From a virus (taxonomy: Duplodnaviria; Caudoviricetes), in the IMG/VR virus record IMGVR_UViG_3300019371_000265, positions 1 through 64,000 of that record: a stretch of 64,000 nt of DNA; one strand, given 5' to 3'. The notes below the pieces were generated by a model. It was not told where the DNA came from and searched no databases. It was given only the letters and a program-made list of their open reading frames with translations. Positions 1 through 64,000 of the stretch are shown here, in pieces. Within the stretch, counting starts at the first letter, position 1. Every line of letters starts with the position of its first letter. The translations under genes and the position numbers were made by a program.

Positions 1-666
1 TTAATAACAATAACTATGCCATTTAGTTTTCAAATAAGTACCTTTCCCTTGTTTACCTTTTGACTGGTATATTACGTATCCAGGTAATATGCTTCCATTT
101 TCAAGAATCCACTTTGCATTACTCCAATTGCTTTCGGTCGGTTCGCGATAATACATGCCATCAGATACACAGGAATACTGTCCTTTATCGAACACCACTC
201 CTGCGATCGTATCAGGAAAGTCTTCACTTACTACACGATTTAACACTACCGATCCGACATATCTCTGTTCTTCGTCTGAACAAAACTGTGCTTCTCCTGC
301 GAGTACGTGAGCCATAATGTATAAATCTTCTTTCGAATATGTAATTTCAACGTCTGACAGGTATTCTGATTTGATATATGCATAGCCACCTTCGATTATA
401 ATCATACTCCAACCATCTATGTCTAACACAACGTCAACAGTAGTGTTAAGCAACGTCTTGTCTAATATTTCTGAATTTACGTTTGGTTCTCGTCTAATAT
501 TTACACCGTCAAAGGTATATTTTACTGAGATGTCAGTTACGTATGGTAATGCCTCTTCAAACTGTGCTGCCGTAGCAGTTTCCTCTTTATTGTTCGCCCA
601 TGTTGCCATGGGCATGGTAAGGGTGAGGCACAGTGATAATGTACCTGCTGTTAATAATTTTCTCAT
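1..666 (-). CDS. Cell wall hydrolase (SleB/Hydrolase_2) with signal peptide and SH3b domain
   Basis: N-terminal signal; SH3b-like VNIRREPNVNSEIL..DGWS..GYAYIKSEYL; SleB motifs MAHVLAGEA, VGSVVLNRV..FPDTIAGVVF..GQYS. Confidence 0.85.
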   Translation of the reverse strand: MRKLLTAGTLSLCLTLTMPMATWANNKEETATAAQFEEALPYVTDISVKYTFDGVNIRREPNVNSEILDKTLLNTTVDVVLDIDGWSMIIIEGGYAYIKSEYLSDVEITYSKEDLYIMAHVLAGEAQFCSDEEQRYVGSVVLNRVVSEDFPDTIAGVVFDKGQYSCVSDGMYYREPTESNWSNAKWILENGSILPGYVIYQSKGKQGKGTYLKTKWHSYCY

Positions 667-730
667 AAGTTTCCTCCAAATTTAGTTTTAGAGGATATCG
701 ATATCCGGTTTTAATCTATGTATCTATATA

Positions 731-758
731 AACTGTGTTTGCGCGGACACAGAGTTTT
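731..758 (-). terminator. Intrinsic terminator-like hairpin after dUTPase
   Basis: Stem CTGTGT(CC)..(A)ACACAG followed by TTTATAT on the minus strand. Confidence 0.5.
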
Positions 759-767
759 CAATAATAC

Positions 768-1199
768 TTATTTGGTTCCAGTTGAACCATGACCTCCACG
801 GTCTTCGTTACCTAACATTTCAACTTCTTCAAACATAATTTCTGGCTGATGTTTCATGATGCGAAACTGACAGATCCGGTCATTGACTTCAATCTTAGTA
901 TCTCGTAATGCATATGCGGGGAAAAGCCAAAAATCGGAGTCTCCGCAATACGATTCATCAATAATCCCCATGCTGTTAGTCTGAATGATACCGAAATTTT
1001 TAAATGTGCTACTACGTGGGACAACATGTGCTTCATATCCTTCTGGTAACTCCATAGCAACTCCAAGTGGAATTAACTTAAACTCTCCTGCTTTCATCTC
1101 AACAGTTTCTGCTGAACGTAAATCGATCCAGTCTCCCATGCTGATTTTCTTGATTCTTTCTAATATCTGACTGCTGTATTTAATTCTAATCTTTTCCAA
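768..1199 (-). CDS. dut: Trimeric dUTPase
   Basis: [32 protein letters not shown] motifs. Confidence 0.95.
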
Positions 1200-1211
1200 A
1201 CTTAATCTCCT

Positions 1212-1685
1212 TTAATGTTTTTGAAATACATATGTTGTGTCAATAAATTCACCAGAACTATTTTTCATATAGAATCTCTGGTTTGTTGTTTTACTATTAA
1301 GACCACCCAGTTTAATTTTATATGAGCCGATTTTTATGTAGTCGAGCAGTTCAAGAAGACTATCTAATTCATGCATATCATCAAGTCCACTATACAGACA
1401 AGTTTTGAACCCATTCTCTTTACATTTTTGTAATAGCGACTTCAGTTCTAATAGGTTTTGATCACCACCCATGAAACAGACACAGGTAATTAATCCCTTA
1501 TATAGTTCAATAACGCTGTCAATATCATCTGATACGTATTTGCCCTCGTATTCCCATAAATATTGGCTGTGGCAACCCTCACACATATGAGGGCAACCAC
1601 TAATATTAAAAATAAGAGAAGTTTCGTTTGGCACTTCTTGAAATGCCGTTGTATATCCAATGTATTTAAGAGGTAAATTTTCCAT
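1212..1685 (-). CDS. nrdG: Anaerobic ribonucleotide reductase activating protein
   Basis: FQEVPNE..ISGCPHMCEGCHS radical SAM motif, CFMGGD; directly downstream of nrdD. Confidence 0.9.
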   Translation of the reverse strand: MENLPLKYIGYTTAFQEVPNETSLIFNISGCPHMCEGCHSQYLWEYEGKYVSDDIDSVIELYKGLITCVCFMGGDQNLLELKSLLQKCKENGFKTCLYSGLDDMHELDSLLELLDYIKIGSYKIKLGGLNSKTTNQRFYMKNSSGEFIDTTYVFQKH

Positions 1686-2124
1686 AGAACCTCTTTCCTG
1701 CTTCCTTGATTCTTTCTGACGAGAACTTAGAAACTCGCTTTAAATAACCAATGATTCTTGTAATCCAATCCACATCTTCACTGCCACATTTTTCACAGTG
1801 ATCCATGTGTCTTTTACTGATATGCCCGCACACATTACAAATTGTGTTTGGTATATTGAACGTAAAATACGAACATCCTGTTTTAATAGCAACCATAAGC
1901 AAATTGATATACTGCTCTTTTGACAAGTGTTCATCGAGGTTTGCGTGTAGAGCAGAACCGCCATCTAAGAACTTCGTAAGCTTCTTTCCGTGCAAAATAA
2001 ATTTATCAATGATATTACATGATTCATCTTCAACTTTATAGAAGTAGCTGTTATAGCAATCTCTTGGTGAGAAATATCCATCTTCCTTATCCCACTTTGC
2101 ATTCTTGACACCCAGATTTTCCGC
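1666..2124 (-). CDS. nrdD: Class III ribonucleotide reductase, exon 2
   Basis: AENLGVKNA.., LDGGSALH, CxxC..CxxC Zn site, glycyl-radical loop TRIIGYL. Confidence 0.9.
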   Translation of the reverse strand, partial: AENLGVKNAKWDKEDGYFSPRDCYNSYFYKVEDESCNIIDKFILHGKKLTKFLDGGSALHANLDEHLSKEQYINLLMVAIKTGCSYFTFNIPNTICNVCGHISKRHMDHCEKCGSEDVDWITRIIGYLKRVSKFSSERIKEAGKRFYGKFTS

Positions 2125-3036
2125 CATTCTGTTACTTTTGTGACCTATAAAAATTATCCAAACAATTCTTTCTCTTTTATTTTTCTATTAAATAACGCTT
2201 CTTCAATAGTGTCGTATGTACCAATATAATGAGTTTTTCCATTTTTTACTATTGTTGATCTGTATCTTCCCGATTTAACTTTATACACTCCGTTATCATA
2301 ATTGTGTTGATTGACTAAATTTTTGCTATGTGAACAAATTCGCAAATTAGATTTCCTGTTATTTAGTCCATTATGATCTAAGTGATCAATATCTTCAGTT
2401 CCGCTATAATCGAGAATTAACCGATGAACAAATAATGGTTTTCCTCCGCTCAATGTTGCTATTGCATAATTTGTATTTCTGCTTTTTCTTAGGTGCCATT
2501 TATATTTTTTTGCAACTATCAACATCGTCTATGTCTATTAGACAGGTATCAACTAAATTACCATTCTTATCTAATAAGACTATTTCTGCATAATCAGAAT
2601 GTAGAATGTAATCATTTTTATCATATATGGTTTTATTCAAGAACTTACCGTGCCTTGCGTATTGACTTATATGTTTTCTACACAGCACCATACCTTTATA
2701 CCCTTTGATATCGAAATGATCACTATCCCTACCACATACTTCACAAATCCTTATAATTATATATACCTCATATTGTTTGATTTTTATAGGCGGTCACAGT
2801 TCTTCCAAAAGCGTCTTTACGCTTGACTGCAACTCTCCAATTTTACTATTAGATTATATTTGGAGTTCAGACTATCGCATCCTCATTTAAAACTTTTCCT
2901 ATGAGGTTTCCTTATTTAGTCGTTCACGCTGTATTTAAACTTGCGCCCTGTTATCCATCTCTGGAACTTCAAGTCAATTAAAGGAAATTTTGTATTGGTG
3001 AATTATGGATTATTCCACCATATCCCCACTCATTTT
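2125..3036 (-). mobile_element. Group I intron (912 nt) in nrdD
   Basis: Exon 1 ends ATCCCT (U) and pairs with IGS GGGGAT; intron ends in G at 2125; P7 GACTA (2921-2917)/TAGTC (2874-2870); P8 hairpin 2881-2906; splicing restores FNTEFIP-AENLG in frame. Confidence 0.9.
2154..2757 (-). pseudogene. Intron-encoded HNH-AP2 homing endonuclease, frameshifted
   Basis: ORF-track pieces 2500-2691 and 2154-2525 join if the A7 run at 2505-2511 is read as A6; IDHLDHNGLNNRKSNL HNH motif, AP2-like HYIGTYDTIEEA; probable ATT start at 2757. Confidence 0.8.
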
Positions 3037-4425
3037 AGGGATAAATTCCGTGTTAAACATTAATTCATGAGTCTTGGCTTTTTTATTTTCTTCGTAGATT
3101 GGTTTTAGAATCCTTTCTCCATATGCAAAATACTCATCATTTGGCGAAATTTCGATTTCCAAGAATTCCGCACTCTCGACAAAACCGTTAATGCCAATGG
3201 TCAAAAACTGTTTTTCAAGTGAAATGTAACCAGCATCATATGCTGACAATAGTTTCGCATTAAAGTTATCTTTCACGATTTCATTGTATGCAGTTAAGTA
3301 ATGATGCATCTTTATAGTTTGTTCCCTCATCATTTCCGAAATATCAATGCTGTTTCTTGTCGCAATCTGAACTAGCCGATTTACATTCATAGTCATTACG
3401 CCTTTTGATCCGGTTGCAACTCCACCTGCACCAAGGGTGTATGAAAAGGTATTGTCCTGTATCTCATTTCTTAATCTACAACAGCTCGCAAGAGAATCAA
3501 CGCTACCGCTTGTATATGTAAAGAATGAATGCCCTTCTGAATACATTTCTGCGGCAAAATCTTTATATTCTTTGTCAACATAGTCAGATCCATCGTTTAG
3601 CAGATTCATAGTTTCCACGGGAAATGTAAGTACAGCTTTCAACCTCTCCTGATTAAACCACCTCATAAATCTTTTCTGTAACCAACTAACACTGTCCCAC
3701 GTTGGCTCCGTACCATCTGGGAACACAAAATTATTAAATATTCCATTAAAATATGGTTTATCAAAATACGCTATATTCCAAAATACACTCTGGAAATTTC
3801 TTGCGGCTGCTGGCTGATTAAGCGAGTAAACTACTTGCTGAAAACCATCAGTGATCACCTTGTCAATAGTTCTGTGCTTTTTAGATAAATCCACAACCTT
3901 CGAAGAGTTTTTATAGTAGTCGTCTCCATATTCCACACGAATAAAATAGTCTAAATATGTAAGATATTCTGGTGTAGATACGGCTCCCGCAAACTGTGCT
4001 GCGATAGCAAATACCAAATTTATAAATGCACCGTTGAAAGACTGAAGATTTGTTGGCGATTCGGACATTCCTCCAATTGACTTTAAACCGTTAAATAAGA
4101 ATGGATACATGGTAATTGATACACAGTATGGCATGATGCTTGTTTCGTCATTCTTATACATTTCATGATTATCCAACTGTCTTATATATTCATCTGCCCA
4201 AGACTCTCCATACATCTCAGTAAGTTTATCAATCATCATCAGACGATTGGTTCCAATCATATCTTTCTTCGGTAGTTCTCCAGTACACGTAGTTACATTT
4301 TTATTTTCAACGTTTGCATTCGAATCAACTTCACTTCCTGTTGCTGCGTTAATAGCCTTTTTATACTTGTTAATAAAGTTGACATATTTCCTGTACTTCT
4401 CGTATTTCTTAGTCGTGTCTGTCAA
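3037..4425 (-). CDS. nrdD: Class III ribonucleotide reductase, exon 1 (no ATP cone)
   Basis: PYCVSI, AQFAGAV, TFPVET, finger loop SCCRLRN, FLTIGING. Confidence 0.92.
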
Positions 4426-4440
4426 ATGTAAGTCCTCCTA

Positions 4441-4644
4441 TTATAAACTTTTAATCCAATTCATAGCATTCTTGGCGTTCATGATCTCGCCATTTACTTC
4501 AAGCATTGGGGCGCTTTTAATTCCTTTTTCCAACATAATTTCCATATCATCAACAGTTTCAAATTCAATATTTTTTGTAGTCAACAAATCCTTAATCATT
4601 CTACACACAGGACAATGTTCTGTGGTGTAAAGTATGATTTTCAT
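4441..4644 (-). CDS. NrdH-like glutaredoxin
   Basis: CPVC motif, SAPMLEVNG; upstream of nrdD. Confidence 0.85.
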   Translation of the reverse strand: MKIILYTTEHCPVCRMIKDLLTTKNIEFETVDDMEIMLEKGIKSAPMLEVNGEIMNAKNAMNWIKSL

Positions 4645-4829
4645 AAACTCTTTTCCTCCTCATTTTTGTTATCTATACTAAATATGGTTCCGAGCGAAAG
4701 CATTGAAAGCGTAATTACAATACCAAACACAAACGCTTCGTAACCGATATTTCATAAATTAAATAAACAAACTCCTGCCATCATTAGTGAAAGATAATCA
4801 TATGTACGAAACTTGCGATTATTTTTCAT
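4641..4829 (-). pseudogene. Small two-TM membrane protein gene with in-frame TGA
   Basis: MKNNRKF..CLFNL*NIGYEAFVFGIVITLSML..KSL; TGA at 4752-4754; natural stop overlaps the nrdH ATG. Confidence 0.55.
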
Positions 4830-5050
4830 AATTAAAATCTTCTCTTTCTATGATATTTTTTAATTTTTTCATATAATATAAAATCCAATTCAAATAAAAA
4901 CCATTCAATTAGAAGCACGCAGAGCATTATAATTCCGTTATCTAATTTCCATAAGGTTCTTCCCCATACGAACATTGAACACAATATGAGACATCTTAGA
5001 AGAATTTCACATAAATTAATAAACATTATTTTCATTATTTTTACCTTTCT

Positions 5051-5599
5051 TTATTCAGCGCTGTAATCTTCTGGTAATGACCAATCTTCACAGAGTCTTG
5101 CGTCAACTTTTGTCTGTGACACCGTAATTTCTGATTCAACATATGTTGGCTTAATGGTTCCATCTTTATCTGTTGTTAAAATCCAGGTTGCTGAAGATGT
5201 TACTGTGTTGGTGTATAAGCCATTTGGTTCGGCCTGTGGAATAACAGCACTCTCATATGTACGGTTCTCTGGATTAGTAATACTTGCGCCATATGGAATT
5301 CCGTAGCCAACGCATGTTCCCTGATATATCCATTTCCCAGACATATCGTTTTTTGTATACCAATAACAAATTAAGTTTGGGTTATCTCTCATCTCATAAA
5401 TTTCTTTAAGCTGTGCCATCTCAAAGAAGTTGGTTACATTTGGCAACCCAACCGAATCCAATGACTGCTGTTTTACAGTTTCAGTATACTGTTCTTCTGC
5501 ATTAGACACTGAATCACAACCGGACATACTTCCCATAACAATTAACACCATAACCATAATTAAAATCTTATTTCTCATTTTTACTTTCCTCCTAAACAT
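5051..5599 (-). CDS. Putative lipoprotein
   Basis: Hydrophobic signal plus lipobox MSGC. Confidence 0.6.
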   Translation of the reverse strand: MFRRKVKMRNKILIMVMVLIVMGSMSGCDSVSNAEEQYTETVKQQSLDSVGLPNVTNFFEMAQLKEIYEMRDNPNLICYWYTKNDMSGKWIYQGTCVGYGIPYGASITNPENRTYESAVIPQAEPNGLYTNTVTSSATWILTTDKDGTIKPTYVESEITVSQTKVDARLCEDWSLPEDYSAE

Positions 5600-5973
5600 T
5601 TGTTGTAGAATTGTCTTAAAGTTACATTTTCAATTTTAGATGAATCAAGATTTGGATATCTCATTGCCACATACTGCATAATAGTTTTCTGTTCTGCTGT
5701 GTCTGTGGTATTATTGTACTGGCGATAACTATCAGCCAAGAAACTTGCGGCGGATTCATTATATGTAACAGATTGCTTGAAGATTTTTCTCTCCTGATTC
5801 ACTCTCCACTTTTTATATGCCACTCCACCAGATCCACATAATAGCACGAATGCTAATGTCCATAAAATAACTCTTACTGCACCTTTCCTTCCAACATAAT
5901 CTAGCTCTCTGAAACTTTCATTCACTTCATTTTTAAATTCTTTGTCTAATTTTTTCATTATTCTCCTTTCCAA
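5581..5973 (-). CDS. Hypothetical membrane protein
   Basis: One TM segment; overlaps the lipoprotein gene. Confidence 0.6.
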   Translation of the reverse strand: MERRIMKKLDKEFKNEVNESFRELDYVGRKGAVRVILWTLAFVLLCGSGGVAYKKWRVNQERKIFKQSVTYNESAASFLADSYRQYNNTTDTAEQKTIMQYVAMRYPNLDSSKIENVTLRQFYNKCLGGK

Positions 5974-6007
5974 TTCCCAATCAACCTATAATTTGACAGG
6001 GATATTT

Positions 6008-6055
6008 TAACTATATGTTGTGTCTTTTATTATCGCATACCACTATATGTAGTAT
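6008..6055. promoter_or_regulatory. Tandem NrdR boxes upstream of the nrdH-nrdD-nrdG-dut operon
   Basis: taaCTATATgTTGtgt (6008) and ccaCTATATgTAGtat (6040), 32 bp apart; match acaCwAtATaTwGtgt. Confidence 0.8.
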
Positions 6056-6070
6056 TTATTTGCATAAAAA

Positions 6071-6463
6071 TCACTTGATAGTTGCGTTCTCGACTTTTAC
6101 TAATTCTGGGTTTTGATAAATGTTACCAATTACTTCATAGCTTCCATTTACTGAACCATGATAACCATAATATTGTTTTACTCCTACGCTTTTGAATGCG
6201 CCACCTATGTATGTTATCACTCCGACATGCCTATGTGATTTACCTCTGCTCCATTCTTTTCCCTTAATAACGTCACCTTCGTACATTTCATTCTCGTTTC
6301 TATCTTTTAATTCTGTAGATTGCATCAGAACAACATCATTACAAAAATCCAATGGCGTTGCATGCAGATATGGATAACAGGTTCCATCTCCAAAATCTAC
6401 TATCGGAATATTGAGCATTAATTTATTTTCTTTATCCCATGCTCTAAATTTACTATTTCGCAT
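6071..6463 (-). CDS. YopX family protein
   Basis: KFRAWDK, LMQSTELKDRNENEMYEGDVI, EVIGNIYQNPEL. Confidence 0.9.
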   Translation of the reverse strand: MRNSKFRAWDKENKLMLNIPIVDFGDGTCYPYLHATPLDFCNDVVLMQSTELKDRNENEMYEGDVIKGKEWSRGKSHRHVGVITYIGGAFKSVGVKQYYGYHGSVNGSYEVIGNIYQNPELVKVENATIK

Positions 6464-6828
6464 TGTTTCACCTTCTTCATATAATCAAACAAATATATTG
6501 TTTATTTGGTAGAAATCCTAAGAGCGCACTCGACATTACATCTTAATGTAAGAATAAATGTGCTATTATGTTTAATTATTTAATCTCAACACTATAATAA
6601 ATATGTTGCATGTCAAATACTCTAATCGTCGTATCATCTTTAAAGTAACAATCTAAATAATATCTATCTCCTTCTCCTGCTGGCATGTGTTCTAATATTT
6701 TAATTAAACCATCACATCCTACTGTTAGATATCCAGTGCTTAACAACACTTTTATAATTTCTCTCTCCGCCACGTCATATGAACTTGAATACATTCAATA
6801 TCCCCCCTCTCTCCGTCAAAGTGCAGTT

Positions 6829-7302
6829 TTATTTACAATATTTTTTATTTAATGCTCTTATAATTTCATTACAAACGTCGTATGCGCCTTCTGTATAGTC
6901 CACGCTCATTCCACAATCACCATCTAGGCAATCTTCGTCGTATTTAGATCTTATAAATCCAATGATACGTGAGATATCTTCTAAACTAATTTCACTTTTA
7001 TTTGCTTCTTCACTCCCGACGTTATCGTAAGTCTTCTCAAAAATATCCGGTTTACATGGATATAATTCTCCATTCACCCCCTGAATGATGTAATCACCTA
7101 CACTTGCATGATGTACACCCTCTAAAGTCTTGATAAATAACTCACAAGGTGGCTCATTTGGCGATAAACTATCATAATAGATAATTCCATCGTTATATGC
7201 ATTTACCGCCCATTCTGGAACATAATAGTTCCCATTACTTCCCATTAAATCTCCATCATACTGAAATGCCTCAATTACTACCGGTTTCTTTCTAAATTTC
7301 AT
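6829..7302 (-). CDS. Conserved phage protein (PGDYG-like)
   Basis: KFRKKPVVIEA, IKTLEG..GDYIIQGVNGELYPCKPDIFEKTY. Confidence 0.75.
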   Translation of the reverse strand: MKFRKKPVVIEAFQYDGDLMGSNGNYYVPEWAVNAYNDGIIYYDSLSPNEPPCELFIKTLEGVHHASVGDYIIQGVNGELYPCKPDIFEKTYDNVGSEEANKSEISLEDISRIIGFIRSKYDEDCLDGDCGMSVDYTEGAYDVCNEIIRALNKKYCK

Positions 7303-7314
7303 TTTTACTCTCCT

Positions 7315-7770
7315 TTATTTTCCATAATATTTATCTATGTATAACATTGCTTCTTCCATTGAATCTTCGCCCAATTCAATCCTGTCACAGAAACAATGAA
7401 CCCACGGGTGAATAATCTTCTTTAATTTTTCTACTTCGTCTTCTGCCACATCATTTCGCTCCAGAAATCCGATAATTGGCTTTCTCCATAAATAAGCCCA
7501 CGCCATTTCAACAATGCTACCTACCGACAATCTGATGTTGTTCAAGTTCACAAGAACTACTTTTGACTTCTTAACTTTCCGCAAACAAAACATAAGAATT
7601 TCAAGATCAGACTTATGAAGACACTCGCTGTAATTATAATAATCGTTTGGATTAACAGCTCTAAAGCGCTTAGAACAAGCTTCAAACCACTCTTGACAAT
7701 TCCTACGCCACTCATTACTTTGCTCAAAAACAAGGCATTCTGACGCTCCACACAACCACACATCTTTCAA
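7315..7770 (-). CDS. Nucleoside 2-deoxyribosyltransferase-like protein
   Basis: VWLCG..WRR..VNP..SVGSIVEMAWA..KPII. Confidence 0.7.
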   Translation of the reverse strand: MKDVWLCGASECLVFEQSNEWRRNCQEWFEACSKRFRAVNPNDYYNYSECLHKSDLEILMFCLRKVKKSKVVLVNLNNIRLSVGSIVEMAWAYLWRKPIIGFLERNDVAEDEVEKLKKIIHPWVHCFCDRIELGEDSMEEAMLYIDKYYGK

Positions 7771-8000
7771 CTACACTCCTCCTTTAAATATCCCAATTAT
7801 GTTCCACACTCTTCATACTCCCATGGATTATAAATAAATCTACTTCATGGTCGTGCGTTTTATCGTAGAGTGCTGCGATTTCGTATCCGTGTTTCTTCTG
7901 TGTGATAACAACCTCATAGATGGTATCCTGAATAAATCCCATGGGATTTGTTTTTCCGATGTACTTAACTAGCATTCTTTCATCAAAGACCATAATCCTC

Positions 8001-8450
8001 CTATTCTTGATACTTAATTGCTTCCAACTGTGTTTCCATATGTTTGATTTCATCGTCTAAATAAAATCTAGCCTTTTTGAGATCTTCAATTGAAGATTCA
8101 AGAACATCTCCCTTTAAATCCTTTTTACCCATTCTACTTATGTATTTAACAACATTGCCCAAGTCAAAACCTAGATCCCATGCACGAATTACTTTAATTG
8201 CTTCATACGGATTGTCTGCTCCGCCATAATGATTTGGGTGTAAAACCATTTCTTTTGATTCAAGTTTTTGGATAATTTCTTTCATATACTTCCCCTCAAT
8301 CCCTCCAACATCATCTTTCTTATCTGGATATTCCGTACATTCATGTTCAATATCTACAATTACAAATGGTTCTTTCACTGCATTGCAGAAGTGTTGTAGT
8401 CTGCCTCCCACCACTCTTGGTTCACGTGATTTACAATCTTTACACTTCAT
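8001..8450 (-). CDS. DUF3310 (SaV-like) protein
   Basis: VLHPNHY, GNVVKYISRMGKK, EDLKKARFYL. Confidence 0.85.
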   Translation of the reverse strand: MKCKDCKSREPRVVGGRLQHFCNAVKEPFVIVDIEHECTEYPDKKDDVGGIEGKYMKEIIQKLESKEMVLHPNHYGGADNPYEAIKVIRAWDLGFDLGNVVKYISRMGKKDLKGDVLESSIEDLKKARFYLDDEIKHMETQLEAIKYQE

Positions 8451-9030
8451 TTTCTCCTCCTAACACCAATTCTTTAAAATTCGGTAATGTTTCTATCCAT
8501 TCGCAAAATTTGCGCCACTCAGGAAGTCGATGCACCTTCCTTTGTTTATATATTGTTTTTAATTGCTGATAGTTTGTAGTGAATCCAGCAGTTAATTCAA
8601 ATCCAGACGGTACATTGTATAAGATTCTTAAATACAAATCTTTAGCAAATTCGTTTCCCTTATCCTCCAATCCGTTATAAACATCAATCATTTCCTGTAC
8701 AACATCAATAATTCTTTCGTCTACATAATCATTGCACTGGTCTTTAAGAGCAAAGTTTGTGATTCGATGCATTGTTGATTGACTTGAAATGAAATCAATA
8801 AAGTGATATCGTTCTAATTCCACAGACATTTTGTTTGAAAACCGCATATCAAACTGAACAATAATCCCTTTTAAGAAGTTGTCGTGCCCTCCACCGATGC
8901 CGCATGAAGCCAAACTTTTAGTTGTATTTGTAATTCCAGACGCACAATTTTCTGCATTTACCGCCATAGGATATTTGCTAACCCTTATTGCATTTTCTAG
9001 TCCGTACACGTTAGTGTTATAAATTTTCAA
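8440..9030 (-). CDS. Divergent ThyX-like protein
   Basis: GHDNFL, ELERYHF..SSQSTMHR, NYQQLKTIYKQRKVHRLPEW. Confidence 0.55.
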   Translation of the reverse strand: MKIYNTNVYGLENAIRVSKYPMAVNAENCASGITNTTKSLASCGIGGGHDNFLKGIIVQFDMRFSNKMSVELERYHFIDFISSQSTMHRITNFALKDQCNDYVDERIIDVVQEMIDVYNGLEDKGNEFAKDLYLRILYNVPSGFELTAGFTTNYQQLKTIYKQRKVHRLPEWRKFCEWIETLPNFKELVLGGENEV

Positions 9031-9042
9031 AAAGTTCCTCCT

Positions 9043-9291
9043 TTAATTGTTTACAATATAATTTTTGATAACTTCTAAAAACTTTGCAATTTCCTCTTTA
9101 CTATCTGAGTGAATCTCAAGTGCTACAGGTTTACTCAGATCATATGAAAGAAGTCCCAACATACTCTTTGCATCACAAACATGCCTGTCGACTTTAACAT
9201 CTACATCTGATTCAACATTCTTATTTAATTCACTCACTACGTTCTGAGTGTCTTCTACGCTCGTAATCTTCACTACATATTTTGTTTCCAA
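9043..9291 (-). CDS. HPr-family protein lacking His15
   Basis: DAKSMLGLLS Ser46-type motif; 82 aa. Confidence 0.75.
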   Translation of the reverse strand: METKYVVKITSVEDTQNVVSELNKNVESDVDVKVDRHVCDAKSMLGLLSYDLSKPVALEIHSDSKEEIAKFLEVIKNYIVNN

Positions 9292-9302
9292 ATAATATCC
9301 TC

Positions 9303-11258
9303 CTATAAATATTCTGCAATACTTTCTAAGAACTCATCTTCGCTCATAATTGGAATGTTGAGTTCTTTAGCTTTCTTATTCTTAGAACTATTTGATTCTG
9401 TATCATTATTGATGAGAGTGGTGGTAACCTTACTCACGCTCCCGGCTACTTTCGCACCAAGAGATTCTAACTTTTCTGTTAATTCTTTTCTGGAAATTTT
9501 ATATAGACTGCCTGTAATTACGTAGGTCTTGTTTGCTAATGGTGCGCCAACACCTGTTTTTGTTTCAGTTTTAAAACTCATCATGTCTGCGAGTTCTTTT
9601 ATCCATAGGTAATTATGCCTGATGAAGTTATTCATATTATCACACATTGTATTCCCAAAATCGTTCAATCGTGTCCAATCGAAATTGTTAATCCATTCGC
9701 TGTACATTTTGTTGAAGTTACCATTGTGGTACTTTGAAATTGTCTTACACGCTGTCTTTCCAACCATAGGAATTGACAATGCATAAAGAAATCTACTCAG
9801 TTCAGTGTCTTTACTATGCTCAATCTCAGCTAATAGTTTTTTAACTGATTTCTCGCCAAGTCCTTCCAGGCTGACTATTTCATCATAGTATTCTTTCAGA
9901 GTGTAAATATCGTAGAAATTCTCAATGTATACAACGGACATAATTTTCTCCAATGTAGCTTCAGATAGTCCATCAATATTCATCGCGTCTCTGGATACAA
10001 AGTGAGTTAATCTGGCAATTAGCTTTGCTTTACAGTATGGATTGGTACAATGTAACGTTTTACTATCGTTATCTTTATGTATTTCCGTTGGTTCTCCGCA
10101 GCAAGGACATTTATCTGGAATTGTAAATGTATTGGAACGAGTAATGTCATCTCTAATCTGCGGAATGATTTCATTAGCTTTGTATACCGTTACTATATCT
10201 CCAATTCCCAATTGTAAATCTTCTATAATGCTGATATTATGTAACGATGCCCTACCAACTTCTGTTCCACATAAATCTACCGGATCAAATATCGCTATTG
10301 GAGTAATTACGCCAGTTTTCCCAACCTGCCATTCGATATCGGTAAGAATCGTTTCTTCTTCGTCCTCAAGGAACTTAAATGCGATAGAATGTCTCGGGTG
10401 ATGGGAAGTCAAACCAAGCGATTCTCCGTATCTAATATCTTCATACGTAAATACGATCCCATCAATAGGTAAACCGTTATCTTCCGCATACTGTTTTAAA
10501 CTGTAAATGGAATTTGTAATTTCTTCTTTTGTGGCTCCACTTCTAATTTTTCTCATTGGAACTACATCGAACCCAAATTCAGAAAGTACCTTCAGTCTTT
10601 CATTAAAACTATTACCATCAACTCCAGACACGGACTTCCAAGGAATAAATCTCATGTGTCGTTGTGCTGCTAAATTACTATCAAGCTGCCTGATAGATCC
10701 ACTCGCCAAATTTCTTGGATTCTTATACTTTTTATCATCTGGTAATTTAGAATTGATTTTCTCGAAATCTGGTTTAGTAATAATTACTTCGCCATCTACA
10801 ATCAAGTTGTCAATCGGTATTTTCGTTGGTACGTTTCCAATAGATTTTACATTGTGAGTGACGATTTCTCCAACTTCTCCATTACCACGGGTTTCTCCTG
10901 TGTCCAGTTCTCCATTTACATAATTAATCGAACAGGTTAATCCGTCCATTTTCAGCATCGCTACTCCTGGACTTCCATTTAAAAATGCTACAATATCATC
11001 TATCGATTTTGTCTTTCCAAGTGATAGCATTGGGTGATTGTGCTTTACCTTTTCAAGTTTGCCATTTACCTCGTAGCCGACTGTATGTGTTGGTGAATTC
11101 GTCATTACGATTCCAGTTTCGTTTTCCAAATTTTCTAGTTCGTTAAACATTGAATCATATTTTTCGTTTGTTACTGGCGAAGCGTTTTCATTATAGTATC
11201 CGTCTCGATACATATTTAGCTTATCAACGAGTTCCTTAATTCTGTTTATCTTATCCAT
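9303..11258 (-). CDS. ligA: NAD-dependent DNA ligase
   Basis: PMLSL, KMDG, TRGNG, RNLASGS, Zn finger, HhH repeats, BRCT (GSVSKVT). Confidence 0.97.
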   Translation of the reverse strand: MDKINRIKELVDKLNMYRDGYYNENASPVTNEKYDSMFNELENLENETGIVMTNSPTHTVGYEVNGKLEKVKHNHPMLSLGKTKSIDDIVAFLNGSPGVAMLKMDGLTCSINYVNGELDTGETRGNGEVGEIVTHNVKSIGNVPTKIPIDNLIVDGEVIITKPDFEKINSKLPDDKKYKNPRNLASGSIRQLDSNLAAQRHMRFIPWKSVSGVDGNSFNERLKVLSEFGFDVVPMRKIRSGATKEEITNSIYSLKQYAEDNGLPIDGIVFTYEDIRYGESLGLTSHHPRHSIAFKFLEDEEETILTDIEWQVGKTGVITPIAIFDPVDLCGTEVGRASLHNISIIEDLQLGIGDIVTVYKANEIIPQIRDDITRSNTFTIPDKCPCCGEPTEIHKDNDSKTLHCTNPYCKAKLIARLTHFVSRDAMNIDGLSEATLEKIMSVVYIENFYDIYTLKEYYDEIVSLEGLGEKSVKKLLAEIEHSKDTELSRFLYALSIPMVGKTACKTISKYHNGNFNKMYSEWINNFDWTRLNDFGNTMCDNMNNFIRHNYLWIKELADMMSFKTETKTGVGAPLANKTYVITGSLYKISRKELTEKLESLGAKVAGSVSKVTTTLINNDTESNSSKNKKAKELNIPIMSEDEFLESIAEYL

Positions 11259-11274
11259 TGTTCTCCTTTACTCA

Positions 11275-11344
11275 ATTTTATTTCCATCTATTAAGATTAT
11301 ATACCGCACATTCATGAAAGTCAACCATTTTATTTCAATCTATT
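11275..11344 (-). promoter_or_regulatory. sigmaA promoter of ligA flanked by two copies of repeat B
   Basis: TTGACT (11324-11319)-17-TATAAT (11301-11296); AATAGATKGAAATAAAAT at 11327-11344 and 11275-11292. Confidence 0.8.
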
Positions 11345-11883
11345 AAAACTATTTTTTAATGCCCATTCCATCGGCTCTGTGTGGTATTGCAACATAGCAC
11401 CAGTCAGATGACAGTTCTAGTGAATCCATGTCTTTTTCGATAGTATCAATTATGTAGTCTGTCCCGTCAACCCTGATAAATAGATGTTTGTCGTCCTGTA
11501 ATTTATTAATTGTTCTTTTAAATTCGTTAGTTAGTCTCAAGTTCTATATTTACTCCTTTAATTATGTAATTTTTATTTCGTCACTTCAGCTACGTGCTTT
11601 ATTGTAGTACTAAGTAACCGATGCATAAATTGAAACGTGATAAAATTATTCCCTTGTGTTATATTATAAATTACGGTACATCTTGGAATGGATGGATAAG
11701 CACATTCCATCACAGATGTTGGATTCTTTAAATCTTCTATGTATTTTTCAAAGCAAGAATACTCAATATTCCTTTCTTGAAGGTTCTCGGGATTAGTTAT
11801 CTCCCATTGTTTCTCATGGATTTTTACCATATTATTATTCAATTTTTCCTTCCCAGTCAAAGACTGATTTCACCGTAAATTTT

Positions 11884-11930
11884 AGTCTATATCTTGTGGT
11901 TTTATTTTATAATGCCACTATATATAGTGT
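11884..11930. promoter_or_regulatory. Tandem NrdR boxes
   Basis: agtCTATATcTTGtgg (11884) and ccaCTATATATAGtgt (11915), 31 bp apart. Confidence 0.75.
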
Positions 11931-13707
11931 GTCAAAATACTATTTTCTCAACATTTTGTACTTAGCACGATAAAAATGGGTCTTCTGGCAACGGTAATGG
12001 ATTAATTGATTGCTTGCCATGTGCATTACAGCCAATCTCAGCTAAATCTTCATTATTAATTTCTACGTCGCAAGCGTGGTCTACCATCAAATAACCCCTA
12101 TGTAGTAATCGCTGCTTATCTACCAGGCAGTTATTATCGAACCAATAAAAATAGCCGTCCTCAATTAATGGCGTTGTATCAATTCTGCCATTATGAAATT
12201 CTTTTCCAATCCTCTTTTTTACTTCATCGATGGATTCTGCATAAAAAGAAGTGGTTGTATCTTTAATCCATCTTTTGGCATCAAGAAAATCCAATTCTTC
12301 AAATTCACTCTCATAATCTTCCACGGACATATCTTTACCAGATTTTCTTCTAATATATTCCTGCTCTCTATTTGCAAGAATTTCTACTATAAAAGTAACT
12401 CTATACTTGTAGTTATTATTTTCTTTCATTTAGTTCCTCCTGCGTCTAAATATTTAAACCATATAGTGCCATCTCCGTACTCAATTTCTTCTACTAATAC
12501 ATCACACCACAAGCCACCGTCTTCTACTATTAAGTGTAGTTTGTCTTCAGCCTTAATGTGATTGTCATGCAGTTTATTATAGAGCGTGTCGTCGTAAGTA
12601 ATGCAGTTCATTATATTCAATAGATCATATTCGTCTTCATCTATTGCAATTTCTATCATTTTTACCTCCAAATTCTTCATCAAACTCTACTTCTACAGAG
12701 TTATTTCAATAGTGTCGTTTGCATTATTTTTCTCCAATTTTATAGAGTAACCATAATACATATGCGATAAATGTACCTATGCAACCCATAATAAAATATG
12801 GTAAAATTGCAACGAACGCTAATATACATGTTAATTTACCAAAGACATTTTTATTTTCTATTGTATCTAATATAAATATTCCTGGAATCGTAATCGTTGT
12901 TGGACTATCTTGCGATAATGCAAAGTCCATGGTTGGAAGAATTAAACAAACTACCGACGGACAGTAAAACATCATTAACAATGCTATAAGTACCACTATA
13001 TTCTCCTTTCATTTTCAATCCGGTCAATCAGCCATTTTAATGTATTCCTTCAAGACCTTTTTGTATATTTTCAAGAATCTTCCGTTCTTCTTCGATTCTT
13101 TCACGAATCTCTTGATTCATTTTTTGTAAACCTCCTCTGCTTTCATATCCCGGTTCAAACACCAACTTATCAATGTATGCTAATAGTTTTTCTTTATCGC
13201 TTTGTGTTAAAATCTTGTCTTCTGCTATTATCAATCCCTTTAAAGTGTAATATAAACTCAACATAATATATCTTCTCCTTTCCCTGTCAAATTGAAGTTC
13301 TATTGTAAATTAAATTATCCTCTCTTTCGGCAATGGAGCTATTAACGCAACCCTATTAGTTACCTCTTCTGTTCCATAACAATGTGGATTTGCAACATAG
13401 AATTTACCGCCATGCCACCACGCTTTTTCAAATCCATAAGATAATACCCAATCTGCATAATCCAATCCCCCTTGGTCACATTCATTAAAATTCTTTGGCT
13501 TTAAAACAACCAAGCACCAACCAAATTCTCTCAATGCATCATATCTGTCATTATAATCAAACCAATCTATTATTGTCTGACGTTTTGACCTACATTTCTT
13601 ATCTCTGTCCATTCTACTCCTCTCAATAAAACCAGTGTTCGATGGCAATTTTGTATTTACGTATAGCGGATATATATTTACATAGCCACTATACGCGATA
13701 TATTAAC

Positions 13708-14478
13708 TTAGGATAGCAATGTGGAAACAAAGGTTTTTAAAGGTTCTTTCAAACTTAAATTTCCATTCATCCACTCAAGATAATCTTTATGATCTTTTGC
13801 TATTTCGGTGATTAAACTGCCTTTGTATTTTCCAAATGGCAATAAATATTCTTCAATGTTTGGAAGTTCGACTTTTACAGACCCAAGTATCCCTTTTAAT
13901 TCTTCTGGGATAATCATATCAATGTCGTTTCGAGAACTAAGGATATCGCACTCATGAATAAAAAACTCCATTTCATTTCTGGGTTCAGGCATTATCTCTT
14001 TTCCTGCCCTACTCTTATTCCATTCTCCGGAGTGAGCTTCACACATACAAGCAATTAGTTCTTTATATTCTTCGGAAATATCGTGTTCTGGATTTGTATC
14101 CCTCACCCATTCTGCGGCGAGCATTGGGTGATCCTGAACCGTATAGCTAGATCCATTCCAACCACATTTGACTGCGTCGTGAAATGTCGGAACACAACGC
14201 ATACAATCTCTGATTTCTGGGGTGTTAAATTTTTCTTTATTTCCTTTTAATCTCAATCGGTGATTAAGAATTGAATCAAACATATACTCGTGATATATTT
14301 GACCATACGTTTCACACTGCGTTTTATTATGATATTTGCCACTTGTCGAACTGGGCATGGTAAATATGTAATCTGGCATTTCAGCAACCATATCCATATA
14401 ATAGTCAATAAATTCTTTTGTTTCGAAGTTTGCGGTTAAAGGTTTGAATATATTTTGTTTTTCTTCTCTGGTCATCAA
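13708..14478 (-). CDS. HD-domain (YhaM-like) nuclease/phosphohydrolase with C-terminal PFGKYKG domain
   Basis: PSSTSGKYH, FHDAVK, HPMLA, AHSG, HECD; LPFGKYKG..YLEW. Confidence 0.75.
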   Translation of the reverse strand: MMTREEKQNIFKPLTANFETKEFIDYYMDMVAEMPDYIFTMPSSTSGKYHNKTQCETYGQIYHEYMFDSILNHRLRLKGNKEKFNTPEIRDCMRCVPTFHDAVKCGWNGSSYTVQDHPMLAAEWVRDTNPEHDISEEYKELIACMCEAHSGEWNKSRAGKEIMPEPRNEMEFFIHECDILSSRNDIDMIIPEELKGILGSVKVELPNIEEYLLPFGKYKGSLITEIAKDHKDYLEWMNGNLSLKEPLKTFVSTLLS

Positions 14479-14704
14479 AAATTCTCCTTATTTTTTAATA
14501 GTTCTGCTATTTCAATATTTTGAGGCATTCTCTCTAAAATGTTGCAAGCGGAGTTGATATAGTTGTCGTCTGGGTAACAAATATCATATTTTCTTTTTAA
14601 ATATATAAGTTCCTCTATTAAGGCACCAATAGTCATAAAATCCTCCATATTATTAGACGGCGAATGAAATGGCAATCCACAAATACATTCTTTAGTTACC
14701 TTCA

Positions 14705-15238
14705 TTATTTCACCAAGTTCCTTAGATAGTATTGAAATGTTCCATATATAAAAATTGGACTATATGAATTGTCTGGCATAAAAACAATTTCTAAATCATA
14801 TTTATGATTGAAGCTATGTAGGCTCCCTAAATAGCTTTTTGAATTATATTGCGTGTTATAATTTCCATTTACTATATCTAAATAGTTGCAATTTTCAATC
14901 ATCAAATACTTCTTCTTTGCTTTAGCTGTTGCAAATTCTTCCTCGAACCTTGTTCTTGTTTGAGCAAAATTCCCAGACAATTCTTCTGCGGAGTTCTTTT
15001 TCTCAATAAAAATCTCATCATAAAAATATTTACTTCTGGATATTCCTAATTCCTTGTTTTCTGGGAGTTTAAAGCTATAATCTCCACATGGTAAAGCAAT
15101 TTTTTCATATGGTATTTTGTGTTTATCAAAGTAACTTAATATGTTCTCGTTTTTCTTCTCTCTGGTATCCACTAAAATCACAATCGACTTCAGTAACTCG
15201 GTTTGTTCTGCGTCCGTATATTTATGTCTCTCTAAAAT
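14705..15238 (-). CDS. ERCC4-domain nuclease (probable ATT start at 15238)
   Basis: VDTRE, GDYS, IEKK, RFEEE; in-frame extension to ATT 6 nt after AAGGTG. Confidence 0.85.
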   Translation of the reverse strand: MLERHKYTDAEQTELLKSIVILVDTREKKNENILSYFDKHKIPYEKIALPCGDYSFKLPENKELGISRSKYFYDEIFIEKKNSAEELSGNFAQTRTRFEEEFATAKAKKKYLMIENCNYLDIVNGNYNTQYNSKSYLGSLHSFNHKYDLEIVFMPDNSYSPIFIYGTFQYYLRNLVK

Positions 15239-15250
15239 TTATTTCACCTT

Positions 15251-18200
15251 CTAACATACTTTTATATAGTCTTTAATCCACCACTCAAACACATCTGGTA
15301 CTATTTGCCACTCGTCGTTGATTTTCTGTTTCTTCGGCTGTTTTTTTACGTTGTTTATGTATATTACGTCCCCATCTTCTAGTGGTATTTCGGCAAAACT
15401 GGTTTTTAAATTTTTGTCTTTTTTGTTGATTGTTTTGTGAATTTTCATTTCAGTTATTTTGCCTTTGCCTACACTATAAGCATTAAACTTTGGAGAGTAT
15501 GAGGTGTTCAAATCTGTTATTACCACATATCTCCAATCAAGAGTTTCATCTACATAATCAACATACCCTAAAACTTCATATTGGAATTTGACAAGAGGTA
15601 TAACCCCAAACTCTTCATTACTTACTTTTGAAGCCAACTCTTTAACTAATCCAATCCAATCTAAACTACTGTATTGCGTTTCGCTTATTTTTCCAGAAGC
15701 CAATTTATCTGTAGCAAATTTTTCAACAATCTCGGTGCTTATATCTAAACTTGGAATATCAGCTTTTTTAATTGTCTTCCTACCGTCGCCACTACTTCCT
15801 TTCCAGTAATCAACAATATTAACAATTGCCAACAGTTTCTTGATTGATCCAAATTTTTTAAAATAACCAATTTTAACTAAGTCCTTAAATACCGATGCCG
15901 TAACATTTGTTCCTTTAATAGACAAGTAAATATCTACAAAATCATCAGTTCCTTTATTATATATATCCATAATTGCCTGAACAGCCTTTATTCCTATGCC
16001 TTTAACACTTGATAGGCTTGGATATATGATTTTGCTTGCGTCATCAACCGTGAATTTTGTATTATCTTTTCCATACTCGTAAGTTCCCATCGTATAACCA
16101 AACATGGTCATTGCTTCTTTTATTAGAGCCGCTACTTTATTCTTATCACCTTTGTCTTGGTAATGATTTAATGTCACTTCATAAAACTTTGATAAATAAT
16201 GAGCCTTCACCCACGCTTCATATAGAGAGTCATTAGCCATTGCCAGAGCATGTGGAGCATTGAAGCTATACCTCGCACTGTCTTTAATAACCTTATATAC
16301 TGGCTCAAAGTTATCAAGGTTTCCGATATTCTTTTGCCAATGAGTTCTTAAGTTCGATTCTACTTTCGCTAATGCTTCCCCTTTAAGTTTCTTTTTGCTG
16401 ATCTTTTTAATGGTATCGTAACTGTCTTTCATGGGAATTCCAAGATAAGAGAATATTTTCATTACTGCTTCCTGATATAACATATAGTGAAAACATTCCT
16501 CCAGCAAGGAATCAATTGCCTTTTCTCCGTTTGTATACTCAATACGATTTAAGAATCCATCAATTAGAGATTTGAAACCCGGGCGGATTCCAGCTATAAA
16601 CGCCGCAAGTTCTTTAATGTTACGAGGCTTAAACTTCATCGCTTTTTTCGTCGTAGATGGTTTTTCACATTGGTTTAAGCAGCACGTTGCTCCCATCTCA
16701 TATAATTTCCATGTAAGATCATCGTTTTGTACCATTTTTCTCAATTCTGATACGGTTGGTACTTTTTTATTTAAACTCCCATAAAGCTTATGAATAATAG
16801 CTACGACATCTACTATTAAGAAATCATCTTTTACGTATCCATATGAATCGAGCATACCTCCTTCTATGTTTGCTACAACTGTTGATTTTCCAGTACTTTC
16901 AGAATGGCATCGAATAAGTCCAATTTCATAACGGATATCTCCATACCCTACAACATTAGGGTCATTTACATTTCCATTAAACAGAAAGAATCCACAGGCA
17001 TGGACTTTGGCTTGCTCAATAATGCCTTGATACGGTTTACTGTCATAAAAAATCTTTAGATGTTCTTTGTTCGTTATGTATTCTTCAATGTGAATATCTT
17101 TTTTATCTTCTTCGTCATCTACCTGCTTTAATGCCTCATTGTATTGGTCAATCGATGACGTGATCTCATTGGCAACACTTGGTTCTATGCCCTTAATATC
17201 AGCATAAAGTTTAAATCCAGATTTTTCACCAAGTTTACCTACTGCCAATAATGGATAACAACCATGTTCTCCAAATAATTCTTTAGCTGCTAGGACAAAC
17301 GGCTCCTGGCTAGAAACGTTAAAATCTATATCTGGGCATTGATGAGACGACAGAATTCTGTCTTTTGTAATAAATCTTTCTGGATATATTGGCACTTCTG
17401 CCTCAAACCTATCCATTGTTGTGAACCCAAGCAGTTTGCTGGAATAATAAGAACTCGCACTTCCTCTTGACGTAGTAGTAAGTTGACCATCATATTTTTT
17501 TATAGCAAGATCGACTAAAGCGCCATTGTCTAAGAAGTAATCAACTGTTCCACTTGCATCGATTTCTCCATACTCGTAATTCATGCCATCTTTTCTATCT
17601 TCTGTCTTATGTTCAGTGTCTTCTTTATCGAAATGATCATCAAGAATACTCTTTAATAATTCAGACCTTTTCGAGTAGTCGTATTTTTGATACTCTGGCA
17701 AGATTGGAATTTTGAAATCAGTATTATAAGTAATATCTTCGCATCCACTAATAAAAACATGAGTATTCATCATTGCATAAATGATTTCTTCAGACGGCAA
17801 AATTTCTTGCCTAATTAGTCTTTTATATGCCTCCAAACCATCAGGAAAATCCATATACCAACCCTCTTCATCGTCATAATGTAATCCTTTCCTCAAAAGA
17901 AGATTTTCTCTTTTTATTCTGTCTTCATCGTTAATGTAATGAGTATCTAGCCCAACAATGGTTTGGATTCCGTATTTTTGAGACATATCAAATATTCTTT
18001 TATTTAATTCCTTTTGCTTTACTGTATTATGAGTTTGATATTCTAAGAAAAAATTATCTCCAAAATATTCCCATATTTTCAACCAAATATCTTCTGCGTC
18101 TTCATATTTCCACCCAGCAACACAAGCAGATGTAATATAAACATCATCTTTATCTAGTTGGAATAGCATATTTAAATCAATTCTAGGTTTGTAATAGAAT

Positions 18201-18712
18201 CCGTCTGTATGAGCGCAAGAAATGATATAATTGAGTTTTCTCATTGCCTGATATGTTTTCGCTACTATTACCATGTGGCAATTTGAATTATCTCTCTTCT
18301 CTCTTGTTTGGATCTTGCCTTTTTTATCTTCGTACTCCTCATATGTCACTTGGTGAATGTCTTTTACCCAATAAACTTCTGCCGAATACCTAAACCGGAT
18401 ATCTTTGCTTAATCCGAGTTTTTTTCTTACTTCTTCATTTTGCGTTTTTTTACAAACATCATATACGTAAAGCCACTCTCCTGGATATCCATGTTCTCCT
18501 GAAAAATAACACTGACACCCATATGAATCAGACAATTTAACGAAATCATTTATATCTGTAGTAGAATCAATTTGAATAAGATCTGACCATGTAGTGTGTT
18601 TATGATAATTCTCTATAAGCAAGTTCTTTTTGTTGATCCACTCTTCGGTAGAATATGGAAACTTAAATTTCAGTCGGGATTCTGCTTTTTTTGCATCTTC
18701 CAATAAAGACAA
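15251..18712 (-). CDS. dnaE: DNA polymerase III alpha subunit (family C)
   Basis: PHP domain (HKHT, EHG, FYYKPRID, DTHY), RGSASS, PDIDF, HACG, YSFNAPHA. Confidence 0.95.
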   Translation of the reverse strand: MSLLEDAKKAESRLKFKFPYSTEEWINKKNLLIENYHKHTTWSDLIQIDSTTDINDFVKLSDSYGCQCYFSGEHGYPGEWLYVYDVCKKTQNEEVRKKLGLSKDIRFRYSAEVYWVKDIHQVTYEEYEDKKGKIQTREKRDNSNCHMVIVAKTYQAMRKLNYIISCAHTDGFYYKPRIDLNMLFQLDKDDVYITSACVAGWKYEDAEDIWLKIWEYFGDNFFLEYQTHNTVKQKELNKRIFDMSQKYGIQTIVGLDTHYINDEDRIKRENLLLRKGLHYDDEEGWYMDFPDGLEAYKRLIRQEILPSEEIIYAMMNTHVFISGCEDITYNTDFKIPILPEYQKYDYSKRSELLKSILDDHFDKEDTEHKTEDRKDGMNYEYGEIDASGTVDYFLDNGALVDLAIKKYDGQLTTTSRGSASSYYSSKLLGFTTMDRFEAEVPIYPERFITKDRILSSHQCPDIDFNVSSQEPFVLAAKELFGEHGCYPLLAVGKLGEKSGFKLYADIKGIEPSVANEITSSIDQYNEALKQVDDEEDKKDIHIEEYITNKEHLKIFYDSKPYQGIIEQAKVHACGFFLFNGNVNDPNVVGYGDIRYEIGLIRCHSESTGKSTVVANIEGGMLDSYGYVKDDFLIVDVVAIIHKLYGSLNKKVPTVSELRKMVQNDDLTWKLYEMGATCCLNQCEKPSTTKKAMKFKPRNIKELAAFIAGIRPGFKSLIDGFLNRIEYTNGEKAIDSLLEECFHYMLYQEAVMKIFSYLGIPMKDSYDTIKKISKKKLKGEALAKVESNLRTHWQKNIGNLDNFEPVYKVIKDSARYSFNAPHALAMANDSLYEAWVKAHYLSKFYEVTLNHYQDKGDKNKVAALIKEAMTMFGYTMGTYEYGKDNTKFTVDDASKIIYPSLSSVKGIGIKAVQAIMDIYNKGTDDFVDIYLSIKGTNVTASVFKDLVKIGYFKKFGSIKKLLAIVNIVDYWKGSSGDGRKTIKKADIPSLDISTEIVEKFATDKLASGKISETQYSSLDWIGLVKELASKVSNEEFGVIPLVKFQYEVLGYVDYVDETLDWRYVVITDLNTSYSPKFNAYSVGKGKITEMKIHKTINKKDKNLKTSFAEIPLEDGDVIYINNVKKQPKKQKINDEWQIVPDVFEWWIKDYIKVC

Positions 18713-19525
18713 TTAATCGCCTCCCATCAGTTTGTAATCACAAGAATTTCTAAATCCACAAAGGTTATTACAATAGAAATAGTCCATTTTTGGTAGAAAG
18801 TTCTCTTCTTCATAAATCGTATTTATCAATTCAATCGCCCATTTTTTTGCTTGCACAAATTCTTCTTCTATGAAAGGTAATTCCAGCCACTTCTTTTCTT
18901 TGAAATAATTCCACTTTAACGCTGTAGGATATTTGCCGTATTCTTTAAAAACTTGTTCTCCATATAAATATAGCTGTTTTTTATAGTTGTCATAGTCATC
19001 TTGTTTTTTCTTCAGTACTCTACCCTTTTTGCCAATTGGATATTCACTTGATTTATGATCTATAACTATGATATCTCCGGTAGTCTTATCTTTGATTAAT
19101 AAATCAATATAGCCAATAAATGACCTGCCTTCTATTTCAAACTCGCACTTCTTTTCCACCCCTAAGACTTCATATTTATCTAACCAATCAAAATCAAGAG
19201 TTGCAAAATATTCTAATCCTAAATAAAAATATTTCTCTCTTGTTGGATCTGCAACGTCCCAACATTCAATTTCTTGGTCATAGTTGGATTTATAGTATTC
19301 AATCGAATCTTCAATGGTCATCTGTTTCTTTAAAATCTTTTCTAAAATCCCATGGCAAAAACTCCCAAATGCCGCATAAAAATTCTGCTCATTTTCATAG
19401 ACTCTCTTGCCATTTTCGTCTTTTAATAAATAATTTAAATACCACTCGTATTTACAACCTTCAAAAGAATGGCACCTACTAAAAGAAAAAATCATTTTAT
19501 CAATCTGGCTTTTATATTCTCCCAA
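18713..19525 (-). CDS. PD-(D/E)XK nuclease, AddB/Cas4-like with Fe-S cysteines
   Basis: SFSR..C, GYIDL, IDHKS, QLYLY, C-terminal CxxxCxxxxxC. Confidence 0.85.
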   Translation of the reverse strand: MGEYKSQIDKMIFSFSRCHSFEGCKYEWYLNYLLKDENGKRVYENEQNFYAAFGSFCHGILEKILKKQMTIEDSIEYYKSNYDQEIECWDVADPTREKYFYLGLEYFATLDFDWLDKYEVLGVEKKCEFEIEGRSFIGYIDLLIKDKTTGDIIVIDHKSSEYPIGKKGRVLKKKQDDYDNYKKQLYLYGEQVFKEYGKYPTALKWNYFKEKKWLELPFIEEEFVQAKKWAIELINTIYEEENFLPKMDYFYCNNLCGFRNSCDYKLMGGD

Positions 19526-19537
19526 ACATTCACCTTC

Positions 19538-20551
19538 TTATTTTATTTTCCTTTTGTTTTCATATAACCTGTTCCATATATCAATACCTAAATCTATCGG
19601 AGAATTTTTAGCTTCTTTTCCCCCTAGTAAATTATCATTGTCTTCAATTACATAAACATTTAAGAATTTCTTTAACATATTAATATTCTTTTTGACTTCT
19701 TTTTCTTGGTAGGAAACATCCGAATCATAACAAAACACTACATTTTTTATGTAATCACAACCAATAATCCATTTAATTTGTTCTGGTGTTAGAGTATGTT
19801 TTTCGGCAGACGCAGAATCCTTAACTTCATTCCCAAACAATTTCATAACACTTTTTAAACTTTCAAAAATTTTCAATTCTCCGGTTTCTTTTATGTATGG
19901 CAAAGTAATATTTGCACCTTGGAAATAATCAACGGTTCCAACGGGATAATAATTTATATATTTACATATTCCGAGTTTTTTGAAATCTTTATGTAACGTT
20001 CTTGCTTTAATGTTTATCAAGTTTCCAGACATATCATAGACGGGATACACAATTTTGTTAGATCTATCATCTAATCTAATTTCAAATAAGTCGATTTCTT
20101 CTTGTCGTATTCCTTCGTCTAGCCAAAGATCCACTCTTCCTTTTCTATATTTTTCAAACTCGCTTCTCGCCAGTATTACATGATCTGCGCCGCCATCGTT
20201 GCCTGATTTAATCTGTTTTATTTTTCTGTTTAATTTTACCGTTTGTGATTGGCACATAGTTTTTAAATCAATTTTTGCGAGATTTGAAGCTTTTTGTACG
20301 GCTTCGTCATACGAGAGTTTTTCATGCGCAATCAAAAACTGAATTATTCCACCGCCAGAACCACAACCAAAACAATAAAATTTATTTTTTCCAGGAGTAA
20401 CAGAGAATGATGGTGTCTGTTCAGAGTGAAGAGGGCATCTACCAAAATAATCTTTTCCTTTTGGTTTTAAATCAATTGACTTCTTTATATACTCCAATAG
20501 GTCAACATTATCATTAATTTCTTGAAGCATTTCTTCATCATACTTTACCAA
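19538..20551 (-). CDS. DNA primase (CHC2 zinc finger plus Toprim)
   Basis: CPLHSEQTPSF..FYCFGC; FES, CYDSD. Confidence 0.9.
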   Translation of the reverse strand: MVKYDEEMLQEINDNVDLLEYIKKSIDLKPKGKDYFGRCPLHSEQTPSFSVTPGKNKFYCFGCGSGGGIIQFLIAHEKLSYDEAVQKASNLAKIDLKTMCQSQTVKLNRKIKQIKSGNDGGADHVILARSEFEKYRKGRVDLWLDEGIRQEEIDLFEIRLDDRSNKIVYPVYDMSGNLINIKARTLHKDFKKLGICKYINYYPVGTVDYFQGANITLPYIKETGELKIFESLKSVMKLFGNEVKDSASAEKHTLTPEQIKWIIGCDYIKNVVFCYDSDVSYQEKEVKKNINMLKKFLNVYVIEDNDNLLGGKEAKNSPIDLGIDIWNRLYENKRKIK

Positions 20552-20567
20552 TCATTCTCACTCCTTA

Positions 20568-21914
20568 TTAGTCATATGGTGTAGTCGTACCATGTGGTTT
20601 TGCTTCTATAATTCCTATCTTTTTTGAGGTAAACATCATATCTATGTATTCACTTTCTCCCATATGCTGCTTACCAAGTCTGTTTAATTTAACTGTTAAT
20701 TTATGCGTCCCACATTCTTTACCATCACTTACAATTTCTTCATTGGTTTTCTCTTCCCATTTAACGGCAACAGAACAGAACTTCTCGATACCGTCCGATT
20801 CAGCAACTTCATTTGACCTATTTAACTGAGCAAATGCAAGAACAGACATTTTTAAATCACCAGCTATAATGTTTTTTAACCAGTTGGCAATACCTGCCAT
20901 GTAAGCACTTCTTTCAGCAGAATTCAAAATAGAATCATCGCATTTTATGTAGTCCCAAATAACAAACTTTAATCCCATCTCAATTTTCTTCTGAGCACAA
21001 ATAGAATAGAACCTTTCTTTTGTTATGTATGGATCAAAATTATGGAAAAGAGGGAGGGTTTCAAGGTATTCGTTGGTATCTTCTATCAACTTCTCCTCGT
21101 CTTTTGTAAGTTTTTCGTTTTTTATGCGAGAGACAGGAACTCCACTAATATATGAAACAGCTCTTATATACCAGTTTTCATCACTCATTTCGCTATCTTG
21201 CACGAAAGTAGGGACTCCGTTCATTGCTTTGTGGAGGGCTTCAATCATTGCCAACCACGACTTTCCCTTTTTCATTCTAGCTTCAATAACGACTAGTTCA
21301 GTTTCTTCATATGTAAAGAATTCGTTGATACTGGAAAAGAACGATGGCAATCCATACGATTCTCCCCTGTCTTTTTTGTCTTTTATTTTCTTCCAAATGT
21401 CTTTTATCTTCGAACCAAAAGTGGTAATCTCTCCATCAGTTACAAAACTCGTAGTTAGCTCACTTAAATCCTTATACACAGAATTGCTCATGGTATCCAA
21501 ATGAATTTCATCATCGAAACATTTTTTTTGCCAATCTCCTGCTTTCTTATAGAATGAGCGTTTAAAAGCTAATTCTACAACCCTATTGACCAACAAAAGA
21601 TATTCTTCAACACTATCTCGTTTCGTGTTATAACAAAGATCTATATATTCCTGTATATTTGGTAGGTTATACTCTTGAATCTTTTTCTTTACCGCCTTGT
21701 TTGAATCAAGCATTTGCTCTATGTTCAAAGCTGTTATGTTTGTAATTTTTTGTGAGAATAGTTCTTTTATTGCCCAATAGATACAGGCGTTGTCTACGTT
21801 ATAAAAATACTTCTCATGTAGATAATTACTGTGTAATATAAATTCAGGGTGGTATACTAACGTAGAAATAATTCCTGCTTCTGCTTTGTAATCAGAAATT
21901 TCGCTTAATTCCAC
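20568..21914 (-). CDS. Replicative DnaB-like helicase
   Basis: AEAGII N-domain, ARMKKGKS Walker A, SEMS, DYIK, AQLNR. Confidence 0.9.
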   Translation of the reverse strand: MELSEISDYKAEAGIISTLVYHPEFILHSNYLHEKYFYNVDNACIYWAIKELFSQKITNITALNIEQMLDSNKAVKKKIQEYNLPNIQEYIDLCYNTKRDSVEEYLLLVNRVVELAFKRSFYKKAGDWQKKCFDDEIHLDTMSNSVYKDLSELTTSFVTDGEITTFGSKIKDIWKKIKDKKDRGESYGLPSFFSSINEFFTYEETELVVIEARMKKGKSWLAMIEALHKAMNGVPTFVQDSEMSDENWYIRAVSYISGVPVSRIKNEKLTKDEEKLIEDTNEYLETLPLFHNFDPYITKERFYSICAQKKIEMGLKFVIWDYIKCDDSILNSAERSAYMAGIANWLKNIIAGDLKMSVLAFAQLNRSNEVAESDGIEKFCSVAVKWEEKTNEEIVSDGKECGTHKLTVKLNRLGKQHMGESEYIDMMFTSKKIGIIEAKPHGTTTPYD

Positions 21915-22402
21915 TAATTTCCTCCTTTTAAAATGCCTCCAAATCCTACGTTATTGCTAGAAGAATAATTAAAACTACTGTCTATAGGTTTAGCAATAGA
22001 CGATTGTTCTGCTTCGCTCCTAATTTCGTCGGCAATTTCTTTTGATTTTTTCTTATTCCAAACATCTTTAATCCTCTGATTATCTATTAGGTAATGTAGG
22101 TTATATGGACTTTTAACTGGAATCTTAGCGTTTATAGCATGATTTAATGCAAATAAAAGGTATTCAGAGTCAACGTTTTTCTTAAAAACAATATTATTGA
22201 TAACACCAACCAATTGCTTTACTACAACCGTACTGCTGATTTTTTCATAATAAGTGTCTTTGATTTTTGTGATGTTTTCACTAATCCTGGCACAATCCTC
22301 ATGCATATATCTGTTGCCAATCTTTACAGCACTGTCCTGTGAAATTTCACAGGACTCGTGCTGGCAATGTTTAAAGGCGCATTTAAATGTTTTCTCTTTC
22401 AT
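21914..22402 (-). CDS. Hypothetical replication protein with N-terminal Cys/His cluster
   Basis: CAFKHC..HEDC; coupled to the helicase gene. Confidence 0.5.
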   Translation of the reverse strand: MKEKTFKCAFKHCQHESCEISQDSAVKIGNRYMHEDCARISENITKIKDTYYEKISSTVVVKQLVGVINNIVFKKNVDSEYLLFALNHAINAKIPVKSPYNLHYLIDNQRIKDVWNKKKSKEIADEIRSEAEQSSIAKPIDSSFNYSSSNNVGFGGILKGGN

Positions 22403-22412
22403 GCTTCACCTC

Positions 22413-22826
22413 TTAGTTGAAGGGCAATTCTTCGTCTTCCACGTTATCTGGAATATTTACAAAATTAGCATCAGATTGCTTTTCTTCGCTGTTTTTAGGC
22501 TTTTGTTCATCATCTGAAAACGCATAAACAACATAGTTTGTATATGTAGTGTTCTTTTCTTTGTCGTACTTGTTAGTCACTTCGCATGATTCAATTTTTA
22601 CAGAGTCGCCATCTTTGATGGTTTCTGCCTGTTTTGATGCCGTACCAACTAATCTTACGAATTTATTTGACCAATCGGTTTCATACTTTGTTTTTCCATT
22701 TTCCTTAATTTCATTACCGGTTTTGTCTTTTGCTTTTTTACTGGTTGACATTTCTGCTACATAAAAATTACCTGTTCCCTTTTCTACTTTCCAAATCTTT
22801 GCGTATGCTCCTGCTCTAAATCCCAT
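22413..22826 (-). CDS. Single-stranded DNA-binding protein
   Basis: OB-like body, acidic tail DEELPFN. Confidence 0.85.
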   Translation of the reverse strand: MGFRAGAYAKIWKVEKGTGNFYVAEMSTSKKAKDKTGNEIKENGKTKYETDWSNKFVRLVGTASKQAETIKDGDSVKIESCEVTNKYDKEKNTTYTNYVVYAFSDDEQKPKNSEEKQSDANFVNIPDNVEDEELPFN

Positions 22827-22842
22827 TCTATTAATCTCCTTT

Positions 22843-23463
22843 TTATTTTCTTATTCCCATCAACTGGGTCTTTAACGTTTTTAGTTTTTCAATATCGTCC
22901 ATCAATCTCGGATCTCCATTAGCATCTGCATCTGCGGTTTTACAGAATTCAGCGACTCTTTCTTTTGCCGAATCAGAGACTTTTGATCTATCCAACACCA
23001 ATTTGAAGCATTCATCTCTTAGTTTCACTAATTCTTTACTTTCTTCTGGTAAATCTTCTCCTTCATATATGTAAAGTCCAAGTCCATGTCTGGCACACGC
23101 CTTAGTGAGCGATCTTTGAATTGATTTATTAGCTTCTGATGATTTAATTTCTTCCGCGGGAATTGCGTTATTCTTAAAATCCATAATCGGCAAATCCTCA
23201 ATATGCTCAATTCCGTTGATGACAACACCTGTTTTTACCCAACCTGTTCTTCCGTCATCGAACCATGGTCTTGTTTTCATTGGAGTGCAACCGTCTGGAG
23301 CATAGGAAAGAACTTCCTCATATATCTTGTATGTTGCATCTGGATACATCTTTTTTACTTCTGCCCATGCAGCCGCCCAAGATAGATAATTTAATTTATT
23401 TTTCTGTTTCACTTTTCCTGTTACATCAACATTGTATAAATCTTTAAAGTAATTTTCTGACAT
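22843..23463 (-). CDS. Sak3/DUF1071 single-strand annealing protein
   Basis: YLSWAAAW, LPIMDFKN, NKSIQRSLTKACARHGLGLYIYEGED. Confidence 0.9.
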   Translation of the reverse strand: MSENYFKDLYNVDVTGKVKQKNKLNYLSWAAAWAEVKKMYPDATYKIYEEVLSYAPDGCTPMKTRPWFDDGRTGWVKTGVVINGIEHIEDLPIMDFKNNAIPAEEIKSSEANKSIQRSLTKACARHGLGLYIYEGEDLPEESKELVKLRDECFKLVLDRSKVSDSAKERVAEFCKTADADANGDPRLMDDIEKLKTLKTQLMGIRK

Positions 23464-24054
23464 TAAAATCCTCCCTAATTAATATGGTAGTTCCAGTTCC
23501 GTTTCCTTTTCTCCGAGATATTTAATCCCGTTATCGAAATTCCCTTTTACGATGGGAACGCCATGAATGATTGAAATTCCTTCTTCTGAGTCCCTTGCCG
23601 TATGTAGAATATCTAAGATCCTATAGTCATTTCTTCCTACTAAAACCACTTCTGGTTTGTTCTTATCAATCCCTCTCATGATTTCTAAGTTTAAACTCAC
23701 ACCTTCTTTTAAAATTGGTTTTAAGACTTCTAAAGCTAGGTATCCCCAATCATTTTCTCCGCAAATATGTAACCAGTGATTGTCGTCTCCAAACATAGAT
23801 AGATCTAACATTCTCATTTTACCAACTCCGTTATATGGTCTAGCAATCTCTCTGTCTGGTCTGATTTCTTTTATTTTGATGCCTAATTCTCCTCCTATTT
23901 CAATACACCTCTTTCTTATTTTTTATTTAGACTCTATGAACAACAGCCCGTTATCGACTGGTACATAAAAATAACTCTATGTGAAGTCTATTTTTTAACT
24001 CTCGCAGCGCACAAATTCACCGTAAAATGATACTTTGAAAGACTATCGTTTTTA

Positions 24055-24102
24055 CTACTATATATTGTGTTTATTTGATTATCAATACACTATATCTAGC
24101 AT
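24055..24102. promoter_or_regulatory. Tandem NrdR boxes upstream of the replication operon
   Basis: ctaCTATATATTGtgt (24055) and acaCTATATcTAGcat (24087), 32 bp apart. Confidence 0.75.
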
Positions 24103-24184
24103 GTGAACCACAAGAGATTGTGCTATGGGAACAGATTTCCCACATTATGTTGTTCTTTGTTTTTAATAAGGAAGTTTTTGCTAT

Positions 24185-24449
24185 TCAAGTCTGTTTACTG
24201 GCTCGCCAAAGCCTTAAATATATTCATATGTAACTTTTGCTTTTACTGGAATAACTTCAAATGGATCGGAGAATGCGGTTATTCCATTTGTAAACAAATT
24301 AACCGCCACATGAGGTAAGCTTTTACATGCAACTGCTTTACTCTCGTCTCGTATTTTTACATACAATTCTCCCTCATATAAAATGCACCACCATAATTTA
24401 ATTCTCTAATTGGAATCTTATTTGTAGGTTTATTTTCAATTATCATCAT
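24185..24449 (-). pseudogene. Frameshifted small gene resembling 24901-25101
   Basis: MMIIENKP..GGAF/YEGELYVK..PVKAKVTY; missing base in the T4 run at 24380-24383. Confidence 0.55.
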
Positions 24450-25626
24450 TCTCTCTCCAATCTATCACCGTTACAATCACGTCGTCGCCCTCTACGTCAT
24501 CACTGCCGTCCAAATCATCTTCTCTGCTAAAATAGTCCGTATACAAGTCGCAAGTGGTTTCTCGATATTCCTCGGTAGTCTTTTTTACTGTCGCCGTTTC
24601 TAATCCTTCAACATCTAAATATCCTGTGTAATAATCATTTTTCAGAACTACGGTTTCAGATAACTTAGATTCATCCGCAAGTAATAACTCAACCAATTCT
24701 TGTCTTGTCATATCATCACCTCCTACTGATCCGCTCTCAATAAAATTCCATGGAGTCCATCATCTCTTTCTCCAATCACAATATCATCCACTGTGGGATA
24801 CGCTTCAAATCCGCATTCCTTAGTAGTTACGCAGATTTCATAATCATCTGGAATACATTTTTCAATACACAACCGTTTGAATTCTCCGACTGTCATCTTT
24901 TCACCTTTCTTTATATGTAATTGTAATATCAACTGGATTTACTATTGTTTGTGGAATGAACCATGTGACCTTGCACGTATTCATACATAAAACTTCTCTC
25001 ATATTTATTTTTACAAAAAGTTCATCTTTATATACAAATCCGTCTTTAAAATCTAAGTCTTGAAACATAACACGCTCATCATCGACTTTCTTTACTACCA
25101 TTGTATTCTCCTTTCCCTGTCAAACTGAAATTTGATACTAATATGACATTGCTCTAATCTTTTCTCCACATTCTGGACAGATTATATATCTTCTTGCATG
25201 TTCTTTTTCTCCACTCAAATATTTTTCTTCAATTACATCACTAAAATTATATTTCAGTTTAGACCGACAACCAAGACATATACCATAATACTCTGGATCT
25301 GGTCTTCTCTCGATTACTTCAATCATAAAAGACCTCTTTCTATTAAAAAATCATCCATCATTTTAATCCATGGATCGTCACTCATTACTCTAACTGACAC
25401 TCCATACGTCTTTTCGTATTCGGCAATTGCTGCATTAAGTTGATCTCCAAGAGTTTTAATATTAGCCAGTTTCTCTTTTCTTACCAACTCAGTCAATCTC
25501 TTCTCTTCGTCTCTCGCCACCATATCTTCTTTAATTTCTTTGTTATGTACCTCGCATTTCTCCAGTGTTTCAAATTTCTGTCCGTCGTAAGCTGTAAACA
25601 TTTTCATCTCTCCTTTTCTTTTAGAC

Positions 25627-25698
25627 ATTTTATTTCCATCTATATACATAGTATAACTCTGCTTTTGTTCTGTGTCAACCATTTTATTTCAATCTATT
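25627..25698 (-). promoter_or_regulatory. sigmaA promoter flanked by two copies of repeat B
   Basis: TTGACA (25678-25673)-17-TATACT (25655-25650); repeats at 25681-25698 and 25627-25644. Confidence 0.8.
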
Positions 25699-26767
25699 AA
25701 AATAGTTATTTTATTTACAGTGAGTTAACTCAATTTGCTATTGGCTATTCCAATTGCTTCTGCCAAAGCTTCCTTAAATTCTTTGTATTTCTGTACTACG
25801 TTGTGATAATGGTATCTTTCGTTATCTAATTCCTTCTTGGTGAAACCGAAATATGCAGCGTCACTAATCGCGTATCCCATACCATAAATGTAATGTTCTC
25901 CCTCACTGTTATCAATCGGAGATTCATTCCAATCTTTAATGGTTTCGTACATTTTATTATAATCTTTTACCATTCCAGACATTTTACTTCCCATCACTAT
26001 TCTCCTTTCATTGTTGAAATCGGCCTTTTAAGCAAAACTAATCTTCTATAAACTTACTATACTTTTCCATTGCACGATCCATCGCATCATCAAGCAATTG
26101 CTTCTTTGTGGTTAATACTGGCAACCTCTCTTCCATTTTTATTCTCTTCATTAAATCGTCATAATCTTCTATTGCTTGGGATAAATTCGCATTTTCAATA
26201 ATAACCACCTCTGTGTTGTCTTTTAAAATACGAAGTGAAAATGTAGAGTCGTCTATATGTGCCAGCATTGTATTTGTAAACTCAATGGTTGGGAATCCAA
26301 AATTCCATGGTTCACTCAACCACTTGTCAACGTATGGGGCAGTATCATTGTTACTCTTTATCGTAATGCGCATCGGAGTCCATGGTGCGATATCTTTGCT
26401 AGAATCTATAAAATATATTTCATCTTGGGTATCAGTGATATGGCAATAAGATAAGTGTGATGTCAAATATGGTCTTTCTTCTAAAAACTTTTTTGCATTT
26501 ATAAACTTGACACACGGTCTATCATCTACGATTTTTTCTTCACTTATTAGTTCCAGAAATTTCTTCCATAATTTCATTTATCTCTCCTTCCAGCTCTAAA
26601 ATTACATCTCTGATATTTTCAGCAATCACATTTACTGCATTAGACTCATGTATCCTGGCAGCTTCGATCTGCAAATTGATATCAATTATCTTCAGTTCTC
26701 TAAGTTTCTCTTGAATTATCCCCACTAACTCCAACTCTTTGTCTTTCCCCATACGAATCTCCTTCCC

Positions 26768-26785
26768 GTCAAAGTTCCGATTGAC
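26768..26785. repeat. Junction palindrome (repeat A), perfect-arm example
   Basis: GTCAA agttccga TTGAC between genes. Confidence 0.85.
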
Positions 26786-28311
26786 CGACTTATTTAGTTG
26801 GCTACTTCGTTATTAAAAGCTATAATTTCTTTCAAACCAGCTAGCCTATTAACGTGAATCTCTTTGGTTTTCCATATATAGTTTTCAAAATTCTCCTGCT
26901 TCTCATCACATAAATGTTGAAAATATGCTTTTACAGATTCAACTTTATTTTCTGTAAATATTCCAAGAGATACGTAACTACGTTCTGTTGTGGTTGTGTC
27001 ATATATGTATGATACAAATATTTCAAATAATTTCATTTTTCCTCCATTCATCTCCGTAAAAGAGTTCTTTTATTAAGACTCTGATTCCTCGATTAAATCC
27101 GATGCATTCTCTTTCATGTATTTACTTAGCTTAATATACCCATTTGTATTAGCAGAATCATCAAAGCCACGGAATCTCACTCTCGCAGGATATACGTTGG
27201 TAATCACTCCATTGTCTATTGTTGCGACTATTGCCCAACCAAATGTATGAAGAATCATATTGATCCACCAGAGCATTCCACTATTCCTGAATTCCTCCCA
27301 CGTTCTTTTGTTTATCATTTCCTGTTTTTCATATTTATCACAAGTACTATTGGGACTACAATAACACCTATCTTTTTTATGCTTGCATGTTTCACAGATC
27401 TGAGCTGCCATTTTTATTATCCTCCATTCCTATAAAATTACAAATGCTATCCATGTAGACAAAATCTGTATCAAATGAATTGTCTGTTTTTGAATTAAAC
27501 TTAATGTGTGTTTATTTGTTTTTTCATTATCAACAATCATATAGACAACTGTATTCGTTACATAGCATAACGGATACCACATGCCACCACTAATGACAAT
27601 ATGGATTGTTAATGGCAGCATAATCATAAATGTCCAACGGAAACTATGTAAGAACAGTGCCATTAAATAATCATACCTATATTTGCTTTCATAATATTGG
27701 TGTTTTGTCAGTCCAATTGTATAATAAACTGAATCATCATACCATGTTTTACATTTTCTTTTTTCTAAATATCCTTGTAGATTGTACTCTGCTATAATGT
27801 GTAAAAACAACATACTCAATAATACAAATATCTTAATTGCCATTTAAATCCTCCCTATCAAAGAAATATTTTACTTGCTCTCACATATAAGATATGTTTT
27901 ATCATTCAGCGTAAGAGTGCCCACCGTACTACTTGCCGTGAGGTTTTCAATAGCAATATCTAAAGCTGTTACAGCTTCCTCAATATCATTCAGATATTTT
28001 TCTCTATCCCACTCTTCATCAACATAGCTACTCAAATCTTTCAATACCTCAATTGCTTTTTCTATTGTCATATTTTTTCTCCTTTCAAATGAGCAATTTA
28101 CTAGCAATTATTCATGTCTTTAATTTGTAATCTCTGTAAGTATTCGTATTTCGCGTCATTGTAAATACAAACATAAAATCCTTCATCAGTGTTGTACTCT
28201 CCGGTATGAAAAGCTCCGCCGCATTTTTTAATCAGGTACCATTTAATAAACCTATGCAGATATTTCCTTAACATCATAATTCCTCCCTGTAGAATAAATG
28301 TTTCACAGACT

Positions 28312-29505
28312 TTATTCGCTCGCCTTAAAATTGTAAACTGGTTTAATAATATTGACGATATCAACCGTGTCAGATATATTATCTACAATATCACTTAATG
28401 ATTTGTAAGCCATTGGAGATTCATCAATTGTTGACTGATTCACGCATGTAGTAAAAACACCTTCCATTGAGTTCTCAAATTCTTTAACATCAAGAATCTC
28501 TCTTGCCTTATGTCTGCTCATTAATCTTCCAGCTCCATGCGGTGCAGATTGGTTCCAGTCATCATTTCCTTTTCCTATACCGACGATACAACCATCTCTC
28601 ATATTGATAGGAATAAGTAATTTCTCTCCTTTTCTAGCCGAAATAGCTCCTTTACGGACAATGTTGCTTTCGTGGTCAATATAATTATGGATCGTCGTAA
28701 AGATGGATTTAATCTCTATTCCATAGTTTTTAATTATTATGACTCCAATCATCTGGCGATTAGCATCGGCATATTCCTGACATATCTTCATATCATGTAA
28801 ATATTTTTCTCGATACTCACCTTCTAAATAACACAATTCCTTTGGAATATCCAGTTCCTTCGCTTTGAAATCCTTATGCAAATTTTTAATAGCTGCTTGA
28901 ATCTCTTTGCGCCTTCCAGTTCTTTTATATTCCTCGATCAAATTTTCTTGTTCTTCGTATAATTTGTCTTTACCTTGCATTAATTCAATTGCTAAATTCT
29001 GGTAGTAATCTGCAACTTGCTTTCCTAAATTACGGCTCCCAGAATGAATTGTTAAGTATTTGTTATCATCTGGATCAACACCAACTTCAATGAAGTGATT
29101 ACCTCCACCCAGCGTACCAATACTTCTTTCAATTCTTTTTGTATCCTTTAATTCTCTGTAACAATATAAGTCAGATATCTTGTCAAATCTTATCACTCTT
29201 TCATCATGAACACTTCTACCGCTTGGAACATATTTCCTAACAACATCATCTAATTTAGCGAAATCAATCTCAATTTTTCCCAAATCAAAAGTTGTCATTC
29301 CACACCCAATATCTACTCCTACAATATTAGGAATCACTTTATTGCCCAGGTCTGCCGTAAAACCAATCACACAACCTGCACCAGCATGAACGTCTGGCAT
29401 AATTCGCACCTTACAATCCTTAAAAGCAGGTTGATTTATAAGAGTATTTATTTGGCTTAATGCTTCGTCTTCAATTACATTTGTAAATATCTTTAAATCG
29501 CTCAT
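28312..29505 (-). CDS. rtcB: RtcB family RNA ligase
   Basis: MPDVHAG, VGVDIGCG, GTLGGGNHFIE, HSGSR, HNY, SAPHGAGR, DESPMAYK. Confidence 0.95.
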   Translation of the reverse strand: MSDLKIFTNVIEDEALSQINTLINQPAFKDCKVRIMPDVHAGAGCVIGFTADLGNKVIPNIVGVDIGCGMTTFDLGKIEIDFAKLDDVVRKYVPSGRSVHDERVIRFDKISDLYCYRELKDTKRIERSIGTLGGGNHFIEVGVDPDDNKYLTIHSGSRNLGKQVADYYQNLAIELMQGKDKLYEEQENLIEEYKRTGRRKEIQAAIKNLHKDFKAKELDIPKELCYLEGEYREKYLHDMKICQEYADANRQMIGVIIIKNYGIEIKSIFTTIHNYIDHESNIVRKGAISARKGEKLLIPINMRDGCIVGIGKGNDDWNQSAPHGAGRLMSRHKAREILDVKEFENSMEGVFTTCVNQSTIDESPMAYKSLSDIVDNISDTVDIVNIIKPVYNFKASE

Positions 29506-29545
29506 ATTTTCACCTCTCAGTCAAAGGAATCTTTGGTAGACTCCT

Positions 29546-32500
29546 TTATTCCAGCTCCTCATCTTCCTGGTCAATATGTAAACTTCCCTCTGCCATCACA
29601 CTTAATCCCCAGATCTCTTCTTTCTGTGCTCCATAAGGAATAATCTGTAATTTGGTTTTCTCGCCTTTACCAGAAATCTTAGTCAGTGTTCCGCTAATTT
29701 TCTCGCCTGTCTCCGCTGCGAATGTAATCTTCATTCCTTCGTCAATTCTCAATACTCCGTTTGCTGTCTCCACCTCTACGCTTTTAAATGGGTTCGTTGT
29801 AGTTAATACCATATGTAATTTCTCCTTTTCATTTTTGATTTATTTTTGTTTTAATAATACTTTCATATCGTTACGCAAGTTACTAGGAATCTGAATTACT
29901 GTGATCAATCTCTCATTCATAAATATAAACGCCTTGTCGCCATATAACCGGATATTGTTTGCGGTTTTATTGGTGAAATATAATCCGTCTACCCATTTCT
30001 TCAGATTCCCTTTTGTTTGACCATGCCGAATTCCGTCGTTGAAGGCCTTGTCGGACATTCTTTGTACTGATTTCTTATTGAGTCCACAGCGTTCAATCAA
30101 ACGTTCCTCAGCATGTTTTGTGACTTCCACCACAGTCCCCACCTACTTTGCATCAGTATCGATTTTGTACTCAAAAGAGTCATTTCTGAATAAATAGCAA
30201 AACAACAACAATATATTGGCTATTGGTATTGCTGAAATCGCCAAAGACTTTATTCCCAAAAGAATATTTGAAGCCAAGTTTCTCTTGCGCTTTTTATAGT
30301 CTTCTAGTTGTTCTTTCGTTAACATAGATTTACATTTGTTTATAGCTACATTCATATTCAGCCAAAATAAAATCCAATTTAAAAATGTAATTCCAAGATA
30401 GATACATAGTATTACTTTCATATTTCACCTCCAACTTTAATCTTCATCGTCATTAAAATACTGGCTTAACGATTCTCCGTACCACTCCCAATTATCAACT
30501 CCGCCATGTTCCAGTGCTTCTAATATTCTGTTTCTGCGTAATAGATCTTCATATTCTTCTTTAGTGATAATCTGATCCGTTCCAGAAACTTTTAAATTAT
30601 TGCCTCCTAAATTGTTTACCAGCTTGGATACGGTCATTTTAATCTTCTGGTTCATTTCCTGCTGAATGCTTGAATATAAATCATCATAGAGCTTTTCGAT
30701 TGTCTTTGACTTAATTTCATTTGCAACATCATTTTCAACATAATCAAGACCTTTCGGTAACTGCTTGTTGAAGAAATCACTATACAATTTTTTATACTCT
30801 CCCTTGGCTTCTTTAAGCAGCTCACCAAACACCTTATCTTTTATCTCTTGTTTAATTTCATTTTTTAAATCATTTTCGTCTTTATATGTAATCCTCACTT
30901 CATTCTTTATCTCGTTTTTCAACTGATATATCACATCATTCTTCGCAGCATCAAAATTTGCCTCAGACAACTCCCTGATTACTCCTTGCTTGATCCCTTC
31001 GAGCACTTCATCAAAATCAAATTCAAACTTTAAATTATTACTCATCAAATTCCTCCTTATTATTTAATTTTACTTTGCTTGCATATTTTACAATATTTTC
31101 AGTCGTGCCTTCATTATCTAAATAAACATCATATGATTCCTTACACCAAGACCCTTCACAGCTCCAATATCCATTTGGTGTGCTACTAAATTTATGTTCT
31201 CCATAATCAGTTCTGGAGCAATAGTCGCATATTGATTCGTCATCACACATTTCTTCAAATGTTTTAAGCAATAAATTCACCTCCTATTTCACCGTCAAAT
31301 GCCAATTTTAATTAATTGTAGATGTATATGGAGTACTGGAACATTCGACCAATTCATATTTAACATCATTTGGTACGATGATTGGCTTATTGTTTTCATA
31401 TTGATATTGTATGTAGTCAGAAAATTCTTCGTATTGCTCTTTAGTAAAAGCTTTATCTGATTTAAAAATTAGAATCTTTTTCATTTACCATCTTCCTCCC
31501 ATCAAAATATTTTTCTTCTTCCCATTGGTATAGCATACCGGACGGTTTAATTATTTGTTCCAATACTCTAATGGATGAGTCAATATCCACCCATGCCTTC
31601 CTCCAACGGTATCCTCTTGCTGTGTCGCTCGCCTTGAGTACAAGCCATTCTTCTCCATCATCAAAATCAATTTCGTTGTAATTTTCACAAATTATTTTTC
31701 TTGTAGATTTAATTCCGATCTTGTTCTTTTCACGTTCAATTTCCAGCAGCTTCTCAACTCCTACTTCTGCGTCGTTTGTATAAATAATACATTTTACAAC
31801 CTGATTACTACATGCTCCTTGCATTTTTCGCTCCCTGTCAATGTCAGATTTTACTTATAATATGTTCCGCAAGATCAGTGGTGGTTTCTTCTGTAAATTC
31901 TTCGAAATCTTCCAGAGTCACGGTTCCATGTGCAAATGCTGATTTATCTCGCGTAAGATTATAGGCATATGTATCTGTGTAAACTCCAAAATAATCATTT
32001 AATTCCGAAACTAGATTGTCTTTGTCTAATGCATTCTCGTAATCCATTAATCTATTTGCGAGTCTAGCAACCAGTCCGATCTCATTTTTATAAACACGAT
32101 AAATTGAATATCCGTAATCGTCCAAGACATCAATAGATCCATCGTCATTTCGTTCTAATATCTTGTTCATCACTGTTCTCCTTTATTTTCATTAATTCTC
32201 AATATAAGCGAATCCTTTTGCTGGAATACTCTAGTCCAACCACCATGGCAATCAGCAAAGTTTCCCTTGAATGCTTCTACTTTTATAAAATCATTTTTAT
32301 ACTTTGATATAATGTCTTCTTCAAATTTCGTCTCAGGAGTTAAAATTAGTTGCATATTACCCTCCTGAGACAACACCGATGTTTTCATACTTTCACCTCA
32401 CATTTTACTTGGCTTACACATATCAATTTCTTCGCTCAATATATATTTTTCGTTCTTGTAGTCAATGATGAATTTATATTCTTTCCAAGTATCCTCATTA

Positions 32501-34259
32501 CTTATTACAACATTAAAATATGCAAGATTATCTTTTACATCAACAGAACAATTATTGTTATCAGTTTCCATTCCAGCAATTTCAGCTAAGTTTATTTTGT
32601 ACTCCTCTTTATCAATATAAAGATATAAATCACATAACTTTTCCTCATATCTATAATTAATGTATCGCGACTTAATTCTTTGAACTAAATTAAAAGCAGG
32701 TTTGTCATCTCTTAAATATTTAATAATTCTTTCTAATTTTTCGAGTCTTTTAAATTTATTATCAATTTCCTCATAGACATCTTCAAGTCTTCTGTTTAAA
32801 TCTAATTCATATAGTTCCTTGTAGCATTTTGTTTTTTCTTCAAAATACGCATTTCCAGTTTTCATTTCTTCACAATAGTTAGCCCACTCTTTACGAAATA
32901 AATCATCAATATGATTATCTAGTCTTGTGTTAATTTTATTTTCATTCCAAAATAACATTTATTCGTTCTCCTTTTTATCATGTTCTACGTCTACTTTTTT
33001 GATAAGCACATATCTACCATTAAAATAGTCTATAACAAAACTATATTTCCTCCATTTTGATTCAGACTTTGATCCATCATCAATTAAAGCGTCAAAATAT
33101 ACCGCATCATCCATAAACTTCAAAGAACAACCATTCGGGTCTGCATATCGAAAGTCTACACCCGCAACTTCAATCTTATATTCCTCTTTATTCACATATA
33201 GAAATATTACATTTGACCAATGATGCCAATCAATAAGACATCCAAGATGAAATGAAACATCTCCATCTATCGAATATTTGATTATTCTTTCGAGTTTCTT
33301 AATTTTCTTAATTAAATCGGAATTATTACACTCAATGTTCTCTTTAATTTTATCAACATCTGTTTTTAGTTTTTCAAATTCAATGTTTTTCCTATTCCAA
33401 AACAGCATTTATCTACCCCTCTTTCTCTATAAAATTCCGATTCTATTCTGATATTCTATCGTACAAAAATATTGTGATAGTGTAATTACCTGAGAAAATA
33501 TTAGGGGTTATCATTACACTGTTATTAATATTAAACATACCCATTATAGTATCCTCTATAATTTTAAGTGAACAACTTGTTTTTGGCACAGATAAAGCTA
33601 CGGAATATTTGGGATCACTAACATCAATTTTCAATAAATGTTGCTCACCTTTATAGTATTTGGTGATATAATTTGCAACTTTCTCTCCAATTTGCTTTGT
33701 TATAGGATACAAAATATCCATCCATACTGTGTAATCGCTAAGACTTTCAGAATTTTCTATGTAAAATTTCAATCTATCAATATCGTCATTTTTATTATGA
33801 TGATACACATCATACTTATTTGGAACCTTAAAAACGTTAGTTATTTCATTTGTTACCCTCTGATCATAAACTTTTGATGTATTAAACATTTTTGCTCCTT
33901 TCTATTAAATATTTCACTGTCAAATATCGGTTTTACTCACTACAAATTCCAAATGAAGTAATAGTCATGTTATTAACGATTTTGTCTAAAAGATCAACAC
34001 TTTCACATGTTCCGCCATGCCAAACGTATCCATCAACCCAAACCACGTTTTCGTCTTCTAAAAATTTGATGCTGTCACATGTACCTATTACCGTAGATGC
34101 ACCATCTTTATCTACATACTCAAGTGGTCTACTGGTAAAGTTCTCGCATGCCTTTTTAATCGCATCAATGTTAAACATAATGCCGTTCCCATCTGGTTTA
34201 TCCACTGGGACTGGAATCTTAAATGTTACGCCTATGTATTCACTTCTAATATCTATCAC
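29546..34259 (-). other. Run of small hypothetical genes including tandem paralogs 32398-32958 and 32959-33408
   Basis: ORF track; paralogs share MLFWN, LERIIKY, LYxxKEEYKI and FxIDY. Confidence 0.75.
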
Positions 34260-34289
34260 CTTCTCTCATTTCTGAGTCAACTCCACATT

Positions 34290-34760
34290 TTACCGTGAAT
34301 TTAATAATTCAATTGCCTTCTTTACGTTCTTTTCTTTTAGCCCATATTTAAACGAAGTCTGTACCAATCTGTCCATATGTGGTTTCATATCATTGTCATC
34401 GTCAATAATTATGAACGACCCAACGTTCTCTCCGTTCCATTTCCTTAACCACGAATCAATTTCTTCTCCTCTGTATCCACCGGATAATATTGGTGTACGA
34501 GACATAAATTTTATTCCAAACTCGTTCATCTTTTCTTCTAATTTTGTGAAATGTTCTGCGTTTAACGACTGGTGATTATAGTCTCTGTCAAACCAACCCA
34601 TTCTCCATGTTGAAGATAAAACGATCTTGGAATCTGTGGCATCTACAATTTCTTTTAATAATTTAATCTTGTTATCGTTTACGAAGTAAATGCTTCCTAT
34701 TTTACTTCTACAACCATTAAAATTTAACACTCCATCTATATCTAAGAATATTACCTTAAT
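34290..34760 (-). CDS. HAD phosphatase, Swiss-Army-knife RNA-repair type (probable ATT start)
   Basis: FLDIDGVLN, IVLSSTWR, RGEEI, IIIDD, GL. Confidence 0.85.
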   Translation of the reverse strand: MKVIFLDIDGVLNFNGCRSKIGSIYFVNDNKIKLLKEIVDATDSKIVLSSTWRMGWFDRDYNHQSLNAEHFTKLEEKMNEFGIKFMSRTPILSGGYRGEEIDSWLRKWNGENVGSFIIIDDDNDMKPHMDRLVQTSFKYGLKEKNVKKAIELLNSR

Positions 34761-35028
34761 GCTTATCCACCTCACTTTTAATCACGGCATAATGCTCTTT
34801 GACATACTATTTTGTTTGGAAATTTTATAAGATTCAAAGTCTTGTTTTCCTGCGCCAACAGGTTAAATCACTACTGCTTCATCGAAAATATCTGCTACTA
34901 AATCCAACGCATCAAACTGCGCTCTATCGTTCTGGTATATGTATTCAGATCCGCATGTTACCGCCGATTCATGTTTCTTGGCGTACGTTTCGATTAGTTT
35001 AATGACCTTTTCTTTATCAATAACCATA

Positions 35029-35196
35029 TCATGCCTCCAAATTATCGAGTATGTCTTCTTTAAACGCCTTTGCGCTCCCGTACATTTCATCACACTAGGC
35101 ATGACCATGTTCAAAATCTGCATATTCATCTGCACAATCATCTTTAAATTTACAACCATAACAAGCAAGTGCCTGAAGTAATTCTACTTCGTTCAT
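35029..35196 (-). pseudogene. Small Cys-rich gene with in-frame TAG
   Basis: MNEVELLQALACYGCKFKDDC..HGHA*CDEM..NLEA; TAG at 35095-35097; GGAGG RBS. Confidence 0.5.
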
Positions 35197-36059
35197 ATAA
35201 ATATACCTCCATATTAATATCTGTGTTCATCTTCATTTACCTCCAACCGAGCATCACCATTGCACAATGCCCATGTGAGAATACTAATTACCTTTCTGAC
35301 TTCATTTTTAGTAAATACTGCGAATAAAGTATTATCATCAAAATCAACATCACTAGTATCTATTGTAGAAAAATCAGCATGATAGTTTGTAATATTATTT
35401 GGAATATCGTTATATCCACAATCTGTCCCGTATTCAATACATGGACACAAGTACGTTACTCCGTTAAAACCAAACTTACCTTCTCTTTCATAGTATCCGG
35501 TTTTAACCATAATGTTATCATCTAACACATTTGGCTCATATACAGTAAATACCGTACCATCTGGTTCTCTGAGGAACTGTTCTTTATTCATAATTCTCAT
35601 ATTTAACCTCTAAATTCACTGTAGAATTTCCCTTTTACTGACTCACTTTAACAATCCAGTTCATCAATACCCATAAATTCACTTGCAAGGAATCCGTCAA
35701 AAGCATCATATACCTTTTCGACGATCTCTTCACAAATTCCATCTTGTTCCATCTGGTCGGCAAAATCATCATCGCAGTTCTTAGAACCAAAATCTGTTTT
35801 TATATGCTTCTTTGTATACGTACTCCCATCTTCCAAGATTATGGTTTCAATACAACCACCTTTCGCTCTTTCAATCGTATATTTCATTATCCTATTTTCC
35901 TTTCTTAAAAAATTTGCGAATCTTCATTTTAATTGATCTGAATAAATAGCCTATGCCGTACACTAAGACCACAATCAAGAATAATCCAAGTGCAATTAAT
36001 CCAACAATATCTTCTAATCTAAGAATTAACATTTCAACCTCCTGTTTTTTATTGACTCG

Positions 36060-36839
36060 CTAGTTTGCTACTAAATCTGTCTGATTTGCATTGATTATCA
36101 TTTCGACAACCTTTAACTGCCCTTTGCCTGTTACGAGTGTTTTAGGCTTCACCATGATTTTATCACCTTGCTCAAAGGTAACTTCAATTACTTTAAACCA
36201 ACCTCGTTCTATGTATGTTTGATATGGTGTGTTGTCAGACATAAGAATTTTCTTATCCTTCAACATCTGGAATAGCCTATTTCTACCAATATCAATATTG
36301 TTTTTCTCATGTAACATTTTCGCCATACTACCCATATCAATAGAGTTGTCAGCTTTAGTTACAGTTGTTGCAAAATTTACAAGTGGCTCATTTTCTTCAA
36401 TTACCTTCTTCAATGGCTCCGTAATAACCTCTTCGAATCTTCTAACTGCCACAGCTCTTTCTATATCACCTTCCGCATTTACGATTGCTAAGATGGCAGC
36501 ATCTTTATTCGTCAACGAGTGTCTGATGGTTTCTTCCATTTTGTTAAACGCCTTGATATATTTAAGTTTCCATTCAAGTGCCTTGCTCCCGGTAAATCCC
36601 ATCACCAACAAGGAGAAGCCATCTCTGTTCATCAAGTATTCTGGATATTCACGCCCTCTGTCTGTTTTGTACGTGGACGAAAAGAGCATATTTTTCACGG
36701 CGGAATTTTCCGCTATGAGATTTCTCACCGTTTCAAGCACATCTTTATGCTGTTTTTCGAACCTTTCAGCAACCTCTCTACTACTCACGACGGGTTCCCC
36801 ATTATATAAAACTAAATTAATATCGCTTATTTTAATCAC
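36060..36839 (-). CDS. Rha-family regulator with KilAC/ANT antirepressor C-domain
   Basis: SSREVAERFEKQHKDVL, MNRDGFSLLVMGFTG; IGRNRLF, TLVTGKGQ. Confidence 0.9.
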   Translation of the reverse strand: MIKISDINLVLYNGEPVVSSREVAERFEKQHKDVLETVRNLIAENSAVKNMLFSSTYKTDRGREYPEYLMNRDGFSLLVMGFTGSKALEWKLKYIKAFNKMEETIRHSLTNKDAAILAIVNAEGDIERAVAVRRFEEVITEPLKKVIEENEPLVNFATTVTKADNSIDMGSMAKMLHEKNNIDIGRNRLFQMLKDKKILMSDNTPYQTYIERGWFKVIEVTFEQGDKIMVKPKTLVTGKGQLKVVEMIINANQTDLVAN

Positions 36840-37111
36840 TCTCCTTTTAATTTTTCTCCGTCAAATCTTGCATTTACTGGTAATTTAAATATAAGCCTAA
36901 TTTCCCAATATCCAATCAAGCCACATACAATAGCAATTACTGGCTGATTTCGTTCCTGTGTAGATCTTATCGCAATCCTCTTTTAATCCACATAGTTCAC
37001 AGGTTGCACAATCGCTCACCATATCCGCTATTTCTTCAGGAGATTTAATATTTTTCATACAATTTACCTCACTTAATTTAAATTCCATCAATCAACAATT
37101 TTACTTATTAT

Positions 37112-37204
37112 TTAATAACAATGTCCTGTGCTCCCACCACCATCACAATGACCTGCCATCTGCCTACTCAGCCTAACTACCATTCTTAAAAAATTAGTAT
37201 ACAT
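37112..37204 (-). CDS. 30-aa peptide MYTNFLRMVVRLSRQMAGHCDGGGSTGHCY, candidate RiPP precursor
   Basis: ATG 1 nt after the radical SAM stop, AAAGGA RBS inside the rSAM 3' end, repeated GHC motif. Confidence 0.65.
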   Translation of the reverse strand: MYTNFLRMVVRLSRQMAGHCDGGGSTGHCY

Positions 37205-37205
37205 T

Positions 37206-38060
37206 TTATACCCATCCTTTCATCAATTCACCATTCTCATAAACTACACCATACTTATTTTTCGGTTTTCTCAGAGCATTACCAATTACTTTAGCCCCAT
37301 CTCCCAAGGAAGCCTGTAATGTTTCCTCACACATAAAGCACGATCTTTTTAATAAAACAGGAGTCTTAAATCCATCTAATATTTCATTCATATTCAGATA
37401 AGTTTGGCAACCACATGAATACGGTGATCCTAACGTTATTCCGAATACCTTTTCAAATGATACAAATACATCTTTTCCATGTTGAATCTCAGATAGCTTA
37501 ATACTATTGAATCCCATTTCATCATAATGTATCAGGCAATTAGAAATGTCGTCTTTTGTATAGAGAAACGGTTTAACAATATTTAAATTTATTCTGATTT
37601 TCTCCTTGTATGGAAGCGATGCGTAAAACTTTTGCCTATCATATTTAGATTTAGTTCTTCTAATTTCATCGGCAACGTCTTCCTGATAGTGCTGCACCGA
37701 CAAATTAATTCCGTCAAGGTGCTCGACCAGCTCCATGAATTTGTCGTATTCGTCGTAGCATATTTTCGGAACCGATGTGGTTACGTAAAGTTTTAGCGAT
37801 GTGTTATCTTTAATTCTCTTAACGCAATCTAATAGTTCATCGAGATATAAACATGGCTCTCCTCCAAGAAACAACACATCATCTAATCCATCTTGATTAT
37901 CAATTATCGTTTGCGCTATTGCATTAACATCTGGCTTCGATATGCTCATTCCTTCATAACATTTATCAATGCAGTGTGCGCAATTATTATCACAGGCACT
38001 TGTAAAATGTACATCAAACGAATTATATATCCCGTCACAGCAATTACATTTAAGTTTCAT
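37206..38060 (-). CDS. Radical SAM protein
   Basis: CDNNCAHC (CX3CX2C), FLGGEP, extra C-terminal Cys (SCGC, SCFMC). Confidence 0.9.
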   Translation of the reverse strand: MKLKCNCCDGIYNSFDVHFTSACDNNCAHCIDKCYEGMSISKPDVNAIAQTIIDNQDGLDDVLFLGGEPCLYLDELLDCVKRIKDNTSLKLYVTTSVPKICYDEYDKFMELVEHLDGINLSVQHYQEDVADEIRRTKSKYDRQKFYASLPYKEKIRINLNIVKPFLYTKDDISNCLIHYDEMGFNSIKLSEIQHGKDVFVSFEKVFGITLGSPYSCGCQTYLNMNEILDGFKTPVLLKRSCFMCEETLQASLGDGAKVIGNALRKPKNKYGVVYENGELMKGWV

Positions 38061-38345
38061 TTTCTCTCCTTCTCCATCAAATTTTGGATTGACTTACTTA
38101 TTTGGACTTTTGGTTTAAAGTCTAAAGAATTCCCGTTTAAACCCGTTTGGATTTTTTGTTCCAAATACTTTTTCTCCATCAACCAGTACCTCATCTACGG
38201 AATAAAACATATCTCCAAATTCCCTTAATGCAACAAGGATTAAATCTTCTACGTCTCCTTTTGTATCATTTGTAGTAAGTGGTATTTTAATAACCATTTC
38301 TTTCATATTATACCTTCTTTCTCAAAGTAATTTCTAATTTGATAA

Positions 38346-38417
38346 ATTTTATTTCAATCTATATTTATATATTACTCCTCTTAAATAGCAATGTCAAGCA
38401 TTTTATTTCAATCTATT
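38346..38417 (-). promoter_or_regulatory. sigmaA promoter flanked by two copies of repeat B
   Basis: TTGACA (38397-38392)-17-TAATAT (38374-38369); repeats at 38400-38417 and 38346-38363. Confidence 0.75.
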
Positions 38418-39011
38418 AAGCAACTCATCTAAGCGACTCTGACTGGCGGATATAGATGCATGCAGCGACTCAATCTCTTTCAATCTCTCACGTTCTTCCT
38501 TCTCTTTTAAGAGTTCTTCGTTGACTCTATAGAAGTCATCTTCATAATCCCAGTATGAATGTTCGTCTCCTTGCCACCTATAATCCATCAATAAGCATGT
38601 CTTACTTAGCCTGAGAGCTGGAGCTTGCCAATCGCAATCATGACCACAGCAGTCTTTGTCTTCTCTGTAATCTTCGTCTCCTAGTTTACACCAACAATAG
38701 CCGTCACCAGGTCTTAAATCAATAAAAATTTCAAACTCATATGTACAATTTGATAAACTAACCAAAATTTTTCCAAGTGATAGATAATCTTTTTCGTCAT
38801 TTACAATATACCTAATGTCATAAAATTCAGACCCGCATAAATCGCTTAAGAATTCACTATCTGGATTTTTTTCCAATGATTGTTGTAGTGTTGCCAATAT
38901 AAAAGGAATATCTATTTCATCATCGTGTTTATCGTGTTCATAAGTTAATTCTTTTATAACCTTGTTAATAAAATTGCTTACATTATTTTCCACAATTAAT
39001 TCCCCTTCTCA

Positions 39012-39029
39012 GTCAAATTTTCGATTGAC
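39012..39029. repeat. Junction palindrome (repeat A), perfect-arm example
   Basis: aGTCAA attttcga TTGACt. Confidence 0.85.
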
Positions 39030-39044
39030 TTACTTATTCAAATT

Positions 39045-39326
39045 TCAATCTTGTTTATTACATTTAAAATGCTCACTGTCCAAAATAGTATCTAATAATT
39101 CTTCAAAAAAACTCATCTCCATCACCTCGATAATATTCGAAATCACAATTATGATTACTACATTTTAGGCTAGTAGACGTATCAATGACTCCCCAATGTC
39201 TTATTTTAACTTTTTTTGTGGTATTCCAGTTTCTGGGTTTATATACTGTTCTTTGTCAAACCCATGTTCTTGCGTTACCAGTAATTTTTCTTTACATACA
39301 GGACAATTATAATTTCTTTCGCCCAT
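39045..39326 (-). pseudogene. Frameshifted zinc-ribbon gene
   Basis: MGERNYNCPVC..PQK/KVKIRHW..CSNHNC; A7 run at 39211-39217 would need to be A8. Confidence 0.55.
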
Positions 39327-40023
39327 TCTCCACCTCCACTACAGTAAGACCATCTACTGCATAGCCGCCACGATATCCCTCCAGCAGTACGCATTCTGTA
39401 CCACATAAGTTCCATGATTCACTACGGACTTCAAATATTTTCCCTTTATTACTCTCTGCAACCCTGTATTTATCATTCATAACAACTCTATCTCCAATTT
39501 TCATAATTCCACCTTTCTCCCGATTCTCCGGGAAATTTTAGTATCAAATATTTGTTTTACGGTATTTATTTTGATTTAACATACATATTGATTATTGGCA
39601 CTGCGTTGCGCGAAGAAATAAAAGAATGATTTCTGTCTCCCTCTGGCAATTCAAAAGAATCTATATATGCTTGCGAAGCTTCTAAATTATCAAAGTCATA
39701 TTCTTCACAGTTAAAACCGAGCCACACTGGAGAACCAAATAGCCACCCATCAGCACCAACATGATATTTTCCACCAATCATCGAGTTATATCTAATACCT
39801 TCCCACGGCTTCTTCTCGCAGACCGAATATTCCCATTTGTCAACCATTTTCTTTGCCATTACAAAATAATTTTTAGTGATAGCAATTACCTTTAATGGTT
39901 TCTTCCAATCATTGATCTTTATCAGATCTCCAACTTTTACAGAGTCCAGAAGTTCTCTAGTGATTTCCGTAAAACATTCATAATCTCCCATTTAATCTTT
40001 CTCCTTATAAATTTTCTTAACTT

Positions 40024-40406
40024 CTACTCGTCAATATTCTTATCATACAAATATTCTAAAATCTGAAATTGGTCTGGAACATTTGTAACGCATAAATTCG
40101 AACATCTTACGAGATCAATATCGTTGTATCGCTTTTTGTATATTTCCCATCTTTCATCATCGCATAAAATTAATTGATCAAGTTCCAATCCTTTTTCGTT
40201 TGAGGAGAATGTATTGGAATCACTTTAGTTCCATCGTTAAATATTGCAAACGGATTCCAACTTCCAAATCTACATTCCACAATTTCTTCTTTGTTGTTAT
40301 TGCAGAACCACTCAAACAAATTATTTGTCAGTTTTGAATTATAACCCATAAATCCAATTACTAAAGATTTTGGCTCCGTTTCACATCCTATAATACACGT
40401 TGAAAT
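40024..40406 (-). pseudogene. Frameshifted hypothetical gene
   Basis: Two open frames joined at the A5 run 40192-40196 (..PQTK/GLELDQLILCDDERW..). Confidence 0.5.
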
Positions 40407-41184
40407 ACTATCACTACCCTTCTTTTATACTAATTATTTGTCCTTACCTTCACTCCACTCAGCAGCTACATCCGCATGATATTCGTTCATAAACTCCCAA
40501 AATGTATCTTCGCTTAATCCGTCGTCTGTATTATAATAATCGTTTTCAAAGCATTCTGAAACATAATCTCCGCATCTATCACACGAATGCCAACTATATA
40601 TCGTTCCATCAAATTCGTGTTTTGAATAACGATACTTTTCTCCGCTTTCAATTATCTTCCCGCAGTAATCGCAGACATGTCGTTTTTTAGCCTTTACCCT
40701 CTTACTCTCTAAGGTATTCATTTATTTACCCCCCCACCTCCGTTTCTCCATCAATCTTTGATTCTACTGCGTATTATCTATCTGAAAACATTAAGATCTT
40801 ACATATGTCATAAAAATTCCAACCAGAATAATGAATCAATCCTGTTTTAAACGTCACCTCATAATATTCAATGTCTCCATCTGAATCATATTCAATATCA
40901 CTAATTAAACCAATCTCCAAATAATGATCTTCTTGCTCGTCAATTATTAAAACATAATCATCCTTTCGAATTAATCTATTCATTTTCCCTCCACCATCTT
41001 TTCAATCTCGGTTTTAATAAAAACTAATTCTGCAAATCTCCCATCTCCATAGCCTAAATCATAAATTCCTTCTCCATCAAGATCGTCTGGTTCTTCTGAA
41101 TCTACGTTACCCATTTCTTCAATTCTCTTATTTAAAAACTCTAAAATCTTATCCATTTATCCTTCTCCTCATCAAATATAAATT

Positions 41185-41460
41185 CTACTTGGCTATATAT
41201 AGGCTTCCATCAGCATTGTACCTTGGACATATAGAAATACTCCTATGCCCTCCACCTAATTCTGTTCCAACTACAACATAGTTTACACCCGTATCATCAT
41301 CTACAATTTTAAGCGTTTGATAATTTCCATTCTCATTTTCAAACCAAATCTTTAGTGGGTTATCCTGTTTTGCATATGTATTTACCGATGCACAGCCAAT
41401 CAAAATTCCAGATATCATAAATGATACAGCTATTAAAATATTTCTAATTTTTGTTTTCAT
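41185..41460 (-). CDS. DUF6440-like small exported protein
   Basis: Signal peptide; VDDDTGVNYV..ICPRYNADG. Confidence 0.6.
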   Translation of the reverse strand: MKTKIRNILIAVSFMISGILIGCASVNTYAKQDNPLKIWFENENGNYQTLKIVDDDTGVNYVVVGTELGGGHRSISICPRYNADGSLYIAK

Positions 41461-42298
41461 TATTTCTTCCTCAACTTTCGCATTCTTTTACAAATGTTAA
41501 TCCATAATCTTCTTCGTCTTTCTGCATTGCGTCTCCTAGACTTTTTGCTTCTGTAATATCGCAAACACATCTCACGTCTTCAGATCTACGACTTAATTCA
41601 CTAATTAAATTATCTGCACACCATGTTCCATCATTGTAATGAAAATTAACTTGTTCATTATCCCAATGCTCTGGAACCGACAACACAGTTCTAACAGTAA
41701 AATTGACCACTACGGTTTTAGATCTTATTACGCAATCATCTTTATGTTGTTCTCCTAATAATCTACCACAATAAAAACACCTATCCGGTTCACCAGCTGG
41801 TCTCGTGGAAGATTCTGTTACTGTCCAATCATTTCTAATCATTGCTCATTCTCCTTTCATATCTCCGTCAAATTGGGAATTTATAGCACCACAACTCCAT
41901 TTTCCACTTCTATATCTAATTCGCTTAAATCTCTTGTTCCGTAATAATATCCACCGCCATCGGCATATTGAATTTCACATTCCAGCTTTTCATAATTACG
42001 TTTCTTTGCCCATTCATATAATTCTTCTATTGTCATCGTTATTACCTCCAATTTTTATTCCAATTCACATAAAGCATCAATTGCATCATTCTTTCCTTTA
42101 TTAATCTTTTTGATTGCAGAAAGACTTGCCAGACACTCCTGATTCTCTGAGCATAAAGAGTCATAATCTCCCATCACCGCCGAATGAAGAGTCATATATA
42201 CTTTCTTCTGTAAGTTCTGGCTATATATTTCTTTTAATATTTCTTCAAATGTCATATCGTATACCCCTTTTCTCTCTGTCAAATAAGAGATTGGCTGA

Positions 42299-43084
42299 CT
42301 ATGCAGCCATGTACTCTTTTCTTAATTTTTCTGTTATCCAAATCTGTCCTTTGCCCGTGACAAGTGTCTTAGTAAATACTTTCGTCCCGTATGCAGTATC
42401 TTTCGTTGTTTCTATAACGTCAAAATAGTTACTTTCTATGTATTTCTGATAAGGAGTGTTATTACTCATCAAAATCTTGTTATTACGCAACCATTCGAAT
42501 AATTTATTTCTCCCTATATTAATGTGTTCATTATGTAATACCTTCGCAAGTTCACCAATGTCAATCGTATCAGACGATTCTGTAACATGTGCCGCAAACT
42601 CAACCAATGGTTTCTGTTCTTCTAGCTGCCGGTTCTGTATAGCTATAATCTCATCTTTTTTCTTTAGCGTTTCTGAAGCAATGATAAACGCTCTTGCTAG
42701 AAACTCTTCATTAGATTCGTTTTCCTTTACGGGAATGTAACCTCCGGTCTTCCTGATCTGTGGAAGCACCTCATCAAAAAGCCATGTTTCAAACTTTTCA
42801 GCTGAAGGCAATTTACTGTGAGTAATCAATCGGTAAACATTTCCTTCATTAATAAATTTAGCATCCTGTTTTCTTCCCACAGAATCTATGACTGGGTAAA
42901 ACGCCCACCCATCTTTTTTACAGTGTGTTTTAATTGCTTTGGGTGAATCGGCATAACCAAGTGCTTTTGCAACATCAGTTCCACAAAATAAAATCTTTCC
43001 ATCGTCTTCAACTGTTCTTACCTTTCCAAATTCCTCATTCTCAAAAATCTTCAAATCCATACTTATAACAATCCTTCCTCTCAC
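42299..43084 (-). CDS. BRO-N plus KilAC antirepressor
   Basis: FENEEFGKVRT, DVAKALGY, SKLPSAEKFETW..EVLPQIRKTGGY; IGRNKLF, TLVTGKGQ. Confidence 0.92.
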   Translation of the reverse strand: MRGRIVISMDLKIFENEEFGKVRTVEDDGKILFCGTDVAKALGYADSPKAIKTHCKKDGWAFYPVIDSVGRKQDAKFINEGNVYRLITHSKLPSAEKFETWLFDEVLPQIRKTGGYIPVKENESNEEFLARAFIIASETLKKKDEIIAIQNRQLEEQKPLVEFAAHVTESSDTIDIGELAKVLHNEHINIGRNKLFEWLRNNKILMSNNTPYQKYIESNYFDVIETTKDTAYGTKVFTKTLVTGKGQIWITEKLRKEYMAA

Positions 43085-44295
43085 TTATATGTTTTTATTT
43101 TTAATTCACCGTCAAACCAGACTTCGACAGTGTCATTTCAACCAATCTTTTCAACTGTTACTTTGAATTGTTCTCCAAGTTCAACTTTTCTGCCTAAAAT
43201 TTCACATATCATTCCTTCTGCGTAATATGATGATTCTCCATCACTCAAGTAAAATATTTTTTCATAACAATCATAATCATAATCTGAAGATCTTTTCCAA
43301 CATAACTTGCCTTCAACTGTTTTCTTTTCCATTAATTTCACCTCCTGCAAAATCAGCAATCGACTGTTTTATTTTCTGAAATCTTTGTTTTCTTCACAAA
43401 CAAACCTAACTGTTCCGCATATTGGACATATCTTAAATTTCTTGTGCACCGCAGAATTGTACCACTCTTTTTCTTCTCCCATATGTCCACACGCAGCGCA
43501 TTGAATTTTTTGTTTTGGTGGATTAAATACTGATATAATATCGTCGCCCATTTTCATTCTCCTTTCACGGTAAAATCCGAGATTGACTTACAAATTTAAC
43601 CCACAACTCTTTCTCCGCACTTGTTTAAACCATAATCCACATATGCCTGTTTTAACTTTGGGATCAGCTCCTTGCTTGATTTTGAAAAATGAGACTCATT
43701 GCACCATCTGATTCCTGAAATCTTATTGTCTTTGACGCTTATGATACAGGAGAAGATTCCAGCTTCGAAATCATCATCACTGAAATAATAAACATCTTTC
43801 GAAATGTTGATCATTGCATTTATCCTGCGTTCAATAATTTCTCGTTTAAACTTCATTCTCTTGCATCTCTTAGATGATTCTCTATATTGTTGCTCTGCTT
43901 CATCTGATAAGGTATAGTATTTCATTACGTTATTCCCCCTCATTACAAATTAATTTATTTACCAATGTTAAGACAATACAGAATAAAATAAATAGAGAAA
44001 ATCCCAATAAACTAAAAACTGAAACCCCAAAATTGTCACACACAAGATTAATAAATACGCCAGACAATATACACACCATGTCTCTGCTAAGCTCAATAAG
44101 CTCAATCTTCCTCTTGCGAAAAACTATTTTGTACAATACTGCCGCTGTTAAAAAACAAAATACTGCATTAATTCCATTCATACCTATTACCTATCCCTTC
44201 TCCATCAAATACGAATTTTACATCATCTGTTAACGTGCTACATCTTTCGCATTATCTCTCCTTTTAGTTTGCAACATTTTATTTCAAATTATCAG

Positions 44296-44367
44296 CAGGG
44301 CTAGTTGGATTTGAACCAACGAATGCAGGAGTCAAAGTCCTGTGCCTTACCGCTTGGCGATAGCCCT
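44296..44367 (-). tRNA. tRNA-Gln(UUG), CCA not encoded
   Basis: AGGGCTA/TAGCCCT acceptor, GCC-AAGCGGTAA-GGC D arm, CAGGA-CTTTGAC-TCCTG anticodon arm, GTTGG-TTCAAAT-CCAAC T arm. Confidence 0.95.
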
Positions 44368-44435
44368 ATATTTACTTATCTTTTTATTGGGAATTCTACA
44401 TTGACTAATGCTACGAAATTTGCTATAATTTAATG

Positions 44436-44575
44436 GCAGTATTCCTTACTGCGGTCTTAAGCATTTCTAAATGCGGAGCCTCCTTTAATGGGTGACACCT
44501 ATGTTTATTCTTTATTGCTTAAGTCTTGTTTAAATCCCCAGGAGTGCGCCAACACGTTTGTACTGGGGATTATTT
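44436..44575 (+). ncRNA. Candidate plus-strand sRNA with anti-Shine-Dalgarno loop
   Basis: TTGACT (44401)-17-TATAAT (44424) with TG extension; stems CTTAAGCA/TGCTTAAG; CCTCCTT at 44479; terminator 44533-44571. Confidence 0.55.
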
Positions 44576-44932
44576 TATAATCTCTAATTCTATGTATTTG
44601 TCTGGATATGTAATTGCATAATGAATAGTATTAATATCTTCTGTAAATAACACCTCCAATATTCCACTTTTAGGTATGTCGTCTAACGTTTCTACATATC
44701 TCCTGATCCTCCTTCCTTGTTTGAACAAACATTTAAATGAAATATCTGTTATAATATAATCTCCAATTTCACGAACCATCTCGTCATAGTTACACTCCCT
44801 CATCGCCGCCTCCGTTTTCGAACGTTTGTTCTTTATTAATCTTATTATAGCGCCATTTTTATCCAGTGTCAATGTATTTTTTCGAACACTGTAAATTTTA
44901 TTTCAAACTATTAAGATGGCAACAGGAGTTGC

Positions 44933-45979
44933 CTATTTATAATAGATGCTGCTCATGATATATGGTCTATAAATTTTTCTAACATCAGTGCCTTTCAATT
45001 TATCTCCAAATTTTTCAGATATTTCTTGTAAAATCTTACACCATTCATCATTTTTATAATCATCGTATTCTACAAATATTTTGCAGAAATTAGTATCACT
45101 ATAATTGTACAATTGTCTTCGCGCAAAGTTTACGAATCCGGATTTATGAAGTAAATCTATGTTTATGTCATCATATTTAGATCCGTATGTTCCATTAATC
45201 GAAAGTAAATGTGGAATTATATCCCGAACATCTTTTGAAATAATTTTTTGTAGAACCACCTTCTTATCTTCATTGAAAGTTTCTATATACTTTTGTAAGT
45301 CCATAGTTTCATTGATTTTGCTTTTAATTAATAATCCATGAACTGACATTAATCTTAATTGATCCAAGAGAACCTTATCTTTTGATACCCTTACTTTAAT
45401 ATATACATTGTCATTAATATATCCATTTATATATGAAAAAAGTAGTTCAGATCCATGAAAGACCCTATTTTTAAATCGAATTGTATTCTCGTCAAAATTC
45501 ACATCGGTTAATTTTATATTCGCAAATTCTTTTGCGTTCCGTATACCCTCAAAAAATCCATACACCAGCATACCATAATAATTTTTATTGTATTCAATGT
45601 CTTTAATAATGTTACGTATGTCTTCCTTGTACAGTATCTTAATATCCTTCTTCTCAATTAGCGTGTTAATCAACATCTTTTGCGATAAGGCATCAAATTC
45701 AGCGAATGGATTTATAAAAGTGTATCCATTATTCACACACCATTCAAAAAATTGGTTCAGGTAACTGATGTTTTCCATGAGATATTGCATGCTCTTAGTT
45801 TTACCACACATATCTTCGATGATTAAATCAACATATTCTTTCACCTTTAAATTAAACAAATCCTTCTCATAAATATATGGCTTCATTAAAAAGGCCTTCT
45901 GTTTATCAGTATATTTCTTGTAATTACAAAAATCTTCTATCATTTTCTTATAGTCTTCTACCGTATATTTAGTACTCAT
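44933..45979 (-). CDS. Degenerate tyrosine-recombinase-fold protein, SPbeta MrpR(YopR)-like repressor
   Basis: FFEWCVNNGY..NPF core-binding domain; GFFEGIR..EFANIKLTDV box I; LHKSG in place of HxxR. Confidence 0.6.
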   Translation of the reverse strand: MSTKYTVEDYKKMIEDFCNYKKYTDKQKAFLMKPYIYEKDLFNLKVKEYVDLIIEDMCGKTKSMQYLMENISYLNQFFEWCVNNGYTFINPFAEFDALSQKMLINTLIEKKDIKILYKEDIRNIIKDIEYNKNYYGMLVYGFFEGIRNAKEFANIKLTDVNFDENTIRFKNRVFHGSELLFSYINGYINDNVYIKVRVSKDKVLLDQLRLMSVHGLLIKSKINETMDLQKYIETFNEDKKVVLQKIISKDVRDIIPHLLSINGTYGSKYDDINIDLLHKSGFVNFARRQLYNYSDTNFCKIFVEYDDYKNDEWCKILQEISEKFGDKLKGTDVRKIYRPYIMSSIYYK

Positions 45980-46008
45980 ATTTAACCTCCTATTGTCTTA
46001 TGTACTAT

Positions 46009-46054
46009 ATCATATCACAATAATAGGAAAAGGTCAATTTTATTTCAATCTACA
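46009..46054 (-). promoter_or_regulatory. Promoter of the MrpR-like gene with repeat B abutting -35
   Basis: TTGACC (46037-46032)-17-TATGAT (46014-46009); repeat B 46037-46054. Confidence 0.65.
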
Positions 46055-46475
46055 TTGCATAAGAAAATGCAAATGAAAACTGTAGTTTAATCGCGTCGCA
46101 TATACGATTTATAACATTTCCATCTTTAATTTCTCCAATCTTACGATATAGACATTCCTTGGGTATAGAATCTGGGCTTTCAATGAGTAAAATACTATCG
46201 CTTTTCAATCCATTACAATCATCTGATGGCATATACACATGAACTGGCGACATCTTGTTTATTTTGGATGAAATCGGATAAATATTTACTTGTGAAGAAA
46301 ATTTATTAAACGTATCGTTAGACATTACCAAAACCGGTCTTCTTCCATACTGCTTGCTGCTCTTGATCCTGTCTTCTGTTTTAGGAATATAGGCATCCCA
46401 AATTTCCCCTCCTAATGGAGTAGGTATCCTCCTATAATTGTCGTCAATTCTATTTTCATTGTGCATATTTCTCAC
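46050..46475 (-). CDS. MazF/PemK-family endoribonuclease, no adjacent antitoxin
   Basis: GEIWDA, QYGRRPVLVMSNDTFN, PISS, GLKSDS, KIGEI. Confidence 0.88.
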   Translation of the reverse strand: MRNMHNENRIDDNYRRIPTPLGGEIWDAYIPKTEDRIKSSKQYGRRPVLVMSNDTFNKFSSQVNIYPISSKINKMSPVHVYMPSDDCNGLKSDSILLIESPDSIPKECLYRKIGEIKDGNVINRICDAIKLQFSFAFSYAM

Positions 46476-46598
46476 CTTATGACCTACTTATATCGGTCAC
46501 TACTCCTCTCACTATTTTTTGTTAGGGATTGTTGGTATAAATAATATCCAAGTCCTGTTTGCTCCGCCAAGAGCATTAGTAATTACTAACTTAATGAG

Positions 46599-46647
46599 AG
46601 TATAGCACATAAAAATATTAATGTCAACAATTTTATTTCAATCTATT
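46599..46647 (-). promoter_or_regulatory. Promoter of the mazF-like gene with repeat B upstream of -35
   Basis: TTGACA (46627-46622)-17-TATACT (46604-46599) with TG extension; repeat B 46630-46647. Confidence 0.8.
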
Positions 46648-47581
46648 ACTTTATTTTTTCTTCGATGGATTTCATGATGTCATTGATAAAATCAATATGG
46701 GATTCTGCATCACAATCGGCGTTTTTAAGTCCAAATTTATATGCGTCTGCGAGTGCATTGCGTAAGTCATTCATGTCAAGTGATACTACATTGCTGTTTG
46801 AACTATTTACGATTTCATTATCTCCCTCTGCATATTCTACGAAGAATTTTCCCATATCTTCCAAGTATTCGTTCACTCTTTCACGAGTAATTCCAACATA
46901 CGCCATTGTTTGTTCGAGAGTACCATGCCCGAACATTGCGCTTACAATCATAAGTGCTCTTGGATCATTTGGGTGTAAATCAATTAAAGTTTTGCCAAGA
47001 AATTTTCGTGTACTATGCGTGTTTACGTTATAGGTTACTCCAACGCTTTTTGCAGCTTTCTTCATGTTCTGTCCACATTGTTTGAGAGTAAATAAGTCAC
47101 CTGGATGAGTATTGCCTCTATTTAGAAAAACATATTGATCATATTCTTCCATTGGCTTGATATCAAACGCCGAGCAATATAACCTTATTGCATTTCTCAC
47201 AGCTTCATTGATGTATGGACTTGCAAATTTATCCGTCTTTTCTTCTTTTATTGTAAGAATTTCCTTTCTAAAGTGACCATTTGGAAGGAAAAATCTTCTC
47301 CAAGTAAAAAGTCTAGTATCTCCGGCTCTTCGTCCCATATTGCAACCAATTACAAACCATAGATAATTTTGCCACATTTTGTGTTCTTTAAAAAATTTAA
47401 GTATATTTCTTGCATCTTCAATAGTAAATGCATAAACTTCAGCTTGTTTGCCTGGCTGCTTATTTAGTACTTTTCCATTTTTAGCATATAACATTTGATT
47501 ATCCACTACAATATAATCATATCCCATTTCTTCATCAAATTTCACATCGTACTCTTTTTTCTTATATGTTATCTTGCTCAT
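46646..47581 (-). CDS. Tyrosine recombinase/integrase with intact catalytic residues
   Basis: MGRRAGD (R), EEKT (K), HSTRK (HxxR), MFGH, TMAYVG (Y); ATG at 47581 after AGGAG. Confidence 0.9.
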   Translation of the reverse strand: MSKITYKKKEYDVKFDEEMGYDYIVVDNQMLYAKNGKVLNKQPGKQAEVYAFTIEDARNILKFFKEHKMWQNYLWFVIGCNMGRRAGDTRLFTWRRFFLPNGHFRKEILTIKEEKTDKFASPYINEAVRNAIRLYCSAFDIKPMEEYDQYVFLNRGNTHPGDLFTLKQCGQNMKKAAKSVGVTYNVNTHSTRKFLGKTLIDLHPNDPRALMIVSAMFGHGTLEQTMAYVGITRERVNEYLEDMGKFFVEYAEGDNEIVNSSNSNVVSLDMNDLRNALADAYKFGLKNADCDAESHIDFINDIMKSIEEKIK

Positions 47582-47597
47582 GACTGCTCCTTTCTGC

Positions 47598-47615
47598 GTC
47601 AAATGTCACATTGAC
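47598..47615. repeat. Junction palindrome (repeat A) immediately upstream of the recombinase RBS
   Basis: GTCAA atgtcaca TTGAC. Confidence 0.85.
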
Positions 47616-47621
47616 TGACTG

Positions 47622-48158
47622 TTAATTATTGTCTAATTCTGATACCATTTTTCTAACTCGTTCTATCTCGCTGCTCGCATGAGGTGTCCCACCTGCATTC
47701 ATATCTATATACCACTGTAGAACTTCTTTTTCGGTTTTAAGATCATTTATGTTTATTTTCATGGTATATCTCAATTTCGGTCTATCTTCAAATTCTGAAA
47801 AATACGTATTAAATATTCGGATTTCATTATTCACAAAACGTTGAAAGGCTGTTATGCGCTGTAGTCCATCAACGCATACATAGTCATTGTATTCATAATT
47901 TTCAACTCTTAAATGCCAATCTGGCTTATTAAAATAGATAATTGTCCCAGATTTACCTCCTTTGAAGAAGTATTCTAAGTATGAGATTTGTTGTTGTTCT
48001 GTCCACACATGCCCTCTCTGGAAATCAGGGTTAAGCTGTAAACCAGATTCCTCTATCTGCTCATTTATCCATTTAACTAAATACTCAATGTCAAAATCGC
48101 ATTGCCAGTTTCCATCTCTGGTGAATTGTGGAATATCTTTAAATCTATTTATTTTCAT
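47622..48158 (-). CDS. Stand-alone DUF262 (ParB/Srx-like, GmrS-type) protein
   Basis: PDFQRGHVW, VDGLQRITA, MNAGGT. Confidence 0.85.
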   Translation of the reverse strand: MKINRFKDIPQFTRDGNWQCDFDIEYLVKWINEQIEESGLQLNPDFQRGHVWTEQQQISYLEYFFKGGKSGTIIYFNKPDWHLRVENYEYNDYVCVDGLQRITAFQRFVNNEIRIFNTYFSEFEDRPKLRYTMKININDLKTEKEVLQWYIDMNAGGTPHASSEIERVRKMVSELDNN

Positions 48159-48189
48159 TTAAAACTCCTTTCTCCGTCAAAGTTATCTT

Positions 48190-51100
48190 CTATGCGATTG
48201 CATAACATTCTTTGCATCTTGCTAATATTTCATTATTATCCATGCTTCTATAATCATCGTTAAAAACACAGATATAATATGGGGTTTTACCTATCGCATT
48301 TGCTATATTTAAAAGTCTTTTATAAACCTTTGTATCTTTTAATTCATCGATATCTATGTTGCCATAAACAAGACCACAAAGACAATGTGTAAAGGTGTTA
48401 GTGTCCGGGTAATATAATACTAAACTAATCACAAATTCACCTCCTCATCAATCTTATATTTTATGTGCTTCAATATAATTCCAATCTACCTGCGTTCTCT
48501 GCGACAAATTCTCAAACGCCACAACATCTCGGAACAAATTTGCCTTCATATAACTGGCTATTTCGATGGCTCGTTGTTTATTTTCCACCACAACAACCTG
48601 CGGACATGTCTTTTTTCTATACACCTTCCCATCTATTGAAAATGCCACTCCATATTTCTCCATAAATATTCCTCCTATATTTTACAGTGTAAATATACAA
48701 TATATCTTGTTCTCTAACCTCAATCCATCTGGAGCCCGTTGTGGTACTACATATAATTCATGGTCATATCCTTGTTTCATAAACTCATAAATAATCTTTA
48801 CTGATTCAGTACAAGTTGTGTCGGTGTACAATACATTCAAGTTATGATTAACCGCATATTCTAAACAATCACCATAAAACGAATGGTCTAGTAATAATGT
48901 ATTATTGTTTCCTTCTTCAAATTTCGGATAATATGTCATATATCCTCCTCACTTATTCAAATATTTTTCTGCTGTCAAATATTTCAATGGCTTCATTGAT
49001 AATAAATCCACACGGATATAATTCCTTTCCTTCTATAATAAAATTATGTAGTTCTTCTTCTGATTCAAACCATTTATAAGTCTCAATTCTTCCAAACCCA
49101 TTCGGATCTGGAACTGAAAATGTTAGTAGAAAGTTGTTCAAAATTAATTCCTCCTTATATTCTATGTGCCTATATAGGCATTATATCTATCACTTTGTTA
49201 CAATAAATTTTAACAGATTCATCACCACAATCAAGTCTAAAATATTCTCCATCAGGTTCTACACTTGTCAATGTTCCTTGTATTATTTCATCATTTGTTT
49301 TTACTTTCAAACTGTCTCCTTCAGAAAAGCGACATACTGAGCCGCCAAGTTTAAATTTATATTCTTTTATGATTTCCAGCATAATATCTCTCCTATTATT
49401 ATTTTATTCCTCTTCCTCTTTATTTAATTGATCTGACCAATTACTGTTTAGGATTCTATTAATTTTTACCCTTTCTGGAGTGAGTATATCAATTAATAAT
49501 TTAACAATGTTGCGCAGTTCATTTCTATTAAGGTTATTAGTGATGTCGTCTATTTCCTGTGGAGTTTGTGCTTTCAATATAGTCTTTTCAATTTCAAATA
49601 TATTCATATAAACCTCCCTGCCAAATAATCCTTTTACTTACGCCTACATATTTTAATCTGATCTCTGGTGAAAATCGGAATACTATTCGTTCCGTTTGCA
49701 ATAGCAACATAATAATACGTGCCATCAAAATTATTTATTATTCCCCACTCATTATAGTAGATACTGTCTTTATCTTTAATGAAGCATTTTAAACCAATAC
49801 ACTTATTAATTTAGAACACCTCCGTTTCATCATCAAAGAATCATTTTATGCACCTATTTGTGTATTCATTTTCTCCTAATTCTTCATCTTCCAATGTCAT
49901 ATACAATCCCTCAACTATTCTGTCCATTATTGTGGTTAATCTTGTTTCGTCATGAGTACTATATTCGTCCGGGTGATATAAACTATATCCAATTCCAAAT
50001 AAAGGGTTTTCTCCTTTGAATTCTTCGGTTAAACATTTTATAATATTTTTCTTTGCTATTTTAACATCTTGTTTTGTAAGCATTTATTAATCCTCCATTT
50101 TTCAACATATATAACTTTTATTTTAAATACCTCAAAAACGTTCTGGTTTTCTTTTTAACCAATGCGTCACAAATTTTTTTCACATTTTCATATTGATATT
50201 CATATGGTCTGTCGTCATATACATTTAATACTCTAACTCTCGAATCGTCTGCTTTAAAACATAACTTTAAAGAGTAGAATAAAATTCCATCACAAAGAAT
50301 GCAGAAAATTTTGATAGGTTTTGAATTACTGCCTCCTAAAAGACTGCTAAGCATTTCGACCTCAGCATATTTTATTCCCCTTATCTTTTTGGCTTCAGGC
50401 ATAAGTATCTTTTTTAAATACATATCGTACAGTAAATCAAGATTGTAGTTACTTATTAGATTTTTTATTATTTCTTTCCCATAGAATTTCGTATAGTTAT
50501 TTGCAGCCGAAGTATGATGCCTTTCTGAAAATTTTACACAATTCTTATCTATCAGCCATTTAAAAAATTCTAATGAATAATTAAAGCCATAATCTTTTAA
50601 TTCCTGTATGGATATATTTGATTTTGGTTTCAATCCTCTTTGATGTGCGTCTTTTGCGTTAACACTCATCGATCTCCCAATATATCCTTTACCTTTTTTA
50701 ATTTGAGAACCGTAATTCTTGATATTTTTTACTTCACTTTCTAAAATTTCAATTGCTTCGAGATAAGAAATAATATGTTCTTCTTTGTGAAGCGATAACT
50801 TACACTTGTCGTTGTCCAACCATGTAACCCAAGTTTTCTCTTTTGATTTCCAGTTGTACTCTTTTACTAATTCAAGAATTCTATACTTCATAGTGTACAT
50901 ATTCTAAAACTCCTTAAATACTGTAATATTTTAAACAATCATATCTTCTAGTTCTATATAAAATATAGTTTTTATCGTATCAATACTATGTGCCTATTTA
51001 CGTAGTCCCAGGTATAGTTTTCTAATTCGTCCTTAATTTCAAATGGAGTTAACTGTCCGCACCCATCTTTTATTAGAATGTCTAAAACTGCTTTACAATC

Positions 51101-51900
51101 ATTCAATGTTTCTCCCGCATCTTCGATATATGGTTCGATATCTGAAAATGTACTTCCATTTTACCCACAATATGCTACTGCGTATTTTGCCATAGTATTC
51201 CTCTCTTTCTGCCTTACAAGGCTATCAAATCTAACATTTACGGTGTATAACAGTTTAGTTGGTGTTGAGAAAAAATGTTTTTTCGCACTTTTCACACCTC
51301 ATTTTATTACCATATCCAGAATCCTTTTGCTCACAACTACAATAAGGGCATCTGATGTTAGCTTCATAATCTCCGTCAATACTGCATTGTCCTGTTCCTA
51401 GATAAATAGCTTTTTTCAATGTTATCCCCTCCTAAAAATCCTAATTTATTTAATCCACATATCTGGATTGTTCTTGTGCAGCTCATTGTGAAACTTGACG
51501 AAATCACGATTTCTCTTTGATGATTTCCGGTTCCTCTGGTCTTCGTCCCAGATTATATAAATGATAGAACAAATAATTACTAAAAATCCTGGCATGTTGT
51601 GTACCGTCCTTTTCGTTTTCTTCTTATTATATCATGCTGCATTAAAGCTGTGCCACTAATTATTACACTTTTCTCTGATTTACGGTGATACATGCTCCGT
51701 GATCTGTTCTGCAAAATTGATCATGTGTTTTACCTCCTGTCCGTCGAATACAACTTTTACTTACTATCCGCTTCTTCAATCTCTGAATCAACCCTAAAAT
51801 TCATCGTTAATTCCATTTGCTTTTGATTCTCCATTTTTATCAGAGCATATACCTCTGCTACCTCCTGACATGTAGTGCAATCTGCATATGCATCTTGGAT
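48190..51900 (-). other. Run of small hypothetical genes
   Basis: ORF track plus RBS; includes an ATT-start ORF 49634-49810. Confidence 0.7.
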
Positions 51901-51953
51901 TTTTACTATTAAATCTTCCACCTGATTATCCTCCTTTTAATTAAATCTCATTT

Positions 51954-52295
51954 TTATTTATTCATATCTTCAATTACTTTCCAGTTGATCTGTTTAAAAA
52001 TTTCATCGGTAAACTCTTCTGCTTCTTCTTTCCAAACACAATAATTTGACTCGCAATGTTCATCAAGGTCATCTCCCCAATCTGAATACCAGTCATTCCA
52101 TTCGCCAGTCTCTTCATCATATTCTTGTAATCCTCCTGCATTAGTATAATCTGGCTTCACTCTGTGTTGCAGTTGAAAGGCATCGTATGCTGCCAATGTG
52201 TCAAGAACTTTCTTTCCTTCTAATACAGAACTAACAGGTACATAAAAAGATTCCATTGGTACCTGTGGAATCCACCATACTCTTAATTTACTCAT
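51954..52295 (-). CDS. P22 gp17-like (superinfection exclusion family) protein
   Basis: KLRVWWIPQVPM..FYVPV..LAAYDAFQ..KPDYTNAGGLQ. Confidence 0.7.
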   Translation of the reverse strand: MSKLRVWWIPQVPMESFYVPVSSVLEGKKVLDTLAAYDAFQLQHRVKPDYTNAGGLQEYDEETGEWNDWYSDWGDDLDEHCESNYCVWKEEAEEFTDEIFKQINWKVIEDMNK

Positions 52296-52507
52296 AATAT
52301 TTATTCTCCTTTTCACTGTCAAATGTGAGTTCTCTTGACTTTACTCAAAGTCTATTACGAAAGTAATTTTCGCGTTCTCTGGGATATGATTAACAATATC
52401 ATCTAACCATGTACCCATTGGATCACCATTTTCATCTTTTTCTGTTTCAATGAATATTAATCGTTCGCCTTTATGTAACCTACCTTCTACAACGTATCTA
52501 CCTTTAC

Positions 52508-52930
52508 TCATATTATACAACCCTCCACTCCCAATACTGCTTTCTCAATCCGTTCCCACTCTTCCGCAGGTATACCACCACAATCATACTTTTCCTGTAA
52601 ATTGTAATAACACTGACGTAAATATCTATCATTATACCAACCCTCGAATAGTTCGTCATGCGGGACTGTTCTGTGATTATCGCATAGCCGATAGACTTTA
52701 TCTAATACGCTTTCAGATGTTCTCATTCCCCTTTTCTTACGTTCTGTATAGATTAACTCTGCGTATGTAGTTAAGTGGTCATATGGGTATAATATGGACT
52801 TATTAACCAGTAAATGATTTGGAGTTCCATTTAATAATATACTTCCTGCAATAGCTGATACTTCGCTCCACTGTCCTTTCAATTGCTGTGTTGGTAACGC
52901 TGGAATTAAATCCTTGTGCCATAATCGCAT
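52508..52930 (-). CDS. Pyrimidine-dimer DNA glycosylase / endonuclease V family
   Basis: MRLWHKDLIPALPTQQLKGQWSE..HLLVN..YLRQCYYNLQEK. Confidence 0.8.
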   Translation of the reverse strand: MRLWHKDLIPALPTQQLKGQWSEVSAIAGSILLNGTPNHLLVNKSILYPYDHLTTYAELIYTERKKRGMRTSESVLDKVYRLCDNHRTVPHDELFEGWYNDRYLRQCYYNLQEKYDCGGIPAEEWERIEKAVLGVEGCII

Positions 52931-52945
52931 TGATAACACCTCCGT

Positions 52946-55900
52946 TTATTTACTGTTGATAGATTCCAATTTCCTAGTCAATTCTTTTTCGGTATAGTCA
53001 AGAATCGTCCTTGCCTGTCTAATTCTTGATAATTGAAACTCTACGTCTCTTTGTAATTCAATGCCGTAAGTTTTGCTCAAGTCTGACATTAAATTCTGAC
53101 CACATAAATATAATTTGGATTCGTCTGCGTGATAAGATGGTGCTAGTTGAACATTATTTCCTGCATTACCCACATAGTAAGTATAGATTCCGCATCTATC
53201 ACTTGATCCATTATGGCAACCGCACATCGCATCTCTAATTGATTCAACGAATTTTTTCGGATTCTCTTCTATGCCATGAAATCCATCATTCAGTATAGTA
53301 ACTGTTGTCATATATCCCATTATTTCACCCCTTCATTCACTGTAAAATATCTCTTTTAATCACACATTTCGTCAACTTTAGTTTTTATATCGTTTCTATA
53401 TTTTTCCCAGAAATTAATTTCACAATTAGAGCAATCGTCACAATTGTGTGCTTCTCTTGATTCTCCTTCAATATAAAAATATGCATATGGACAATGCCCT
53501 TGCGGTACTTTTAATTTTGCATTTAATACATGTAAATTCAATATGATTTCTTTTAATTCTTCTCTGGTTTTCATTTATCCTCCTTATCAAATCACGCTTT
53601 TATGCACAAAAATTCGCCAATTTAATATCTGACATATATCGAGTTTCTCTTGTATTCTCTACGTCATACGTGTATCCCTTTTTAATCATGACTGCCTGTG
53701 CGAGAATGTTTGCTTCCTTTTCGTTGAACGCAACGGTGAATACAGTCAGTTCATTTGTAAATGTAACGATATAATATTTTTTAATCATGATGTTTTATCC
53801 ATTCCTTTCCCTGTCAAATCCTACATTTACGCTATTAATTCACACATAAATAAATCGAAATCATCAAACATAATCTGTTCTTCTAATGCGCATTCATAGT
53901 ATAAGTCATATAAAATCCTGTCGCATTCTGCCGTATCGACATCTATATTGCAAACGAAACACAAAGTAGTGAATAAAGCCCTTGTTTGTTCTGGTATTTT
54001 GTAATCCCAACTATTTTCGATTAAGAAATCATGTAAATATATCATAAGTTTTTCTTTCATTTATTATTTCCTCTCTTCTCTATCCAATTTTGTATTGACA
54101 ATTTTATAATTCATTTAATCCATCTATATATTTTTCACAATCCTCTTTTGAACCTCTGTAATAAACCGCGTCACTATCTGGATTATATTCATCTTTTCTA
54201 ACAGGGAACGCATATATTCCGTCATATCCACATCTTGCAACTACAAGATAAATTTCATGCTCCATATTGTTTTCTCTCCTTCTCTATAAAAGACTTCTTT
54301 GACTGTTCTATTGATTATTACACATCTCTATAAACTGTTCTGTACTCATGGAATTTTCCCACCACTCAACCACCGGAGGATAGCTGTTCTTTCTTTTTCG
54401 GCTGTTTAAATATTTTGTTAGCTGCTTATCGAAATCTCGTAGCTGCTCCGATAAAAATGATGCCCGGATTAATTCAAAATCCTTACATTGTTCTAACTCT
54501 GGATACCGATCCATATGACGCACCCCCGTGTTAAGCTGTTTTAGCTACCAAGCACTCTCCAAACATTTCCATATACTCTACTTCCGTCATGATGCAAGCT
54601 GCCAATTCTGTTCTATAAATTACGTATCTGATTCCTCTTGAAATAAATGTTTCTGGTTTTGTATTCTTCATGTCTGATCTCTCCCATTCTGATTGTTTAA
54701 ATCTTGTTTTTACTCTGCCATGAGTTTATAAATAGTTTCGTTTAATTCATTAAATCCGCAGAATACCATTTCACCTGTAGTAGTATTAGTAAGACAATAT
54801 CCGTATGTATATGTAGTAATTGAGAATCTCATAGAAACAATTTCCTCCATTCTATCTGTTTGAATAGAACCACACTCACAACCCACGTAATAGCCGTTAT
54901 ACCGCCGTTACCGTCCCGATATGATATAAAGTATGGTATAAAAAAAGAAAGCCCAATTAAGGCGCTTCCTACGGTTAAACGGAGTTTGTTAAGTTGCTTT
55001 GTTTTGCCGTTATGTGTTTCTGATCCGTAATTGTACGTATCATCATAAGTCCTTACTACATTAATCATTTTTTTACCTCCCGATTGCACAATAAATTTTA
55101 AAATTGCAGGTACACCAGATAACACAGGCGGTAATATAAATCGTGAATCCAATTAGTGAAAACAGTCCGCTTAAACATGTACCAATTCCCATCATCAACA
55201 ATATTAAAAGTGCAATAATATTTGTTACTATAAATAATTTTCTCGACATAAGACTTCCTCCTATTCACCGTAAAATGTGCTTTTTATCCGGTTGTAATTA
55301 ACCCAGCATTACCATTGCAACCTCTCCAGTATAAGCTAAATTATTTGGATAAAACACCCTTGCTGTTTTATCGTTCTCCCATATAACTCCAAGATTATTT
55401 TCTTGAATTAATTTTTTGCGTTCCTCTTTTGTTAATTCATAAGAATATGCTTCACAATTTCTTTTTTCAATTAATCCACTTTCAAGTAACTCCGTTATAG
55501 ACTCTTTTAAAAATCCTAATTCTTTTATATATGAATATTCTATACTACCACTATACATATATCCATTATTTATATATTCATTTTTAAATATTTCATACAA
55601 CTTAGTTGCATCAATGCTCATAAATATCCTCTCTTTCTGCTATACAAAAGCTATAAAATCTATTCTTTATCGTCATATTGTTCTATAAAACTGTCTCGCA
55701 TCTCTACTATAACCGAACCTTTTTGATTCCGTCCATGAATTACTATACTTATCAAAATACGAAACATACCAACTAATAGGATTAAAATGCGTTCCAAATC
55801 TATCTGTTACAATCTCGTAAATTTGATACAGTGTTTTGGTTTTACATTGCATTAATGTTTTTGTTCCTAAATTCATCATAATAACCTCCTTAATAAGTCT

Positions 55901-57158
55901 TTAAAATTACAATTTCACAGTGTATCAATATAGTTGTGCATACGTTCCTTCACTTCATCTATTTGATCGCTTAATTCTTTAAGTGGCTGTTGTTTTGCCT
56001 CTTCTGAAATTTCCATTCTTTTAATAATATTGATATCAGTTTTAATAGTGTCATACTCAAACTTTAATGATTCGAATGTATTTCTCTTTTGATTATCGTA
56101 ATTACAAAGGCATTTTGGATTCATATTATATTCCTCTCTGACTTAAAAGTCCGTAAAACTTACTATTGAGTGTGTTTTATCATTTTTACGGTTCCTTAAA
56201 CTAATAGCAATGCTTCTCTTCTGTTTGTGTCTTTGAGATTGTGAAAATTCGGCTTCATATTGCCTATATAAGTTGAACCAATCGGAGCAGTACAATAACC
56301 TAAATTAATCCAGCCTTCTGGCATTTCCGTCATAACTTCGATTTTTCTTTTTTCTGCAAATTCCCTAACTTTTCTAACCTTTTCTTCTGTAGCTGTTTCA
56401 CCTACGGCACTGGAGAATAATCTAAATGTTTCATCAATTAATTTTTCCTTGTTTTCTTCAGTTGCTTCATACATCCAGTCAAAATTTATAACTGCTCTTT
56501 TGCCATCATCGGAACGCTTACTTTGAGGATTGTACATAATCCAACATCTTCCTTCTGTATCTGTTACATAGGTTGAAATACACCAATATGTTTCTAATAC
56601 TTTGTCGGTCATTCCAGATTTATACCATAATACAGGGAGTGCGTGACTTCCTCCACAATTGGTACACAATGATAGTTCAATTGTAAGTGTTTCACCTTTA
56701 GCGTTTGGTTCTGCAAATTTATACCACCATACTTTTTCCGCTGACTGTTCAACCGTGTATTCTTTTCTCATGATAATTACCTCCATTTAATTTAATTGGT
56801 TTATTCCCACTATAAAAGCCACTAGAAACTTGTTCTAATGGCTTCAAACTGTTAATCAAAGTACTATTTGACCGTAATTATGTTATATTACGCAGACACC
56901 ATATAAACGAAGCTGAATTCCGTTTATTTTGATATCGATGTCTAATAAATCATCTTCTGTTTTAGAAATATAATTTATTAAATATTCAAATTGATTCCTA
57001 TAAATATCTGCTATATCTTCTTGATCCTGAGTAATGTGTTTCCGGTAAGAGTCTCCAACAATTCGGTCAATACAATCTCTCTTTTTAATTGCCAGATTTA
57101 TTTTTCTTGCTAACTTATTGTGCTGTGTAATAAGTGTTCTCAATTCTTTTTCGTTCAT
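52946..57158 (-). other. Run of small hypothetical early genes
   Basis: ORF track; nearly every junction carries repeat A. Confidence 0.7.
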
Positions 57159-57224
57159 TGCTTAACGCCTCCTTGTTTTTAATATAAAAGGCTCACACCC
57201 TATGAAAAGTATAAGCCCTGTTTA

Positions 57225-58013
57225 TTATTCACTATATGACCATTTCTGGACGTATTTCACCGCACCATCATATGCCGCTGGATTTAAGTCTTGCCAATGA
57301 CTACCACACTCAAAACGTGCTTTTAAGCCGTTCCATAAGTTAATGAAGTACATTCTTGAATTGTCTTTGTATTCCTGTGAATGTGCACCACCCAAAAGGA
57401 ATCCGACTCTATCTTTTGCAAGACGGTGAATTTTGTTCTGCTGAACCGTTGTGAGCGTCATGTTTGACATTACTTTGTCAAGCCGTGTTTTCGTCTGTTC
57501 GAATATTTCAAGCTGTTTTTCAATCATGGATTCCATGTTATTGATTTGAACGCCTTGTACTTTTACAATATCCTGCAATTTTGCAATCTGTCCGGATATT
57601 CCCATTTTGTCATAAAATTCTTGTTTCTTCTCTTCTGTTCCCATGAAATGCTCATGTAGAACCTTTTGTGCTTCCATTTGATAACGAATCAGTTTATTAT
57701 AAGCCTCTGGCTGTTCTTCTTCCATTCTATCTGTTAGCGTGATTTTAGCTAGCCATAAAGTAACAACCTGTTCTTTAATGAAAATCTGATCTCGACTTAC
57801 ATCTCTGTTTCCTTCTTTTTGAACAATCGCCAATGAGCGACAGTTGGATTTCAAAAGTTTTTCCTTTTGAATATTTTCGACCTGCTTTCTTGCCTGACCT
57901 TCAGATAATCCTAAGTCTAAACAAGTTTTCTTTACCGCAAGCCACACCTGACCATCTTCGTCCATCACTCCAAGTAATGTGTCTTCATAAAATTGGATTT
58001 CTTTTACTTCCAT
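57225..58013 (-). CDS. Antirepressor (P22_AR_N-like N-domain, ORF6C-like C-domain)
   Basis: IQFYEDTL..VWLAVKKTCLDLGL..LWLAKI..YQMEA; LKARFEC..WQDL..YDGAVKYVQKW. Confidence 0.8.
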   Translation of the reverse strand: MEVKEIQFYEDTLLGVMDEDGQVWLAVKKTCLDLGLSEGQARKQVENIQKEKLLKSNCRSLAIVQKEGNRDVSRDQIFIKEQVVTLWLAKITLTDRMEEEQPEAYNKLIRYQMEAQKVLHEHFMGTEEKKQEFYDKMGISGQIAKLQDIVKVQGVQINNMESMIEKQLEIFEQTKTRLDKVMSNMTLTTVQQNKIHRLAKDRVGFLLGGAHSQEYKDNSRMYFINLWNGLKARFECGSHWQDLNPAAYDGAVKYVQKWSYSE

Positions 58014-58180
58014 TCTTACAATCTCCTTTTAAATTTTATTTGTCAATGGCATTATATATGGGTTTTATCACCATATCTGCACGCATACCATCAAGAGCAT
58101 TTCAGCCCATCACGTCAACCGTTTCGGTGTGTCAACCTTTTATGTGATTTTCAGTGTGCAATTTTGTAAGGGATTTCCGA

Positions 58181-58286
58181 TTGACTTAATTCAGAGAATT
58201 GATATAATAGAAGTAAGTCAACGTGTTAAACGTTTGGCGGCGTGGATAGCGGTTTCTGTTCTTGGTCGGATGGAACCGCTATTTTT
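58181..58286 (+). ncRNA. Candidate antisense sRNA (promoter plus terminator) in the antirepressor leader
   Basis: TTGACT (58181)-16-TATAAT (58203) with TG extension; terminator ATAGCGGTTTC..GGAACCGCTAT-TTTT 58246-58286. Confidence 0.55.
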
Positions 58287-58470
58287 AATCCTTATCCTGC
58301 TGAGATATTTTGTAAGAAATTTCTTTCTTAATTTGAATGTCTCCACTTGAAAAACCTTCCATCAATGTTTCCAATGCTTCATTGATTTTAAAGCCTTGTT
58401 CCTTACAAGCGGTTTTAAATTCTTCTTGTATTGTTTCTTCAACAGGAGTTGCAAAAGTTTTTCTCGCCAT
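58285..58470 (-). CDS. Ribbon-helix-helix (Arc/CopG-like) protein
   Basis: MARKTFATPVEETIQEEFKTACKEQGFKINEALETLM; promoter TTGACA-17-TATAAT at 58523-58495. Confidence 0.7.
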   Translation of the reverse strand: MARKTFATPVEETIQEEFKTACKEQGFKINEALETLMEGFSSGDIQIKKEISYKISQQDKD

Positions 58471-58572
58471 TGCTATATCTCCTTTACATTTACTATTATA
58501 TATCATATATACTAATTTGTCAATTAGCTTTTTGCATTTTTTATAATTATTTTTCTATGTAAAATATTGATT

Positions 58573-61500
58573 TTACTTGCTTAATTCTAATATATTTCTT
58601 TGTTGCAAAAAGTACTGTTTTTCTTCTTCTGATATCTTATAAGATCCACTGTATCCGTCTGTTATTACATCGTAATATTGAATAGGATCAAATAGATTTG
58701 TATTAGTATTCCTACTTTGTTTTTGTTTAATGTAAAAGTCGCTTGTTGCAACAAAATAATCAAGTGCATACTTCACAGTAACACCTTCTATAAACCATTT
58801 TGAGTGTACAAAACGTTTATCTAAAAAACACTTTTTCATTGTCATTTTACCTCCCATTTCTCGAAAACATAACCGTTATCTTCCAAAAATTTTTCTGCAT
58901 CGGATTTTTTATTGAACGATTTGCTAAATGTAAATGGTTTATCAGATGCTAGATAGCCTACGACTTTTTCGTTCTCATTTAAAAAATATACACTATACGA
59001 AACATTGTACAGTGCTTTGTGAGTTATGTTTGATTTACCAGAATATACCTTCCCTTTTCTTGTTGCTATTATCCTTCCAAATATCACTTTGAAAACCCTC
59101 CATTAAAAATACGGTGAAATTGATAGATTAATTATATGCTCATAAAATATAACGGTCAAAGAATAGTTCTACTGCCATTATCCAAAAGTGTAATTTTTCT
59201 CAAAATCAATTGTAAAATTTAATGTAATATCATTTCTTTCAATTTGGTGTTCTTTTACTTCACTGATAAAAGTTATTTCCGTTTCAGGATTCATACTGTT
59301 TTTAAAAATCTCCATAGCTTCCTGTTTTGTGATTGCTTTAATATATAGCCAACGGTTTCTATCATTGTATATATAGTAAACCCTATATATATTCATATTT
59401 AGTCCTCCATAACTTTAATTAATTTATAGGTGCAATTAATAAATGTGAAACCATTATCAAAATATTTTATGCTATTTTCGTTCTGTTCTGATATGTCTAA
59501 GGTTGCCGTTTGTGTTCCGTCAAAGAATACAATATTATGTGTATTTACTTTGTGTAACACTCTTGAAAACGTTCCGTCATTCAGGCTGTTTGTGCGGGTT
59601 AATTCAAATATTGCCTTACCTTGTAACTGTCTTAACTGCTTTTTTAATTCTTTAAAATTAGTTGCATTTATGAATACCTTCATTGTTTCTCCCCCTCCGT
59701 CAAATAATCGATTGATAGTGTTCTATAATGCTAAATCAGTCTACAGCCTGTGACAGCCATAGACCGAAAATCTAAGCTACATTCTCACATTGACTTCTTA
59801 TTACTTTTTTCCCATTACCGTTTGACTCCATTCTTACTGGGAGAATGCAACAAATCCCAATTGATGTTTGAATGAAAATAGGACTTGTTTCTTTTCCGGA
59901 GTAATAGATTTCAGCTTCTTCCCCATCATTGATAATACTAAAAGCCTGTTCTAAAATTCCAAACTTAAAATATGCGTTTTCAAAATACCACACATATGAA
60001 AAATCATTTCCAGATCCGACTTCCTTCTTATTGAATTTATAGCCTTGGCTTTTTGCTTCTGCTAAAACTGTATTGAGATTTATCATTTTATTTTTATATC
60101 CAGAATAAGAAAGAAGTTTGTCAACTTTGTAATAGTTGTCATTCGAATTATCATACTCGGCAATTTCCCCGATAGATTCTTTTGTTAAGGCGATAGAATA
60201 TCCATCAATAAATGAGTAATAATCCTCGCCTTGATAATTTATCTTACAAGGTTTCTGTAAAGATTCGTTGGTATTTTCTTGAAACTTGAAATATTTCTTC
60301 ATGGCTGCATAGCGCTTTTTTGCATCAGGAATAGTTTTTATTCCATCTTGAAATATTTCATCCTGAAGCATGGTTTTTAGTTCTTCCGTTTTACCACTGT
60401 TTAGCATTTCTAATATTTTTGTGTTCTGCATTTATATATCCTCCATAATTTAATTTGTTTTACTAAAATAGGCTTATATCCTGTGACGGATACAAGCCCG
60501 TAAAATTCGGTTTTTATCTGATATTCACCGATACCCATCTTTTTGCAGAAGCTAATGATTTGCAAGTTTTTACAATTATTATTGAACTATCATTTTCTCC
60601 TTTGTCATATTCTATTTCAAATCCATCATTCGATTCTGATATCCAGACGTATTTACCATATCTTTCACTATTAATTTCTTTTACCCAACTAGTAGGTGTT
60701 CCCCATTCAGTATCACAATCGTGAACTATTTCCCATGTTTTTTTCATTCTGATTCCTCCTCATAAAATGGATATTTTAAGCCACGTTTTTTATCATGTTG
60801 GAATATTCCGTATTATCCCATGTAAACGTACAATTTTTATACACGTCTTCCATGTCGATTTTCATTGCATCAAAACTTGTATAGCGTATGCATTTTCTAA
60901 TACCATAAGCAGTTATATAATCCATTGTACCGCCCTGAACGCTGTATAACTCTTTACTATAAATATAACCAAAGCAGTCACGATCCACTTTAAAGCTTGC
61001 GTAATGTGGCTTTCCGTTAACTGTTCCAATTTTTATTAATTTTTCCATGTTTTAAATCCTCCTTACCTTTCCCAATAATATCCAGATCCGTCCAATAAAG
61101 TAATTTGTACACCCTCTGTGTCTGCCTGAATATCTGCAACCTGATTCATGTCAACCATGTCTCTGTTACCAAATCTACCAAATAAAAAAGCACTTATAAC
61201 AAGTGCGGTTGTAATGATCGCATATTTGATTTTTCTCATTGCCATATCCTCCGTTTAAAAGTTAAGAATCGTACCGCTTCTGTGTAACTCCTGCAAACCC
61301 GTATAACCCGTTTCTGCGTTCTCAAATACCAATGTTTTAGAACTGATTTTAAAGTTTGGCGATATGCTGTTTAATACTTTACTACAAGTCTTCGCTGACA
61401 ACGTAGGCATGTTGCGGAAGTAGAAACTTGACTCGTATGTATCCCTTGCGTTGTACGTGCCGATTAACTGCTTCTTACCTATTGTGTAGATATTTACCTT

Positions 61501-61743
61501 CATAACTGCACCTTCTTTCATGGATATTTATACGTTTTATTGAATATTTACACTTGTAAGTATGTCATACATCAAATTATAATCTTTCATGCTTATATAT
61601 CCTTTATCTAAAGCCATTTCAATTTCACAGAAAAGAACGTTAAAATCCTCTTTTCTTGCATTGTTTACCGCCTTAACAAGTTCATTTTTGTATCCTGCTA
61701 TCACCATTTCAATTCTTTTTTCTACACATCTTGCCTTTATCAT
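58573..61743 (-). other. Run of small hypothetical early genes
   Basis: ORF track with RBS. Confidence 0.7.
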
Positions 61744-61764
61744 TGTAAAATCCTCCTTGCTTTA

Positions 61765-62520
61765 TTAAGTACTCATACGAACAATAAACCAATGATTCCA
61801 AAAATAAGAAATTCACTACATATTAAAGATTGTGTAGCAGAGCCTCTCCTGATGAGTAGTTGCCAAGAGCCTTAATCATTGTTCCTTCCATACGTCTTAG
61901 ATATGTTTGGTCTATATATTTTCTCGCATGATAAATAATAAAATCGTGTTACTGTCTGCCGTTTTATATTGGTTGCCTATGACTCATAGGACTGTTACGG
62001 TTGTTCGTTCTGTTTTGGAATTACCCATAGACTGTATGGGATTTTAGAAGTGTTTCGTTCAGGAATGTGCTAGCACCTTCACTAGAAGTGTTTTATATAT
62101 TTGTATCCCGCTTTGTCGCTACCTCTTCAGTCTGTCAGTCTGAAGCCTTATAGCGGTTTTGACTATGTAAGTATAGTCCGTCTGACATTTTACCCGTCCA
62201 TTTTCCGTTATGAGTAAGGTGTGTCAACCTACAACTTTTTCTGGCAAGTTGCCTGACTCCTATTTTGTTCAACTGCCCCATATGGACACACGTTGAACTT
62301 TAGGAAGTCAACCTTTATGATACACATACTTTTTAGGATTTATTTATCTGACCTCATATCCCTCTGCCCTTGCGTAGCTATTGTTAGGGTAATGGCTGAT
62401 ATTACACCAATAAACCTGTAACATAGGTAACACTACTCCAATTACTCCAGATAATACCGTTATTACATATGTGTATTGTCATTGTGCTTGTCGTGCCGTT
62501 CAATCAGGGATTACATGTGG
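61765..62520 (-). ncRNA. Candidate large structured non-coding RNA or leader
   Basis: No ORF of 60 aa or more in any frame; many nested inverted repeats. Confidence 0.45.
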
Positions 62521-62640
62521 GAACAAATGTTTCGGATTGAGTTTCCGGTGAAATGTGATAGAATGATTTTGACGTTATCTATACGCTTCACATTTGTTCT
62601 GGGAGTGGCAGGAAGTTTGAGGCTTCCCGCCGTTTGGTGA

Positions 62641-62742
62641 TTAACTTATGTATTCCAGATACTCGGATTCCGTTGCAAATAGTTGGTAGCTGTTATTGAC
62701 GTAACCCATGTAACCGGAAGCAACATAGTAGCCTTTAGGCAT
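62641..62742 (-). CDS. 33-aa phage peptide MPKGYYVASGYMGYVNNSYQLFATESEYLEYIS
   Basis: GGAGGTG RBS; resembles a recurrent Clostridial phage micropeptide. Confidence 0.65.
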   Translation of the reverse strand: MPKGYYVASGYMGYVNNSYQLFATESEYLEYIS

Positions 62743-62890
62743 TCATATCACCTCCCATATGTAATTTTGGTTGAGTCTGACAGTTGGTAGCTGTTGGACT
62801 CTTTTCCGTTCTATGGTGGAAACAAGCGTTTCACTTGTTGATTGGTCTATTTGCTTTGATGCTACAGGCTCGCCCTGATAGACCGTTATT

Positions 62891-63049
62891 TCATTCTTCC
62901 CAAATACCGCTTATACTGTCTATGGTGTAGCCTTTCTTTTTGAAATGAGATTGCACCTTCTTTTGCGTACACTCTTGGCTACAGTAAAACCTATGATACG
63001 TTGGCTCACCTTCTGAAACAGTTGTCACTGTGTAATAATATCTTGTCAT
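62891..63049 (-). CDS. 52-aa hypothetical protein
   Basis: GGAGG RBS; MTRYYYTV..GIWEE. Confidence 0.55.
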   Translation of the reverse strand: MTRYYYTVTTVSEGEPTYHRFYCSQECTQKKVQSHFKKKGYTIDSISGIWEE

Positions 63050-63132
63050 TTTAAATCCCTCCTTATTTAATTTGTAATAGCCTGTGTGGGAATTGCACCC
63101 ACCCCCATGATGTTCTACGGGTAAGACTTGAG

Positions 63133-63538
63133 TTAAGGCTTAATGTTTAGGTATGGCTTAATGTTGATTGTGTCGGAAATGTCGGACAGTTTGGAACAAA
63201 GAACGTTTTCTATTTCCTCATTGATGTTTACAGGAAATGCGAGTGATTTGAATACCTTCTTGCACTTCTTTACAATCTCGTCTTGGATTGCTTGCGGTAG
63301 CTGACATACGTATACTGCCATGATGGAAACCTCCTTAACATGTTTTTAAAAACACTCTTTCGGAAAATTTGTATTTTCCTGTTTCGTCGTTTAAAGGATA
63401 GTAAAACACTTGACATTCCCCGTCTGTTTCAATTAATCGCTTACGTGCAATTTTCTTAATCTCATTAAGGCTGTCGGCATAACCTAGAGTTTCTTTCCCG
63501 TCATATAAATCTACGACCTTAAATTTCTTATTTTCCAT
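63133..63538 (-). other. Two small hypothetical genes
   Basis: ORFs 63133-63321 and 63335-63538 with GGAGG RBS. Confidence 0.65.
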
Positions 63539-64000
63539 ATGCAATCCTCCTTTAATAAGTGATTGTGAAAATAAATAATCAACACCTATGTAGCAATCGC
63601 CACCTTTTAGCCTCAACCTAAATGACACAATGATTTAGGAATGCAAATTTTAAATACAAGATTTTGTATTTACGTCCTAGCAGTTTATAAGGCTTCACCG
63701 TCCGCAAGTTTCATATTGATTATTTAATTTTGAAATGCCTAGTCAGGACTTGACACCTGACTGAACGTTTGGCGTTTAGGCTTGTAGTTCTATTCAACAA
63801 TTTCTGTAAAATAATTTTCCAGTACAACTTTATCGCCTATTTGTAATTGGTCTTTGCTTACTGTTGAAATACCTCTAACAGAATTATCTTTCTTGCTGAA
63901 TGTATTAGATTCCATTTCCATAATTTCATTAATAGTAATTGTCCTCATATGATTACCGCCTTTCGATTGACTTGTTTGTGTGTATTTGTATCTCTTAACT

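Follow-up and report, generated by a model that had tools for sequence, protein, structure and literature searches.

The phage genome and its box family

The window analysed here, 64,000 nucleotides counted from its first letter, is part of a 126-kb genome which, judged by its YonO RNA polymerase and its terminase and portal homologues, is that of an SPbeta-like prophage. In the array region, where all genes lie on the minus strand, a degenerate 24-bp box recurs, RTMAAW-N6-WTTKAY-RGNGAA as read on this coding strand. Scanning the 126-kb genome with a 24-nt weight matrix yielded 57 minus-strand matches of at least 12 bits, where order-2 Markov simulations predict 3.05 (maximum 9); at 18 bits the figures are 39 and 0.1, so that the family proposed in a first-pass annotation of this DNA stands out clearly from background. 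The 26 plus-strand matches are mostly the same palindromes in reverse together with a few late-region sites; all boxes point in the same direction relative to transcription, as had been described. Of the approximately 55 sites listed originally, 49 reach 12 bits, whereas six (13023, 26014, 51940, 55653, 55901 and 56153) are weak, with leave-one-out scores below 4 bits in four cases and near 8 in two. Matches absent from that list start at 502, 9181 (weak and within a gene), 13620, 48441, 50952 and 54076. The perfect palindrome GTCAA-N8-TTGAC is confined to three copies (26768, 39012 and 47598; 0.09 expected). A hallmark of the family is its 6-bp centre, which is without information in the matrix of one genome: it differs in every box of this phage, and no centre occurs twice within any one genome, albeit that this is a weak test.

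The main array (24016..60779, minus strand) comprises 47 boxes among 97 early and accessory genes. The boxes, all on the minus strand and given by their low coordinates at the 12-bit threshold, lie at 24016, 25113, 26762, 27050, 27851, 28078, 28283, 29514, 31288, 31831, 33423, 33913, 34270, 35615, 36854, 37081, 38070, 39006, 39537, 40744, 41165, 41861, 42272, 43105, 43341, 43564, 44198, 47592, 48170, 48441, 49614, 49826, 50952, 51737, 52312, 53336, 53580, 53807, 54076, 54280, 55264, 56849, 58553, 59149, 59693, 60494 and 60756. A second block (5974..13643, minus strand; boxes at 5974, 6809, 11850, 12673, 13280 and 13620) is situated downstream of the replication core, which is itself free of boxes, as noted before: there is no match between 13643 and 24016. 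One further minus-strand box (502..525), found by weight matrix and comparison, lies within a cell-wall hydrolase gene (1-666) and is kept in the related phage G001. The early arm thus has one box per approximately two gene junctions, and the slots between boxes hold one to five genes, most commonly one. The late arm is almost free of boxes, one of the few exceptions being located ahead of the YonO gene.

In agreement with the first-pass annotation, nearly all boxes are intergenic, situated after the stop codon of one gene and ahead of the Shine-Dalgarno sequence of the following one. They lie 5-23 nt ahead of start codons, and for 39 of 55 no more than 30 nt separate the box 3' end from the start codon. 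Box positions 2-4 form a stop triplet in 37 of 55 cases; in 19 of these, rather than 17, the triplet closes an open frame of at least 40 codons. Most boxes lie outside sigma-A promoters, of which there are few within the array. A conserved, oriented element of ~24 nt with a G-rich 3' end, just upstream of short leaders and similar in size to T7-type promoters, could in principle be a promoter or start site used by YonO or by a sigma factor of the phage. Such a role is very improbable: boxes are nearly missing from the late arm, which YonO transcribes in SPbeta, the YonO gene is itself preceded by a copy, neither dyad symmetry nor a variable centre is what a promoter would show, and the address-like centres would be left without a reason.

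A double-stranded DNA site

Each box consists of two inverted arms of 6-8 bp that flank an asymmetric 6-bp centre, a geometry that fits the likeness to tyrosine-recombinase core sites claimed previously. Because the boxes are located on the transcribed strand, from stop codon to Shine-Dalgarno sequence, and the best copies are palindromic, they might alternatively act in the polycistronic early transcript, as hairpins for processing, stability or translational control. This reading is hardly tenable any more and already largely refuted. No arm-to-arm covariation was found across 57 boxes, the arms varying independently (Fisher p = 1); the commonest combination at positions 3 and 16, the third pair, is an A.G mismatch (28 of 57 boxes); no RNA fold was more stable than that of shuffled sequence (z from -1.4 to +0.7); and a search of the boxes against Rfam matched no family. 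Independent arms and an RNA that does not fold suggest that a protein recognises the box as double-stranded DNA, not as a hairpin. The boxes may be binding sites for a phage protein, which the first-pass annotation had put forward as its alternative.

The conserved regulatory slot

Only one slot is conserved in all relatives. Its upstream edge is a box whose centre is GTGACA and whose arms are perfect (47592..47615, minus strand), its downstream edge the box with centre TTCGTA (44198..44221, minus strand), and it encodes a tyrosine-recombinase-like protein, a MazF toxin and a repressor of the MrpR/SroF fold. The same triad is present in L097-L101.

The recombinase-like protein (46646..47581, minus strand; 311 aa) is divergent, matching Pfam PF00589 with 28 bits at a cut-off of 27.1. 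As reported earlier, a perfect box copy (47598-47615) adjoins its gene, 11 nt upstream. Its motifs RRAGDTR, EEKTDK, HSTRK and H-x8-Y228, with catalytic residues assigned by eye, are kept in six full-length homologues, and each of the five array phages has, in its invariant slot, a tyrosine-recombinase-like gene with conserved R/K/HxxR/H/Y motifs. The protein has a small beta-rich N-terminal domain but no recognisable core-binding domain; its AlphaFold model is poor (pLDDT 56), and a PDB search returned no sequence relative. As a recombinase-like protein it is plausibly active. The PemK/MazF-type toxin gene (46050..46475, minus strand; Pfam) is located between the two recombinase-fold genes and has its own sigma-A-like promoter (46627-46599).

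The third gene (44933..45979, minus strand; 348 aa), taken at first for a second recombinase, instead encodes an MrpR/YopR/SroF-fold protein: the best PDB matches of its AlphaFold model (pLDDT 80) are phi3T SroF (9rgl, 9rd5), SPbeta MrpR (8a0a) and YopR (8bpz), and its positional counterparts in L097 and G006 match Pfam MrpR_N_CB (1e-15). Repressors of this family bind repeated 24-26-bp boxes in SPbeta-like phages, and the modelled fold makes the 348-aa protein a candidate master repressor and box binder.

Shared centres and exchanged cassettes

Four related phages were compared (five array genomes, three of them partial), whose shared genes are 75-92% identical in DNA. Exact centres are held in common at 35 boxes with G001 (of its 43), at 21 with L098 (of its 26) and at 5 of 7 with L101, and G001 and L098 share 17, where chance would give 0.1-0.75 per genome pair. 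Among this phage, G001 and L098, the order of shared centres is identical throughout (35/35, 21/21 and 17/17); in the second block all six boxes have a same-centre partner in G001, also in identical order. In G001, and equally in L098, 81% of the boxes have an exact-centre partner in this phage, which limits centre divergence to at most ~3.4% per position, whereas the arms of matched boxes differ by 15-24%. A centre that is uninformative within a genome yet kept between genomes while the arms drift makes sense only if it has to match that of a partner. Overlap regions in lox, FRT and dif sites show the same matching behaviour.

Most genes between the conserved centres are swapped. From one shared centre to the next, tblastx shows no relation between the slot contents in 21/34, 14/20 and 11/16 comparisons, approximately two thirds, and in 81 of 98 matched box pairs neither 60-nt flank is homologous. 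The boxes are thus boundaries of exchanged gene modules, in support of this part of the first-pass annotation. At box TCCCAA, this phage combines the upstream allele of L098 with the downstream allele of G001, and boxes GTGACA and GTCTGG show recombinant patterns of the same kind; centre GTGACA also occurs in G001, L098 and L100, with a different upstream flank in each. In the rare cases in which the same gene lies beside a different centre, homology stops exactly at the arm/centre edge. One large slot, from box TGCTCA (28078) to box CACTGG (13620), spans 13644..28077 (minus strand) and includes five boxes found in this phage only (24016-27851) and the box-free replication module, with DnaE, primase, a DnaB-like helicase, a PD-(D/E)XK nuclease and a Sak annealing protein (Pfam). 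It is largely unrelated in G001 (14.4 kb versus 12.8 kb, tblastx coverage 0.11), the DnaE proteins being only 23% identical. Not every change is bounded by boxes: in G001 and L098, a 76-aa ORF has been inserted after box GTGACA, ahead of the integrase Shine-Dalgarno sequence, and no second box accompanies it. A few cassettes occupy different slots or adjoin different centres in different genomes.

The first-pass annotation had envisaged a system like integrons or pdif modules: a phage recombinase or host XerC/D would act on any two boxes and so excise, capture and shuffle promoterless cassettes within the genome. Inverted arms around a 6-bp centre, overlapping stop codons, the scarcity of promoters, the recombinase-like gene beside a perfect copy and the few relocated cassettes agree with this proposal. 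It is nevertheless improbable, and the analogies themselves did not hold: there is neither an attC-like structure or stable fold nor covariation, all boxes share one orientation, the conserved arms, at 6-8 bp, fall short of the 11 bp of Xer arms, the recombinase gene lies mid-array without an attI or Pc-like end, and centres that are unique within a genome and strictly ordered between genomes are the opposite of free shuffling. The boxes do bound exchanged modules, but slot-specific centres in a preserved order suggest that matching boxes of different genomes recombine, and not that cassettes are freely excised, captured or shuffled within one genome.

Two possible readings: address-coded exchange or silencing

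With centres kept in order and most genes between them replaced, the boxes look like fixed crossover points. We favour, with slightly less than even confidence, the reading that they are lox- or dif-like core sites whose centres serve as addresses for ordered cassette exchange between phages, and that they are probably also repressor boxes. Box binding, the proteins involved, site-specific exchange and its timing are here inferred from sequence and structure comparison. Exchange could proceed in the following manner: The centre of each junction would constitute its address. When two related genomes meet, by co-infection or when a phage encounters a resident prophage, strand exchange would be restricted to boxes with identical centres, and cassettes of one to five genes would be swapped slot by slot, leaving gene order intact and causing no deletion within a genome. 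The likeliest catalyst would be the tyrosine-recombinase-fold protein of the invariant slot, which is the 311-aa protein in this phage and, in G006, a YopP-like integrase of canonical type. The boxes probably double as operators for the adjoining MrpR/SroF-like repressor, which would explain their closeness to Shine-Dalgarno sequences and the copy ahead of the YonO gene.

Several observations count against this mechanism. The Pfam score of the 311-aa protein is marginal and its model poor, and box type does not track this protein: in L097, a copy of 51% identity is accompanied by A-tract boxes (AATAAAAATAATA) at the same junction position, whereas boxes of the present kind (ATMAAA-N6-TTTGAT, ~30 copies) occur in G006 together with a different, canonical integrase. 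Changes that are not box-bounded, cassettes beside different centres and the phage's own Sak, nuclease and ligase genes weigh in the same direction. The Sak (Rad52-like) single-strand annealing protein (22843..23463, minus strand; PF06378, 2.5e-29) is a candidate enzyme for a rival route by short homology.

A purely regulatory role, akin to that of SPBRE or stoperators, also fits boxes of 24 bp that keep tightly to Shine-Dalgarno sequences, all point one way and include a copy upstream of YonO. In such a silencing array, the main rival and in our view only somewhat less likely than the first reading, the boxes would be operators of the MrpR/SroF-fold repressor (44933-45979), which in the lysogen would sit on every junction, block read-through of the early arm by host RNA polymerase and shut off the YonO gene. 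Cassette exchange would be a by-product: as the only conserved sequence between unrelated genes, boxes would experience occasional short-homology crossovers, through annealing by Sak or template switching at forks stalled by bound protein, and Sak, the PD-(D/E)XK nuclease and a ligase are all encoded. In SPbeta, the repeated element bound by MrpR recurs at ~10 sites between genes, one of them upstream of yonP-yonO (PMC10516654), and SroF binds as a monomer to a 26-bp box, of which it reads 24 bp (bioRxiv 10.1101/2025.11.27.690993); SPBRE copies from NC_001884 have inverted arms, ATACA/TGTAT, around 7 bp, and some lie directly ahead of a Shine-Dalgarno sequence. The fold of the 348-aa protein, boxes mostly in the early arm and flanking the regulatory slot, the resemblance of the L097 A-tract boxes to the phi3T SroF operator and a distribution like that of mycobacteriophage stoperators (PMC3029335, PMC9283540) argue likewise. 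Silencing, however, gives no reason why, from genome to genome, the centre should be conserved best, a monomeric binder of the SroF type would not be expected to have a clearly dyad-symmetric site, and most boxes, unlike SPBRE, lie outside sigma-A promoters. Moreover, perfect identity around a shared centre has a median run of 14 bp, less than in experimental use of Rad52-type proteins, whose relaxed recombination is below 1e-8 at a longest identical run of 11 bp (PMC3945230), and yet two thirds of the slots are exchanged.

Comparison with known systems

The closest counterparts are the SPBRE and SroF-box operators: they occur in the same type of phage, with a same-fold repressor in a syntenic integrase - X - repressor triad, as intergenic repeats of similar size with inverted arms around a 6-7-bp centre, one copy being upstream of the phage RNA polymerase operon (PMC10516654; bioRxiv 10.1101/2025.11.27.690993). 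The boxes described here, which are candidate binding sites, differ in their unrelated sequence, in their number (~55 versus ~10), in their location mostly at stop/Shine-Dalgarno junctions instead of within sigma-A promoters, in a variable, slot-specific centre that is kept between genomes, and in coinciding with mosaic breakpoints. The stoperators of cluster A mycobacteriophages (L5 gp71, Bxb1 gp69) are likewise present in dozens of copies in short intergenic regions of a temperate phage and in a single orientation relative to transcription, but they are 13 bp long and asymmetric, their repressor is of the helix-turn-helix type, and they are spread over both genome arms. To our knowledge, no variable, position-specific centre has been reported for them. 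In T4-type phages, PeSLs are intergenic repeats that flank inserted, deleted or replaced ORFs and for which modular shuffling has been proposed (PMC2839356, PMC4122927). They are mutually alike composites of promoter and stem-loop that recombine by homology, whereas the boxes have neither promoter nor hairpin, share only ~14 bp of identity and each bear a centre of their own that stays in place.

Integron attC arrays and Acinetobacter pdif modules share small promoterless cassettes, recombinase-type sites and stop codons near or inside the site. However, an attC site is recognised in folded, single-stranded form and travels with its own cassette, and pdif sites have 11-bp Xer arms in alternating orientation; the boxes are conserved in sequence, double-stranded, of one orientation and in fixed order. 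Heterospecific lox and FRT sites also consist of inverted arms around centres that must match, and non-matching sites do not cross-react, which permits ordered cassette replacement; the engineered loxPsym sites of SCRaMbLE are placed just after stop codons. The boxes resemble both, in arms around a centre to be matched and in placement after stop codons. Those sites are man-made and served by Cre or Flp, whereas recombination at the boxes is suggested by comparative patterns; we know of no other natural phage array with centres of this address type.

The box family and its distribution

The provirus record is 126,319 bp long and the window covers its first 64 kb; all genes of the window lie on the minus strand. 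To judge by its gene content, the genome is a distant SPbeta relative: YonO (37% identical), the terminase, the portal and the tape-measure protein have SPbeta homologues, as does the dUTPase (768-1199; 73% identical to SPbeta YosS), while the closest relatives of its DnaE polymerase are found in large Firmicute phages. Also encoded are an NrdD-like anaerobic ribonucleotide reductase (3010-4425), a NAD-dependent DNA ligase with a BRCT domain (9303-11258) and an RtcB RNA ligase (28312-29505).

The 55 palindromic sites listed in the first-pass annotation yield a coding-strand consensus of 24 nt, RTMAAW-N6-WTTKAY-RGNGAA (referred to as the box; the N6 is the centre and the flanking 6-mers are the arms), with an additional, weaker C/G pair two positions outside the arms. 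The perfect palindrome GTCAA-N8-TTGAC occurs three times against 0.09 expected. A 24-nt weight matrix applied to the whole genome, with order-2 Markov simulations as background, returned 57 coding-strand matches at or above 12 bits (3.05 in simulated sequence) and 39 at or above 18 bits (0.1 simulated), establishing that the repeat family is real. The matrix retained 49 of the 55 sites and added a few unlisted ones; the remaining six are weak.

Nearly all matches are intergenic, and in 39/55 a start codon follows within 30 nt. The proposed overlap with upstream stop codons was borne out, the triplet at positions 2-4 terminating a real open frame in 19 boxes, as was the box-free replication core (zero boxes between 13643 and 24016). 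All boxes share one orientation relative to transcription. Between 24 and 61 kb, 47 boxes are distributed over 97 genes, so that the slots, i.e. the genes between boxes, hold one to five genes each. The late, plus-strand half of the genome has only a handful of boxes, one of which (genome positions 68272-68295) immediately precedes the gene for the YonO polymerase.

The box as a double-stranded site

The arms have mirror-image consensus sequences, yet they vary independently: no arm-to-arm association was detected at positions 3/16 and 1/18 (Fisher p = 1), and an A.G mismatch is the most frequent 3/16 combination. The predicted RNA folds of six boxes were not more stable than those of shuffled sequence (z -1.4 to +0.7), and an Rfam search returned no family except a tRNA at 44296-44367. 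The lack of covariation, the weak folding and the absence of an Rfam family for the box rule out an RNA or single-strand hairpin and argue for a double-stranded, dyad-type site, a candidate protein target rather than an attC-like hairpin. The tRNA gene itself lies on the minus strand within the conserved regulatory slot, and its short megablast matches in other phages are annotated as tRNA-Gln.

A role of TTGAC as a sigma-A -35 element can be dismissed for nearly all copies, because the start codon is too close (5-23 nt) and a downstream -10 element is absent; most boxes have no associated -35/-10 pair. The exception is box 59149 (59131-59172), whose right arm, TTGACC, is the -35 element of a near-consensus TTGACC-17-TATAAT promoter. 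Box 58553 (58495-58576) is followed, after ~30 nt, by a perfect TTGACA-17-TATAAT promoter.

Shared centres and exchanged slots in related phages

G001, an IMG/VR relative of 120 kb, is colinear with this phage, although only 35% aligns at the DNA level, 68/210 genes are common and the DnaE proteins are 23% identical. It carries 47 boxes, 43 of them in the early arm, and 35 of these 43 have an exact 6-bp centre in common with this phage, in identical order (0.75 expected). Independent contigs, located via homologues of the 311-aa tyrosine-recombinase-like protein encoded at 46646-47581, likewise have centres in common with this phage: 21/26 in L098/L099, 5/7 in L101 and 4/11 in L100. G001 and L098 have 17 centres in common, and all centres mutually common to this phage, G001 and L098 are in identical order.

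The slots between successive common centres are mostly unrelated by tblastx (21/34 for this phage and G001, 14/20 for this phage and L098, 11/16 for G001 and L098), and unrelated slots often differ greatly in length between genomes. The only slot kept throughout is that encoding the integrase-like, MazF and MrpR-like proteins. Neither 60-nt flank is homologous in 81 of 98 matched box pairs, so that boxes appear in the raw alignments as 24-bp islands amid unrelated DNA. The box with centre ACTATA is found in five distinct contexts, on either side, and box TCCCAA of this phage has the upstream gene of L098 and the downstream gene of G001. Since single boxes separate parental alleles, the boxes are, on this comparative evidence, the putative crossover points, and the aligned genomes support the suggestion of cassette exchange at these sites. 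Some insertions have no box boundaries.

The stretch 13644-28077, from box TGCTCA to box CACTGG, which encodes DnaE, a primase, a DnaB-like helicase, a nuclease and the annealing protein Sak, is largely unrelated in G001; the replication machinery was seemingly exchanged together with this stretch. The TTCGTA-CTCGGA slot measures 2.4 kb in L098/L099, compared with 0.6 kb in this phage, and contains a TnpB gene (Cas12f1-like_TNB; 14148-15497 of L098/L099); an IS-type element has apparently landed inside it.

Single-protein scans of genome and metagenome collections revealed no further close relatives, and profile scans returned only homologues of at most 45% identity, without these boxes. Four relatives with 68-78% identical YonO (G002-G005) have no such boxes in the genome parts examined. 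Dyad arrays in L139 (18632-19510) and L126 (15990-16325), phage-like metagenomic contigs with distant homologues of the 311-aa protein, were rejected as boxes; these are CRISPR arrays, with repeats that contain CTTCTC-N5-GAGAAG and CATCT-N5-AGATG at a period of ~61-66 bp.

Constraint on centres and arms

Within one genome, the six centre positions carry zero information; duplicate centres were found in no genome, an observation without power as only ~0.5 were expected. Between genomes, 81% of the G001 boxes, and likewise 81% of those of L098, have an exact-centre partner in this phage, which limits centre divergence to ~3.4% per position or less, whereas 15-24% of arm positions differ and common genes are 75-92% identical in DNA. 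The median length of the perfect-identity run around a common centre is only 14 bp. In four flank-anchored cases where the same gene adjoins a different centre, homology stops at the edge between arm and centre. In lox, FRT and dif, the overlap region must match that of the recombination partner; freedom within a genome combined with fixation between genomes looks like the signature of such a partner-matching overlap. Linkage between arm variants and the adjacent cassette goes the predicted way for the 3' extension (0.89 versus 1.70 differences), but on too few cases.

Candidate proteins

The gene at 46646-47581 adjoins a perfect box, and its very divergent product is a candidate R-K-H-R-H-Y recombinase: RRAGDTR, EEKTDK, HSTRK and H-x8-Y228 are kept in all six full-length homologues, but Pfam PF00589 is matched at only 28 bits and the AlphaFold model is poor (pLDDT 56), unfit for a fold search. 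The protein has no sequence relative in the PDB.

The 348-aa product of 44933-45979 had been proposed as a second recombinase. It has no Pfam match, and the best matches of its AlphaFold model (pLDDT 80) are instead the repressors phi3T SroF, SPbeta MrpR and YopR. Fold search was the only method to place this protein; BLAST and hhalign comparisons of both recombinase-fold proteins with SPbeta YopR and YopP gave no sequence homology. The Pfam family MrpR_N_CB is found in its positional counterparts in the relatives L097 and G006. A PemK/MazF toxin gene is located between the genes for the 311-aa and 348-aa proteins.

Other boxes and repeats

L097, which has a lower GC content, carries another box, AATAAAAATAATA, directly before many Shine-Dalgarno sequences; its sequence is similar to the A-tract core in the phi3T SroF operator, and a clear MrpR_N_CB protein is encoded alongside. 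G006 (L110-L113) has ~30 boxes of the form (stop)ATMAAA-N6-TTTGAT that abut GGAGG, has a single centre, CTCACA, in common with this phage, and has consecutive genes for a canonical YopP-like integrase, a protein of 426 aa and an MrpR_N_CB protein. Junction-box arrays may thus be general in this phage group, with differing box sequences. Box type is not tied to the 311-aa protein: L097 has a 51%-identical copy of this protein, yet A-tract boxes at the same junction position, and G006 has the box design of this phage with the different, YopP-like integrase.

A second repeated element combines a short hairpin, whose loop is TTGGCG, with a downstream AAACARGACTT(TGA). Copies are located at window positions 34837-34900, 44521-44590 and 46550-46600 on the minus strand and at genome positions 68240-68295 on the plus strand. 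Strong sigma-A-like promoters (46627-46599 and 44872-44844) closely precede the copies at 46550 and 44521, respectively; the YonO copy and the box with centre CAAGAC overlap. This element may be a leader-RNA regulatory element.

Models of box function

The best reading, held at slightly less than even confidence, treats the boxes as core sites that carry address codes and allow related phages to exchange DNA in an ordered way; the MrpR-like repressor probably uses them as well. A population of SPbeta-like phages would have in common an ordered set of ~50 core sites that are incompatible with one another and differ in their 6-bp overlap, which would restrict swaps to equivalent junctions of two genomes. 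The outcome would be rampant gene turnover with genome order preserved. That a phage tyrosine recombinase performs this exchange, swapping accessory cassettes only between equivalent junctions in a natural form of addressed recombination, is proposed tentatively.

The main rival, held with only somewhat less confidence, is that the boxes are a repressor-box array which recombines through generic short homology. A stoperator-like repressor array (PMC3029335, PMC9283540) is consistent with the size and orientation of the box, with its location ahead of the Shine-Dalgarno sequence and with the copy that precedes YonO, and the short-homology route has its enzymes because the phage encodes the Sak annealing protein, a PD-(D/E)XK nuclease and the NAD ligase. 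In experiments, however, the frequency of such recombination dropped below 1e-8 with a longest identical run of 11 bp (PMC3945230).

It has long been asked how phages can turn over accessory genes rapidly and still keep their genome order; the usual answers set illegitimate recombination against short homologies at module boundaries. In this array the boundaries can be read directly: 24-bp boxes conserved amid replaced surroundings and tagged with position-specific centres common to relatives. If a recombinase reads the tags, they would represent a new evolutionary mechanism of module exchange as well as ready-made orthogonal recombination sites for engineering, and addressed recombination would give the orphan YopP/SroD-type recombinases of SPbeta-like phages a function. 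If the boxes are repressor sites with short homology, they would broaden the SPbeta MrpR/SroF system to a silencing array of the stoperator type and exemplify regulatory punctuation that channels mosaicism. Two proteins and a few oligonucleotides would suffice for a direct test of either reading.

Comparison with known systems

The analogy to integrons and pdif modules drawn in the first-pass annotation failed the defining tests of structure, arm length, orientation and fixed order. Integron attC sites are imperfect hairpins with conserved structure, whereas the boxes are a conserved 24-bp sequence without arm covariation or fold. Integrons have integrase, attI and Pc at the array end, whereas the recombinase-like gene (46646-47581) is situated mid-array; and integron cassettes are captured in any order and carry one attC apiece, in contrast to slot-specific centres whose order is fixed in this phage, G001 and L098. 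Sites of pdif modules are 28 bp long with 11-bp XerC/XerD arms and alternate in orientation; the boxes conserve just 6-8 bp per arm and all point one way.

Among described systems, SPBRE/MrpR, stoperators and the PeSLs of T4-type phages (PMC2839356) come closest. The repeated SPBRE is a target of SPbeta MrpR at about ten loci, among them the yonP-yonO upstream region (PMC10516654), and a SroF monomer clamps onto a 26-bp box (bioRxiv 10.1101/2025.11.27.690993). This phage is likewise of the SPbeta type and has a candidate for the non-catalytic, integrase-fold master repressor of that system, the 348-aa protein, assigned by fold. SPBRE as extracted from NC_001884 (AAATACAAAAAATATGTATA; arms ATACA/TGTAT around 7 bp) is alike in architecture but unrelated in sequence. 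SPBRE and SroF boxes reside in early sigma-A promoters, whereas the boxes here mostly lack a -35/-10 pair, although 59149 and 58553 are likewise promoter-associated, near the divergent switch region.

Stoperators of cluster A mycobacteriophages also occur in many copies in short intergenic spaces and in a single orientation relative to transcription; however, they are asymmetric 13-bp sites at which a helix-turn-helix repressor blocks elongation, whereas the box has dyad arms and a centre and its candidate binders have a recombinase fold. PeSLs combine an early promoter with a stem-loop, while the boxes have neither promoter consensus nor hairpin; the likeness is that box copies border ORFs inserted or replaced between relatives. 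No report of position-specific centres conserved across genomes was found for SPBRE/MrpR, stoperators or PeSLs.

Like the core sites of lox, FRT and dif, the box has inverted arms around an asymmetric centre (RTMAAW-N6-WTTKAY; known overlaps are 6-8 bp). The overlap of those sites must be identical in the two partners whereas their arms tolerate variation, which the divergence of at most ~3.4% in centres and 15-24% in arms resembles as a comparative signature only. Addressed boxes would be the natural counterpart of cassette exchange between heterospecific lox sites.

Follow-up and report, generated by a model that had tools for sequence, protein, structure and literature searches.

Peptide maturation by radical SAM enzymes is known from bacteria, and these systems have nearly always been found by way of their RRE and SPASM domains. 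Among the nucleotide-acting radical SAM enzymes, MoaA holds a C-terminal auxiliary cluster on three cysteines and, to our knowledge, viperins have neither auxiliary cysteines nor a partner peptide.

In the SCIFF/ranthipeptide systems a radical SAM enzyme is accompanied by a short peptide with a conserved leader and a Cys-rich C-terminal part, often as a bare two-gene arrangement lacking protease and exporter, and these systems are common in Clostridia, where their role is unclear (PMC8326336). The open site of the auxiliary cluster faces the substrate in CteB and SkfB, and a cysteine of CteA could contact the free iron (PMC8326336). SkfB, which installs a thioether on SkfA, has one auxiliary cluster with three Cys ligands round a beta-hairpin, and this cluster has been proposed to bind the substrate cysteine (PMC8326336). 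In the HXS antiphage system, a four-gene bacterial defence with a periplasmic effector and His-Xaa-Ser repeats, HxsA is matured by HxsB/HxsC (PMC13128918).

No account of a phage system that combines a radical SAM enzyme with a Gly-His-Cys peptide emerged from full-text literature searches. Here we analyse such a locus in the window, i.e., the whole 64,000-nt stretch of viral DNA under study, which comes from a 126-kb IMG/VR provirus record that is ~ 86% complete. A first-pass annotation had interpreted the locus as a candidate RiPP cassette made of a radical SAM enzyme and a small adjacent peptide. The pair is very probably an undescribed, mostly virus-borne peptide-modifying system. Judging from the sequences compared here, its minimal enzyme architecture, its motif and its mainly viral distribution appear to be new, radical SAM peptide maturation itself being known.

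Materials and methods

Relatives of the enzyme were sought in a set of 5.8 billion proteins, which yielded 956. Loci were taken from IMG/VR (16), GTDB genomes (12) and metagenomes (80), together with single look-ups of distant representatives; the GTDB loci were obtained by a profile search of genome contigs with a profile of 11 closer sequences. The DNA 3' of the enzyme gene was read by script at 109 related loci with 39–83% enzyme identity, and the statistics on peptide anatomy were compiled from 87 distinct peptides.

Results

The enzyme and its adjoining gene

The features of the locus are collected in Table 1. The enzyme matches the Pfam models Radical_SAM (E = 1.3e-10) and Fer4_12 (E = 1.1e-8), with PF04055 scoring 42.2 bits against a cut-off of 29.5. 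It shows the characters by which the radical SAM superfamily is recognised, namely a CX3CX2C motif (C23/C27/C30), a GGE-type motif and a partial TIM-barrel. The GGE-type motif is a GGEP at residues 66–69, assigned to SAM binding, which is invariant in an alignment of 64 diverse members. Public records label the enzyme 'radical SAM protein' or 'organic radical activating enzyme'.

Table 1 Coordinates of the features of the enzyme-peptide locus within the window
Feature	Position	Strand	Basis
Radical SAM enzyme, 284 aa	37206..38060	-	Pfam Radical_SAM and Fer4_12; ORF 38060-37206
Partner peptide, 30 aa (candidate precursor)	37112..37204	-	Sequence; conservation; synonymous codon variation
Coupling junction: purine-rich Shine-Dalgarno-like stretch, enzyme stop codon and one spacer base	37205..37220	-	Read from sequence
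Repeat-A element overlapping the ribosome-binding site of the enzyme gene	38067..38105	-	Exact 26-nt copies and core motif
Degenerate repeat-A-like site right after the peptide stop codon, 5' of the next small ORF	37084..37107	-	Looser-form match

The first-pass annotation had placed a 30-aa ORF 1 nt past the enzyme's stop codon, and the coordinates confirm this: the TAA occupies 37208-37206, the single base 37205 follows, and the peptide ATG lies at 37204-37202. An AAAGGA (37220-37215) is situated 10 nt 5' of this ATG, and the purine-rich stretch in the last enzyme codons could be the ribosome-binding site for the peptide. Most relatives have a similarly tight junction, the gap between enzyme stop and peptide start being -1 to +4 nt. 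The peptide itself was described earlier as an amphipathic leader-like half followed by a Gly-rich core holding Gly-His-Cys twice, and the sequence is as described. Residues 1–17 form a basic, amphipathic, putative leader with the conserved start Met-Tyr/Phe-Thr-Lys/Arg-x-Leu-Arg/Lys. The two Gly-His-Cys motifs (residues 18–20 and 27–29) are separated by a Gly/Ser-rich spacer and followed by one further residue.

No match to a peptide family was found in NCBIfam, Pfam, PHROGs or PADLOC. The SCIFF precursor model (TIGR03973-type) was likewise unmatched when the window peptide and four variants were compared with NCBIfam up to E = 10. The exact 30-aa peptide is present, nameless, in public gene calls, and one relative is annotated as 'hypothetical protein'.

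Conservation of the pairing

The nearest relatives of the enzyme are 75–83% identical to it and lie on contigs of up to 321 kb. A search with the enzyme that used no word index returned 66 clusters at E < 1e-30, and its neighbours in the ESM Atlas are nearly all viral. At 96 of the 109 loci the enzyme gene is followed by an ORF with at least two His-Cys motifs (two to five), and a further seven carry the same type of ORF with variant motifs, i.e., Gly-Cys-His repeats, Cys-Cys or Cys-rich runs. One locus has an enzyme-peptide frameshift fusion, and the remaining five stop before the peptide site. The peptide was present in all four of the loci that failed a stricter motif filter, and the pairing is kept in GC-rich (L009, L015) as well as AT-rich DNA. 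No adjacent partner was found in L023 and L024, two short contigs with 38–42% enzyme identity.

Across 17 loci, Thr3, Gly18, His19 and Cys20 are invariant yet each is encoded by two to three synonymous codons, and pN/pS in the leader is 0.45. A chance ORF is excluded by this synonymous codon variation together with conservation over ~ 100 loci. On these comparisons the 30-aa ORF is a real gene, and its pairing with the enzyme is far above chance. The first-pass annotation had proposed looking for a conserved downstream Gly-His-Cys peptide in homologues as the check on its reading. Such a peptide is present at ~ 100 independent loci, so the reading is not refuted; the conserved pairing, the leader and the repeated Gly-His-Cys support the interpretation as a RiPP cassette.

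At enzyme identities of 39–45% the leader motif is retained and the Cys part is altered. Still further away are the Lak megaphages (35% enzyme identity), for which Gly-His-Cys scans near the gene and genome-wide gave results at control level. The idea that Lak phages lack a partner was nevertheless rejected, as a 170-aa ORF lies directly downstream of the enzyme gene. It has two Gly-Gly-Cys motifs at its end, and its beginning resembles the partner in L050. The pairing therefore extends to Lak.

Anatomy of the partner peptides

The 87 peptides usually start with Met, an aromatic residue, Thr, Lys/Arg, a hydrophobic residue, Leu and Arg/Lys, and their first cysteine is most often residue 20. 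The His-Cys is preceded by Gly in 176 of 194 motifs. Two motifs are the rule (76 peptides), with three in 3 peptides, four in 7 and five in 1. The spacers between them are hypervariable, measuring 3–17 residues with 43% Gly and 15% Ser. Differing cores are found in tandem pairs of peptides (L014, L113), and in L035 and L036 the core is duplicated within the peptide. The last cysteine is penultimate in 78 of the 87 peptides, and a few have tails of 14–30 residues beyond it, which weakens the idea of a C-terminal cofactor of the mycofactocin kind.

A leader, a near-fixed distance to the first motif, variable spacers, repeats, duplicated peptides and strict adjacency are hallmarks of RiPP precursors. 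We therefore think it likely that enzyme and peptide are a leader-guided enzyme-substrate pair in which the Cys motifs are modified, the chemistry inferred being most likely the formation of thioether cross-links. Counting against a substrate role, the spacers show no evident acceptor that is conserved. Thioether ring sizes would also vary widely, which would be unusual among known radical SAM cross-links.

The same repeats might instead mark an unmodified small metal binder (Zn, Ni, Cu or Fe) that is co-transcribed with the enzyme and, for instance, loads or protects its clusters. His-Cys repeats with Gly/Ser linkers do look like metal-binding motifs, and in some clades the histidine is replaced or moved while the cysteine is retained. 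A metal binder would, however, need neither a conserved leader at a mostly fixed distance to the first cysteine nor adjacency to one enzyme family, and we judge this explanation very improbable.

Partner length, which ranges from 20 to 170 aa, and the existence of fused forms bear on another possibility. The partner could be an accessory subunit whose flexible Cys/His tail provides the enzyme with a metal, a ligand for a cluster, or a relay of sulfur or electrons, the substrate being elsewhere (a nucleotide, RNA or DNA). Such a length range and such fusions are common for subunits. P0125, a singleton natural fusion of 346 aa, has a Cys/His tail after a long helix, and a 318-aa fusion produced by a homopolymer frameshift occurs in L005 and P0278. 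Both in Lak and in the fused forms a floppy Cys tail follows a long helical linker, reminiscent of a swinging arm. In a further relative (P0170) the enzyme is joined to an RNA methyltransferase domain of RlmN/Cfr-like type, with a partner peptide still downstream. On the other side, the enzyme-peptide fusions are rare, amounting to one singleton and one homopolymer frameshift. Tandem peptides with differing cores, two to five motifs and hypervariable spacers suit substrates better than subunits.

P0125 has lost the leader motif and retained the Cys tail, which is what a leader serving only for docking would predict. In the predicted fold of this fusion the tail is disordered (pLDDT 42–52) and so gives no docking information. 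The disordered P0125 tail and the missing partner in L023 and L024 both count against the enzyme-substrate reading. A search for relatives of the fused tail returned only P0125 itself. Long enzyme fusions were not found, which is weak evidence.

Extra cysteines and structure of the enzyme

No curated family accommodates the enzyme, as every NCBIfam model falls far under its cut-off and matches the core only. The viperin models scored 37.3 bits against 180 (viperin_w_prok) and 24.1 against 450 (TIGR04278), and TIGR04100 'rSAM_pair_X' 35.4 against 262. Further scores were 25.5 against 131 for NrdG2, 27.7 against 250 for the YjjW activase, 23 against 231 for MoaA, 20.5 against 267.9 for HxsC and 28.6 against 500 for HxsC4. 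The PADLOC pVip model reached 41 bits, again on the core. A glycyl-radical enzyme activase (PFL-AE, NrdG), as the name in some sources would suggest, was rejected because these scores are below cut-off and the partner is a 30-aa peptide. The SPASM-maturase models of NCBIfam gave core-only matches far under their cut-offs, the SPASM seven-Cys motif, which in maturases such as CteB, PapB and AlbA binds two auxiliary clusters, is absent from the enzyme and there is no SPASM match in Pfam.

Besides the CX3CX2C, the first-pass annotation had noted extra cysteines that might hold an auxiliary cluster, and all of them are where it put them: Cys-Asn-Cys-Cys at residues 5–8, Cys-Gly-Cys at 216–218 and Cys-Phe-Met-Cys at 241–244. 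The proposed function is supported for part of this set. C8, C218 and C241 are invariant in the family (64 diverse members and all loci, Lak included), C218 and C241 being the only invariant cysteines in the C-terminal 90 residues. C7 and C244 occur in no clade but that of the Gly-His-Cys peptides, an association in keeping with the peptide as substrate, and C5 and C216 are variable. Three invariant cysteines outside the CX3CX2C point to an auxiliary cluster, and C8/C218/C241 are probably the ligands of this second iron-sulfur cluster, one iron of which would be open.

The AlphaFold2 (AF2) model of the enzyme has a pLDDT of 95 and a pTM of 0.91. Its first barrel strand begins at residue 14, which leaves no room for an RRE, and no RRE or other N-terminal domain was seen in Pfam or in the model. 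C218 and C241 stand on either side of a beta-hairpin (strands 219–222 and 235–238). Cysteines that flank a beta-hairpin are typical of twitch-type auxiliary cluster sites, as found in SPASM/twitch domains, and a single twitch-like site in the enzyme is possible on this model.

The best PDB sequence matches of the enzyme are viperin-like (1e-18). For SkfB-type sactipeptide synthases there is no match at family level, 6efn matching at 7.9e-6 over the core only. In a fold search SuiB, GDGT-MAS, MoaA, viperin and CteB were tied as structural neighbours at Z ~ 17 (CteB at 16.7), with SkfB at 15.0; SuiB and CteB are peptide maturases, which speaks for the enzyme-substrate reading. The predicted fold thus puts the enzyme in the MoaA/viperin/SPASM neighbourhood and does not discriminate between a peptide maturase and a nucleotide enzyme. 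This tie, with viperins as the best sequence match in the PDB, counts against a substrate role for the peptide. It agrees with an accessory subunit, as the closest enzyme matches, viperin-like proteins and MoaA, act on nucleotides. The viperin and MoaA scores are, however, far under the family cut-offs and reflect the generic core. RNA-repair and nucleic-acid genes near the pair in the window also fit a subunit, and on all this evidence we consider that explanation unlikely.

Genomic setting

The pair lies within a long run of small minus-strand genes. Also encoded in this run are two antirepressors (Rha/ANT and Bro-N/ANT), an RtcB RNA ligase, an RNA-repair HAD domain and a protein with a T7 gp5.9-like RecBCD-inhibitor domain. 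This is an early, accessory, counter-defence-like arm. No terminator-like sites were predicted in 36000-39200, and no promoter signal above chance was found between the enzyme and peptide genes.

The first-pass annotation had regarded the two genes as one unit bracketed exactly by copies of a repeat, repeat-A. Repeat-A is indeed found on both sides, as an exact copy upstream of the enzyme gene and a degenerate site after the peptide gene; the delimiting role did not hold. The 26-nt element occurs exactly twice in the window (38077-38102 and 39013-39038; 0 expected), and a looser form (TAAGTAA, gap, TTGAYNGA) has five matches against 0.07 expected. The core, ATTTGAYNGAGAA, is proximal to ribosome-binding sites and was found in 17 copies throughout the arm, all on the minus strand, where 2.5 were expected. 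Because the core precedes many genes, repeat-A is a general gene-start motif rather than a boundary specific to the pair. Flanking genes vary between loci, so enzyme and peptide genes move together as a unit.

Neither a protease nor an exporter nor an immunity gene was found beside the pair, here or in any annotated flank, in keeping with the earlier remark that the system has no transporter or protease. Three contigs of Clostridia MAGs (L034, L036, L037) have the pair alone among ordinary cellular genes, the neighbours being MscS, a thioredoxin-reductase-like oxidoreductase, Tex, an ABC-F protein and capsule synthesis. The Lak phages that carry it measure 540–550 kb.

This setting bears on whether the product could be an exported antimicrobial of sactipeptide or ranthipeptide type, a bacteriocin that benefits the lysogen as sublancin benefits the SPbeta lysogen. 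The carrier is a large temperate phage with a 126-kb provirus, and lysis could free the product with no transporter needed. Bacteriocins are, moreover, frequent among Cys-rich radical SAM peptides (PMC8326336). Against this stand the absence of protease, exporter and immunity gene from the annotated flanks, the presence of the pair in strictly giant phages (Lak) and its solitary position among housekeeping genes in the Clostridia MAGs. For the same reason an antimicrobial function has been deemed unlikely for the similar two-gene SCIFF system (PMC8326336). An exported bacteriocin is distinctly unlikely in our view. The role is probably intracellular instead, given the lack of a protease or exporter, the lone pair in bacterial chromosomes and the very large phages among the carriers.

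Discussion

If the peptide is the substrate of the enzyme, as we favour, its conserved N-terminal helix would dock as a leader on the radical SAM enzyme and so bring the first Gly-His-Cys, which usually lies 20 residues from the start, to the active site. The open iron of the auxiliary cluster on C8/C218/C241 would be bound by a substrate cysteine while the 5'-deoxyadenosyl radical takes a hydrogen from a nearby residue. The outcome would be one Cys-based cross-link per motif, most likely a thioether. The product might keep its leader or have it trimmed by host enzymes, and it would act in the infected or lysogenic cell, e.g., as a metal- or redox-active peptide or as an inhibitor.

An enzyme-substrate pair of this kind would represent a new minimal architecture for a maturase, probably with new Cys/His chemistry. 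Hundreds of phage lineages, from samples of gut, rumen, sludge and sediment, would then possess it. As it lacks both RRE and SPASM, the family would escape standard genome mining. An early accessory arm with RNA-repair genes and a RecBCD inhibitor next to the pair suggests that the pair takes part in phage-host conflict. A bolder proposal, which we put forward tentatively and think somewhat doubtful, is that of a large, near-purely viral family of minimal maturases, devoid of RRE and SPASM, that install an as yet unknown Cys/His modification on a leader-guided peptide. The product would act within the infected cell, e.g., as a metal- or redox-active cofactor or as an inhibitor serving host takeover or counter-defence. 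Were it true, this would be the first RiPP-like pathway shared by phages in general, with carriers ranging from 50 kb to the size of the Lak megaphages. The whole system consists of two small genes and is hence directly testable.

Comparison with known systems

The enzymes viperin, pVip and MoaA give the best sequence and profile matches to the core and are similar in size and fold (Z ~ 17). They differ in that scores stay far under the family cut-offs and the match covers enzyme residues 16–190 only. With the HXS system the pair shares a radical SAM enzyme, a protein with short His-containing repeats, a setting of conflict between phage and bacterium and weak profile matches to HxsC and HxsC4. 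Here, however, there are two genes, they are carried by phages and the motifs are Gly-His-Cys. SkfB/SkfA resembles the pair in having a three-Cys site near a beta-hairpin, which in our enzyme is putative, and an adjoining short precursor. It is set apart by the RRE of SkfB and by its Cys pattern, the putative ligand C8 of the present enzyme being N-terminal.

The pair is like the SCIFF/ranthipeptide systems (CteB/CteA, Tte1186, PapB/PapA) in gene arrangement, as in these a radical SAM gene adjoins that of a short leader peptide with a Cys-bearing C-terminal part. SPASM/twitch maturases are expected to have a short precursor next to them, with conserved leader and Cys-bearing core, and the candidate precursor here is of this form. 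The present enzyme is ~ 150 residues shorter, however, and lacks both the RRE and the SPASM seven-Cys motif. Its peptide has Gly-His-Cys, where theirs have Cys plus an Asp/Asn/Thr acceptor, and matches no NCBIfam or Pfam model, and the present family is overwhelmingly viral.

Relatives of the enzyme-peptide pair

Three GTDB MAG contigs of uncultured Clostridia (L034, L036 and L037) carry enzymes 50-52% identical to that of the window, each with a partner peptide. Since the surroundings are ordinary bacterial genes, i.e., MscS, pyridine nucleotide-disulfide oxidoreductase, polysaccharide deacetylase, Tex, ABC-F and PGA_cap, the pair is not limited to phage DNA, a conclusion qualified by the fact that the contigs belong to MAG bins. 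Around three distant relatives (L024, L049 and L050; 38-42% identity) the neighbours include NUDIX hydrolases, NrtR-type winged helix, isochorismatase/nicotinamidase-like and PARG-like genes, an NAD/ADP-ribose theme which may be coincidence.

The pair itself varies in architecture. At the IMG/VR locus L005, and in P0278, enzyme and peptide are joined as a 318-aa product because an A-run close to the 3' end of the enzyme gene differs by one base; this fusion is found on four contigs from three sources, and could be either genuine variation or an artefact of homopolymer sequencing. Directly after the peptide, the IMG/VR relative L004 has a second, larger radical SAM gene, not seen at other loci, whose 414-aa product gave MoaA/PapB/SPASM-type profile matches, every one below cut-off, and may be a second tailoring enzyme. 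P0170 (695 aa) joins a member of the enzyme family to a radical SAM domain of RlmN/Cfr-like type (7.3e-20, short of the cut-off); the partner peptide downstream of it is rich in Cys and carries the leader motif typical of these peptides.

Genes and motifs around the pair in the window

The partner peptide is followed by a small ORF with eight Cys, more likely to start at an ATG near 37047, for which family searches returned no match and which is not kept beside the cassette at other loci. Small Cys-rich ORFs, unrelated to this one, also follow the pair at three relatives' loci (L007, L013 and L016).

ATTTGAYNGAGAA, the core of the element overlapping the RBS of the radical SAM gene, occurs 17 times in the window against 2.5 expected, every copy on the minus strand, and stands immediately upstream of many start codons in the early arm, the run of small minus-strand genes holding the cassette. 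Its 26-nt extended form, which contains a short inverted repeat, is present as exact duplicates. The motif could be a translational operator or an RNA-processing site common to the early arm.

Downstream of the cassette (lower window coordinates) and on the same strand are RtcB, RecBCD-inhibitor-like and HAD genes, a group resembling an island of counter-defence and RNA-repair functions.

Coordinates of features in the window and at related loci
Feature	Position (window unless stated)	Strand	Remark
RtcB RNA ligase	28312-29505	minus	domain match 2.8e-57
Protein with T7 gp5.9-like RecBCD-inhibitor domain	30437-31048	minus	5.4e-15; domain C-terminal
HAD domain of 'Swiss Army Knife' RNA-repair proteins	34290-34775	minus	7.7e-25
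Small Cys-rich ORF	36897-37091	minus	directly 3' of partner peptide
ATTTGAYNGAGAA RBS-proximal motif, example copies	38070-38082, 39006-39018, 36854-36866, 44198-44210	minus	
26-nt extended form of ATTTGAYNGAGAA	38077-38102, 39013-39038		
Second radical SAM gene	L004: 4002-5246	plus	
P0170 fusion	L132:67-2154	plus
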